This document shows positions 1-64,000 of a stretch of 64,000 bases of DNA, in pieces; the first letter of the stretch is position 1; each line of letters starts with the position of its first letter. The position numbers and the translations under genes are program-made. Below the pieces are notes generated by a model, which saw only the letters and a program-made list of their open reading frames with translations, did no database searches and was not told the origin of the DNA. The DNA is from Chiloscyllium plagiosum (taxonomy: Eukaryota): contig NC_057718.1 in NCBI RefSeq assembly GCF_004010195.1, positions 79,127,852 to 79,191,851 of the forward strand, read 5' to 3'.

Positions 1-300
1 TGTTTGCATGGTGAAGTTTGCATGGTTTGCACCTCTGCTCCATTCAGTTGTTGAGCAGAGATTCTAAGCTCCAAGTACCGATTGGGACTGATGGACTGTG
101 GTGAGTCAGCACCTTATTATTTGGGGCTGTTCAATTTGAGAAACCTGGTGGCTGACAGGTGACATACGGTGAACCGTCCCACTATTGGAGACATCCTACA
201 CCACCCATTCTCCATGCCACTTGTGTTGAGTTTATCATTTGGAATTGCTGTCTCCTGCAATTTGTTTTTGTTTTTAAACTCATTTATTGAAAACTGAATA

Positions 301-1262
301 CAGAACAAGCTTGACTATTCTAACGAGACGGGTGGGGAGTATTTTGTTTGGATAACTGATCTGATTGTAAACAAAGGAAGCAATACTGAACATAATTACA
401 AAGAAAGCATGTTTACAGAGTTTTAATTTCATTCAATTGATAAAATGTGTACAAACACTGGATATTGCTTAAAAATGAATGATATTTTACAAATAAAATC
501 ACTTTGGCTAGAGTTTGACTGAAGTCAGTGAAATCTTTCACTGATGTTTTCCTCTGTTTTATCCTGGTCCTCGGCAGCTACCGGCATCTTTCTGTTCGGT
601 GTTGATCCGCCGCCCAGCTTAACCAAATGTTGTCCCTCCCTCCTCTGCGACCGCTGAGCCCTTAGAGAGAGAGAGAGAGAGAGACGCAAAGTATAGGGGA
701 AACATGAGAGGGGGGAAGTTTTTTGCTGACTTCAGTTTCCTTCCTCTCATCAATTTTATTTTAGGGGGTAATGTTTTCCTCGTGCTTCCTCCCGTCAAAT
801 GTTTCTCCTGTTCATTTTCATGTGCGCTAACTCACAAGGATTTGCTCTTCCCCCATCAAAAGTTACATTAAATTTTCTTGTCAGCTTTGTTTGGGGAAAA
901 AAAGTCTTCATGGGATAATGTGTGGAAAAAGCAATGGAAATGAAAAGTGCGAGTGCATTTTTTGATTGAACTCCCCAGAGAATAAGCTGAGGAAAACAAT
1001 TGTCACAAGCCTTTGTTCTCGGGGAGAATAAGTATCAGAGAGCCTTTTTATAAAAAGTGGAAGACTTACCTCTAACGTTACATCTCAATTATATATTTGA
1101 AGTTAATTCTTTATTAAAACATACTTGCGTCTATATTCCTGTTTAGATTTATAAAATGATGCATTAACTGGATGAGGAACAGAATTTTCCTACTTCAATT
1201 GAAATGCATGTACAGGGATCTTGTTCGGATAAGTGATGTTCGGATAACTGCAAATTGTTCTG
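301..1262. mobile_element. Non-autonomous pogo/Tigger-type (Tc1/mariner superfamily) DNA transposon
   Basis: TA|CAGAACAA at 299-308 and TTGTTCTG|TA at 1255-1264. Degenerate ~24 bp terminal inverted repeats (TIRs), subterminal TTCGGATAA-like repeats and a TA TSD. Confidence 0.7.
664..684. repeat. (AG)n microsatellite
   Basis: About 10 AG units. Confidence 0.9.
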
Positions 1263-2149
1263 TACTGATTTTTAAAAATCAGTTGTCGTTTGTTCCCCTT
1301 CCAAAGAAATATTGTCCTTGGGAGATAAATCTTTGCCAATGGATTTATCTGAACAAAATACAGCTTCAGGAAAAATAACAAAGCTGGAATTTCTTCAACA
1401 GAGTGCAAGTGTGGATAAATTAATGGAGACCCTTGGTTGAGGTCAAAGGAATGTAAAGAGCCATGTTTAGGATCAACTTAGTTTCAGAGTTGTTGGAAAG
1501 ATGTTGTACTTGGTTATCAGTGTGCCTCTGGGTTCTACCTTAGATTCTATGTTGGATTTTAATGCTTTTGCCTTCAATTCTCCTATAATATCCACAAGGT
1601 AGTGGAGCTATTTATTCATAAATGGGAGAGGGCATGTCTACATGCACTGGACCTGTGCACAGCAAAACTAGGTATATTGGAGTTAAATCCCTCTGCTGTT
1701 GGTCCACAGTTCGTCATGGAATACCCTGTTCTGGTCTATTCCATTTAGCATTGTGTTTGTGCCCTGATGGTGTACACAGACTCTATATTGGTCAGTTGTC
1801 TGTTGTGAATATGTATTCTGTTTGAAAAATGACGACAAGGTCAGGAGTATTCTTTTTCTTTCAACAATCTGTTAGTTGTATCTTCCGGAAGAAAGAGTCA
1901 AGTTACATTGCAATTGATTTACAATTGGTGATAGACATGAAAATGAATAATTTTGTGTCTTTGCTACACTTGATGCTTGTTCGAAGTAGCTTTCAACATG
2001 AGAGATGAAGGGTAGTCGCTGGATTCCAATTCTCAATTTTGTTTTCAAGTTGATTTGTGTGCAAGTCAGAACACATTGCAAGATGTTATAAAGTAGCTAT
2101 TCATAAATATAGAAAATATTCATATGTTGGATCTTTAAAATTGGGATTG

Positions 2150-2830
2150 CATTTGTAAAGAAAGGCAGCAGATTCCTTGCTGATGTTTGAAGTAATGTTG
2201 CGAGATATCATGGGTTCTGCAATCACTGTTGAAGCATCTCACAGTCACTCCCTCGCCACAGTATACCATTGTACTGGCATCTCTGTTGGGTCCATCATCC
2301 TAGTGTGACAGTATATACCCAGATGTGGTAATGGAGGAATTTGGCAAGTTGGCTGAATGGTGTAATTCCGTATAACTGCTAGGCTGTTGCTAGATTTGTC
2401 TGTGGAATAGCTTTTCCAGTTTTGGCACAGCCCGCAGCTGGGGATGATTGCAGGGCTGAGTTTGTCCTGTTAGAATCTGGGTATTGAGGTCAGTGTCAAG
2501 TGAACAATCCAGTTTATCCTTTAATGTTGATTTAAAGCATTCTTGATAAAACAATGGTAGGCTATTTCAGACAGTAGTTAACAGTCGATCGCATTGCATA
2601 ATAACTAGACTGATTTAACAACCAGACCAGATGAGGAAGGCAGATTTTCTTCCTTAAAGCAAATTAGCTTTATGGCAATCAGGAAGTCATTACTTGTAGT
2701 AGATTTATAAGTTCCAGATTGATTTTAATTAGCTAGTTGAATTAAGATTCCCCAGCTGTCGTGATGAGATTTGAACTCATGTCTCTGGATAATTAGTCCA
2801 GACCCCTGGGCTATTAGACCAGTGATGTAG
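2150..2830 (-). mobile_element. Old LINE 5' portion with tRNA-like (SINE-like) head
   Basis: Colinear similarity to 36290-36790; B-box-like GAGTTCAAATC on the minus strand at 2768-2778. Confidence 0.55.
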
Positions 2831-3536
2831 CGTATGCTACTGTGTACCCCTTTTGTCTGTGATTCGTTGATTTTGCCAGCTCTCTCAACACTTATAATGG
2901 TAAGTGTGACTTGTACTGCATGCTGTTAATATGTGTGTGAGATCATTGTTACTTGACTCTATTGAGAAAAACAAATTCTAAACTTTATTCTAAACCAAGA
3001 ACTAACCAACTCAGTTGTTCATGTGATAACCCACTAGTAGTTTTTTTTCTTAAACCAAAGGTATGTTAACTTTTGGTTTCTAATGATGATCTGTTGTGTT
3101 GGTCAGACTGTTACCTTGTCTTAGATGTCTGTTAGCTTTTAAGCCCTCATAAAACCAGTTGATAAGTTGGAAACAAAAGAATCCTACAGTGAATACTAGG
3201 TATTTTGGTATTTTTCTATTACAGTTCATTAGAATCATTTTTTGGTTGCTACACGATAATGCTTTTAGCTAATTTGTGCTATAGTTTTATTTCTTATTAG
3301 CAATACTGGTGGAACTCCATTTTGCAGAATAGCTTTTAAGGCAATTATTGTTTTTATGATTGTTATGTTCAATGCAAAAATTAGGTCAGTATTTTAATGC
3401 TGAGATTTATTTTGATATCAAACCACAAATGTTATCTCTATAGAAATGAAAACTGCATGTCATTTTCATTTATTTTTCTTGTATTCTCAGCTATATTTTA
3501 ATGGTTATGTTGTCTTCTATATCTCTTTTATAACAG

Positions 3537-3653
3537 CCCGAGGAGTCTTGGCTGTGAAGTGCGGAACCAATGTGTTGCTGCTGTTATTCGTTCACCTCCT
3601 ATAATTGGTGACCTCAATCTCGTCAAATCTGCAAGCACTGCTAATGAATTAAG
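3537..3653 (+). CDS. MAP3K4: MAP3K4 coding exon (117 nt, phase 2-2), linker upstream of the kinase domain
   Basis: TAACAG acceptor after a pyrimidine tract and AG|GTATTT donor. Reads PRSLGCEVRNQCVAAVIRSPPIIGDLNLVKSASTANELR and splices in frame to the RGSSVPEND exon. Resembles mammalian ...GDSVLPKSISSAHDTR. Confidence 0.8.
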
Positions 3654-3769
3654 GTATTTTCACCCATAACAGGGACACATACCGTTTATGGTGCTGTACA
3701 ATATTTTGCACACATCATTTGAGAGAAATATTTAACCTGATGTTCTTATGATTTAAAGGGTTTTGCAGC

Positions 3770-4460
3770 ACACAGAGAAATGGGACAGAGTAGGCTATTT
3801 GTCCTCTCAAACCTGCTGTTTCTTTCAACTAGATCATGGCTAGCCTACCTTAATGCCATTTTCCTGCATGACCCCATATCCTTTGACATCTTTAATAGCT
3901 AGAGATCTTCCAATTTTTTTAATCTTGAATGTACTCAAGTTTCCACATCCCTCTAAGGTATAGAATTCTAAAGATTCGGTGCTCTATGAAGACATTTCTC
4001 CTTACCTTAGTCCTACATAGCCTATATCTTTATTCTGAGACTGTCCCCAATTCTAGATCCTACAGCTGGGAAATGACCATTTCCATTTGCATTGTGAGTA
4101 TTGTAAGAATGTTATATGATTCAGTGAGTTCACATCTCATTCGTCTAAGCGCTAGTGAATATAAATCCAGTCTTCTTCGTCTTGTAAGAAAGCCATATTT
4201 GTGCATAGTACTCCAGGATATTAAAGAATTATGTAGGTGAGTCTCGCTGATGCCCCTGTACAACTGCAGCAAAACCTTTTTACTCCAGTACAGTATTCTC
4301 ATCCTTTTGGAACAAAGGCCAAAATATAATTGCTTTCCGAATTGCATGCTGTACTTGACAGTAGCCATTAGTAATTTATGAATAAAGACACCCTATGGAC
4401 ATCTTCTCTCAATCTCTCATCATTTAAGAAATACTCTTTATTTCAGTTTTCCCTATCAAA
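3770..4460 (-). mobile_element. Degraded CR1 LINE 3' fragment
   Basis: Reverse complement of a CR1 3' tail; the minus-strand translation has a LYRGISETHL motif resembling the CR1 C-terminus. Confidence 0.6.
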
Positions 4461-5419
4461 TTATATAGTTCAATCAATTGAAAGATGTTCTAATCAAATT
4501 TTCTAATACCTTAATATTCTTTTTAGCATCAGAATCTCATTACAATAACGAAGGCTGATGCTAATTGTTATTACATTACTTGCTATAGTATCTTGCTTTA
4601 GTAGATAATATCTTTTATATCATTTTAATGTCACGTGCTTGAAAATGTAGGGTTAAGGAGGCAATATAGTAGGACCTTGTCTTTTTAAACAGGAAGAAAT
4701 AAATGATATGTTTATTCAGTGATGGGATGTGAATGCTACTGTTCAGATTGGCATTAATTGCCAATCCATAATTGTCTGTTATAGATGGTGGTGAACTGCC
4801 TTTGTGAATCACGGCCCTTCCCTGTGGTCTAAGTATGTGTACAGTGCTGTTGGAAAGAGAATTGATCCAGCAACAGTGAAAGAGTGGTAATATAGTTCCA
4901 CATTGGGATGGCTTGGATGGGAACTTGCAAGTGTTGATGTTGTGCATCTGCCACCCTTATCCTTCTAGATGGTAGAGGTTATGGGTGGAAAAGGATAGCA
5001 CAAAGTAGGAGTTCACTTTAGGAAGAGGTGGCATAGAGACCAACAATACATTTTATGAAGGGGCAGAGTGAATGGCAGAAAGTGAAAATTCGCTTCAGAA
5101 AAGAGCGAAAAATGAGTATTAAAGGGCAATACAGAGTGCAAGACTTCACTGGGAAAACAGAATACAGGCTTAGAAATTTGATGCACAGAGCAAGAGTTTA
5201 CTTCAAGTAGTTGGAAACTAGAACTTGGAGACTGAGTAATAAGATGCCTCATATTCAAGATCAAGATGAGAAATCTGAGAATTGTGTCATTGGAACTCTA
5301 TCCATGAGAGCATTGGAAATATGATCTTTGAGTATTGTTAAGACAGATCAATAATTTTTAATTAGCAAGGAAGTGAATGGAAATTGAATGTAGACAGAGA
5401 AGATCTTCTCAAAGTTCAG

Positions 5420-7850
5420 TTAGAAACAAAAAGACTGCAGATGCTAGAATCCAAAGTAGACAAGCTGGAGGAACACAGCAGGCCATACAGCATCAGGAGG
5501 TGGAGAAATCTATATTTCGGCTATAATCCTCCTTCAGGAATGGAGATGGGGGTACGGGGTGCTGCAGATAAAGAGGGGGTTGGGTCTGTGTGGGGAGAGG
5601 GGCAGAGTGGTGAGGTAGTGATAGGTGAATACAGATGGTGGGTATGAACTTGTTGGTTGATGGAAGGAATGAATCCAGTTGGTGGCTGGGAAAAAGGGTT
5701 GGTAGGATGAATGGAAGGCTGGAGGCAGGGCTGGAGAGGGAGTTGGGATGTGTGGGAAGGTAATTTGAAGTTGGAGAACTTAATGTTGAGTTCTCCAGGC
5801 AGTAGGCTGCCCAATTGGGAGATAAGATGTTGTTCCTCCAGTTTGCGGTCTGATTCACTGTGGCCGAGGATGGACATGTTGGAGAGGGAGTGGGAAGGGG
5901 GCTTCAAGTGGGCAGTGACCGAGAGGTCAGGCTGGCCCTTTTGGGTCTGTCTGAGGTGCTCTGTGAAACGATGGCCCATCAGGCCACCATCTTCCACACT
6001 GTCCGTGACCTCATCACCTCCGGTGATCTCCCCTCTACCGTCTCTAATATCGTAGGCCCCCAGCCCTGCACTGCCCAGTTCTACCTGCTCCACAAGTCCA
6101 ACTACACTGACCAAACCATCATCTCCGCATGTTCCTGCCCCACTGAACTGATTTCTTCCTACCTCAACTCTATTCTCTCCCCTTGGTGCAGGCGCTTCCC
6201 ACCTACATCCAGGACACAACCATGCCCTCCACCTCTTCAGAAACTTGCAGTTCCCCAGCCCCCAGTGCTGCTCCTTCACTATGGGCGTGCAGTCTTTTTA
6301 TACACGTCCATTCCCCACAGTGCCCTCTGTTTCTTCCCCTCCAAGGACCCATACAATCCCTTTCCACGAATACCCTCCAACATCTTGCCGAATTAGTCCT
6401 CACCTTCAATAACTTTTCTTTCAATTCTTCCCATTTCCTCCAAATCCAGGGGGTGGTCATGGGCACTTACATAGGCCCTAGCAATGCCTGCCTTTTTATC
6501 GGCTACGTGGAACAGTCCCTCTTCAGCACATACACAGATACTCTTCCCCAACTTTTCTGCCGTTTCATTGATGACTGCATCAGTACCGTATACTGCATCC
6601 AGGCTGAACTGAAGCAGTTCATCGACTCTGCAAGCAATTTACACTCTACCTCAAATTCACTTGGCCTATCTCGAACACCTCCCTCCCCGAGCTTGACCTC
6701 TTTTTCCATCTCTCGCGACAGTTTATGGACTAACGTTTACTACAAACCCACAGACTCTCATAACTATCTGGACTACACCACCTCCTACCCTGTATCCTAC
6801 AAAACCTCCATCCTGTTTTTCCAATTCCTCTGTCTCTGTTGCATCTGCTCTGATGAGGAGACATTCCACTAACAAGCATCCCACCTATTTTCACTGTCTA
6901 TCATCCAGACAGCCCTCCATCACATCTCCTCCATGCCCCACTTCACTGCTCTAAACCCCCGCATTCCCCACCCACTAAATGTAATAAAGACACAGTCCTC
7001 CTTGTTCTCTCATTCCATTGCACTAGTCTCTGCATCCAGCATATCATCCTCAAACACTTCAGCCAACTCCAACTGGACCCCACCACAAAGAACATCTTCC
7101 CTTCCCCACCCATCTCTACCTTCTGCAAAGACCATTCCCTCTGTCACTCCTTGGTTCACGCCACTCTCTTCCCCTGCGACCATAAAAGGTGTAAAACCTG
7201 CAGGCACACTACCTCTCTCCTACTATAGAAGTTCACCTGTCTCTTCAACCTAGTTTACTCCATCCGGTGCTCCCAATGTGTCTTCCCTACATCGGGGATA
7301 CCAAATGTAAACTAGGGGAACGTTTTGTTGAGCAATTCAGCCAGGCCTATAAGGGCCAACCTGACCTCCTAGTCACCGCCCGTTTCAATTCCCTTTCCCA
7401 CACCATCTCTGAAATGTTCGTCCTCGGCCTTCTTCGTTGTCAGAGTGAATCAGACCGTACGTTGGAGGAACAGCACCCAATCTTCTGTCTGGGCAGCCTA
7501 GAGAACTCAACAGTGAGTTCTCCAATTTCAAATAACCTTCCCACCCATTCCCTGACTCCCTCTCTAGCCCCACCTCCTCCCTTCCATTCCCCCAATCCTT
7601 CCTTCCAGCTACTAATGGGATTCATTCCTCCCATCAACCGACCAATTCATACCCACCATCTGTATTCACCTATCCCTACTGCGCCATTCCAACCCTCTCC
7701 CCACCCATAATCCGCTACCGCCAAACCTTATCTGCAGCTCCCCCATATCCCCATTTCCATTCCTGAAGAAGAGTATACTCGAAATGCTGACTTCTCCACC
7801 TCCTGATGCTGTCTGGCTTGCTGTTCTCCTCCAGCCTCCTGCTTGTCTAC
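5420..7850 (+). mobile_element. Penelope-like retroelement (RT + GIY-YIG) with inverted 5' pseudo-LTR
   Basis: RT motifs FLQIQGVVMG and RFIDDC; GIY-YIG-type YIGDTKCKLGERF. 5420-5970 is an inverted copy of the 3' end. 14-bp TSD TTCT(C/A)AAAGTTCAG at 5406-5419 and 7851-7864. Frameshifted. Inserted in a CR1 tail. Confidence 0.9.
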
Positions 7851-8685
7851 TTCTAAAAGTTCAGAGCAAGCTGAATGGCCAAATGGCCTACTTCTACTCC
7901 CGATTTAAATGTTTGGAAGTTGCAGTCAGAAACCTTGATGAGTTACTGCAATACATCTTGTTAGTGCTACACCTTACTGTTACTGCATCAACACTGCTGT
8001 AGTGTATGTTTTTACATTTAAACAGCAATAAATCTTCACATTTCAAATGGGAGATTACTTGACAGATCATGTTAAAATACAATTAAGCTCTGTTTCCCAT
8101 ATTGAAGATTGGTCTTTGATTTAATCACTAGGTGATTCATGCTTATTAAAAATTAAATGTTGTGGCTGTAATGTATTAAGCATACTGCATTGATGGGTCA
8201 TTAAGTTTCAGTGAAAGGTGAATTTGTCACTTATTCAGAACAAATTGTATAGTAAACTGTCTGTAAACTCCTTTTACTCAGCCACTCATCAGTAGCACCT
8301 TAAATTTACTTCTCTTTGAGTTTGTCTGTACTTGCTTTCAACAGTCAAGCAATCAGCAGTTCACTTTTTGTACCTGTCATTTTGGATTAACATGCCTACA
8401 GGAGCTGATGATGTGCTCCTCCTCTTGTTCTCACGTGCTCAGTATATCGGTGGCATCTGACCCCTTTTAACTTTCAGCCAGTCTCATTTGATAAAGAGCG
8501 TAAAGTTAGTGTGGCTGGTGACAAGAATCTGAAATAATTCCTTGAAATACACACAGGAAGCATTGTGTTTCCAGTTTTTAAAAATATATTCACATGATAT
8601 AATGTCAAGTGCTTTGCCAGTAAAAATTTGAAATGTGTTAGATATGTTAGAATAGTTTTAATGTGATCTTGTTCTTTGAAAATAG

Positions 8686-8786
8686 GGGTTCGAGTGTCCC
8701 TGAAAATGACCGTCTAGCGTCCATAGCAGCTGAACTGCAATTCAAGTCATTAAGCCGACATTCCAGTCCCACTGAAGATCGTGAGG
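8686..8786 (+). CDS. MAP3K4: MAP3K4 coding exon (101 nt)
   Basis: AATAG acceptor, GTAAGG donor; encodes GSSVPENDRLASIAAELQFKSLSRHSSPTEDRE. Confidence 0.97.
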
Positions 8787-9189
8787 GTAAGGAAGTGGCG
8801 GTTCCTTGATGTAAGGAACTTAAGATGGTGTTTTATAACAGCCAATAACTGACCCTGTCCACCCTATTTGCATCAAATTGCTGAACACCCAACTTCCCTT
8901 CCTGGCCACTGTTTACTGATTTTGTTAATGGTTTTCTCTCTTCACATACTGTTCTCATCTCCATTAAATCTGCTGCACCCAAAAAATTAGTTAATCCCAA
9001 CCACCCCTAACTTTACAACCTTCCTGTCATAACTGGAGGCTCCCATTTATTTTCTTTGAATGTTCTGTCACCTCCCAAATCATGTCTATCTTTCTTGCAA
9101 TTCCATATTTGAACTCCTGCAATCAAGGTTCTGCTCCAGAGCATTTGAATTCACAAATGACTCCCAAGTCTCTTTGTACTTCAAATTCA

Positions 9190-11000
9190 TGAAATCTTTC
9201 CACATTTAATAGTCTACACTGTTATTCTTTCTACCAAAGTGCGTAACCTACACTTCTCCACATTGTATTCCATATGCTACTACTTGGCCCTCTCTCCTAG
9301 CTGGCCAAGCCTTCCTGTAGCCACCCCACTTCCTCAGTGCTACCTGCCCCTCCACCTATCTTTTTGTCATCTGCAAATTTAGAATTAATGCCTTCCGTTC
9401 CTTTGTCCAGATTGTTAATGTAAAACATGAATAGTTGTAATCCCATCTGCCATCCTGAAAAAGACCCCTTTATCCATATTCTTTGCCTTCTGCCAGTCAG
9501 CTAGTCCTCCAATCCATGCCAGTAACTTTCCCCTAATACAATGGGCTGCTATCTTATTTAACAGCATCCCATGTGGCACTTGTCAAAGGCCTTCTGGAAA
9601 TCCAAATATATCACAGCAACTGGCTGGGTTTTGTTTAACTTGCTCATTACATCCTGAAAGGATTCCAACAGATTTGGCAGGCATGACCCCCCCTTGACAA
9701 AGCTGTGCTGCCTCAGCCCTATTTGACCATGCATTTCTGAGTACTCTGCAATCTCATCCTTAATGGACTCTTTCCAGTGACTGAGGTCAGGCTAACCAGC
9801 CCATTGTTTCCTGTCTTCCATCTCCCTTTCTTAAACAGAGGTGTAACGTTTGGCATTTTCTAGTCCTCTGGGATCCTCCCTGACTCAAGTGACTCCTAAA
9901 TGATCACCACTGATGCCTCTAACATCTCCTCAACTACCTCCTTCAGAACTCTGGGGTGTAGTCCATCTGGTCTGGGTGATTTATCCACTGTCAGACCTTT
10001 CAGCTTTCCCAGCACCTTCTCCTTAGTGATGGCTACAACATTTCCATCTGTCCCCTGACTCTCTCGAAGTTTCATATGCTGTTGGTGTCTTCCATTGTGA
10101 AGACTAATGCAAAGTACTTATTCAAAACCTCCGCCTTTCTTTGATCCCCATTACTAGTACTTCACCCTCCTTTTCTAGCAGTCCAAGGTCAACTCTTGCC
10201 TCTCTCTTTTAGATATCTTAGAAAAAAAATTGCTTGCAATTTTCATTTATTTTACAAGCTAGCTTACTGCCCTATTTCATCATCTACTCCTGAATGCTTT
10301 TTTAGTTATCTTCTGCTGGTTTTTAAAACCTTCCCAATCCTCTGGCTTCTCACTAATCTTCATTGTATGCTTTTTCTTTTACTTTTGTACTTTCCCTGAT
10401 GTTCCTTGTCAGCCATGGTTGCCTCATCTTCCCTTCATGTTTCTTCTTCCTTTGCAGGACTTTCTGCTTCCATCACAGATTACCCCCACAAACTCCTGTC
10501 ATTGCTGCTCCACTATCTTCCCTGCTCGGCTCCCCTTCCAATCATCTGTGTGCAGATCTCCCTCTTAAGCTGCAGGGTGAATTCTGTCATATTATGGTCA
10601 CTGTCTTCTAAGGCTTCCTTCATCTTAAGTAATGTCTTCCTCATTATACATCACCTAATCCAGAACTGCCAGTTTCCTTTGGGGTCTGCCGCAAGCTGGT
10701 CCAAAACAAAATCATCTCATATGCATTCCATGAGTTCCTTTTTTGAGATCTGTTACCAACCTAATTTTGCTCAACAATGCATGTTGAAGTCCCCCATGAT
10801 TATTGTAATAGAGATTGCTTCTTGCATCCCTTTTCCATCTCCTGTTTCCCCCCACCCCCGACATATCCTGACTACTGCTAGGAAGCCTTAACACAACTCC
10901 CATCAGGGTCTTTTTTACCTTTTGCGGTTCCTCAACTGTACCCAGACAGACTCTGTGCTTTCCAAGTCTGGATGTAATGGATCTTTCCTTTCAAAGATGT
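9190..11000 (-). mobile_element. CR1 LINE ORF2 fragment (RT and part of endonuclease), degraded
   Basis: Minus strand gives YLDFQKAFDK (near 9580-9610) and KFADD-like sequence (near 9360-9380). Confidence 0.8.
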
Positions 11001-11479
11001 GTGGAATTATCTCTGATTCAGTACTCTCTCACACAGTGTCAATATGGAAGATATGTGCAGGGTGGGCCCTAACACAAACTTTGCACATTATGTTTAGCCT
11101 CATTGACTCACGTTAAAATGTAACATCTTAGCTGTAGTAACCAATATCACTGTTCAAGGATTAATAACATCTGATGCAATCTGCAATCAGGAAATTGGAT
11201 GCTTGTGAGAGATGAGCAGTCCTTGGTTATTACAACTTCTTTCATCTTTGCAATGTCTGAAGAAGCTGCTCATTGGTCAGATGTGGCTTAACCATGTGCA
11301 ACAGAAACCAGAGCTGACTTTTTGAGTGCAAGTGCATTTTTATTTACAGAAGTGCAAGATAACTTAGTGATGTAATTGCAATAATAACTTAGCTGTATAA
11401 CCTGTGTACCCAGGTATATTTTGTCTTTTACCTCCCACTATGTCAACTTGAAACCTGATTACTGCAGCTGGGATGGATG

Positions 11480-13150
11480 CCTAGAGTGTCCAGGCCCACT
11501 GAAAATCTGTCATTCAGTTGCAGGCTCACCCTTCTCAGTGATGACATACAAACTTTAGCATCATAAGCAGATGGGCCTCTCTGGAATCTCCTGGGAGGAA
11601 GTTTCTAGAGATCCTGTGTTTGACAATTCTTCCTAATTTTGCAACTCCCCATCTTGCTGGAAGGAAGAAGAACCTGAAATGAGCTACGGGTCACTTCTGG
11701 CCTTGCCATGAAACTGAGCACATGGTTAGAACAATACTGTAAATTTGTGTGTCTGTCAAGTAGATGGTGTACTGGATCTGACTGTCCATGGTGGTTGCCA
11801 ATCTCTCCATGAAAATGTCCAGATGACAAAGCCAGCATTGGACTGATGATATGGGTGGTCTCCTCTAACCTTTTGATCCAGCTTACAGAATGCCTCTGTC
11901 AAATTTGCCTGATGTTCCTGTAACTGTCTGTGTTTTCAACAATCAGTAATGGCGAGACCACGGGATCAGTGTTGGCTTAGCGGTAATCAGGTAACTGTTC
12001 TCAGGCAGTCCTCTGAGTACCAGAGGGCTAGGGCATTACTTCCCCCGTTTGTTTCACAGATTCAAACTTGTGATGCGCTCACTAGACTGTGCTCTTCAGT
12101 CAAATCTAGAAGAGTTGCTAGCAAGGTGAATATTTGAGCTTGTTGTTTGAAGATCTAGCTGAAAGTCTTGTCAGTACATCCTCTGAGCTGGAATTAAGGG
12201 TCTTTGTGACTGTTTTGGAACAGAGGGAAATTGGATACTGCTGCAGCTTGCACGAGCAAAGAAAGGGAATCAGTTGTGTAAGACAGATAAAGCTTTGCAA
12301 ATTAAGAATGAGTTACTGGCGATCATAATGGGGGTAATGCGCAGCCCAGCATAATGAAGCTTAGTAGTTTGGTTGCTCTTTGGGATACCCCTCTCCCCAT
12401 GAGTTGTCATGCTCTTCTCCAGCTTGCTCAAATACTTTTTTTTCGTGATGTGAAGAGTTTTATGTCCACCACTTCGCCATTGTTTTTCACCTTCTCAGAT
12501 CAATTGATAGAAAGTTTTTTCTGAGACTGTGATTAAGTATGCTATGATTGGAAGAGCTGTTGGTGGTGATGCAGTAGCGGAAGGGATGGTGAGGTGACCC
12601 AGTGAAGGAGTGAGAAATACAGAGAGCAGGAAAGGTTAGTAGTTTGGAAGGAGAGGATGTGTGAGAGCCATTGAATGTGCAGCTCTTGGTGAGAGTATGT
12701 GCAGTGGCCTGTGATTTTGATGTATCTGAGAGAAGATGGTGGCGCTTGAACTCTCAAAGCACAGAAGATGACTCAAACATCTTTCTGTGGTGCTTTGCAT
12801 TCCATTTTATCCAGGCCACTGTCTGGGTCTAGGCAATTTGCCTGGCGTAGCCTCCTTTGCTGGTTTGCATGATAAATCACTGCCCTCCTTTCTACAGTAC
12901 AGTCCACCAGCACTCCAGTCACTATTAGCAAAGCAGGGAGCTAACTTAATTTTCTGGGCCATGTCTTCCATGATGATGGCACAGCATCACAATGTGAAGG
13001 GCAGTTCCTGGCTTGCATTATGTAATTGGTTTGCAGCTGGGCTTTAAATATCGTGCCAGTGGTTTGAATACAGGAAGGTCCTGACAGTAGTGAGTACTTC
13101 TGCATCTTCTACAATGTTCTAATTCATGAAGTGAAGTATGAAAAGTTGCC
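11480..13150 (-). mobile_element. Ancient RTE-clade LINE remnants
   Basis: Fragmentary similarity to RTE RT and C-terminal sequence; resembles 58150-59900. Confidence 0.45.
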
Positions 13151-13176
13151 TGAGAAAAACCACATAGTCAAAGTGG

Positions 13177-13290
13177 ATAGATGTGAAGTTAGAAAAGCAC
13201 AGCAGGTCATCATGCTGTCCGACCTGCTTTGCTTTTCCAGCTTAACATCTATTGACTCTGACTTCCAGCATCTGCAGTCCTTATTGTCGC
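13177..13290. mobile_element. Fold-back mini-element derived from a Penelope pseudo-LTR
   Basis: 32-bp inverted repeat (13177-13208 / 13221-13252); 14-bp TSD CATAG(TC/CT)AAAGTGG. Confidence 0.75.
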
Positions 13291-14002
13291 CATAGCTAAA
13301 GTGGGCCTCATTCTATCAATTGGCTTGACAAAACACTTCTAACTCCAAATGAAAAAATTAATATCTACAGTGAAAGTATATTTGAGAAATTTCAAATACA
13401 AGAAATTGATGAATTACCAAGTCTTGATGGCTTGCACTCATAGCTTTATAAAGAGGTAGTTACAGAGCTAGTGGATGTACCAGTCATCTTCCAAAATTTG
13501 CCAGATTCATGAATGATCCCAGTGGATTGGAAATGTGATACCATTGTTCAAGAAAACAGGTTGATGTTAGGCGTCAGGAAAACATTAAAGAAGTCTTAAT
13601 AATGCACTTTGATAACCATAGCATGATTTTATGAAAAAGATTTTTGACACATTAATTTTTCAGGATGTAACTAGCAAGGTACGTAAAGGGGAGCTAGTGT
13701 GCGTAGTTTACATTTTTTTTTAACGGTATTTTATAGACTACCATACAAAACGCTAAATATGTAATATAGGGGTGATAAAATTGAGTGTGTTATGTTAACA
13801 TGGATAGAGGATTGGCTAACAAATAGGAAGCAGTGTGTCAGTGGAAACGGGACAAGCTGTATCTAGTAGAGTGCCTCGACATTTACTGTGAGGGTCAGAG
13901 TTATTTACAAATCTATGATTGTAGTATGATAGAAACTGAGACGGTGGAGAGAGGCTGAACAGGAATGAAATTTGTTTACTGATACTCAGAGACTTGGGTA
14001 TG

Positions 14003-14219
14003 TAGTCAGTTCTGCTATTATGTAGTAGTTCCGTTCTCGAGCAATCCCGTATTATAAGAAAATCACATAATAGCAGCACCATTTAAACTAATGGGGCTGG
14101 ATTCACATTATAACCAATACACATCGTAAAAGTTTGTGTTATAGAAAGTGTCCCCACTTCATCAATTCTGTTATAGCGAATTTGCATTAAAGAAAAGCAT
14201 GCTATAGCAGAACAACCTG
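14003..14219. mobile_element. Tigger/pogo-type MITE, copy 1
   Basis: TIRs AGTCAGTTCTGCTAT...ATAGCAGAACAACCTG|TA; similar to 51497-51677. Confidence 0.75.
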
Positions 14220-14537
14220 TACATGGAATGTCAAAAGAAAATAGCACGCAGGTAGAACAAGCAGTTAAAGAAGGCACATGGCATCTTATTGCAATGGGAT
14301 TTCTGCACTTTAAGCCCCACCTGGAGTACTGTGTGGAGTTTTGCCCTCCATATTTAAGATATTTTGCATTGGAGGTTGTACAGTGATGTTTTGTTAGGAA
14401 TTTCCTGGGATTAGAGGGGTTTACAATATAGGCTAAGAAAATTTGGTCCTAAAGGTTTTATTGAAATAGAATTGATTCCGAAGTAGGTTTGATGGAGTGG
14501 ATACTGAAGTTGTCTCTGTTGGTTGGACACAAGGACA

Positions 14538-14837
14538 TTAGATTAGATTACATTACAGTGTGGAAACAGGCCCTTCGGCCCAACAAGTCCACACCGACCC
14601 ACCGAAGCGCAACCCACCCGTACCCCTTACCTAACACTATGGGCAATTTAGCATGGCCAATTCACCTGACCTGCACATCTTTGGACTGTGGGAGGAAACC
14701 GGAGCACCCAGAGGAAACCCATGCAGACACGGGGAGAACGTGCAAACTCCATACAGTCAGTTGCCTGAGGCGGGAATTGAACCCGGGTCTCCGGCGCTGT
14801 GAGGCAACAGTGCTAACCACTGTGCCACCGTGCCGCC
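14538..14837 (-). mobile_element. Young HE1/V-SINE-type tRNA-derived SINE
   Basis: A and B boxes, central GTGTGGAGTTTGCACGTTCTCCCCGTG-type domain, (TCTAA)n tail, GACAT flanking direct repeat. Confidence 0.9.
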
Positions 14838-15060
14838 GACATGGAGAATAAGATTTAAATCATTTAGGTCAGAAATGAGAAGTGTCTTCATCCTAATATT
14901 GTGAATTTGGAATTCTGTGTGCCAGAATGTTGAAGATGTTCCATTGTTAACTATATTTAAGACTGAGGATCCATGTCATATTTTTTATGTTTGACATCTT
15001 TTCAGTATTAATTACATTGTAGTTGTAGACTTGACTGAGTTTACTAATTTGTTTCCCCAG

Positions 15061-15141
15061 AACCTATATATCCTAAAGGAGATCCCAGTGTTAGTGCACG
15101 CAGAAGCTGGGAGCTTCGCTCTCTGTTAAGTCAGCCAAAAG
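15061..15141 (+). CDS. MAP3K4: MAP3K4 coding exon (81 nt, phase 1-1)
   Basis: TTTCCCCAG acceptor, GTAAGA donor; encodes (E)PIYPKGDPSVSARRSWELRSLLSQPK. Confidence 0.95.
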
Positions 15142-16795
15142 GTAAGAACATCATTCTGAATATGCAGATTGATGCAATTTGACATTTTTTCTGTAAAAGT
15201 TGGGAGTTTTGACACTGTTTAGAATATTTTGCCTTTTAGCTTGCTGTCAGTTTTATTTTAAACAAAATGTGTCATATTGACTTAGTTCCCTTGGCCTCGA
15301 CAAATTAGCATCTGCAAATCTTTTCGATAAAATTGTCAAATTTGGCAAGAAGAATACACAACAATGTAGTATTTACATAATTTATATTGCACAGTTTTGA
15401 GATTTAAAGGGATTGGGTGACCTGGTAAATTAATCACTTTAAGTTAGTGTACAGGTACGCCAAGTGATTTGTAAGGCAAATGGAATTTGTTGTTTAAGAG
15501 TTAATAGGTTATAAAAGTGCAAGTGCTTTGCTGTTGTTGTACAGAGGGTTGGAGTACTGTGTATACTTTTGAAGTTCTCACTTCCCTACGTTTTAGGTTT
15601 TTCATGTATCCTCACCAATGCCACTTGCCATTTTCTTGATGTTTGGAATGCACTGGTGCTTAATGATATTTGATTGCACTACAGCTTGGTTTTGCGCACT
15701 CACACTTGGTCTGACTCACTATAGTGAAGTATAATTGTGTGTAGTTCCTCAATTGCAATACGATATTATCTTATTTTCTGTCACCTGTGTGTATTGCTAC
15801 TAGGTTACTGCACAACTTGTCATTAAGATTATATTTTGTTAATGTCTGATATTGCGTGTCCATGCTCTGAAAACTATTGGACAAATCAACACAAATTGTG
15901 TCTATGCCAGACAACCATTGGAATTTGTAGTTTAAAAGGCAGGAAAGTGAAAATTGAGCATTTTTTCCTTTTCTTGTCATTTTCTTCATCTTGCCTAATC
16001 CAGAAGGTGTTTGATGCACAAAAACCACAGCCCATCAGAGAACAAGTCACGAACAAACAAGTGACCATCTGCATTTGCTGTATATTGATCATGAGCAGGA
16101 AATTTCTTTGTTAAACTGGTGCTGTGAGATGATTGTACCTAATTCAGCATAAACTAAGCATTAATTTTGGAATGTTTTGGTTCTTAATAGTTCAGTTACT
16201 CACTGGATAAATTTTCTAAACTATGTGAGAAGACTGTTACCCTTTATGTTAAAACTTATATTGGTCATATTTGGGCTTTGGCATATTTTCATGAGATCCA
16301 TAGGAATATAAGAATTAAGAGCAGAAATATACCACTTCACCCTTTTGAGACCTGCTCAGCCATTCAGTAAGATCACAGATGATTTCGTTGTTGTCTCAAC
16401 TTCACCTTTCTATCTGACTCACTTGTGTTCCCTGATGAGTGCAGTTACACTTTGGTTAGTAGTAGTACAGATTTTAGCATGTTCCTCAATCTTATCTGTT
16501 TCCTCCCTCCCTCATGTGGATGGTGACGGATGTTTGGCACATCTCAGCAGGGGTTAAGAACCTCTGATTTATTATTATGTAAGGGTTTGATCTATTGGCA
16601 GTCGTTTCATTACAGGGATATCTGCAGTGATTCCAGCACAAGTCACTGATTAAGGATCAAGAGTAATATGTTCAACTAGTTTCCCTTCCGAAACAATATC
16701 CGGAAGCTCACTGGCCCCTTTGCTGAGATTCATTTAACTTAGCACATGCTTAACATTAAAGTAACAATTGGCCAGTAAAATTCCACGCTATGTAT

Positions 16796-17108
16796 GGGCG
16801 GCACAGTGGGTGGCACAGTGGTTAGCACTGCTGCCTCACAGCGCCAGAGACCCGGGTTCAATTCCCGCCTCAGGCGACTGACTGTGTGGAGTTTGCACGT
16901 TCTCCCCGTGTCTGCGTGAGTTTGCTCCGGTTTCCTCCCACAGTCCAAAGATGTGCAGGTCAGGTGAATTGGCCATGCTAAATTGCCCGTAGTGTTAGGT
17001 AAGGGGTAAATGTAGGGGTATGGGTGGGTTGCGCTTCGGCGGGACGGTGTGGACTTGTTGGGCCGAAGAGCCTGTTTCCACACTGTAAGTAATCTAATCT
17101 AATCTAAT
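16796..17108 (+). mobile_element. Young HE1/V-SINE-type tRNA-derived SINE
   Basis: TGGCACAGTGG A box, GGTTCAATTCC B box, V-type domain, (TAATC)n tail, CpGs retained. Confidence 0.92.
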
Positions 17109-17466
17109 ATAATGTCTCTACTCAGTTGCTGGAAATCTCCTTCATCCAATTTACAATCTTACTATTGAAATATTTCTTCTTAGCCTTGATACCTTTTTTC
17201 TCTGATTTGCTTCCATCTCTATTTTACATGTACTGCTTCCCTCCATAAAGCTACACGAACTGCTGACAAATATCAGAAGGAGCTCAATTTACTTAAAATA
17301 GTAATTAATCTGTGAAACATGACACAAACTGAAAAAATTATTTTGTAAATGAAATGTTGCCTAATCTACAGAGGCCTTATGCATTTAGCATTGTGGGAGA
17401 AGAAGGCAAGAAGATCTCACCAATTATTTGATGTATTTTACAAATTGAATGTGTTTGATTTCCCAG

Positions 17467-17658
17467 ATATAGCTGCTAAGCAAAGTCGAATTGACATTGT
17501 TCGCAAGTCAATTAAATCCTTTGAGGAGCAACAGAACCAGCAGATGAAGCAAAAGAATATCATTGGCCAAGTCTGTGACATTCCGAAATCTTACGATAAT
17601 GTCATGCAAGTTGGATTAAGAAAAGTAACATTTAAGTGGCAGAGAGGAAACAAAATAG
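17467..17658 (+). CDS. MAP3K4: MAP3K4 coding exon (192 nt), CRIB-like region and kinase start
   Basis: TTTCCCAG acceptor, GTAATG donor; encodes DIAAKQ...KNIIGQVCDIPKSYDNVMQVGLRKVTFKWQRGNKI. Confidence 0.97.
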
Positions 17659-17879
17659 GTAATGTCAGAGTTTTGGATTTAAAAATAAGCATTCAATTTG
17701 CACAGTTCTTATGTATAGAATTTTGAAAATGAGTATTAAAAATATTCTTGCTGGGGTCCAAATTTGCAGCAGAATATTGATCCATTTTGCATTTTCCCAC
17801 AAATAGCGATTCTAAATGTTTGAAAGTAGAGATTTGAACGTGAGATTTACTTACGGTGATATCACAGCTGAACCTGATA

Positions 17880-18335
17880 ACAAAAGTCTTGCATTAATAT
17901 CATGATGTTTGTAGTCACCAACAGTTGCAAAGCACTTTACAATCAACAGTAGAGTGTATTCACTGTTGTAGAAAACCAGTCATTTTGTGTGCAGCAAGTA
18001 CCCTTAAATAGCAACTGATAAAAGGCAGAAGATATATTTCAGTGATCTTAATTGAGAGATATATCTTGGCCAGAACAGAGAATCCCTCTGCTGTTTTACA
18101 AAATAGTACCATAAAATATTAAAATATAGCCACTTGAAAGAGCAGATTTCACCTTAATTTACCTCTTCACTCATAACACAGCACCTTCAACAGTGTTCTG
18201 TTGTGCATTGGACAGTTCTCTGACTGTTGTGCATTGGAGTGTCAGCCTTGGTTTTTTTTAACCTCTTAGAAATGGATTTGTAATGCACATCTTTTGTCCC
18301 CAAGGTAAGAATGCTACCAACTAAGCATAGCTAAC
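17880..18335 (-). mobile_element. Ancient Deu-domain SINE (SacSINE1-like)
   Basis: Reverse complement gives a tRNA-like head, Deu-like centre and ...AATGCAAG tail; related to 24300-24880. Confidence 0.6.
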
Positions 18336-18355
18336 GTAAATCACTTCATATTTGG

Positions 18356-18456
18356 AACAAAATCAGAAATAGTTGGAGAATCTCAACAGGTCTGGCAACG
18401 ATCTGTGGAGAGAAAGCAAAATTAATATTTCAGGTCTAGTGATGACTCTTCAGAAT
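18356..18456 (-). mobile_element. Solo Penelope pseudo-LTR mini-insertion with hammerhead remnant
   Basis: Minus strand TTCTGAAGAGTC...GACCTGAAA; TSD TT(C/G)ATATTTGG at 18345-18355 and 18457-18467. Confidence 0.65.
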
Positions 18457-19170
18457 TTGATATTTGGCCTGGGTTTGTCATAAGGTACTCACGTACATTT
18501 CCATTTTAAGGAGGGTGTATTGAATCAGCAATGGAAGCCCAATTTGCCAAATGTGGCAATGCCACTTTTGCACAGCATTGGTCAGCATGCTCAGGCCTTG
18601 GCTCAAGGCCTTCTGTGTCTGTGATTCCATGGCTGCAGTAGTTTCTTTCATATAATGGATCAGTTACTCTGAGACAACAGCTGAGGTACAAGTTGGCAAG
18701 TGAAAGAACTCAAATCTCAAATTCATTTTGAGGAAAAGGAATCCATAGTTGAGAAAAACACATTGCAGAATTATAAGAAAACTGTGACAGGTATCTGAAA
18801 TGGTAATAAAAATGCTCAAAATACCAGGTTTGTTAAATCGACATTATGAAGTTGTTTCTTCCATCGTATTCGGCCAGATTACAGTTTGACTTTGTTTTAC
18901 TTTTAATGGTTTATTTTCAATGTTCTATTTACAGAACAGCCAGTTGCTTTTCACTTTCATCAAAAAATTCCTCATTGTCAAATAACCTCTTTACCAGCAC
19001 AACATTCAAAAGTTTAAATTCAGCCTTTTACACAATTATTTTCTCTGCCAATATTGCAATAAAGATGAAATCAGAACTGCTGTTTGATGCCTGATTCAGC
19101 ATAACCTTGGATAGAAATTAACAATCACTTGTTTATTTGAAATTATCAACCCATACCTCCTAATGCAATA

Positions 19171-21540
19171 AAAACAAATTGCTGGTGAAACTCAGCAGGT
19201 CTGGCAGCATCTATGGGAAGAAAGCAGAGTTAAACATTTTGAATCCAGTGATGACTCATCAGAACAGCTGGTCAAAACTGATATTTAAGCTAAAGACAAG
19301 GTTTTTTTGGGATGGAGGAGAGGGTGGAGAAGTGAGCAGACAGGTAGAGATGGAGCCCACACAGGGAGGTATAAAAGGAATAGGATGATTATGGAGGGCA
19401 GGCCAGGATGAAAAAAACTGAATAAGTGATCATAAGAGTGGAGGGTTACAGAGAATGGGTAGTCTGTGCTGAATCAAAGCTATTTACTAGGATAGGCCTG
19501 AGAGTGGGTGAAAATGTGCTTATAAACAGGGTTTAGATCAGACTGGTGCTGGAAAAGCACAGCAAGTCAGGCAGCATCCGAGGAGCAGGAAAATCGACAT
19601 TTTGGACAAAAGCCCTTCAGGAATAGAGGCGGGAAGCCTCCAGGGTGGAGAGATAAATGGGGGGTGGTGGGGCTGGGGAGAAGGTAGCAAGAGTACAATA
19701 GGTGAATGGGTGTGGGGATGGAGGTGATAGGTCAGAGGGGAGGGTGGAACGGATAGGTAGGAAGGGAGATTGGCAGGTAGGACTGCTCATGAGGACAGTG
19801 CTGAGCTGGAAGTGCTTATAAACAACCTATGACCTAACAGGATCAGGGTGGGGTGGGTAAGAAACCTAGAAGGATGGAATCAAGGTCTATTGAGCTCAAC
19901 GTTGAGTCCTGGAGGCTGCAGGATCCCCAAGCAGAAAATAAGGTGTTGTTTTTCAAGCCTACTCACTGGAGCACTGCAGGAGACCTGCGACAGAAATGTT
20001 GGCCAAGATGCATGGTGGCGTGTTGAAATGGTAGACTGTTGGAAGCTCGGAGTCACTTTTGCAAACGTAGCATAGATGCTCTGTGAAGCGGTTCCCCAAT
20101 GTGGATTCCTTTTCCCAGTGTAGAGAAGACCGCGTTGTGAACGGCAAATACATTAGACCGAATTGAATGAAATACAGGTAAATTGCTGCTTCATCTGAAA
20201 GGTACGTCTGAGAGCTTGGATGGTGAGGAGGAAGGAGGTAATTGGCAGGTATGACACCTTCTGCCATTACATGGGAAGATACCATCGGGGTGTTAGGAAT
20301 CGGGAGGAGTATACCAGAGTGTTCTGAAGGGAATGATCCCTGCCAGTGCTGACAAAAGAAGGGCAGATGGATATGTCTCTGGTTGTGGCCTCCCATTGGA
20401 GGTAATAGGAAATGGCGGCTTACAATCTTTTGGCTGTGAAGGTAAGCGAGGACCAGAGGGTCCCTATTCCTGTTGTGGGAAGGAAGGGAAGAGGTGAGGG
20501 CAAAAGTGAAGGAGATGGGCCAGACATGGCTAAGGACCCTAGTAGACCATGGTATCAGGGAATCCTTGGTTGAGCAAAAAGGTTGACAGTTCTGAGACTC
20601 CCCACTGTGGAAAGTGGCATCATCAGAGCTGATGCGATGGAGAAACTGGGAGAATACAATGGAGTCCCTGTGGGAATCAGGGCATGAGGATACTTAACTG
20701 GATAACTGTGGAAGTCGATGCGTTTGTGATGGACATTGGTTTCCATTTCTGGGTACAGGCTAGTCACCAATGTCAAGGAAGGGAAGGGAGGAAATGGACG
20801 AGATAAAAGTGGAAACTGGAGGCAAAGTTGATTAAAATTTTCCAGCTCAGGATGGGGGTGGGGTGGGGGGGAGTGGTTCCAATGAGGTCATTGATGTATT
20901 GGACAAAGAGTTGTGGAGTTGGGGCCGAATAGGACGAGACCAAGGAATATTCCACATACGCCACAAAGAGAGTGGGGTACCCATGGCCACACCTTTGCCT
21001 TGAAGAAAATGAGAGAAGTTAAAGAAGAAGTTGTTCAAAGTGAAGGCATGCTTGGCCAAGTAGAGGAGGGTGATTGTGGATTGGAATGATTCAGAACTTC
21101 TTTCTAGGAAGAAGTGGTGGACCTTGGATCATCCTGATAGGGGAGTTGGATGTGTAAAGGGATTGCACATCCATGGTGAAGATACGGCTGCTGTCCACGA
21201 ACTGGAAATTTGAAACTGATATAAAGCATCAGAAGAATCACACATGTAAGTGAGGAGGGACTGGACAAGGGGAGAAGAAATTATTATTGAGGCTTTCACA
21301 GGGCAGGAGCAAGCAGAAACCATGGATCTGCCTGGGCAGATCTGGTTGTGGATTTTGGAGAGATCCCAAGGTAAGGTGATGTTGGTGACAGTTGTGTACA
21401 CAGTGGCCTGATACTCGACAGGGGAATCATGATCCAAGGGGACATAGGAGGTGGTGCCTAAGAGCTAGCACTCCGCCTCCGTACTGTGGAGGTCAGTATA
21501 CCAGACAATGACAGCACCACCCTTGTCAGCAGTACTGGCT
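19171..21540 (-). mobile_element. Penelope-like retroelement, degraded and 5' truncated
   Basis: Minus-strand peptides FLQGKGVAMGT, QYINDLIG and LGNRFTEHL; probable 14-bp TSD at 19157-19170 / 21541-21554 (11/14 match). Confidence 0.85.
19529..19811 (-). mobile_element. Younger Penelope 3' end nested in an older Penelope
   Basis: Perfect 13-bp TSD GTGCTTATAAACA at 19516-19528 and 19812-19824; pseudo-LTR sequence with hammerhead remnant. Confidence 0.85.
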
Positions 21541-22198
21541 CTTATAATGCAGTAGGGATCGACAAAAGGTGAAGCAGATGCTCACTACGTGTACTTAAAA
21601 ATTTACCATGTACCAAAGTGATAGATTTTAAAGTGTTGTTACTTTTCAAGAACTACCCAAGCCTGCCTTGCACTTAACAACAAAATTTGATTTGTAAATG
21701 CAAATCATTTTTGTTGACTTCATTGTCATTATAATCCCAAAATACTTTGTATTTAAATGTCGAACGAAAACATTTTTTTGCCATTCAGTAAGCAAAGATT
21801 TGACTAGCATTAAATCCGTAAATTGATTTGGGTGCTATTTGCAAGAATCTTTTGATTACTGCGTAACATCAACTCAAAAAGATGTTACACTTTGTGCCTG
21901 TATGTGGTTTGCACACAAGTGCTTTGTATGATGGTGATGATTAAAATTAGCCTGATGTTCTCATAAATTAAATGTTGCATTATTTGAGTTTATAGATTTT
22001 GATTTATATAAAATAATTTAACTTGAGACAATTTAAGCCAAATGCTGTGTGGAAGATATTTTCCTGCCTCTGGCAGAGTCTTTGACTTTTTCATTTAACA
22101 CACTAAGTTGTTTGTAAAAAGGTAGGCCATCTCTCTCATGTCTGTACTATTTAGAAAGAGTGGCATTAATACAACAATAATATATTTTGCTTCTTCAG

Positions 22199-22269
22199 GT
22201 GAAGGACAGTATGGAAAAGTGTACACTTGTATTAATGTTGATACTGGAGAACTAATGGCAATGAAGGAA
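22199..22269 (+). CDS. MAP3K4: MAP3K4 kinase exon (71 nt), Gly-rich loop and AxK lysine
   Basis: TTCTTCAG acceptor, GTAAGT donor; encodes GEGQYGKVYTCINVDTGELMAMKE. Confidence 0.98.
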
Positions 22270-23174
22270 GTAAGTATTTTTTGTTTTAGGATGTTGTTTT
22301 CTACATGTTTTCTGTTGCATTGTCTGCCAAATCCATTAATATGCTGTCTAATAACATCTGGAACCGAAGAATGGTAGAAATTGAAGTATTGGGGAAATAA
22401 AGCAAGTCCCTTTCCCAGACATTGGGATATAGAAAGGTGTTTAAAAATCAAATTAACAACAAGGAGAGGATCCAAGGAAAGACTCAGGTTTTTTATCCTT
22501 TTGTAGAGAAAATTATTTGCTCCATCTCTGTAAATGTTCTAACTGCATCAAAATGAATTATTTCTGAAATTAATTGTAATTTTTATCTTTTATACATGCC
22601 AGAAGCATTAGAGAGAAATCTGTTACTGGCTAAAAAATAAAATGACCTTTTCTTGTGACTTACCCTTTGGTTTTCAAATCCCTGCAACAAGGCTTGCTGT
22701 CTTTGAACTCTATTCTTTGTCAATTATAGCATCTTTTCCCTACCCAGGAGGCACCACTGTTAACACCAGTTCTTCATTGTGATTAAGCTCAACTGCATGC
22801 ACTTCCCTTCTTGTCCAAGTGTGGTTTGGAGATCTGAAGGGAAATTAAGCTATTCCATAAGAATGTGATGAGAAAGCATTTCACTTTAAAAACAATCTCA
22901 AGGCCAATGCTGTATTTCCAGAGTTCATTTCAGTCTGTTGTATTCCACGTTTAGTTTCACTCCACTCTTGCTTGCACAACTTGTTTGGTTCATTTTGCTT
23001 TTCAGAAGCTAGAGCAGTGGAAAGATCACAGGGTGCTGTGTTAAACTGATCTTGATCTTGTCATCAAACCACCAGCTGCCTCTGACAATTGGAAAAAAGC
23101 ACGGCAGAGAAAAGGCAAATGTACAGCCTTAAGCCATTGGGAAATTAAAAATCACATCAGCAGTGATGGGTTCA

Positions 23175-24516
23175 CTGGGATTCTGGGAAGAACTGTTTTT
23201 CTTCAATGTAGTACTTGGGTTTTTTTTTCATTTTCTTGAAAGGATAGACACACATCAGTTTCATGTTTCATCTGAGATGTGCCTCCAAAAATGCAGTCTT
23301 TCCCTAGCCCGGAAATGTCATCACAAATTGTGTATTTGAATCTCTGTAGTGAGGTTAACATTCTAACTCAAGAGATGTGAGTGCTAACAAACAAGTCACA
23401 AACAAAAGCACTGAATAGGTGTAAAACTGATGTGAAATTGCAAATAACAAATGACCTGCTCAATCCCTGCACTGGAAATGTTTTGCATAGGAATTGAGCG
23501 CAAGAGGGGATACATTTGTGAAATCATGCTCTGAAATCTATCATTGCCTTGCAACATAAATCTCAATAATGTATTAGCATCCTTAATGGTTTAAAAAAAC
23601 AGGTTATGGAACAGGTGCCAGAATTCCTAAAATTCACTCCAATTTGGTAAGATTTTGTGCCAAGAGTATGGTTTTATAACATTATGCCATAACCTCATGG
23701 AGTTAAAAGTTCCTCATAAATGGAGAGCCTAAACATTTCAGAGTCGTAGCTTCTGGAATTGAGGCAAAGATACATTCAAGATCCTTCTGAGAGAATGTAC
23801 AAAATATTTTTACTTTATTACAAGATGGGAGGGTAATATATTCATATGTTTTATTCCTATTTTTTGATTGGTTCATTATGTAATAAAATGTTGTCTTGGT
23901 TATATAATTGGCTGGGTAAGAAGCCAACATGGCATGTCAGAGAGGGGTAATGGAGGGAATTAATTGGAATTGAATCAGTTCCTTTCTGTGTGAAAGGATG
24001 CTTTTTGACAGGCAATAATTTCTGAGTTTTGCCTTTTATGCCATGTTTTCCACATGGTCAATGAACAATTTTCAATGATATAGACAGCATGAATTATGCA
24101 CAGACTGCAGTAAATTACTCTGGTTTGTTCGAGTGGAAACACATCAACATGATTAATTCGATATTTCATTTAATCCCTATATTTATTTTTTAAATTGTGC
24201 AGTGGGATTGACAAACAGTTGCAATTGTCTTGACTTTCACATCAGTGCAAATGATGTGATTGCATTTACATCTTTCAGTGCTTTTGTTTGTGACTTGTTT
24301 ATTAGCACTCACGCCTCTTGAGATGGAAGGTTAAACCTCACTGCAGAGATTCAAATACACAATTTGTGATGACATTTCCGGGCTCGGGAAAGACTGCATT
24401 TTTAGAGGCACGTCTCAGATGAAACATGAAACTGATGTCTGTCTATCCTTTCAAGAAAATGAAAACAAAAGCCTAAGTACTACATTGAAGAAAAGCAGTT
24501 CTCCCCAGAATCCCAG
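23175..24516. repeat. Local inverted duplication (arms 23175-23425 and 24265-24516)
   Basis: Arms align as reverse complements over ~250 bp, roughly 92% by eye. Confidence 0.95.
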
Positions 24517-24880
24517 ACAATAGTTAATCAGCAGTGTACTTGATCACGTTTGTGAGATCTTTCAGTATGCATTTTAGAACAGAAACTCAAAAATCAGTAA
24601 TGACAGTGGGGTGATGGCAAACAGCATTGGTTCAATACCCACACTGGTATGAAGGACCCTCCTTCCCAAACTCTCCCCTTATTCGAGGTGTGATGGCCTT
24701 CAAAATGAACCAGTGCCAGTCATTTCTGTCTAATGAGACAGCAGTCAAGTGGTGACAATGGCAACTTTTACCTTTACCTTTCTTGACTTTGGTTCAAAAC
24801 ATATGTATTTAATTGTCTATAAAGCAATTTGGAATGCCTGGGCTTCTGAAAGAATCTATGTAAATGCAACTCCTCCTTTA
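24300..24880 (+). mobile_element. Ancient Deu-domain SINE with a nested (ACCTTT)-tailed SINE at ~24605-24782
   Basis: Head TAGCACTCACGCCTC, Deu-like centre and tail TATGTAAATGCAA; the nested piece ends TTTACCTTTACCTTT. Confidence 0.6.
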
Positions 24881-24915
24881 ACACGAACTTCACACTTTGT
24901 TCTTGATATCTACAG

Positions 24916-25032
24916 ATCAGATTCCAGCCAAATGATCATAAAACAATCAAGGAGACAGCAGATGAATTGAAAATTTTTGAAGGCATCAAACACCCTAACC
25001 TGGTACGGTATTTTGGTGTAGAACTGCATCGG
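24916..25032 (+). CDS. MAP3K4: MAP3K4 kinase exon (117 nt)
   Basis: CTACAG acceptor, GTAAGT donor; encodes IRFQPNDHKTIKETADELKIFEGIKHPNLVRYFGVELHR. Confidence 0.98.
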
Positions 25033-25288
25033 GTAAGTAATTTAAATACTCTCCTCCATTTCTTCCAACCCTTCTTCAAGTACTGTACCTTTTACAATGA
25101 AAAGCTAATTACTTTGACTTTCCCCTCCTATCCATGTACCAAGGCAGCATTTTAAGTTGTGGAAAGCAGAAAGCAGAGAGATCCCTACATGGTTAAATGC
25201 AATGTCCCCATTCAGAAAATACTTTCAAATTGAAAAATGTACCAGAGATACATGAGCTCATGTTGGGACTAGACAATGACAGTAGGTA

Positions 25289-25414
25289 GGAGAAAGTAAG
25301 GACTGCAGACACTGGAGATCAAATGGAAGAGTGTGGTGCTAGAAAAGCACAGCCAGTCAGACAACATTCGAGGAGCAGGAGAATAGACGTTTTGAGCATA
25401 AGCTCTTCCTCAGG
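25289..25414 (-). mobile_element. Solo Penelope pseudo-LTR mini-insertion with hammerhead-like core
   Basis: Minus strand CTGAGGA-AGAGCTTATGCTC-AAAACGTC; 14-bp TSD AATGAC(A/G)GTAGGTA at 25275-25288 and 25415-25428. Confidence 0.8.
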
Positions 25415-26082
25415 AATGACGGTAGGTAATGTGGAACAAACCTAAAGGAATAATTGAGCTCTTGGTCTGCTCCCTGGCACAAGTCAACATTTTCAAGAGA
25501 GGAATTCTAGAAGGAGGACCAATAGTGTTCTGATTTGAATACTAACTGAATCCAGTGTGTCTTGTGTTTTGATAAAGGAGAGATCTTTTAAAGTAACAAA
25601 GAAAGATAGCTTAGCAAGAACAAAGACAGAGAGTGATCACTTCGATTTTCCTTATATTTTTCATAAAATGTCACTGACCAATCAAAGGCTGGAAGACTTT
25701 ATATTGAGATTGAAATACCTGCAACACTTCATGTATCTTGTAAACTGACTTAAGAGGACTGCTTGAGTTTGAAGAAAATGTTTTGGCCTGAAACTTCAAT
25801 CCTACTTTCTTTTCACAGTTAGGTTTTGACTTGAATGTTTCAGCATTTTCTGCTTTTATAATATTTTGTTAGTGCAAGAAAAAATGTTTCCATTTTAAAA
25901 CTGCACAGCTTTGATAAGTTATATGAAGTGTTTAAAGTTGAATTGCAGACACTTTGTTTATAATAGCTTTTTTATATATATGTTTTGTGACTTGTTGCTT
26001 GTGCACAGTTTGAGAAGTCAAATTGTACAGATGTTATGTACTTTCCTTTCTCTCTTGGCCTGTTAATTTAATCTATGGAATA

Positions 26083-27280
26083 CAGGGAGAACTAATCATT
26101 TGGATACAGAACTGGCTCGAATGTAGAAGATAAAGGGTGGTGATGGAGAGTTGCTTTTCAGACTGGAGGCCTGTGACTAGTGGAGTGCATCAAGGATTGG
26201 TGCTGGGTCCACTGCTTTTCATCATTTAAATAAATGATTTGGATGTGAACATCGGGGGTATAGTTAGTAAGTTTGCAGATGACACCAAAATTGAAAGTGT
26301 AGTGGACAGCAAAGAAGATTACCTCAGGTTACAACACGACCTTGATCAGATGGGCCGATAGGCTGAGGAGTGGCAGATGGAGTTTAATTTAGATAAATGT
26401 GAAGTGCTGCATTTTTGAAAGGCAAAAGAGCAGGGATTTTACACTTAATGGTCAGGTTCTGGGGAGTGTTGCTGAACAAAGAGACCTTGGAGTGCAGGTT
26501 TATAGTTCCTTGAAAGTGGAGTCACAGGTAGATAGAATAGTGAAGAAGGCATTGGTATGCTTTCCTTAATTAGTCAGTGCATTGAGTGTGGGAGTTGAAA
26601 GGTCATGTTGCTGTACAGAACATTGGTTAGGCCACTTTTGGAATATTCTGTGCAATTCTGGTCTCCCTCCTGTAGGAATAATGTTGTGAAACCTGAAAGG
26701 GTTCAGAAAAGATTTACAAGGATGTTGTCAGGGTTGGAGGATTTGAGCTACAGGGAGAGGCTGAACAGGCTGGGGCTGTTTTCCCTGGAGCATCAGAGGC
26801 TGAGGGGTGACCTCATAGAGGTTTATAAAATCATGGACAGCAAAGAAGATTACCTCATCTATTTATGGATAAGATAAATAGACAAGCTCTTTTTTCCTGG
26901 GTGGGAGAGTCCAAAACTAGAGGGTATAGGTTTTGGGTGAAAGAGGAAAATTTAAAAGGAAACTAAGGGACAACTTTTTCACACAGAGAGTGGTGCATGT
27001 ATGGAATAAACTGCCAGAGGAAGTGATGGAGGCTGGTATAAATACAGCATTTAAGTTGTGGGAAGCAGAAGGCAGAGGACTCCCCACATGATTAAATGCA
27101 ATGTCCCCATTCAGAAAATACTTTCAAATTGAAAAACTGATGGGTAAATGAATAGAAAGAGTTTAGAGGGATATGGGCCAAGTGCTGGCAAATGGGATTA
27201 GATTAGGTTAGGAATCTGGTCAGTATGGACATGTTGGACCAAAGGGTCTGTTTCCATGCTGTACATCCTAATGACTGTCT
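26083..27280 (+). mobile_element. CR1 (HER1-like) LINE 3' portion
   Basis: SKFADDTK, LYRTLVRPLLEYSVQFWSP and RLRGDLIEVYKIM; 3' tail shared with the SINE family. Confidence 0.93.
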
Positions 27281-27864
27281 GAGCCATTTTGTTCCAAATC
27301 AATGTTAACTTCTCTGTTTTGTGATTTAATAATCATTGGCAATTTAAGTACGCCTCCCTTCCTGTTCTGGATTGCAAATTGTACTTTGGCTCAACTTAAT
27401 AGAACAAAGAACTGGTTCTAATTCAGGACTCTTCTTATTTGCGCTGCCTAATGTTGGAACTTTGCTTTCAAAGACTGGAAAGAGCCAATCTTCACCACTA
27501 CTGTTTGCATGGACCCTGGGGTTTCTACCTGTTAAAATTAATGGGTGAAAATTCTGTATTTGAGCCTGAGTGCTTATCTCAATTGCAGTACAAAGTAACT
27601 CTCATAAGTAAACACTGAATGCTGGAGGAACTCAGCAGACCTGGCAGTCTCTGTGCAGAGAGAAAGAGTTCATGCAAGTCTGTTATGACTCTTAAGAACT
27701 TAAAAGTTAATTTTTAAAATACTTTTGATAGACACACAGGCCCAGTGCAAAAGTCAAAGGCATTGATAATGGTGGAGAAAGAAAAGTAAAATAGGGGTAA
27801 CATAAGTGTAAAAAGGAGAGAATGGATCCTCTATCTAACAATGCAGTAAAGAAGGAGTTGAAAA

Positions 27865-28630
27865 GGTTGGCATTGGAAAAGCACAGCCGGTCAGGCAGCT
27901 TTCAAGGAGCAGGAGAGTCGATGTTTCAGGAATAAGCCCTTCATCAGGAATGTAGGGGAGGGGTGGGAAGGAGGATGGGATATAATTAGGGGAGTGGGAG
28001 GTTTGGCGGTGGAGAAGGCCCACGATTTATGTGTCTTTGGGAAAATGGTAGGGGGAGTTAAAGTGGTCAGCCACAGGACTGTGGGATTGTTTAGTGCATG
28101 TATTCCAGAGATGTTCCCTGAAACGCTTCGCAAGTTGTCCTGTCTCCCTGATGTAGAGGAGACCACATCGAGAACAACGGATGCAGTAGATGAGGTGGGT
28201 GGATGTGCAGGAAAATCTCTGCCGGATGTGAAAGGATCCTTTGGCGCCTTGGACAGAGGTGAGAGGGCAGTTGTGGCCACAGGTTGTACACCTGCAGTGG
28301 CAAGGAAAGGGGCTGGGTGTGGAAGGTGGGTTGGTGGGGAGCGTGGACCTGACAAGGGAGTCGCGGAGGGAATGGTCTCTGAAGAACACAGCTAGGATTG
28401 GCAGGGAAATATATCCTTGGTGGTGGGGTCTATCTGTAGATGGCGAAAATGGTGGAGAATAGTGCACTGTTTCCGGAGATTAGTGGGATAGATGGTGAGG
28501 AAATGGGGGATTCTATCCTTGGAGGGGTGGGATTTAAGGGCAGAGATGCAGGAAGTGGAGGAGACGTGTTGGAGGGTATTTTTGATCATGTTGGAGGGGA
28601 GCATTTGCTGTCCCTGAAATAGGAGGGCAG
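27865..28630 (-). mobile_element. Penelope-like 3' fragment (GIY-YIG) with pseudo-LTR
   Basis: HLIYCIRCSRCGLLYIRETGQLAKRFREHL; hammerhead-like core at 27917-27950. Confidence 0.88.
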
Positions 28631-30772
28631 TAAAGAAGATGAAAAAACTGCAGATGCTGGAATCCAAGGTAGATGAGCAGGAGGCTGGAAGAACACAGCA
28701 AGTCAGGCAGCATCAGGAGGTGGAGAAGTTGATGTTTCATATGTAACCCTCCTTGAGAACTGGGATTGGAGATACAGGGAACTGCAGATAAAGAGGGTGG
28801 TAAAGTAGGGATCGGTGAAGACAGGTAGAGGGTACAACCTGGTTGGTAGCTGGGAAGAGTGGAAGGGAGGGGGAGGGGCTGGGAAGGGAGTCGGGGAATG
28901 GGAAGGAAGGTTATTTGAAATCAGAGAACTCACTGTTAAGACCTCCAGGCCGTAGGCTGCCCAGATGGAAGTTGAGTTGTTTCACCATTTTGCGGTTTGT
29001 TTCATGGTTGCAATGGAGGAGGCCAAGGATGGTCATGTCGGAAAGGGAATGGGAAGGGGAATTAAAATGGATGGTGATTGGGAGGGGGGGGGGTTCTGGT
29101 TGGCCCCTATGGGCCTGGCTGAGATGCACGGCGAACCGTTCCCTAAATTTACGTTTGGCTTCCCCGATGTAGAGAAGACCACATTGGGAGCACCTGATTC
29201 AGTAAACTAGGTTGGAGGAGAGGCAGGTGAACCTCTGTCTCATCTGGAAGGACTGTTTGGGGCCTTGGGTGGAGGTGGAGGGTGGAAGAGGGGAGCAGTG
29301 TGCCAGCAGGTTTTGCATCTTTTCCAGTTCAGGAGAAGGTACCGGGGGGTTGAAGTGTTGGTGGGGAGGGTGGTAAAAAGCAAGGATTGTCGAAGGGAAT
29401 GGTCCTTGCAGAAGGCAGAAAGGAGTGGGGAGGGGAAGATGTTCTTGGTGGTGAGTCTAGTTGGAGTTGACGAAAGTGTTTCATGATGATGCCTTGGATG
29501 CGGAGACTGGTGGGTTGGTAAGTGAGGACAAGGGCACTCTGTCTTTAGGGGATGGAGTTTAGGACAGTGGAATGAGGAATGGAGGTGGTCCGGTGGAGGG
29601 TTGTCTGAATGACAGGTGGAAAATGCACGTTGTTTCAAATAGGTAGACATTTGGGATGCTTGGGAATAGAATGTCTCCTCGTCCGAGCAGATGTGGCAGA
29701 GGCAGAGGAATTGGGGGAACGGGTTGGGGTTCTTGCAGGATACTGGGTGGGAGAGGTAGTTGTGAAAATCTGTGGGTTTATAGTAAAATCCGTCGGGAGA
29801 CTGTCACTGGAGAAGCCAAGAAAGAGGAGAGAGGTGTCCGAGATGGACCAGGTGAATTTGACAGCGGTTTGGAAGATGTGGGCAAATTCGATAAACAGCT
29901 CCAGTTCAGCCTGGGTGCAGGACACTGCACTGAAGCAGTCATTGATGTAATGGCGAGAGAGTTGGGGCACAGTGATTGTGTAGATACTGAAGAGGGACTG
30001 TTCGACATAGCTGACAAAGAGGCAGGCATAGCTGGGGCCCATCCGGGTGCCCATGACATTCCCCTAGATTTGGAGGAAATGGGAGAACTTAAAGAAAGAG
30101 TTATTAAAGTAAGGACCAGTTCAGCAAAGTAAAGGAGGGTATTGGTGGAGGGGGACTGGATGGGTCTGTTGGAGAGGAAGAAGGGAAGGGCCTGGAGGCC
30201 GTCCTTGTGAGGTATGGACATGTATAAGAACCACATCATAGTGAAGATGAAGCACTGGGGCCTGGGGAACTGGATGTTGCTGAAGAAATGGGCATGGTTG
30301 GTGTCGTGGATGTAGGTAGAAAGTGCCTGGACGGGGGTGGGGGGAGCGGATGGAGTTGAGGTAGAACAAGATGAATTCGGGGAGCAGGAGCATACGGAGA
30401 CAATGGGTCAGCCGGGGTAGTTGGGCTTGTGGATGTTAGGGGGCAGGTAGAACCGGACAGTGTGGGGCTGAGGATTGAGTTTTGGAGGCTGTGGAGGGGA
30501 GATCATTGGAGGCAATGAGGTCATGGACAGTGCGAGTGATTTTGGCCTGATGGGCCATGGTGTGGTTGTGGGCAAGAGTGAGGTAGGACGTGGTATTGAA
30601 AAGTTTGTGTTCAGCCTCTGTGACACAGAGGTCCGTTCTCCAGACTACCACTGCCCCACCTTTGTCAGCGGGTTTGGTGGTGAACCAGGGGATTGTTGCA
30701 GAGAGGGTGAAGTGCTGCATGTTTGGAGGGGGTGACGTCGGAGTGGGTAAAGGAGCTGGAGAAATTGAGGTG
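28631..30772 (-). mobile_element. Penelope-like retroelement, same family as 5420-7850
   Basis: KPADKGGAVVVW, MGTRMGPSYACLF and HYINDC; the pseudo-LTR matches 5430-5800. Confidence 0.9.
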
Positions 30773-31747
30773 GCCGACGTGACGTCGGCAACATCACTGA
30801 ACTATGTTTCTTACAATGCACTTCATTTTCTCCAAGTGTGGCCATGGGTGCCAGTTATGCCTGCGGTGTTTGTGGAGTATTTAAATCATCCGTTGTTCCA
30901 GTCCTGCTCTGAGTCCACACCCATAGCTCTTTCTCCAATACACTGCTTCCTGCTCTTGTCCATATTGAGAAAGAAATAATCAGTTTTGCTTGCAATTTTC
31001 ATCCTTCTCTCACCTTCACTAGGTCCATCCCTGATTCTTTTCTTATTTCACTGTTTCCATTTTTGAAAATAGCTGTCCAGCTATATAGCTATTACAAGCC
31101 AGCAGACTCCCATAGTTACCTCGACTGCTCTTCCTCACACCCTGCCTCCTGCAAGGATTCCAATCCATTCTCTCAAGTTTCACAATCTCCGTCACATCTG
31201 TTTTGTTGATGCTACCTTCCACTGGACTGCCTGTGACATGGCCTTTTTTTTTTGCTGAACCAAGGATTCTACTTCCACTGTCACTGACAGGGCCTTCAGC
31301 CATGTCTGAACCATTTCCTGCACTTCTGATCTTAGCCCATTCCCACCTTTCCATAACAGTGATAGGGTTCCCCTTGTCCTTCCTTTTCAACCTTCACGTC
31401 TCCAATTGCAAAGGATCATTCTCTGCTGTTTCTGCCACCTCCAGCAGGATGCCACCACCAAACACATCTTCCCCTCTCCTCTACTGTCAGCATTCCATGA
31501 GGACCAGTCCATCTGTGACAGTCTGGCTCACTCCTGCTCCCGCTTCCTCACTCTTTCCCCATGTGGCGTCTTCGTAGTAAATCAGAGATCTAACATTTGC
31601 CCATTCACCACCTCCAATCCAAAGTCCCAAACTCACCTTACAGGTAAACAGTGTTTTATATGTAATTCCTTCAATCTAGTCTGCTGCATTCACTGCTCGC
31701 AGTGTGGTCTGCTTTACATTGATGAAGCCAAATGCAGACTAGGTGAC

Positions 31748-32062
31748 TCGAGCGGATGTTGGGAAGATGTTTCTTTTGGTAGGAGAAACTGGGACCCGAG
31801 GGCACAGCCTTAAAGTAAAGACCTTTTAAAATGGAGACAAGGAGAAACCTCTTCAGTCAGAGAGTGGTGAACTTATTGAATTCTGTGCCACAGGAGGATG
31901 TGGAGTATATTTAAGACAGAGGTAGATAAGTGCTTGATTGTCAAGGGGATCAAGGGTTACGGGGAGAATGGGGTTGAGAAACTTATCAGCTATGATTGAA
32001 TGGCGGAGCAAACTCGATGGGCTGAATGGCCTAATTTCTGCTCCTATGTCTTATGATCTTAT
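31748..32062 (+). mobile_element. CR1 3' tail nested in the Penelope GIY-YIG region
   Basis: Typical CR1 3' end ...GAATGGCCTAATTTCTGCTCCTATGTCTTATGATCTTATG interrupts CRLGD|CFAG. Confidence 0.85.
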
Positions 32063-32797
32063 GGACTGCTTTGCAGGACCCCTCTGTGCATGGGAATGAT
32101 CCTGACCTCCCAGATGCTTGTCATTTCAATAAACCATCTTGCTTTCTTGCTATCATTTCTGTCCTGGGCCAGCGGCAGAGTTCCAACAAAGCACAACACA
32201 AGTTTGAGAAACAGCAACTTGTTTTACACTTAGGCATTTTACAGCCTTGAGATTTCAATATTGAATTCCACAATTTAAGAAACTGATCACATTATATTAT
32301 CTATTTTCCATTTTTCTCTCTCTCTCTCAACACCACCCCTCTCTCACCTTCCTTTGCTGTCTGTATAGAGGAGCCATTCCCTCCCTTTCGTACCTTAATT
32401 TAAACCCATCTTACATCTCTTTTCTTTCTCCACCATTTACAACCTCTTTGTTTTTTGCATTGGTTGAGAAAAAAGAATTTCTCAAAGTGTTTTCAGTTCT
32501 GAATAAGGGTCTTGCTTGAGTCCAAATGTTAACTCTGTTATTCTCTGCACGGATGCTACCAGATCTCCTGAGCTTCTGCAGTATTCTGTGTTTCAGATTT
32601 CCAGTATCTGTGTCATTTTTGCCTTCACTCGGATGTTTCTGGTTGTTTACTTGTATTTCTGGAATTCTTTGCTCTTTAAGTTTTTATAATGCATGTCTTT
32701 CCTGTGATTAAATGCAACATTTATTGCGCCTGTAAATGCTTGGATACTTTGACAGCTACCATATATGTTGACTATGGTGTTTATGTTTTTGCATCAG

Positions 32798-32957
32798 GAA
32801 GAAATGTATATCTTTATGGAATATTGTGATGAAGGCACACTAGAAGAGGTGGCGAGGCTGGGTCTACAGGAACATGTAATACGATTGTACACCAAGCAGA
32901 TTTCTACTGCAATCAATGTACTGCATGAACATGGAATTGTACACCGAGATATCAAGG
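32798..32957 (+). CDS. MAP3K4: MAP3K4 kinase exon (160 nt), HRD motif
   Basis: CATCAG acceptor, GTAATG donor; encodes EEMYIFMEYCDEGTLEEVARLGLQEHVIRLYTKQISTAINVLHEHGIVHRDIK. Confidence 0.98.
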
Positions 32958-33284
32958 GTAATGCGTTTGCACAAAAGCACATAATTGAAACTATACAACA
33001 AGCTAATCTCAGTAGCCATATTCAGTTAAGTATACAGTATTCAAAACACGCTTCCATAGTTTGTGCCGTCAAGTGATGCAAAAAACTGAGGGCAGTGATT
33101 TGTAATTAATGCAAGTACATTAATGTTATCACTGTTAATGTTAATGCAATTAATGTTATCACTGATATTACAATACTATTGTTTGGCAAAATGAAAACAA
33201 AATTGGATCTGTTTTCTTACAGATCACAATAGAATGTCTTCCAGTGAGCTATGAAATAAATTTACTTGCTGGACATTTTGCTGT

Positions 33285-34012
33285 TTTCAGGACTTGTACA
33301 ATTAATGGTAGGGCCTTGGGGAGTTTTTGCCAAAGAGACTTAGAGGTGCAGATGCACAGTTCCTTGAAAGTGGAGTCACAAGTAGACAGATTGTTGAAGC
33401 TGGTTGGCAGGCTTGCCTATTTGGTCAGAATATTGAATTTAGGAGTTGGATGTCAGGTTGTAGCTGTACAGGACATTGGTGAGACAATTAGCGTGTACAA
33501 TTCTGGTTGCCCTTCTACAGGGAAGATGTTAAATTTGAGAGGGTACAGAAAAGTTTTACAAGGATGTTGCTGGGACTGGAGATTTTGAGTTATAGGGAGA
33601 GGCTGAATAGGCGCAGGATTTTTTCCTTGGAGCGTCAGAAGGTGAGGGGTGACCTTATAGATACTTTTAAAATCTTGGGAGGCATGGATTGAGTGAATAG
33701 CCAAGGTCCTTTTCCTAGGCTGGTAAAGTCCAAAACTAGAGGGCATAGGTTTAAGGTGAGAAGGGAAAGATTTGAAAAGGATCTGAGCGGTAACTTTTTC
33801 ACACAGAGGGTGGCGCATGTATAGAACAAGTTGCCATTCGAAGTTGTGGAGGCTACCATTACAACATTTAAAAGGCATCTGGATGTGTATATGAATAGGA
33901 GTTTAAAGGGATATGAACCAAATGCTGGCAAATGGGACTCTTGTCAGATTGGGGTGTCTGGTTGGCATGGACGAATAGGACCAAAATGTCTATTCCTGTG
34001 CTGTATGACTCT
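33285..34012 (+). mobile_element. CR1 (HER1-like) LINE 3' fragment
   Basis: QRDLEVQMHSSLKV and ERVQKSFTRML; tail CTGTATGACTCT. Confidence 0.9.
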
Positions 34013-34050
34013 GGTGAAATGCTCCAATTGAAGCTGTCTTCGTGTTTTAG

Positions 34051-34173
34051 GTGCCAATATCTTCCTCACCTCATCGGGTCTGATCAAACTGGGGGACTTC
34101 GGTTGTTCAGTAAAACTGAAGAATATCGCACAGACCATGCCTGGTGAAGTGAACAGTACCCTTGGCACTGCTG
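34051..34173 (+). CDS. MAP3K4: MAP3K4 kinase exon (123 nt), DFG and activation loop
   Basis: GTTTTAG acceptor, GTAAGA donor; encodes GANIFLTSSGLIKLGDFGCSVKLKNIAQTMPGEVNSTLGTA. Confidence 0.98.
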
Positions 34174-34779
34174 GTAAGAGAGGTCTTCAGGGAAGTCTAC
34201 TTTATGATATCTAAGTAATCCTCTGTTTATCTCACTACGTCCATTATACATTAGGTGGAAATGATTTCTGCTTTACATTGGCTCAGACTCTAAAGTATAA
34301 TTGAGGTATGAGATTCCATTTTATTTCTTGACATCATGGAGAATTTGAGGTGTGATTGGCTGTCTACTAACATTTCGTTTTAAACAACATTTGAATGATG
34401 GGAGAGTAAAGCTCCTGTGTATGTCAATTAACCCTTTAATTGTTGATAAATTCTACAGAATACTAAGCCATTCTAAGTATGGGATGCAGAGTCACATGGG
34501 TTAGATTGCATATCTCGATGGCAAGTGCACTACTGGCTTGCCAGGGTTGCTAATTTTATGTTTACACAACACTTAAGACGTTTAATAGCACTTTAACTTC
34601 ATTATTCTCACCCTACCTCAGTGCTTTGTTGCTATGGTTCCTAACATTGACTTTGCATCTCTGATATTTCAGGGTGAGAAAATAATCAGTATTTGAAATA
34701 TTAACAATACAGTGTTTATTTTTGTGTACTAAACATCTGGAGTAGGCTACTTAGTATTGGGAGAGAGAAGAACACTATT

Positions 34780-35120
34780 GTTTAAATGGTGCCAAACTAC
34801 AGAAAGCTGCACCACATAGGAGAGTCTAAGACTAGAGGACATAATGTAGAATAAAGGGCTGTGAATTTAAGGCCGAGATGAAGAGGAATTTCTTCTGAGA
34901 TTTGATTCTTTGGAACTCAATGCCACAGAGAACTGTGGGGTAGAGTCCTGGTGTACATTTAAGACTGAGATACATTCATGATCAGGAGGGGAATCCAGGA
35001 TTATGGGGAAAATGCAAAAACGTGGATGTGAGGAATGTCAGATCAATCATGATCCTATTAAATGGTGGTGCAGGCTTGAGGGATTGAATGGCTTTCTCCC
35101 TTTGCTATTTCTAATGATCT
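34780..35120 (+). mobile_element. Old CR1 3' tail
   Basis: ACTAGAGGACATAA...GAATGGCTTTCTCC tail pattern. Confidence 0.7.
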
Positions 35121-35159
35121 GGTTGCCAGAATATACAGGACCCAAGCTGTACATAAGTA

Positions 35160-36790
35160 GCCAGGTTAATAGAAATCATTTGAGAGCACTGTGGATGCCA
35201 GTCTTCATCACCTTACCGATGATTGAGTAAACTGTTGGGGTGGTAATTGGTCAAATTGAATTTGTCTTCCTTTTTGCTCTCAGCTCTTAATCTGGGCAGT
35301 TGCCATGTTGTCAGGTACATGCCTGTGTTGGAGCTATACTGGAACAGCCTGGCTATAATGGGTGCAGCTAATTTTGGAGCACAGGTCCTCAGTACTGCTG
35401 CTGGGGTTTTGTTCGGGCCCACGATCAATGCAATATTCAATATCTTCAATTGTTTTTTGATATCATGTGGAGGGAATTGAATTGGTTAAAGTCTGGCATC
35501 TGTCAAGTCAGGCATTTTGTACTTCTGGCTGTGGATGGTGAAAAATGCTTCAGCCTTGCCTTTTGCACTGACATACTAGAGTACCTCAGAATTGAGAATG
35601 GGAATACTTGTACACCATCTTTTTCCAGTTAAATTAGTTATTCTGTCATTTCTGTCTGGATGTTGCAGGCTGTAGAATTTTGATCTGATCCATTGGTTGA
35701 GATCATTTATTTATATCTCTTGTATGCTTCTTTTACTAATGTGCATGTAGGTAGTCCTGTGTTGTAACATCAGGTTGGCACATTGTGTTTAGGTGCACCT
35801 TGTGCTGCTACTCACACTTCTAAATGAATCAGGCTTATTCCTCTTGCTTGATGGTTGGTAGTGGTCGAATGGGGTATATGCTAGTCTTTGAGTTTGAAAT
35901 TTGTGGTATGCAATTCTTCTACTAATGGCCCACAGCAACCGCAGGAGCACAGTTTTGGGCTACAAGAGTGAGTTCTGCTAGGTTTTAATTTTTGATTCCT
36001 AACCATATGTCGCAGGCCCAGTTCAGCAAATGTTCTTCAGGACTTGGTCAGCTCAATCAGCAGTGTACTACTCAGCCATTTCTGCTGATCATTGAAGGTG
36101 TCCACCCAAAATGTATTTTGTGTGCTTGCTACCTTCAGTACTTTTGCCCAAGTGGTGTTAAACTTGGAGGTTAACTGTTTTATCAGCTGAAGGAAGACAG
36201 CAAGAGCTTTCCTTCACTATGTTTAACCTTGAGATCTATTGAGGACCTGAGTCATAAAGTTGAGAATTCCCAGGGCTATTTCCTCCTGAATGAATGCCAC
36301 TGTGCTGTCTGTCTAGTACAATGGCTGTAATATGACTGTAAAGCTGTTGCTAGGCAAGTTTGTTTTGGACAGCTCTCCAAATGTTGGTACAAATCCCAAA
36401 TGTTGGTACAAATCCCAGATGTTAGTGAAGAAGACTTTGCAGAGTCAACTAGACTGGCTATGCTGCTCGGTCGATGCTTGTTGGTCTGCCCAGTTTTGCT
36501 CCCTTTTGACTTTTCTGAAATGGTACAATTGAGAGTACCTGCAACACCATCTTCAAAGGCACTTGAGTGTCAAGCACATTGTTTGGATGTGGAGCTACGT
36601 GTAGCCCAGACCAAATAAGGATGGCAGATTTCCCAAAGTGAATCAGCTGGGTTTTATGGTAGTTTCATTGTCAGCAATGTAAAGACTAGCTTTAGACACA
36701 GCTGTGCAGTAAGATTTGAATCTGTGTCTGTAGAACATTTGCCTGGGTTTCTGAATTACTGTTCCAGGACAATAACCACCATTCCACCTC
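35160..36790 (-). mobile_element. CR1/L2-group LINE with tRNA-like head, degraded
   Basis: Minus-strand GPNKTPAAVLRTCAPKLAAP...LFQYS...NYHPNSLL (RT N-terminus); head at 36550-36790. Confidence 0.7.
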
Positions 36791-37092
36791 CTCCACAACT
36801 TAACTCTGGATTTTCTTTGGGAAAATGGTGGTTTCAAGAATACAAAATTTTCATAAAGTACATATCCAGAGAGAAAAGACATGCATTTATTTGCATCCTC
36901 TCATGCCCCAGCAATATCTTGAAAGGCTTCATAGTGCCTGACTTATTTTGAAATGCAGCTGCTACTGTTATGTTGGCAAACAGAGCAGCCCCTTGCAAAA
37001 ACCAAAATCCTGAAAAGCGATGAGGTGTACATAATGTGAACAATTTCTGATTAACTCAATTTTTCTCACATTTTTTTGTTTATTTTTAAAAG

Positions 37093-37199
37093 CTTACATG
37101 GCTCCTGAAGTTATTACTAGAGCAAAAGGTGAAGGGCATGGACGTGCTGCAGATGTTTGGAGCCTGGGGTGTGTCCTTGTGGAAATGGTCACAGGCAAG
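37093..37199 (+). CDS. MAP3K4: MAP3K4 kinase exon (107 nt), APE motif
   Basis: Long T tract then AAAAG acceptor, GTGAGA donor; encodes [36 protein letters not shown]. Confidence 0.98.
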
Positions 37200-38869
37200 G
37201 TGAGAAGTTAAATGTTGGTAGATATGATGCTCAATATTGAAAACACATCTTAGTGAATGCCACACCATGTAATAACTTTGCACCAGCAAAAAAGTGATTT
37301 GGGTTGAATTGGATCACAATTTTCACTCCTATGATTCAAATGTACCTAAAAGGGTGATTGAAAGAGCTTTCTGTGACCTTATGGTGTCCTCCTTTTCCAG
37401 TTCAGTGGAGTTAGAGCAGAACAGCACTTGTAGCCTGGGTATTCCAATGGTCAGTTAGTCAGTGAAGCAATGCAGTCTGGAGTTGTGCAGCAGGACACTA
37501 CAGCAGAATGTTGGAGTTTCTTGGGAAATCGATTCCGTTGGGCAATTCGCCTCGATGTGGAATCCTTTTTTTTAAGACAAAACTTACATTGGAGAAATCT
37601 GCTTTTCCACTTTCATTAGTAGTTACCAGAAAAAGTTGGAGGATTTTAAAAAAATATCTAATTTTGGTGACCAATCCTCCTCGTCATCCTCCTCTTCTCC
37701 ACTCCCCCAACTCCCTTGATTCCAGTATCCCTTACACCTAAACAGGCCCCTTTCAACCCAACATGATTCCCTGAGACTAATTCTCCCACCCCCTTCACTG
37801 TTAGCTCTGGCACCCTTTCCATCTGGCAACTTATAACTCCACATTTAACTTGTATACTAAAAGTTTTGCATGAACTGTCATTTGTCTGGCTGTCCTGCTG
37901 GATATTTTAAATTTGAGAAGACAATACATTATTGCTAAAGGGTCAGTGATTTGACCGCCCTTGACTATTCTGCTCTACAGGGGTGTGCTGTGTTGATTTC
38001 AGTTTTGCTCCACCTTTCTGAAGAAGACAGAATCAGAATTCCCCACCAGAAATGTAGAGCTCAATATTTTAAAAAGAGTGCATGACCATCAACTGTGCTT
38101 GCCAGTCCTTGGAATATCTGGCCTTTATTGTTGCATGCTGTGTGCACCAAAGAATACTGGTCACATGACTGATGTATTAGATCTGTACTTTTTGTTTACT
38201 GTTCCATTGGCTGTCCACTATCTCTATGTGAAAAAGCAGTCAATGAATTGGTCAACATTAATCTAGACACTCATGAGTTCTCTCAGACATGACTTTGAAA
38301 GTTTGCATATGTGATTTCAAAAAAATGTCTGTGTGGAGAAATAGACCTAAAGCAGTGATTATTCATGTTAAGGAGAGATGGAGTTACGCCACCTCCACGC
38401 TGCCTCGTTGGGAGTTCTGGAAGCCTTTGCTGGATTTGAAGTAGATGTAGTCATTCAATGCAATTATTCCTTAAACTTGTTAGTTTATGTCCAGAAAAGT
38501 TTAAAATTGTCCATGTCTGTCAAGCTGTTTTGTGTTTTTTTGATATAAATTTCGATGGTTTATTCAAATATCTCAAAAAACACCTCACAATATAAAAAAA
38601 AGTTGATCTCTGAAATGTTTTGAAGTGGTTTCTTGAGCCTGCACAATCAGAAAGATGATGATTCAGGCCACACCCAAGAAAGTACAAGATATGAGTCAGC
38701 CTGTTAAAACTCATCAGTTAATGATACCTTAATTTTAATGTAACAGTTGACAGCAACTTACTCTGTTACAAGCTCTTTTTTGATTGTAGGACAAAAGAAA
38801 TCAATCAGTACTAGTAACATACTTTATGAACTTGTAGTTTAGTATCAAGTAGGGCCAGTGCTGTACACT

Positions 38870-39315
38870 GAATTCTGCAAATGCTGTGGGCCGTGACAAC
38901 ATTCTGGCAATAGTACTGAAGAGTTGTGGTCCAGAACTCGTCCTATCCCTAGTGAAGCTATTCCAGCTACAACACTAGCATCGAAGTGAGAATGTGAAAA
39001 GTTGTCCAGTATGTTCTATTCTCAAAAAGCAGGACAAACCAAACATTCAGTTACTTCATTTATCAATCTATATCAGCAATGTGATGGGAGGAGTTGTCAA
39101 CAGTACTATCAAACAGCACCTGCAAAGGAATAATTTGCTTAGTGACACTAAGTTGAGATTCTGCCAGGGCTATCTGGCTCTTGACTTCATTGCAATCTTC
39201 GTTCAAACAAGGAAGAAAAAGGACTGAACTCTGGTGGTGAAGTAAAAATGACTGCTCTTGATATCAAAGTAGCATTTGACCAATGATAGCATTAAGTAGC
39301 CCAAGCAAAACCTGA
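38870..39315 (+). mobile_element. RT fragment of the same LINE family as 35160-36790
   Basis: KKQDKPN...IKQHLQRNNLLSDTKLRFCQG and ALDIKVAFD. Confidence 0.75.
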
Positions 39316-39779
39316 ATTATAAATAATTAAACCATGTCACAACTTATAGATTTAGGGATTAAAGCTGGGCTAACTCCAGAGCTACACTACCATTTGTTGG
39401 TTTTTTTCTACATACTGGTTATTTCAAACGTTGTTTGTTTTACATGCTATTTCTATCCCAGTTAATTTGTTTTGCTTGTAAATTACCACTATTAGTGCTG
39501 TTTTTGCTGTTCTCAAAGATGTGTCTACATGTTTGCTTTTTTCTCTCCCTTTGATTGAGTGTCTCCTGTAGTTGTTATGGCAGTGACAGGTAAGCTCACC
39601 TCAACTTCGCAAATAGCTCACAAAACTGCTAAGGTGGGAAGAAAAGTTCCAGAAGGTCATCCATGTATGTTATGGCATCCTTACAGACCATGTCCAAACC
39701 ATTGTAAGCACAGACATATTATTGTCAGTGGGAAAATGTGCTGAGTTTGATTGGAGGAGAGCTGAGTGAGGGAGAGGCA

Positions 39780-41290
39780 GCATCTGTAGGAAGTTACTCT
39801 CCAATTCTGTTTCTTTTGAGGTGTTCTCCCAGCTCCTCCCAACTTCTGCATTTAGAGTTTCACATAACTCAGGAAAAAAAATTCTCCTACCTCTATTTTA
39901 AAAGGAAAACCTCTTCTGAGGCTGCGTGCCTTTAGTTGTAGTCTACCTCACAAGAAGGAAAATCTTCCTGGTGTGCACCCTGTCAATCTTCTCAATCTTG
40001 CATGTTTCAGTCAGATGACCTGTTAGTTTTCCAAATTCCATTGGTTACAGTCCCACCCTCTTTAATTATTCCTTATAAGGTAATCCCAGGAGTGACTCAT
40101 GTGAACCTGCTTTGTGCTACATCTGAAGTAATTTAAAATCATATTTAAAATAAGGAGATGAAATCTGTGCCATACTCCCTTGGAATAAACACCAGCATTC
40201 CATTTTCATTTCTAATCACATTCTGTGTCTGCCTACTAAATTTGTAATTCATGTACCAGGACACCCAGATCCCTATGTTATCACCAAGTTTAGCAATTTG
40301 TCTCCATTTAATTGTATAGTGCTTTTCTATTCTTAGTGTCAAAATAGACAAGTTCACTTTTTCTCAATATTAAATTCCAACTGCAAGTTCTTTTTTGTTC
40401 ACTCTCTTAACTATCCATATGTTTGACAAATTCTCTACCTCTTAAAATTTTCAATCTTTCTTAGTCACCATTGATAAATATTTAACGTCCATATATTTGA
40501 ACCCTTTCATCCAAATCATTGATATAGAAAGTAAATAATAAAGGCCTCAGCATTGATCATCGTGGCACTCCAGTAGTTACAGCATCTCAACCTGGAAGAG
40601 ATCTATTTATTTTTATTTTCTGCATCCTGTTAATTAATTCTGTATTCTTACTGATGTTTTGCCCCTATACAATGTGAACTTAATCTTGTGTGATCTTTGA
40701 TGTGGCTCCTTTTTGAATGCCTTTTGGAAATACAAATGCCTTCTACAGGTTCTGATTTATTCCATATTGCTTGCTAATTCCTCAAAAAGAAAGCTAAGTA
40801 TAATTTCTCTTTCACAAAGCCATGTTGCTACCTAATAACATTATACTTTTAAGTGTCCTCTGTAATTGTCTGTCATAATAGATTCCAGCAATTTTCCTGT
40901 GATAGATGTTAGGCTATCTGCTTTATTGTTTCCTGCTTTCTGTGTCTATTTATTATTTTCTAATCCATTGTGGGCTTTCTAGAATCTAAAAAAATTTGCA
41001 AGGTTATAATCAATGCAATCACTGGCCATTTATTTCCTGATCCCAGGAAACTGGCCACTTGGTCCTCTGGAATTTGCCTCCCTTTGGGTTTAATAGCCTC
41101 TAAAGAGCCTTTTTTTCTGGCAGTGATGATTATCTTATGTTCCTCACTCCTTACCAATATCTTGATTTTCTGTTAACTTAGGGAAGTTTTCAAAGTCTTT
41201 CTATAATGAAGACAGACCAAAAAACCTGTTCAAAGCCCTTGTCTTCCATTATTAATTCCCAGGCTCGACTCTAGGGGATCAACACCACCT
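39780..41290 (-). mobile_element. Old CR1 LINE
   Basis: Minus-strand FQKAF-type motif near 40710-40730 and NENGMLVFIPR. Confidence 0.65.
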
Positions 41291-41554
41291 TTAAATGCTC
41301 ATTGTCTATTTAAATGATTGAGGGTATTCTTATATTCTGTCATTGTTACCATTGTTGGAGAAGGCAGCCTCTTAGGCCAAGATAGTGAGTGAACTGAATA
41401 TTGGTTGAAGATTGAGATCCAATTCCTTCTCTGCCTGTGCACTTTCAACTGGGATGTGACTTCTCCTGGAAATACATTATTCATGACTCTGTCAGGCTCT
41501 TGGCTATCCTATCACCGGTAAGGCTGCGAAATGCGGAGCAACAATTGCTGCATC

Positions 41555-41990
41555 TGTAGTCATTGCGAGAGGAGCTGAATACCAAAGTAGGGAGGTTGTA
41601 CTTCAGATAAACAAGGTACCGGTCTGACCAGATATGCAATACTGTGCAGAGTCCTGGTCTTCACATTGAAAGAAAGATGTAATTGTGTTGGAAGCAGTTC
41701 AGAGACAACTTAACTGGAATGGGAGGTTTGTATCCTCTGGAATTTGGAAGAGTAAGAGATGTTTGATTTAAAATATACAAACTCCTGAGAGGTCTCGACA
41801 GATTGGATATGGGGATAACGTTTCCTTTTTATTGGGGATCTAGAACTACATATCACTATTTAAAATTAAGGCTTGTCCTTTCAGGGTATCATTTTTCCAA
41901 AGATCTTTGGAACTGTTCCCCTAAAGGCAATGGAAACATTTTTGAGGTATTTGAATATTTTTAAGACTGAAGTGAATAGAGTCTTTGTAA
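41555..41990 (+). mobile_element. Old CR1 3' fragment
   Basis: Decayed EYQSREVVLQ...YCAESWS and LEAVQR motifs. Confidence 0.6.
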
Positions 41991-42175
41991 GGTAAAGGTA
42001 AGGCCATCGTAGTCCCTGAATGCTAATGGCTGCTTGGTTAGAGAGATGGAGACCACTACTGGTGGTTTAATTTGTGTCATCACACCTCAGGCCAGTTGCT
42101 ATTGCATCTGGGAATTGAATCTGCGCTACTGGTATCACTCTGCATCACAAACCAGCTGTTCAGCCAACTAAGGTC
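41990..42175 (-). mobile_element. Old tRNA-derived SINE with (ACCTTT) tail
   Basis: AAGGTAAAGGTAAGG tail and B-box-like GATTCAATTCCC on the minus strand; related to 24605-24782 and 49030-49365. Confidence 0.55.
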
Positions 42176-42288
42176 AACAAACAGAACAACTTGAATATTT
42201 CATATTGCTAAAACTTTATAATTAAACTTTAATTTCAATGGTTTATGAACTCTAACTACTTTAAAAGCTTTTGTTTTTTGAATTTTAG

Positions 42289-42468
42289 AGACCTTGGCAT
42301 GAATATGAACATAACTTCCAAATAATGTACAAGGTAGGAATGGGTCACAAGCCTCCCATCCCGGAGAGATTAAGTCCAGAAGGCAAAGATTTCCTGTCTC
42401 ATTGCCTAGAGAGTGATCCAAAACACCGGTGGACATCTAGTCAACTCCTAGATCATCCATTTGTTAAG
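42289..42468 (+). CDS. MAP3K4: MAP3K4 kinase exon (180 nt)
   Basis: TTTTAG acceptor, GTGACT donor; encodes RPWHEYEHNFQIMYKVGMGHKPPIPERLSPEGKDFLSHCLESDPKHRWTSSQLLDHPFVK. Confidence 0.98.
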
Positions 42469-42979
42469 GTGACTGCTGAGAGTGCAATATATAGCTAAAG
42501 CCAACTTTTCCAAATTCAGGACTTTCAGTCAGGTTGCACAATGTTTGGATTGTGAGCATAAATGCAAGTTACTGTGTCATTTGTTGTAGTATGGTGTTAA
42601 CTCAGCATTATGCAAAGACGTAGATTTATACAGAGCTCGCTGCATTTTGGATGTTATAGCCATGCTTGGGATTTTTCGGGATATGTTAACACAATGTTTT
42701 TAAAACCTATCAGCTGCACTTGGCTGACACCTTTGTAATCAATGGTGATTATTCCCACTTTAGTCAGTTTAAAAGTGATATGACTGATATCTTCTTTAGA
42801 ATGGAAAGACACATCCTGAAAACTGACTTATTTTACAAGTACAAATGTCATAAATTGGATTGATGTCCAGGTCATATCTACATGTTACGACAACGATTTA
42901 GCCCTTGATTATGTGCTATTATTTTCAACTAAGCTGCTAACATTCAAACAATAACTCGGCCTGAATGTTATTTTTCCAG

Positions 42980-43000
42980 GTTTGCTGTGATGAAGAATGA
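42980..43000 (+). CDS. MAP3K4: MAP3K4 terminal coding exon (VCCDEE-stop)
   Basis: TTTTTCCAG acceptor then GTT TGC TGT GAT GAA GAA TGA; the mammalian protein ends VCTDEE. Confidence 0.95.
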   Translation, partial: VCCDEE

Positions 43001-43520
43001 AGCTGCCTGAACAAGGGCTCTAGTGGTCTCCACAACACACGAGAAGCAATCACTACTGCAAGTGCCAAGAACACTGTACAACTAAGGGTCGTACTGACAG
43101 GGGTCATTGTACCACTGCTTCTGTGAAGCTGATAGGCCAAGACTGCACATGTTGGGCAATTGACTGTCTAGCAATTTAAAATAAGCTGCATGCTCAATTG
43201 GAAGTGCCATTACTACTGTACAGACTGTTGTGGGTTCCTGTTCTTTTGCCCCACCCCTTTCACATTTGGGAACTGTAAAACAAATCTGTAGTGTGTCAGT
43301 TTTCTATAGGTTCCTTCCCATTTTGTGTTGTTAAATATTCTGATTTGTAAAATGTTTTTATCTCCTGTTTGTTGTGCTATAAACACCTATTATACTGTGG
43401 ATTAAGAATGCACTGACTCCCAAGAACGTTTGCATATCTGAGTTTGTTATGGAAGGATGTAGACTGATTAATGAAATACAATTGCTTTCCAATAAATTCT
43501 TTATTTTAGGAACGTTGTGT
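43001..43520 (+). other. MAP3K4: MAP3K4 3' UTR (minimum extent)
   Basis: Repeat-free sequence after the stop codon. AATAAA at 43491-43496 is followed by U/GU-rich sequence. Longer isoforms are possible. Confidence 0.65.
43491..43496 (+). terminator. Candidate polyadenylation signal
   Basis: AATAAA about 490 nt after the stop, with GTTGTGTTG downstream. Confidence 0.55.
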
Positions 43521-45519
43521 TGATGAAAATGTACATTGAGTCTCTCCAATATGTGATTCAAGCAACATGGCCACAGGCCTCACCAGTGACAGTTTTGTTG
43601 ATAGTCTTCATATATGGGATAAAAATGCTACTTTCAGCTTAGTTGATTTATCTGACCTGTAACAGTATCCTTTGAATTATTTTAGCCAGGTTCATATTAA
43701 CTTAACTGATGCATATTTTCTTAGCATAGTGATGTCACAGCATTGTCTGTCTTTATTCAGTAAGGCATTGATCAGTTTTATGAAATGTAGTTATGAAATT
43801 ATTCAAGTGTCATTCTTTCTTCCTTTTACAATGTGTGTTCTTTGAAGATATCCAAATTGAGGTAGACAAATTTTAAAGTTTAATAATTTGGCACTGTTTG
43901 CAATATTTATTTACATTCATTGATCAAGGATAGTGCATCTTATTTCAAAAATGTCAGTAAACCAATGAAAATACATTCCATTTTAATTAGGTAACATAAA
44001 CATTTCATAAGCTAAGTATTTCTGAGACAAAACAACTCATTAGTAACCGGTTCCAGTTACTGTGATTCTTTTGTATTGGAAACATAACAGCAAGTTAATT
44101 TCAAAATGCTGAGAGTGCCATTTCTGAAAGCAAGCACCTAAATCATTAGTAATGAACTGCCAAATGAAAAAAAGCTTCAACAGGATTCATGTGCCTGAAG
44201 TTGAGGATGAAGGGTCTACTTTGTGTCTCTTCAGGAAGAGAAACCTGAAAATGTATTACTCAGTGTCTTCAACAGCAACTCTACTCCTACGTGGTCACAG
44301 TCTATACCAGCACTTATTCTCCCAGAAGCCTTCAAACAGGAATTACAATATCACTACTCCAGAACTGACAAAGCCTGTCTTTTAGATACAAGTGAGCAAC
44401 TTTTAGATACAAGTGAGCAACTCGATAGCCACTTTGTTGGGGCAGTTAAGCTTGTTGTTTGGAGTCACAAATAAACGACACTGGGTAAAGTTGAAAGGGC
44501 AGACTTCATTCTGCAAAGAACATTGCTGACCCCATTAGAGTTTGCGATAATCCTGTTGCTTAATGATCATTTTTAATTTTATTTCTAGACATTTTAAACT
44601 AAATGAAAATTCTCAAACTGACCTGCTGCACTTTGAATTTAGATTTTGTAGATTATTAGCAAAATAACAACTAATATATTCCACATCCTAATAATTTTAT
44701 ATTAAAGATGAGTTTGATCAATTAAATATGCTATTTACATCATGACATTTAGCAGTAACTCTGCATTTTTCTTGTCTGATCATCAAAGTGCCATCAATTC
44801 AGTAAAATTATCACTTTTAATTGATTGTAATAAAAGAGGAGCTATGACAACTGTTTCAATTAGGTAAATTGTTTAGGCATAGGAAATTGAGTTTTGGTGT
44901 CATGAATGGCATCAATCGCACCTTAATTTCCAGGGACTTATACACATTAAAATGAAATCTACAACATATTAGTCTCTAGAAAATTCCATTGACTATTTTA
45001 GATCCGTATTTGAATGGATAGAATGTTGATTGTTTTTCAGCTCATGTTCATCTTAATGTTGCTGCTTTAAATGAAATAAGCTGAAGTTCACGATATGAAA
45101 CCGCTTCTTTGTCGGGGCCTGATGTACTTCATTCTTTGTCCAGTAGTGACAGTATGCCATTGTTGCAATGGTGCAGTTGATCACTGTGTCCTTGTTACAG
45201 ATGTAAATTTTGCCTTCAAATTGCTGCTTTGAATTATTTTCATTTTTGTCAGATCTCAGACTAAGTGCAATTTTTTTTATTGCTGTCTGGTATTCTAGGT
45301 TTTGATGTGTTTTTTAAAAGTTGGGAAAGTGTTTTTGCTGGTTATTATTTAGTATTTGGAGCATGTGTTCAGACAGCATTTTAAGTATATGCATACACAG
45401 CTAGTGGTAGACTATTATCTGGGATTGCTGCTGCTTTGAGGCACCGTCTGCATCATGGAGTAGGGTCACAAGTAAGTTATTCTGTTCATTTTGACTTCTA
45501 TTTTGGCCAGGCAGGCCTC

Positions 45520-46920
45520 AAATCAGCTGGGTATGTGGGAATTGGCTCAGATGGTTTGTATGAATGTCCCATAATGTTAGTTTATTATTTGTATATTAAT
45601 CCGGCTTTGAGTCTAGCTGATTTAAAGTGTGGAAGGGGCAGCATTTATGCAATAGTTGGGTTTGGGGGGAAGAGAGGGACGTTGATTATTCAGATTAATT
45701 GATCGGAAATTGAGAATGGCAGAATAATGGTTTGTCCAACTGCCAGACTGGAAAGAAGAGTCTTACTGGGGTGGTGGGGGAAGAGTGGAGAGATGACAGG
45801 GTGAAGGAAAATGTAACTAGTAAAGCTAAAAGGGAAGGAATGGGAATGGGTTCACAGTTTGAAGATGTTGAATTCAATACTAGGTCCAGAAGGTTGTGAA
45901 GTTACTGCTTCACCTGGAAAGCCTGTTTAGGCCCTTGGAGTGTGTGTGTGTGTGTGGTGTCTAGTGGAAATAGTGGTATTAGAGGTCCTGAAGGGACCCC
46001 TTTGAAATGCAGGCAGAGAGTGATGAGAGACGTTTGTTGAAGGTGTTCTGTTGGAGTTGTCTGAAGTGGTGGAGAATGATCCTTTGAATGTTGAAGCTGG
46101 TGGGATGAAAAGTAAGGACAAGAGGGACCTGTGTATACTGGTGTAAGTGGTGGGAATGGGCAAGGGTGGAAAGGAAAGGGATAAGTCAGAGGCAGTTGAA
46201 GCCTCTGATAATTGGCTGGGAAACTATGGTTATGGAAGAGGAAGTCAAGTAAGTAGTGCTGTTTTGGAAGGTGGATGGCAGGGAGCACTTACCAAAGTGG
46301 AGATGGAAAGGGTATGGAAAGAAAAGGAAGTGTCAGAAGTGGACCATGGGAAAGTTTGAGGGATGGAAAATGGTGGCAAAATGAACAAATTTTGAGGTCC
46401 AGGTGGGAGCATGACATGACACTGTACTGGAAAAAAGTGGGAGACAGTCAGTGTAGGATTATTTCACATACCCTAATAAAGAAGCATGTGACCATATCTC
46501 ATTTCTGCAAAGGAGTGGCTAAGTTAAAGGAGAAATTGTCCAGGGAGAACAAATTCAGTCAAGTGGAGGAGAGTGGTGGGGGGACAGTATAGAGGGATTG
46601 GCCATCTGTGGTGAACATGTGGCAGTCAGGGCCAGGGAAATGGTCAATATGGCAGAAGGCATCACACATGTAGGTGGGTAGAAGCTAGACAAGTGGACAG
46701 AGGACGGAGTCAAGGTAGGAGGAAATGAGCTCAATGGGATAGGAACAGGCTGATTAGATAGGCCTACCCAGGCAGTCTGGATTTGGGAAGGAGGTAGAAT
46801 TAGGCTGTGCAGAGTCAGGAGACTAAGGGTGGAGGCAGTGGGGTGAAGATCTTTGTTGGTAATTAAGTCAGTAACAGTCCTGGCAACAATGACTTGGTGT
46901 TCAAATGTGGGGTCAGTAAC
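45520..46920 (-). mobile_element. Very degraded Penelope-like element
   Basis: Minus-strand DPTFEHQ...TVTDLITNKDLHPTAS and QGPKQAFQVKQ. Confidence 0.7.
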
Positions 46921-48445
46921 TTTTACATTAAGCATGAATTGTTTTATCTAACACCTGAAGTGTTACACAGAAGTGCAATTTGCTGATGCATTTCAAGCGA
47001 TTTAAAAATATGCAATGTACTTCATGGTAAGCCCCTTCCACAACCCATGTGACTGGAAGACTTTGCATCAGTAGATACAAAAATTACAGGGAATTAAAAT
47101 GAGAGGCTATGATTAAAGGACATATGTACAAAACACACTACTTGTCCTTTTCTATTTTTATTTGGTTTATGTGATAAAAAAAAGTTTTAGCCATACAAGT
47201 ATCATGCCACATGCTATATTTTAAAAGCAGTTACTTAGATGAATATTCAGGAACTCTTGAAGTTGGTCTGTGCAGGGAAAGTAAATAGGAGGTGTAAACA
47301 GCTGTGGAGCTTTATTCAAGACTATCGGGCTTAGTATTATGTAAAGACAGCAACATTCCTTCACAGGGAATACTGATCCTATACATTGCAACTCAGTAAG
47401 AAAGTTGGAATTAACTTTGTGGTTCTTCAGTTTCATTAGTTTGGGGAGATGTTGCCAAACAGAGCACATAAGACATTAGGCCAGATGGCAATGGGGAGAA
47501 AAAAGTCATGGACTAGAATGGATGAATAAACTTTTCAAATATTAGTGTAAATCTCTGAAGTACTGAAGTTGTATTGCTGTTGTGAAAGGCACTATATAAA
47601 AACGTGCTGAAATGGACCATAACTATATCTTCAAGTTATAAGTGAACTTCCCCACAATTCCAAATGTTAATTCAATATTGCTCAAGGCTGAACTGAGACA
47701 GGAAAGTTTTTAGTTATACAGTACTTAGCTCCTGCCATAGAAACAATATGTTCAGTCAGATCATCATAATCCATACTTAACCATTTTTACTCCTTGCAAG
47801 ACTATCCACTAATAAAAGAGTGGAAAATAATTATTGGTGGAAGAGAGTTCCACAATTGTTTCACTTTGATTTTGTTTAATTGTCATTCAGACAATTGATA
47901 CAAGTAATGTTTTTGTTCATGTTCATAAGTAATAAAAGTAGAGAATTATATATTACATTGAAACAGTGAATTAGACATTCATAATTAAAATGTTTCTGCA
48001 AAGATTTCACAAGGACTCCATTTAACGATCACAGTGCAGGTGATTATATTGTTTTGGTCTCTTGCTGCATGATGTAGCTTTAAATGATTTAAATTAATAA
48101 TAGCATTATTTAGTTTAATATCCCAGTGAGATCCTGAATTGAAAAATGTACAGGTCTTTGTCTAAAGCTAAGTAGGCAGTTGAATACTTGAGTTAAACTC
48201 CTTAAGTCATGGAATGCAGAATACAGCTCCCAGAATACAGAATTTATGAGCAGAGATCAAAATATCATACAAATGGTGCGAGTGGAGTGTTGAATAATAA
48301 GTCTCTGCAAGTGACCAAGGGCGTTGGACAGTGAGTAAAGTGTCAACAGCTGAATAATAACCGATTAAATGAGGCAGAGATAATTAGAAAATTAAAAATA
48401 AAGGTGGTGCTGGAGACAATGTGACTGGAATTTGAGTATATTTGA

Positions 48446-48653
48446 AATCAGAGCTGAAAATGTGTTGCTGGAAAAGCGCAGCAGGTCAGGCAGCATCCAA
48501 GGAACAGGAGAATCGACGTTTCGGGCATAAGCCCTTCAGGAATCTGGGGAGGAAGAGAGCTTCTTCAAGGAAGGCATCCTTGTAAGAGGGTTCACAGTAG
48601 GTTAAAATCTTCGAGGAGAAAGTGAGGGCTGCAGATGCTGGAGATCAGCATCT
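48446..48653 (-). mobile_element. Young, circularly permuted Penelope pseudo-LTR mini-insertion
   Basis: CpG-intact pseudo-LTR (GGGCTTATGCCCGAAACGTCG); AAATCA at both ends (48445-48450 and 48654-48659). Confidence 0.75.
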
Positions 48654-49029
48654 AAATCACACAAGCTTTCAGAGTGTAGCTGTCAAAGGGGCTGCGCTCT
48701 GAAAGCTTGTGACAATTTGTATGTTTTTTTTATCTCTGCCCAGAAATTCTGTGCTTTCCCCTCACCACCTGACAAAGAGGCTATGCTCCAAAAGCTTGTG
48801 ATTTCAAATATCTGCATTGATAAACTAACTTAGAGGAACAAAAAGAATTCCAAGACAACTTCACTATTTAGTACTTCAGAGAGAGTGGTCATACATGTCA
48901 TCACATAAAAGGTCCAAGACATTTAACATACAATGTTATGCATATACTTTCTTTGCTGCCAGTTAACAATAAATAAAGGCTGGATTCTGGTACATCCTTG
49001 GGTAATTTTCTCAGCAATTGCTATATTAC

Positions 49030-49365
49030 AAAAAGGTAAAGTTGTTATTCTTGCCAGACCATAAAAGCTGCTTTCTCATTTGAGAGGGACAGACAGAGAC
49101 ATAGCAGGTGGTGGTTTAGCCTGAGGGCTAGCACACCTCAGTTGAGGAGAGACGTTGAGAAGCAAAGTCCTTCATGGTAACCTCATAACTGGACTGCAAA
49201 TGACACATATTTAGTGTCCAGTCTATTTCCAGCTTTCACAAAAGTACATCTCCAGCTTCTACTGTACTGCCCTACAAATGTAGGTTGTTTAGCTCAATTA
49301 CCTGGACAGCTGATTCCTAATGCAGAGACATTAGCAATGCAGGTTTGATTCCTGTCCCAGCTAAC
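49030..49365. mobile_element. (ACCTTT)-tailed SINE pieces: tail part on minus (49030-49190), head part on plus (49288-49365)
   Basis: Similarity to 41990-42175. Confidence 0.45.
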
Positions 49366-49537
49366 AGCACAGGCAAAAGCTGATTAGTGAGTAAAATTGG
49401 TGAATATTTGTAGTCTTTCACATGGAAGTCTTCAGTTTGTTTAGGTACCAATGCTTTTCTTTCTTAAAAATAATATTCAAGTTTATAAAAAGAATATTAC
49501 ATTAAAGTGTAAACAGCAGGAAATCTCCAGTAATTAA

Positions 49538-50430
49538 GAAAGTTTGCAGATGACACCAAAATTGGAGGTGTAGCGGACAGCAAATTATCTCAGATTACAA
49601 CAGGATCTTGATCGGATGGACCAATGGGCTGAGAAGTGGCAGATGGAGTTTAATTCAAATAAGTGTGAGGTGCTGCATTTTGGAAAAGCAAATCATAGCA
49701 GGACCCATATACTTAAATGGTAAGATCCTCAGGAATGTTGCTGAACGGAGACCTTGGAATGCAGGTTCATAGCTCCTTGAAAGTGGAGTTGCAGGTAGCT
49801 AGGATAGTAAAGAAGGCAGTTGGTATGCTTTCCTTTATTGGTCAGATTATTGAGTACAGGGGTTGGCACGTCATGTTGCGGCTGTACAGGACATTGGTTA
49901 GGCCACTGTTTGAATATTGCATGCAATTCTGGTCTCCTTCCTATCAGAAAGATGATATGAAACTTGAAAAGATTTATAAGGATGTTGCCAGGGTTGGAGG
50001 ATTTGAGCTATAGGGAAAGGTTGAATAGGCTAGGGCTGTTTTGCCTGGAGGGTCAGAAGCTGAGAGGTGACAAAATAATGAGGGGCATAGATAGGATAAA
50101 CAGACAAAGTCTTTTCCCTTGGGGGGGCGGGAGGGTCCAGAACTAGACAGCATAGGTTTAGGGTGAGAGGGGAAAAATATAAAGAGAGACCGAAGAGGCA
50201 ACCTTTTCACGCAGAGGATGTGTACGTGCATGTATGGAATGTGCTGCCAGAGGAAGTGGTGGAAGCTGGTACAATTGCAACATTTAAAAGGCACCTGGAG
50301 TAGTATATGAATAGGAAGGGTTTGGAGGGGATATGGGCCAGGTGAGACTAAATTGAGTTGGGATATCTGGTCAGCATGGACAAGTTGTACCAAAAGATCT
50401 ATTTCCATGCTGTACATCTCTATGACTCTA
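49538..50430 (+). mobile_element. CR1 (HER1-like) LINE 3' portion
   Basis: KFADDTK and LYRTLVRPLFEYCMQFWSP; tail CTGTACATCTCTATGACTCTA. Confidence 0.93.
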
Positions 50431-50679
50431 AGTGGGAGTGGGACTGCAGGCAGGATCAATAAACTGACGATGGTAGGAAATAGGAATGCAGTAGGTTGGG
50501 GACAGATGTTAAGGAGGATTGATAGTCTCAAAAGCGGTTTTCCTGCTCAGTACCAGGTACCAGTCCGCAGACTGGAGGGGCATTAGTAGGACTAGAAAAA
50601 AAGATTCTGCTGGAAAATTTTGAAGTAAACTGATATTGGATAAATAAAGTCAAAATAAAGTATTGGTTTGTTATTATAG

Positions 50680-51010
50680 TTTATAGAGTCATAGCAGAGA
50701 AACAGACCCTTCGGTTCAGCTCATCTGCGCCAACCAGGTTTCCTAAACTACACTAATTCCATACCCCTCCAAACCATTCCTGTTCATGTATCTGTCCAAA
50801 TGTCTTTTTAAAAATGTTTAAACTGTATTTGCATTTACTTTCTCTGGCAGTTCATTCCGCATAAACCACCCTGTGAAAAAGCTGCTGCTTTGAAATAGTT
50901 CTCACTTTCAAAATATGCCCCCTAGTTTTTACCTTCCCCACCGTAGGGAAAAGACCTTTGCTATTCCCCTTACCAATGCCCCTCATGATTTTGTAAGCCT
51001 GTATAAGAGG
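50680..51010 (-). mobile_element. CR1 3' tail, inverted relative to 49538-50430
   Basis: Starts ATAGAGTCATAG; minus peptide QAYKIMRGIGK...KTRGH. Confidence 0.8.
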
Positions 51011-51289
51011 TACTGGCACTAATTCTGGGGTGGAAAGGAGATGTTCTGTTGAAATGGGCTTCAATTGAACCATACTGTGACCAGTATCTGAGCAAATTAG
51101 GTAACTAGGGCTGTAGAAATGGCTTTAAATAATAGTTGGGAGAAGAGAAATGGCTCAAAGCAAGAGTATAGAGCAACTATTTAGATAACAATACTCAGAA
51201 TGGGACCAAAAGGTACACAGTAAATAAACATTGAAGTATATCAAATAGGGGAGGGGAAGGAGGGGGAAAATAGTTTTCAAAAAAAAAGC

Positions 51290-53347
51290 AAAATTAATGA
51301 ATCTTTATTTGAATGCTCGAAGTATTCAGACTATAACTAATTAATGGCACAAATACAGGTTAATTGATCTTCTAGCCATTACAGCAAGAGTTACAAGGAG
51401 AACTAAATATTCAAGAATACCTGACTTTTTGGAAGGACAGTAAGAAAGGAAAGTGTAGAGGAGTAGTATTGTTGGTATAGGATGGTGTAAGATATACAGT
51501 CAGTTCAGAGAAAACATGTTTATAAGAAAGTCACACAATAACCGTGCCATTTAAACTCATGGGGCCAGAATCGCATTTTGGTAATAGGCAAGTTCGCATT
51601 CTACAAATAACAGCTATTCTTCAAATCATGTCAAAGCCAATTTGCATTGAAGAAACATGCTATAGCAGAACCAACTGTAATATTGGATCTGAAGATGAGG
51701 AAGCTATATGTGAAGGGTGAACCTGATAAAAGTCTAAAGGTCCCTCATAGTTGCAACAAAGTGAGAGAGAGAAGAAAGCATGAGATAATGAGGGCATGCA
51801 AAGGCAGTACAATTAATTATGGATGACTGATCTGTTTTTTTTGGGATAGTCTGATTGACAGCAATAATTATTAGGATGAATTCAGAATATATTTGGGACA
51901 GTCTCCTATAACAACTGTGAATCAAAAAGGAATGAGGCTATTTTGGATGTGGTGATGGTGATGTTTAAGGCAGTTTAATAAATGATGTCAGCGTAAAAAG
52001 ATGCCCTGAGAAACAGTGATCATAACATGGTAGATTTAATGTTAGAGTAGAGGAACATAGCACAGTTGTTGACAAACTAAGTTTAATTAAGGGTAATTAC
52101 AAAAGGAATGAAGAGGACTGGGAAAGGAGTTTAGCACCAAAGTTGATTGAGGACAGATGCTCAAGGAAATAGTTTGACTCATAGTAAAGATATGTCACAG
52201 CAGAAAAGAAGCATGCTAGGAAGAGGATAACCCATGATTTTGGAAGTAGTATATTAACATGGATAGGCTAATAGAAAACAAGATTGAGATAAGAGGGGAA
52301 TTTTCAGGATGGTAAACAACGATCACCTTAAGCTGTGTGACTCCAAGATTTCACACTGATCAGCATGCCAATTGTGGCACTGACTTCCAGTTCCAGAAGT
52401 TACTGCCACACATCGACTATTGATGGCCAGAAAGAAAGTTAGAGGAAACACTGATTGTAAGGTGTAACTAATGGAGTGTCACAGGGATCAATGCTATGTC
52501 CTCAAAATTCTTTACAATATGCTAATGATCTGCATGAGAAAAATATTACTCAATTTGCAGATGACAAAAATAGGTGGGAAGGCAAGTGGTGAGGATGACA
52601 GTCTACAGAAGGATGCAGACAGGATAAGTGATTGGTTAAAACTTGGCAGATGGAACATAACTTGGGAAAACAGGAGATTGTGCACTTTTGCAGAAAGACT
52701 AGGAGCTGAATATTACTTAAGTAGAAAAAGCTACAGACTAAGAGGATTTGAGTCCCCTTGTACACAAGTCATGAAAAGCTAGCATCCAAGTTCAGTGGGT
52801 AATGGGGAATGGAGTATATAAGTAGGGAGGTTTTGCTAAAATCTCTAAGGCACAGGTCAGAACACAGAATACTGAACAGTTTTGGACAATATGCAAGGAA
52901 AAGATAAACTGTTTTTGAGGCAGCCTGGAAAAGCTTCACTAGGTATGGGGGAATCTGTCTTAAGAGGAGAGGCTGAGTAGGTTGGGCTAGTATAAATTGA
53001 AGTTTAAAAAATGAGAGGCATGCAGTGTTCTTAGGGACTTGGCAGGATAGATGTAGAAAAGTTGTTTTTCTTTGGGTCAGTGTTGGACCAGAAGGCATTA
53101 TGCCAGCCTAAGGGATTATCCATTTAAAACAGATGAGGAATTGGAGTAGTGAATTTGTGGAATTCTTTAGCACAGGGCTGCAGAGGTTGTGTTGTTAGTG
53201 TATTCAAGGAAATAAAAAAGTGTGATGAGGAAAAAAAAAAATCAGGAAAGTGGAATTGAGAAGTATCAGATCAGCCATTATCACATTGAATGTCAAACTG
53301 TTCATGGGCTGAATGGCCTACTTCTGCTCCTACATCTTATGATCTTA
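51290..53347 (+). mobile_element. Old CR1 LINE (endonuclease to 3' tail, deleted and interrupted)
   Basis: LYLNARSI, NSDHNMV and FADD motifs; tail CCTACATCTTATGATCTTA. Confidence 0.75.
51497..51677. mobile_element. Tigger/pogo-type MITE, copy 2
   Basis: TA|CAGTCAGTTC...GAACCAACTG|TA; internal CCATTTAAACT(A/C)ATGGGGC shared with 14003-14219. Confidence 0.78.
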
Positions 53348-54432
53348 AAAATTGCCAACATTCCCTGATTTACCAGAAGGTATAGGATTGCCCACCTACT
53401 CCCAGTCATTTTCACTGTTCAAACTTCCACAATCTGGCTTCCATTCCATCATAACACAGACTGCACTGGTCACAGTCACCAAAGATTCTGAGTCCAACAC
53501 AGTGTCGTCACCTTATTCCTTGCTTGTAATACGGACCACCACACCACTACCAAGGTTGCCTACCACATATCAAAAACATTACCAACTTCATCACCAATGA
53601 TACAAGTCTTCATCCACCCAATGCTCCTCTCCAGACAAAAGCGCAAGTGATAGGGCATTAGAATCGAGAATTGCCCTATACAAAGTCTAACTCAAACTTG
53701 GCTTGCCATTCCTCAATTCCTACAAAATGCCTATCCCATTTTACAAATTCCCTTACTAATGTTACCCTCTAATCCTGTGCAAAAATAAATGCCAAAAAAC
53801 TGTTGATTAAGTGGCTAAAAAAGCATTTGTTGCTAACCTTAATCATATCTTCTTTAAAGTCATTTCCCCCCCCCATTTCCCTCCTCCTCCAATCTGAGCA
53901 ACTGTAAAATGCATGGGGCAGCATTAAATTTAATCAAAATTTGTGTACAGAATCAGTCACTTATGATGTGATTTATATAACATTGAGTTTGCTGTATTCA
54001 AGTTTAGTTGGTAATGCAGACGACAAATGGAATGCTGGCCTTCATTACAAAAGAGAATGGAGTATAAAAGTAGGGAGGTTTTGCTAAAAATGTAGTTTGC
54101 TGTAATGCATTGCTTTAAGTAAACTTTAACATCCTTTGTTTCAATGACACTTAATGGCTTAGTTCAGCCATCATAAGTTCAACAATGACTGGGAGTAGGT
54201 GGGAGATCCTATACCTTCTGGTAAATCAGGAAATGTTGGCAATTTAAGATCATAAGATGTAGGAGCAGAAGTAGGCCATTCAGCCCACGAACAGTTTGAC
54301 ATTCAATGTGATAATGGCTGATCTGATACTTCTCAATTCCACTTTTCTGTTTTTTTTCCCTCATCATATTTTTATTTCCTTGAATACACTAACAACACCT
54401 CTGCAGCACTGTGCTAAAGAATTCCATAAATT
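53152..54432. repeat. Local inverted duplication (arms 53152-53410 and 54184-54432)
   Basis: Arms align as reverse complements over ~250 bp, roughly 93% by eye. Confidence 0.95.
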
Positions 54433-55229
54433 GATAAGCAACCTTGTATTTAAAATAAAGTTGAGTAACCTATTTCTCAAGTTCTGCAGGTGGGACCTAA
54501 CCTCAAGCAATGCCAAGATCTCCACTACAGGTAGATTAAAGAAGCAAACTGCTCATCTAGCTTCAGTAAGAACATGGATCAAACCACATTCTGTTGGCAC
54601 CAATCTGACTTGTCAACTGAGCCATCCAACACCCCTGCCACCCCACCAAAATAAAAAATTCCCAAGGCATTCAAACAACAAAACTTTTTACATCCCTTTT
54701 TGTCTGGAACAATGCATATTGATGTGTAAAATTTTATTCCAACAGATAGCTGAACATAAAATCCTTACTACCATAGTCTGAAAGGCACATATGGCTGTAT
54801 TATGAATTCAATTGAAAGAACAAAAATGTTGGAGAAACTCAGCAGCTAAACATTTCACATCAGACTAGATTCTGCTCCCCTTCCCCTGCCCAACCCAACT
54901 CTCTTTCAGTGTTGCTGTTAGGGGAAATTCTCCCTGAAAATTGTGTGCACTAAGAGCCCTCTGGGATAGCCAAGATGGTGTTAATTTAACATCCTTTAGT
55001 GCAAGACACCATTTTGGCAAAGAAGTTGAAGACAGAGCTAGTAATAACTACTAACAATGGTTAAAGTTTTCATTGACAATTATATTGCCTGTTGACATTT
55101 AACTATTTGCACATGATTTTGACAACTGGGATTATGTCTAATCACTTTCCAATTAGACCACCTGAATAAATCATTAAAAAGCCTGGATTAGAATATATAC
55201 CACCTTCATCCAATCTCAGCTTTCCATGT

Positions 55230-55700
55230 TCAGTTGCTGCTGCATATCAATAATATTTGAAGAACACTTCAACATGGTCAATGCTTTTCCTAGAAACTGA
55301 AAGTTAATGACACTGCTTTGCCATTTTGGAGACCGTACAGGAATCAAAAATGTTTGGTCATGATCATCTTGGTCAGGGTTTACGTGTTATGGTGGACAAG
55401 GGATAGAAAGAAATAACGCCATGCTGAGTAGCACCATCTGCTGCAGGATCCTCTTTTATGGTATATATTCCTCTCCCTTTGGAACTCCTTCAACAATACC
55501 ACAATCTAAATACTGTGGTTTCCTCTCCTTCAGTCCTTGAGCCATACAGAAATACTCCATTGTGCATCAGTGTACTCCACACCCTCTGTTTGAGGAGAAT
55601 GGAAGAGACACACACCCCACTATCAAAATTGCTTCTGAACAAAGATCTGTTTTAACATCTCCAGGCATATTTACATCAATGGAACTACCTGATCAACACA
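55230..55700 (-). mobile_element. Possible ancient RTE-like LINE C-terminal remnant
   Basis: Minus-strand FLYGSRT...FRLWYC and LTKMIM fragments only. Confidence 0.3.
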
Positions 55701-58700
55701 GCACTGCATTCTAAAAAAAAGACTTTCAATAAAGTTCTATTAGAACAGCATTCACTTGTTTTCTCCATTTCATCAGAACAATCTGTTTAAAAGAAACTAT
55801 TCTTTGAGATAATTATACCAATTCAAACTAGAGAATATCCAGGTTTGCCTCCTTCCCAATACCCATTTGTAGTATTAAATTATCTGAATTTTGGTCAATA
55901 AAATGTAAGCAATATTTTCACTTTAGTTTATGGCATTCTTTCCAAAAGGTTTTATGAACATGTTACAAGTTGTTCACCACTAGATGGTATTATTGCACCT
56001 TGCACATTTGTCATTAGCCATCATCTGTAGTAAATCTTGTAATACAATGAAAAACAAGTCTATGCTAGTTATTGATCTCATTTGTTCAAATGACACAACT
56101 TACCATTGTGGATGCTACAATGAACAGGGAATGCATACTTGCATGTAACTGATTTCAGTATTTTGCATGTGCTGAATTTAATGACATTTTCCAAAAAGTG
56201 TTTATTGCAGTTTAATTACAGGAATGAATTATAATAGATTACACCTTTCTGTGAAGTATTATTACTTTCAGAAATTGATGTATCCATGGATTTAGCATCT
56301 TTGCACCATCTTTAAAAATAACTGCAAAACAAATCAGTTATAAAGAGTCATTATTGGCCTCTGGGTCAGTAATCACCACATTAACTGTAATAAGCAAGAT
56401 TTCACGTACAACTGGCAGTCCTTTCAACTGACTTGTATAGCTAAATAATGTAAAACAACTTTAAATTGTAAATATCATTATGCTCTTAATTTTAATTTCT
56501 CAAACTAATGAGATGCAAACCATTTTAGACCCTGTAATGCTAAGCACTTTTTTTAGCCTAGATATGCAGCAGCTATTAATCAGTTAGATTTTGTGATATT
56601 AGCCCATATTTTCCACAGGCCAGATAGTTATGCCAGTTCAGGTAGGAGTTTAACAAAATGCACAATCCCCTTCTTAACACTCCAAGAGGAATTGCCCAGA
56701 AAATTGCATTTCCTGCAGGGCAATTTCTCCATGCTATTTAAATTGAAGACTTAAGGGGATTCTAAGACATTAAGTAAAATAGCTACTTATGAAATAGCCA
56801 AGTATTAAATGCATAAGCTAACTCTGAGTAACTATTCAGCAGACCTCATACTAACCTCACAGTTCCATACACACCTTACACTCCACCAGGCTGAGCCAAA
56901 ACACCAGGTGCTGGACCCAAGCTGACCCCATCCAGCTAAATCACCTACCTTGCCATTTTGCATTCTATCCTCTACACATCTCACACCCCAATTTACCCTA
57001 ACCACCTACCTACAGGCCACCTTTCCCACCCCCAAATTCACCTAGCATCTTACCCTCATACCCGATCCTCCCCAGACATCTAACAATCTACCCTCCCAGT
57101 ACCATTTTAAGTATTTGTAGTTAGACAGCAGATGTCAAAGTGGCTGTCAGGAACTTTAAATTTCAGACTACAGTCAGAATGGAGAGACAGTTCTGCATTT
57201 GAGGAAGCCCTGAGCAAAATCTCAAAATGTGGAGCTCTCTTCTTTCATAAATAAAAGAGCTGGAGTGGCAATCTGCATTCCTCGAAAAATACAGCTCATT
57301 GTTTTTATTTGTGGTGATGACTTTATTTTAAAGGCTACTTAACCAAGTACAACGCACACAACATTGACAGTAGTACATACCTGACTTGCAATGCCTAAAT
57401 ATCACACAAGATATGTTTACTTTGCATAAACTGCTCAAAAGGGAAAAAAATAATCAGCAATGTCTCCACTGCATCCTCTACATTCAGTGGGACATCAAAC
57501 CTGAAGACAGTTTCACAAGCTTTCAGGCAAAATGTAAAATCAACTTCAATAGATTGGAGACCAAACATAAACACTAGCACATAAGGAAGTCATTCAACCT
57601 ATCAAATCTGTTTCAGCTCTTCGAAAACCAATCCAATTAATTAGTCTCACTTGCTAGTTTTTTCCCTCCGATTCCTCCAATTTTTCTTCTCCAAATATCT
57701 ATCCAATTTCTTTCAAAGCATTCTACTGTACACCTGCCCAGTCGATCAGATCATGCATTCTAAATCTGAATTACATGTAAAATTGATTTTTCTTGCGCCA
57801 CCTCTGCCTCTTTCAACAGTTGTTAAATCTGCACATCCTCTATTTTAGCTTATTGCATCACTTTGAAATACAACATTTTAGACAATGCAACACTCCCTCA
57901 TTTGTTTCTTGAAATGAGGCTTAAACCCATGATATTCTAATTATTTTCAGAATATTTTGCGCTATCTCTGTCAGGGGTTGTTTCTTAGACAGTAAATTCG
58001 CTGTCACAACAGGAATATATGCAGGAAGTTACTTATATTTTCAGCAACTAACAAGACTATTCTTCTCAACTGGGCTTAAGGAAAACTTGCTGCCTCTTCA
58101 GTTTGATAAATTCTGAGAAGGCCGTTAAGTATTATCTTCATACAGTTACATACAGGGCAAGAGGTACCCGAAGACTGCAGGTTTCTGATACCTCAACTTT
58201 GCTCCCAAAGAAGTTTCTGGACTTGTTCAGTACCTTCCTAACTAAGCCTTCTTGATACTGGGTATTCACAAGCCAGAACCTCCCATGGGAGGTGGGGATC
58301 TCTTCAATGTGATTAAACTTCAAGGACATTCCTAAAGTTCATAGAGTCTGCTGTCACATGTAAGTTCTGATTGGAACAGCTGCTTCAAGGAGTCTGGTGT
58401 TAAACACATGAGCAACATCTCCCTTAGTAGAGCAGGTTTAAAAAGATTCTTACTTGAAGGCATGTTAGCTTGGGAAAGGACACTGCTATTCGGTGCCATT
58501 CCGGACACCAGACTTGGAAGATCTTGTGAAGGCACCACTGGTGCTACTACTTTAATCCTTGAGCTGATTTACACGGCTCTTCCAAAATATCCAAAGTAGT
58601 AGCATAGGAATAATTTCTGCCCAGTAAACCATACTACTGTTCAGGCTTTCAAACACTTCTTTTCCCTGTTAGCCAAAGACAGAGCTGTTCGAAATAATGA

Positions 58701-58796
58701 GAAATTTCACAAATCTGCCTTCAAAAAGGAGGCTCCCAAGGTATGGAAAACTACACATTTTCCAGGATCTTGCTACTGATCTCAGTAAGAGTTTTT

Positions 58797-59108
58797 TTTA
58801 GATTAGTTTAGATTCCCTACACAGTGTGGAAACAGGCCTTTCAGCCCAACCAATCCACACTGACCCTCCAAAGAGTAACCCACCCAGACCCATTTCCCCT
58901 CTGACTAATGTATCTAACACTATGGGCAATTCACCTGACCTGCACATCTTTGGACTGGGGGAGGAAACCAGAGCACCTGGAGGAAACCCACACAGACACA
59001 AGGAGAATGTGCAAACTCCACACAGACAGTTGCCCAAGGCTGGAATTGAACCTGGGACCCTGTCGCTGTGAGGCTGCAGTGCTGACCACTGTGCCATCAT
59101 GCCACCCA
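58797..59108 (-). mobile_element. HE1/V-SINE-type SINE, older subfamily
   Basis: Same architecture as 14538-14837 with more CpG decay. Confidence 0.9.
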
Positions 59109-59157
59109 TGTGAGTTGTTGTTGTGCTGCAGCAAGAAAAATGACCTAAGTTTTCTGG

Positions 59158-59321
59158 GTAAAGGCAGGAAGTGCTAGAGAAAATCAGCAGATCTGGCAGC
59201 ATCTGTGGAGAGAGAAACAAAGTTAATGTTTCTTCAGAACTCTTAGTATTCAGTCAGACTTGCCGAGTTTCTCCAGCAGTCATTTCAGATTTACAGTATT
59301 CCAGTATTTTGCTTTTTTGTT
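59158..59321. mobile_element. Fold-back Penelope pseudo-LTR mini-element
   Basis: TGCTAGAGAAAATCAGCAGATCTG is inverted against CAGACTTGCCGAGTTTCTCCAGCA; 10-bp TSD AGTTTTCTGG at 59148-59157 and 59322-59331. Confidence 0.6.
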
Positions 59322-62300
59322 AGTTTTCTGGTTGTCCAATGAAAGTCTTATTTCCATATGGAGGAGTTGGAAATAATCTGAAGTTCAGTTTCAGAGTGAG
59401 TGCCACTTAGAACCATAATCTGCATAGTGAAGCTCAAAGACTGAGCTTGGAATAGTTTTGGTTTTAGATCAACTATTGCATAGTTGGACAGTTTCCCAGT
59501 CAGTCTTACAAAGTATCTCCATGTCTGTGTGCAATTTATTGAAGGTGAGGTACTTCACTGCAACGAGGAAAAAATAGTTTTCACCAGACAGGTTCAGTTG
59601 GTGATGATCACATGCTCCACTTCGAAATTACCTGGAAGCTGGTGACGAACTTAGCTGACCTCAAATTTAAGGTTACTCCATAAGACTTCAGTTGACAAGA
59701 TTCAAAAGCTTTGATTACATTCAGAAAAAAAGCCATGTACAGCAGTTGGCGCTGTCAGCTGCATTTTCCTTTAATTTGCCTCACAATGAACATAATTTCT
59801 CTTGACAGAAACTGGAGTGGCTCTACAAGCAGCGAGACATTTCCTTTAATGAACTTTGCAGATACCAGGGCAAAAATATGAAAACCAACTCAGTACTTCC
59901 TAAATACAGCCCACAAGTACCTGGTCTTTTAAAATTTAAATACTACAATCTTCCATTGGCTTTTCATGGTTAACATCAGCTTATTAATGCTGACTTATTT
60001 TCAAAGACTCAGTGTGCACTGATCACAACCAGAGTCATTTTAAAATTCAGATTCAATTGTAATTCCAAATTCCACCTTACACATCAACATTATGGTTTTT
60101 GAAGTTGAGCCACAAGTGCAAATAAACAAACCTCTCAAACGTTGACTTAATGCCGATTGACACCAAATTGCACAACAACCTTTCACGGTACAGAATAACT
60201 TTTGCAACACATCAAAATATCTGGAAGCGATGTGAAAATATCTGATAACCAGAAACTAAAAAAATGAGAATATTCAAACTGCACTTCTCCACATTTGTTC
60301 CGAAAGCTACAAAATATAAATCAAATTTTAAGAGTAATGTTTACAAAATATTTGCCAGGTAGTACCAATGTTACACATTGGACATTATAACTTGAGTAGT
60401 TGCATCAAACAGCTTGGTCAATGTAATCCTCACTTTCCTCATGTGTTGGTTCATTTGGTCAAATACTATGCATGTACAGAAGAAAATACATACAGGTAAA
60501 CCAAAGTTTTGAAAAGTTATCAGAATGCAAATTTCCAAAATACTATACATACCTGTGTACATGTTGATCTCAAAAGTTGAGAATTTTTGGCTTAATAGTT
60601 TATAATTGTTGGCATACCTTATAATAGTTGACCTTCTATTTTCAGGTATCATAACTCAAACATTACAGACCAAATTCTCAAAATAGATGGAAATGATTGT
60701 GATGATAACACTAATCGATTTTATGAACTGTTCTTGTTTTTGTCATTTCTACTGGAATGTTATCTCACTCTCATTTTTGAAAATGAAAACAAAAAGGTGA
60801 TCTCATTTGTACACGAGACTAGGAAAATTAAGAACTGGCAGCAGGTGAAGCAAACGTACGAGTTTGTAGTTAACAGAGCAATGATCTTCTTTGGTTTCAC
60901 TCAAGGTTTTGTCTTGCTTTTTGTTTCAAACTATGAACTCAAATTTAGCACACCTCAATATTTTCATATGGAAGTTAACTCTTCAATTTTTGCCCAAAAC
61001 ACTGGTCTCAAAAATTCAACTTTTAACACTAGTATACATTTTAAACTCACCTTCTGGTTCTTATGCAACTCACCCTACACTCCCTAGATTAATGACTTTT
61101 GTAAGAGGCTAGTAGCACATGCTTCCTGCCAACCCAGGAGTTTAAAACTATTCAGCAACAGGACATTTTTGTGCACATCCAATTACAGTGTCTCAAATTA
61201 CCATCATGAAATGCAACACTGTCACAACCACAAACTGTTTTTGCCCAGTTCTTCAATGCTCTTTGTATAATTCTGTTGTGTACAAATAGGCTGTTCCATC
61301 CATCTACAGGATAAAGAAAGTACTTTAAACGTTACCTGACTGCAAGATGTTTGGGAGATTCAATAAGGTGCATTATATAAGTGCAATTTTTTTTTACAGC
61401 TACTAGTAATGTGACTGACTTGGTACATGACATTCACAATAAATTTACTGCCAGCATAATCATTTATGAATTTTCACTGAAGGGTTTAAAACATCCAATT
61501 ACAGGGAGACTCTAGATCACCAGAGTCATCACTACAGCAAATGATATTTGGTGACACCCTCACCAGAATAGGTACAGTATTCTCTCTAATAAATACACAG
61601 GGGATAAATCCCAAAAATAAAAAGCAAAAATCATGCCTGTCACCTTGGGTACAATTTAATATATTATTCTGTATATATGTTGCATTAATGTTATTAGTCA
61701 CCAAATCTGCATACTATGCCTCTTGCCAATTTTGCTGACAGTATCCACTGTAAAAAAGGGGAAAAAAGTTCTACTAAACTCCAATAAATTGATCCGTTGC
61801 TGTCAAGGAGTAGATTAGAACAGGGAACGGATCTCAAATCTAGCAGTATTTCTAGAATTGGGGCGGTAGGGAAATGGTGGGGTAAAAGGGTCCACAAAGA
61901 AAAAGTATTGAAAAAAAAAGAATCCATTTAATAATCATTGATATAAATGCAGCAGGTATTCAGATGTTACTGAATACTCAATTCCCAGTTCTACTCCAGT
62001 TTCACATACCTACATGACACTAATAAATGGGACCCTAAATAAAATTAAGTATCTATATTTAAGATCAGTGAATTTTCACTTTCGAACTGCTACTAACATT
62101 TGAGATATCAGTGACTTGTTAATGGAGAAATCAGAAGATGTATTTTCTTAACATCAGAGGAACAGACTGCTGACTGGGCTAAAAGAAAAATAAACGGAAA
62201 CTTAAGTTTCTTTTTCACTAAAAAAGTACAGCAATAAAGTAGCCAATGTTGTCAATATTGTTCATTTGATGTGGCTCACATTCCTTTAGATGTCACAGAA

Positions 62301-64000
62301 TTTAAACATGAGAGAATTATATTGTATTATTCTGTAGTAATAAACTCAAATTTCATTTAGTTTCTTCCATTCAATTCTGTATCATATAATCAGTGCATTC
62401 TCAAAGTTTGGCATTCTAGATTCTAGTAATCAAATAGGCATTATGACAATATCTTGAGATAACAGAAGCCCTATGAGATCAGTTACTGTACTAATCAAAA
62501 ACATTTTCTTACTTTTTAAAAACCAAGAGGACATCTCAAATTCTCAGACTACAAAAACAGATTAAAGGAAATGTTTAGGAGTCCACTGACTATTTCATAG
62601 AAAGTCAAAGAGCACCATATGTGAGGCAAAAGTATTGAGAAGTAAAGAAATTCCAACTTCACCTTCTGAAACTTATGTTCCTTATTTTGAAGTTTGAAAT
62701 ATATTAAATAATTCATCTATTTAAAATCTGCAAAGTGCATACTCCAGGTAAACTAAGCCCTTTAGAATTTATTTACTTTACTGTTTCCCATCCCTATAAA
62801 ATAATCAGCCTCCTGGAGTTGCACCATTCTCTTGATAAGCCACTCTTTCTAATGGTGCCAAAATTACACACTGGGAGAGGCACAGAGCTACAGGTCGATT
62901 ATTTTCTTGCACTATGGTGAAATGCCTCATCTGCATTCATTTCACAGGAAAGATTACAGCAAGATCAGTGGTGTGCTTGGAAAGCCAGATACAAATCTAT
63001 AATTTTTGATCTGTAACTGTTATGCAACAGCAATCTGCAAGACCAGATCCACCTACTTCGCCGACAAAGCACCTTTGTTTGTCAAGGATATGATCACATA
63101 CCAAAAATATTTCAATTAGGTAATGAAAGACAATCTTGATCCAAGTAACCCTTAAAAATGACTCTGATTCAGTAAAATACAAAATGCATTTGAATTAGTT
63201 AGAAGCACAATTTTATGTTATTAGAAAAAAAGCTGAATTCTTCCATTACACCAGGTTCTCTTTTTAAAAAAAAAATTCATTTCCATTTAGATTGAAATGT
63301 CATAATATTGAAAACATCAATATGTCAGATCTCCAAGTGACACTATTGGTGTAGAATTCTGACAAAATCCAATTTCACCATTTCTTATTACTGTGCGAAT
63401 GGTTTCACACACCACATACATCACAAAAGGATACCAATCCACACTACCCTTTAGTGCGGATTCAAGGTGGCACTCTACACAGTGATCTTCACGCTAAAGA
63501 AACCGCAATTTAGGTGCAATTATCCCCTTGACCCCAGTATCTGTCAACTCATTTTCAAAAAAAAATTGCTTTGTTTGGAGGTACTGGCAGTCTCAGTGGA
63601 AATTAATTTTTTCGGTTCATATCATTGTTGCCATAGCTGGAGCCCTTTTCTATTTCTGTCATTCCGATCATCCATCGCATACCAATGGAGGCTGGAAAAC
63701 AAAGATAGCATTTTCAATACATAATATAGAAAAATCCAGATTATCAGTTCAATTTGCTAACAGTTCAAATACAAATTAAAAGGATGCTTGTTTGCAAATT
63801 CACAGTCCTTCATAAACAACTTAAAAATGTTTCATTAGATTCAGTTGGTCCTCAACAATCATTGGTTCATCCATACTAACATTCAAGTAGCAGTAAGTAT
63901 GCACAAAGAAGCAGGGAACAAGGAACATAACTGAAAGCATAGTAGTAGTAAAACGGGCAATTATTCAAAGCACCAGAAGTAGAAAGCAAAGTTCCATAAG

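Follow-up and report, generated by a model that had tools for sequence, protein, structure and literature searches.

Probable fossils of minimal hammerhead ribozymes in the end repeats of Penelope-like elements of a shark

Known hammerheads of Penelope-like elements

Minimal hammerhead ribozymes (min-HHRs) were described in 2014 in the pseudo-long terminal repeats (pLTRs) of metazoan Penelope-like elements (PLEs) (Cervera & De la Pena 2014, PMC4209133). The motif described there combines several features: type I order; a base between A9 and G10.1; a G10.1-C11.1 pair; a palindromic 15.2-16.2 segment without a helix III loop; and a helix I of 3-4 bp. Several families occur per genome, mostly as single dispersed copies, with some close opposite-strand pairs. 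The repeats analysed here, from the shark Chiloscyllium plagiosum, share all of these traits. The consensus line of supplement file 2, CUGANGAH G..C GAAAN palindrome NUH, matches the families in the window (the whole 64,000-nt stretch of DNA analysed). There are also differences from that description: the families come from a cartilaginous fish, which supplement file 2 does not mention; helix II has 3-5 bp, versus 5-8 in most of the examples listed; and families A and B have an internal helix I mismatch.

The initial annotation viewed the shark repeats as a diversified system of this lineage. However, PMC4209133 already records the same design for coelacanth and Xenopus, each genome having several consensus families. 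The kind itself is known, and what is new is the extension of the 2014 observation to a shark.

PAc, a Poseidon element of Anolis carolinensis, likewise is reported with a pLTR hammerhead, with genomic copies that end sharply in a 3′ tail, and with public RNA data lacking ends at the cut site (Frangieh et al. 2024, PMC11167929). The shark elements differ in carrying a zinc finger of the Neptune/Nematis type in the linker between reverse transcriptase (RT) and endonuclease (EN). The start codon as given for PAc lies 26 nt 5′ of the cut, whereas the shark repeats have a conserved ATG on the 3′ side of the predicted cut, about 20 nt away.

Non-LTR retrozymes, reported from one chondrichthyan genome, also join type I hammerheads to short repeats derived from PLE pLTRs (PMC7229834; Li, Clavereau & Pollet 2026, 10.64898/2026.07.22.740005). 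Rare head-to-tail joints in shark contigs suggest a similar arrangement elsewhere in the genome. The definition of a non-LTR retrozyme asks for two or more successive tandem units, each with a complete hammerhead, whereas the window holds no tandem array of two complete motifs. Moreover, the shark motifs are minimal, not canonical as described for retrozymes, and many are joined to RT/EN sequence. Conserved intronic hammerheads of amniotes (PMC7229834) share with the shark motifs a place within a host intron.

Sites and repeat families

The initial annotation listed eleven sites, named here by position, and all are present at those coordinates: three on the plus strand (7763, 32498, and 48768) and eight on the minus strand. 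Ten have an end module of about 120 nt in common. A profile built from these ten (48768 was left out) was searched against the window, with the reversed window as control. By construction it recovers its seed sites (E 1e-26 to 5e-18); it also finds two non-seed family copies on the minus strand (59241, E 1.8e-11; 27668, E 7.3e-8) and tail-only pieces at 13212, 59253, and 13209. The best E in the control is only 0.27. Site 48768 is placed outside the shared module because its profile E is only 5.5. It represents a separate repeat family, D, on which public contigs and reads stack, with two further pieces at 48655-48712. Families A-D bear out the proposal of at least four sequence families.

The ribozyme motif by itself is hardly above chance in the window. 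A strict descriptor (CTGANGA-stem-GAAA-NN-T-H) has one match (27947, minus strand) versus 0.03 expected, a count reached by 1 of 40 shuffles. Core-only and relaxed descriptors have 2 matches versus 0.38 expected (3 of 40 shuffles) and 21 versus 15.5 (4 of 40). Likewise, an Rfam search of the window returned no hammerhead among its seven matches at E<=10, a blank that would be expected for motifs without a helix III loop. The relaxed count and the Rfam blank are what speak for chance as the source of all matches, an explanation that is almost certainly wrong: the core is restored by public reads for two families (B and D); family alignments already refute chance; and the motifs keep one fixed position within the repeat modules, which is why the sites are judged real. 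Pattern scans found no related loci in viral contigs or metagenomes; 14 pattern matches from metagenomes did not align beyond the 21-25 nt of the pattern itself and were discounted as chance.

Table 1. Coordinates of element, hammerhead, and host features in the window
Feature	Positions	Strand	State and basis
Element E1, family A	5454..7852		Decayed RT + GIY-YIG about 5968-7503 (+), 3′ end repeat; tblastn with P0123/P0122
Inverted 5′-truncated copy abutting E1	5454-5961	-	Self-blast vs 7852-7330, 75%
Element E2, family B1	19520..21368	-	Decayed RT + GIY-YIG (21368 to 19892), end repeat
Element E3, family B2	27847..28619	-	GIY-YIG region (28619 to 28009), end repeat
Element E4, family A	28642..30801	-	Decayed RT + GIY-YIG (30473 to 28914), end repeat
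Element E5, family C	30808..32625	+	Decayed RT + GIY-YIG (30808-31747, 32083-32280), another repeat interrupting, end repeat
Hammerhead, family A	5507..5541	-	A9 to G; third pair of helix II broken
Hammerhead, family A, sense, intronic	7759..7792	+	Core and GAAA intact, helix II perfect; U16.1 to C, palindrome lost
Two back-to-back tail-only end-module pieces	13168..13290	.	No ribozyme part; profile, pattern scan
Hammerhead, family C, solo	18420..18457	-	Core repeat with 3-nt loss
Hammerhead, family C	19228..19266	-	Core 3-nt loss; G12 to A
Hammerhead, family B	19592..19624	-	Core 3-nt loss; G12 to A
Complete solo unit of ~130 nt, family B	25288..25417	-	Hammerhead 25382-25417 (G12 to A), ATG-hairpin segment, tail
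End fragment, family C	27605..27834	-	Extra broken hammerhead, about 27670-27700, absent from the first list
Best-kept hammerhead (E3, family B2), antisense to MAP3K4	27916..27951	-	CUGAUGA, GAAA, AUC triplet intact
Hammerhead, family A	28727..28761	-	Decay of core and helix II
Hammerhead, family C, sense, intronic	32495..32535	+	G8 to U; G12 lost
Permuted unit, family B	48447..48650	-	Tail segment upstream of near-consensus hammerhead 48511-48543; 3-nt core loss; joint 48643 back to 48447, loose ends at 48537/48538
Two back-to-back partial motifs, family D	48655..48712	.	Not in the first list
Hammerhead, family D, downstream of last coding exon	48765..48810	+	G8 and G12 to A
Inverted pair of end pieces, family C	59159..59330	.	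Hammerhead about 59218-59241 (-), helix II wholly lost
MAP3K4, last ten coding exons	3535..42480	+	Host context only
MAP3K4 exons 1-5 of ten	3535-3654, 8687-8785, 15060-15140, 17466-17660, 22201-22269	+	
MAP3K4 exons 6-10 of ten	24916-25032, 32798-32959, 34053-34172, 37092-37199, 42289-42480	+	

Neptune-type elements

Six of the eleven sites (5515, 7763, 19595, 27917, 28728, and 32498) lie directly 3′ of decayed same-strand RT/GIY-YIG frames, 60-270 nt from the frame end (tblastn, queries P0123 and P0122). RT followed by a C-terminal GIY-YIG domain, with CxxC between GIY and YIG, is present for families A, B, and C; EN-region DNA identity among the elements is 59-75%. The nearest named protein, P0123, matches RVT_1 and GIY-YIG and contains YIDD, a C-x5-CxxC linker, and CxxC before YIG. 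GIY-YIG Pfam matches are weak (E 0.01-0.04), and Pfam searches of the decayed window frames themselves gave no RT match.

The RT-EN linker contains a zinc finger (CX2-5CxxC; residues 318-326 of P0123), with decayed counterparts in E1 and E3. Such a finger is described for Neptune and Nematis, and as absent from Penelope and Poseidon, in bioRxiv 2021.04.23.441226. Two features of EN+ PLE pLTRs are also present: a 3′ tail end at 48614, and the inverted 5′-truncated copy of E1, an arrangement described for PLEs. Sites 5515 and 7763 look like inverted end repeats of one insertion. The elements are probably Neptune-type PLEs, the linker finger being also a Nematis trait. No RT/EN match was found near 48768 in the window by tblastn, so the Penelope origin of family D is only putative.

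Family-level design and pairing

Location 3′ of RT/EN and the order of the core agree with the proposal of minimal type I hammerheads, as predicted ribozymes, in PLE pLTRs. At the family level the design reads: CUGANGA; an extra base; helix II, closed by G10.1-C11.1; GAAA; the 15.2-16.2 palindrome, without a helix III loop; and NUH. The initial annotation had made its case depend on CUGANGA, GAAA, and NUH standing in register, as they do. The core is based on thousands of contigs plus reads for family B and on RNA reads for family D; for A and C it is reconstructed from window alignments only.

The unpaired catalytic bases (CUGANGA, GAAA, and UH) are common to A-D while the helices differ. The helix III palindrome is ACGU in families A-C and AGCU in D (AUAU in two decayed copies). 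Helix I is 4 bp long in sites 18425 and 28728 and 3 bp long in 48768; five A/B copies have three of four pairs, with one mismatch. Covariation of the stems had been suggested, and between families it is apparent by eye: across the four families, helices I and II and the helix III palindrome differ and still pair, in copies too few and too decayed for statistics of the R-scape type. The particular stems GAG/CTC and GAGC/GCTC, in contrast, are single-copy changes, the first missing from sister repeat 5515 and from 28728, the second below 10% in same-species contigs. Against simple decay, single copies carry two or three double transitions that keep a pair, more than such decay would predict (rough P 0.01-0.08 for two). 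RNAalifold on 12 tail copies found no more than a hairpin of 4 bp (covariation term -0.08), leaving long-range tail structure unsupported. Energy folding of five natural copies, as monomer and dimer, gave helix II only, by a method uninformative for a 4-nt intermolecular helix.

Could the motif have lost cleavage and be kept instead for binding of DNA or protein, as in recognition by EN or RT or in template switching at hairpins, with the apparent single-copy covariation due to quasi-palindrome repair? Site 7763 is a perfect 10-bp DNA palindrome; family D sense RNAs pass the site uncut; in vitro activity of min-HHRs is low; and one of nine Xenopus dimers was cleaved in the experiments given by Li et al. 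(2026, 10.64898/2026.07.22.740005). Yet a binding role would leave the common catalytic bases of A-D, set among differing helices, to be accounted for, and the anole PLE motif is reported to cleave with protein and to respond to C3G/G8C like a hammerhead (PMC11167929). This explanation is improbable.

Decay of the copies

Every copy in the window is broken, and the copies here are fossils. Five register tests were applied (core, GAAA, UH, palindrome, and helix II), and none of the eleven copies has all five intact. CUGANGA with the extra base before helix II is kept in three (7763, 25385, and 27917), the palindrome in five, and UH in ten (32498 scored in a shifted register). GAAA is exact in six; the others have mostly CpG-type G-to-A changes, and CpG observed/expected in the window is 0.21. 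A 3-nt core loss affects four of the listed sites plus 27668, and is shared by three of five family C copies. Sites 7763 and 27917 had been put forward as the best preserved. The latter is the best kept, its defects being a G10.1-U11.1 wobble and a broken helix III palindrome (ACAU). The former does not rank with the best as a ribozyme: UG-CU comes after its GAAA, which puts C at 16.1.

Public contigs and the short units

Family B contigs clip at 48537/48538 and then carry the 3 nt missing from window copy 48512 (524+1534 contigs in X1, 504+1403 in X12, and 451+433 RNA reads in X21). Apart from one change in the loop, the variants listed within the motif are all of CpG type (9-18%). The 3-nt loss was considered as the mark of a large ribozyme-dead subfamily of family B, and this was rejected: X1 depth drops from 5.6 million to 0.08 million past 48539, and because of this collapse the short form is taken as a small minority.

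For family D, RNA reads have G8 in 195 of 214 and G12 in 134 of 227, whereas both are in the minority in DNA contigs on 48768 (31-40% and 20-35%); the intact D core therefore rests on RNA reads together with the logic of CpG decay. The family continues into an AATAAA signal, absent from the 48768 copy. Sense RNAs that remain uncut take their poly(A) signal from the D repeat. RNA reads have no molecule-end pile-up, in a poly(A) single-cell library hardly able to show one: 5′ products lack poly(A), and the D 3′ product would be about 26 nt. The solo units of about 130 nt seem to begin at helix I, not at the cut site.

Instead of being truncated full elements, most copies might derive from short non-autonomous units of about 130 nt, either solo repeats of SINE type or tandem retrozymes, that the PLE enzyme mobilizes. 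Site 25385 is such a unit, complete from helix I through the tail; contigs stop sharply at tail 48614 (1050 and 1014 loose ends), and their agreement falls to 0.42 a few bases 5′ of the core. Head-to-tail joints from 48537/48538 to 48614 occur in 20+14 contigs (X1) and 11+15 (X12), and retrozymes are described as derived from pLTRs (Li et al. 2026, 10.64898/2026.07.22.740005). Against this, RT/EN sequence is attached at six of the eleven sites, and the window lacks a tandem array. Solo units start upstream of the core, whereas a cleaved monomer would start at the cut site, and the joints, with intervening sequence not resolved, are few versus tens of thousands of contigs. On balance this origin is unlikely, although it is the most serious competitor.

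The MAP3K4 locus

The exon query is 100% identical to P0005, annotated MAP3K4 of Chiloscyllium plagiosum. Sites 48512 and 48768 lie about 6 kb beyond the last coding exon. Conserved intronic hammerheads of amniotes are single-copy and conserved, whereas the shark motifs are high-copy, decaying repeats, mostly antisense. Sites 7763 and 32498 do lie in sense within introns, as first noted, and 7763 retains CUGAAGA, GAAA, and a perfect helix II, which might suggest that the host keeps both to cut or modulate MAP3K4 pre-mRNA. This is very improbable. Activity of the two copies is not supported, 7763 having C in place of the essential U16.1 and 32498 lacking G8 and G12; neither has a nearby same-strand partner; and both show as much decay as the copies around them (75% similarity between sister repeats). 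Intronic insertions number seven antisense versus two sense, a bias that is not significant (P 0.18) and includes no sense enrichment. No role for the hammerhead copies in MAP3K4 is indicated.

Mechanism and outlook

The sites are very likely neutral fossils of a minimal type I hammerhead in the pLTR of Neptune-type PLEs (RT plus C-terminal GIY-YIG). Position 3′ of RT/EN frames, family structure, an intact family-level core, and decay of every window copy are the direct observations here. By analogy with other PLEs, the active master RNA would be a tandem transcript, cleaved only once two motifs have paired or once the protein of the element has folded the RNA; a partner or protein would be required because helix III is only a 4-nt palindrome. 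Cleavage is predicted after GUC, GUU, or CUU. Reverse transcription would start at the tail end and mostly stop early, leaving short pieces of the element end, many of them accompanied by a second piece in inverted orientation. Once inserted, the motif would die as its CpG-rich core (CGAAACG-TCG) deaminates and its GAA/TGA repeat slips. Pairing kept between families would then be due, as proposed here, to purifying selection on the masters, not on the window copies. Counting against a needed role, the ribozyme of the anole PLE is reported as dispensable for insertion in vitro (PMC11167929).

A more speculative scenario, likewise unlikely, concerns carpet sharks. Here the end module would be a very abundant SINE-like unit of about 130 nt, with a constant 5′ end where helix I begins, 5′ of the cut, and a 3′ end at the tail where RT starts. 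Uncut RNA would be the template, with the boundary set by the folded ribozyme or, alternatively, by a splice site or start site at the ribozyme edge. In one family, the poly(A) signal about 10 nt past the cut would form a cleave-or-polyadenylate switch on transcripts ending in that family.

The finding as such matters little, every window copy being broken. What it offers is a resource: a genome with several PLE families, and with contigs on one module numbering in the tens of thousands, makes a well-powered covariation analysis possible. It also permits a test of the spread of ribozyme-dead subfamilies, and a map of insertion ends versus the cut site. Such analyses bear on the function of the PLE hammerhead in transposition.

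Hammerhead-like motifs and their repeat modules

The hammerhead motif alone scarcely exceeds chance in the window: a strict descriptor found one site against 0.03 expected, and a relaxed descriptor 21 against 15.5. An Rfam search of the window gave seven weak matches, no hammerhead among them. The eleven sites are real because their place within repeat modules is fixed, which confirms the hammerhead-like observation of the initial annotation; all 11 positions were correct. A module profile, built from ten of the eleven sites and run on the window, recovers two extra family copies (59241 and 27668) along with tail-only pieces (the tail being the sharp 3' end of the module); the best E in the reversed-window control is 0.27. 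Site 48768 scores E 5.5 and belongs to a separate family. Window alignments separate four families, A-D (Table), as the proposal of at least four had held.

Table. End-repeat families from window alignments, with family-level helices, and other repeats in the window.
Feature	Position	Helix I	Helix II	Palindrome (helix III)
Family A	5515, 7763, 28728	AUUC/GAYU	GGG/CCC (inferred)	ACGU
Family B	19595, 25385, 27917, 48512	AUUC/GAYU	GGGC/GCCC	ACGU
Family C	18425, 19230, 32498; also 27668, 59241	AGUU/AACU	GAGUC/GACUC or GGGUC-type	ACGU
Family D	48768; pieces at 48655-48712	CAC/GUG	GGAGC/GCUCC	AGCU
Sixth decayed RT-EN fragment of a Penelope-like element (PLE), no end module detected	45985-46783 (-)
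Three LINE-like 3' fragments, presumably CR1 type	26266-27276, 33288-34005, 49537-50427
Three SINE-like copies, ~300 nt	14537-14837, 16797-17125, 58781-59106
Weak tRNA-like match	2764-2821
Two inverted repeat pairs (~250 nt, 92-93% alike, spaced by ~1 kb), candidate non-autonomous DNA transposons	23175-24516, 53152-54432

The associated elements

A 97-residue frame at 6357-6647 has 20 relatives among 148 candidates, those named being from whale shark and skates. The nearest named RT-EN protein (P0123) matches the RVT_1 and GIY-YIG domains and, compared back to the window, reveals six decayed RT/EN fragments. The EN end lies ~60-270 nt 5' of six of the eleven sites, on the same strand (5515, 7763, 19595, 27917, 28728, and 32498), and EN-region DNA identity of 59-75% distinguishes lineages A, B1, B2, and C; no RT/EN lies beside family D in the window. 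The RT-EN linker contains a C-x5-CxxC finger. According to the available text of Craig et al. (bioRxiv 2021.04.23.441226), this finger is present in Neptune and Nematis, whereas Penelope/Poseidon lack it; in this motif the window elements resemble the former.

An inverted, 5'-truncated copy abuts the family A element E1, a structure described for PLEs (in the available text of bioRxiv 2021.04.23.441226), so 5515 and 7763 most likely derive from a single insertion. Elsewhere, 27605-32625 is a compound insertion 5 kb long. On the minus strand, pieces of families C, B2, and A follow one another head-to-tail with short spacers between; E4 (family A) has its 5' end 7 nt from the start of a family C element on the plus strand; and inverted family C ends border both sides. 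This arrangement points to recurrent insertion at the ends of PLEs, or to switching of template from one family to another.

At 32801-32956 lies an exon with 100% identity to the protein named MAP3K4 of Chiloscyllium plagiosum. Ten MAP3K4 coding exons were mapped within the window (strand +, 3535 to 42480), so nine of the eleven sites are intronic, two sense and seven antisense; the exon map bears out the sense placement of 7763 and 32498. Sites 48512 and 48768 lie ~6 kb beyond the last coding exon. For independent intronic insertions, seven antisense versus two sense gives P 0.18, and use of the sites by the host is extremely unlikely.

Decayed copies and family-level ribozymes

Each copy was scored for five features (core, GAAA, UH, palindrome, and helix II), and none of the 11 has all five. 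Nearest to intact are 27917 (antisense; broken palindrome), 25385 (G12A), and 48512 (3-nt loss). In the two sense copies within introns, essential bases are hit: U16.1 in 7763, and G8 and G12 in 32498. Damage clusters at CpG dinucleotides (o/e 0.21 across the window) and at the core GAA/TGA repeat (four of 11 sites). Three of five family C copies (18453, 19262, and 27696, all -) have a 3-nt core loss in common, possibly marking a core-deleted subfamily.

Public DNA and RNA records were aligned to 48330-48930 at 80% likeness, which covers families B and D: 89,185 and 70,653 contigs from two DNA runs, 3,778 reads from one RNA run, and 0 from a second. Family B records clip at 48537/48538 and then supply the three bases missing from the 48512 copy, restoring CUGAAGA or CUGAUGA (524 + 1534 contigs in X1 and 504 + 1403 in X12, the DNA runs; 451 + 433 reads in the RNA run, X21). 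Among the variants listed, the family B motif shows CpG changes at C11.1/G12 (~9-18%) and one loop change. In family D, G8 is present in 195/214 and G12 in 134/227 X21 reads; DNA contigs give 31-40% and 20-35%, respectively, the decayed reference copy favouring decayed contigs. Since that bias exists, and since both CpG decay products (TG and CA) occur, CG was probably ancestral at the family D core sites.

These family-level sequences fit the published consensus line for the minimal type I hammerheads of PLEs (Cervera & De la Pena, PMC4209133), whose hallmarks, in the text available, are an extra base after A9, a G10.1-C11.1 pair, a palindrome, and many families per genome.

Helix covariation between families appears evident by eye. 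Two of the initial annotation's three stem II examples are single-copy changes. GAG/CUC occurs at 7763 only; the sister repeat 5515 keeps G-C at that pair, and 28728 also lacks GAG/CUC. GAGC/GCUC at 25385 requires G>A at 48524, which is not among the five G>A places counted in X1, all at other positions, so it is below 10% in same-species contigs. The remaining helix changes are mostly one-sided wobbles or mismatches. Two or three pair-keeping double transitions somewhat exceed the decay-only expectation (for two, a rough P of 0.01-0.08), so hairpin-templated repair, or minor subfamilies, may be involved. The annotation's interpretation is partly supported.

Cleavage and mobility

It is highly probable that the sites are decayed hammerheads of PLE pseudo-LTRs (pLTRs): anatomy, position, families, and decay are observed, and the route of cleavage is inferred. 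For cleavage, tandem RNA would have to form a 4-bp intermolecular helix III or, alternatively, the element's own protein would have to help, as in other systems: the Schistosoma mansoni motif cuts weakly and only as dimer or trimer (PMC4209133, in part), and the anole PLE motif cuts only with protein and is dispensable for insertion in vitro (PMC11167929, in part). A non-cleaving role is very unlikely.

The sharp 3' end at 48614 (1050 + 1014 contig loose ends) matches the PLE tail, tied to internal RT initiation in the available text of Frangieh et al. (PMC11167929). Short non-autonomous units as a main source of copies are doubtful, and would be compatible with PLE fossils; a SINE-like unit that runs from helix I to the tail and in one family has a poly(A) signal next to the ribozyme is unlikely. 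Four short copies (18457, 25417, 48543, and 59241) seem to start 2-6 nt 5' of the core, at the helix I 5' strand, and none at the cut site. Agreement among loose ends of contigs also falls off there, but B1 and B2 differ upstream as well. A circularly permuted family B unit (48447-48650, -) places the tail and ~100 nt of downstream family sequence 5' of the ribozyme; its joint shows in the aligned public records.

In family C, a pyrimidine run ending in CAG lies just 5' of helix I (32485-32498, +; 59190-59215, -), and a second just 5' of a conserved ATG; each resembles a splice acceptor. The intron end of D. virilis Penelope maps to helix I (PMC4209133, in part). About 20 nt 3' of the A, B, and C cut sites (e.g., 48470-48497, -) is a segment better preserved than the ribozyme, opening with ATG in ten of 11 copies examined and reading M-L-P-D-L-L-x-F/S-S-S. 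It contains a 4-bp hairpin, and some differences between families are synonymous. Candidate roles are a short upstream frame, an ORF start, or a protein-binding site.

Transcripts and standing

For one chondrichthyan, Li et al. 2026 (10.64898/2026.07.22.740005, in part) describe retrozymes and PLEs bearing hammerheads. In literature on Penelope and Chiloscyllium, a whale shark paper names Penelope just once. This kind of hammerhead is already known; those of shark PLEs may lack a detailed description.

Both strands contribute family B reads (1470 versus 986 at 48477-48497), as expected of passengers in host transcripts. No molecule-end pile-up is listed among the aligned RNA reads, from a library type unable to show a cut. 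For family D (48765-48810, +), ~220 X21 reads, nearly all ribozyme sense, span the predicted cut site uncut. Beyond 48810, 213 of them run into an AATAAA that belongs to the family, 11 more bases, and an A-run (agreement 0.92), for which a genomic A-run is an alternative source; a literature search on Penelope-like pseudo-LTR polyadenylation signals found no paper. The reads divide into two or more variant groups (107/227 have a changed A15.1 and 76/225 TT-to-AA; unphased). They fit a picture in which monomers are inactive and 3' ends come from the pLTR.
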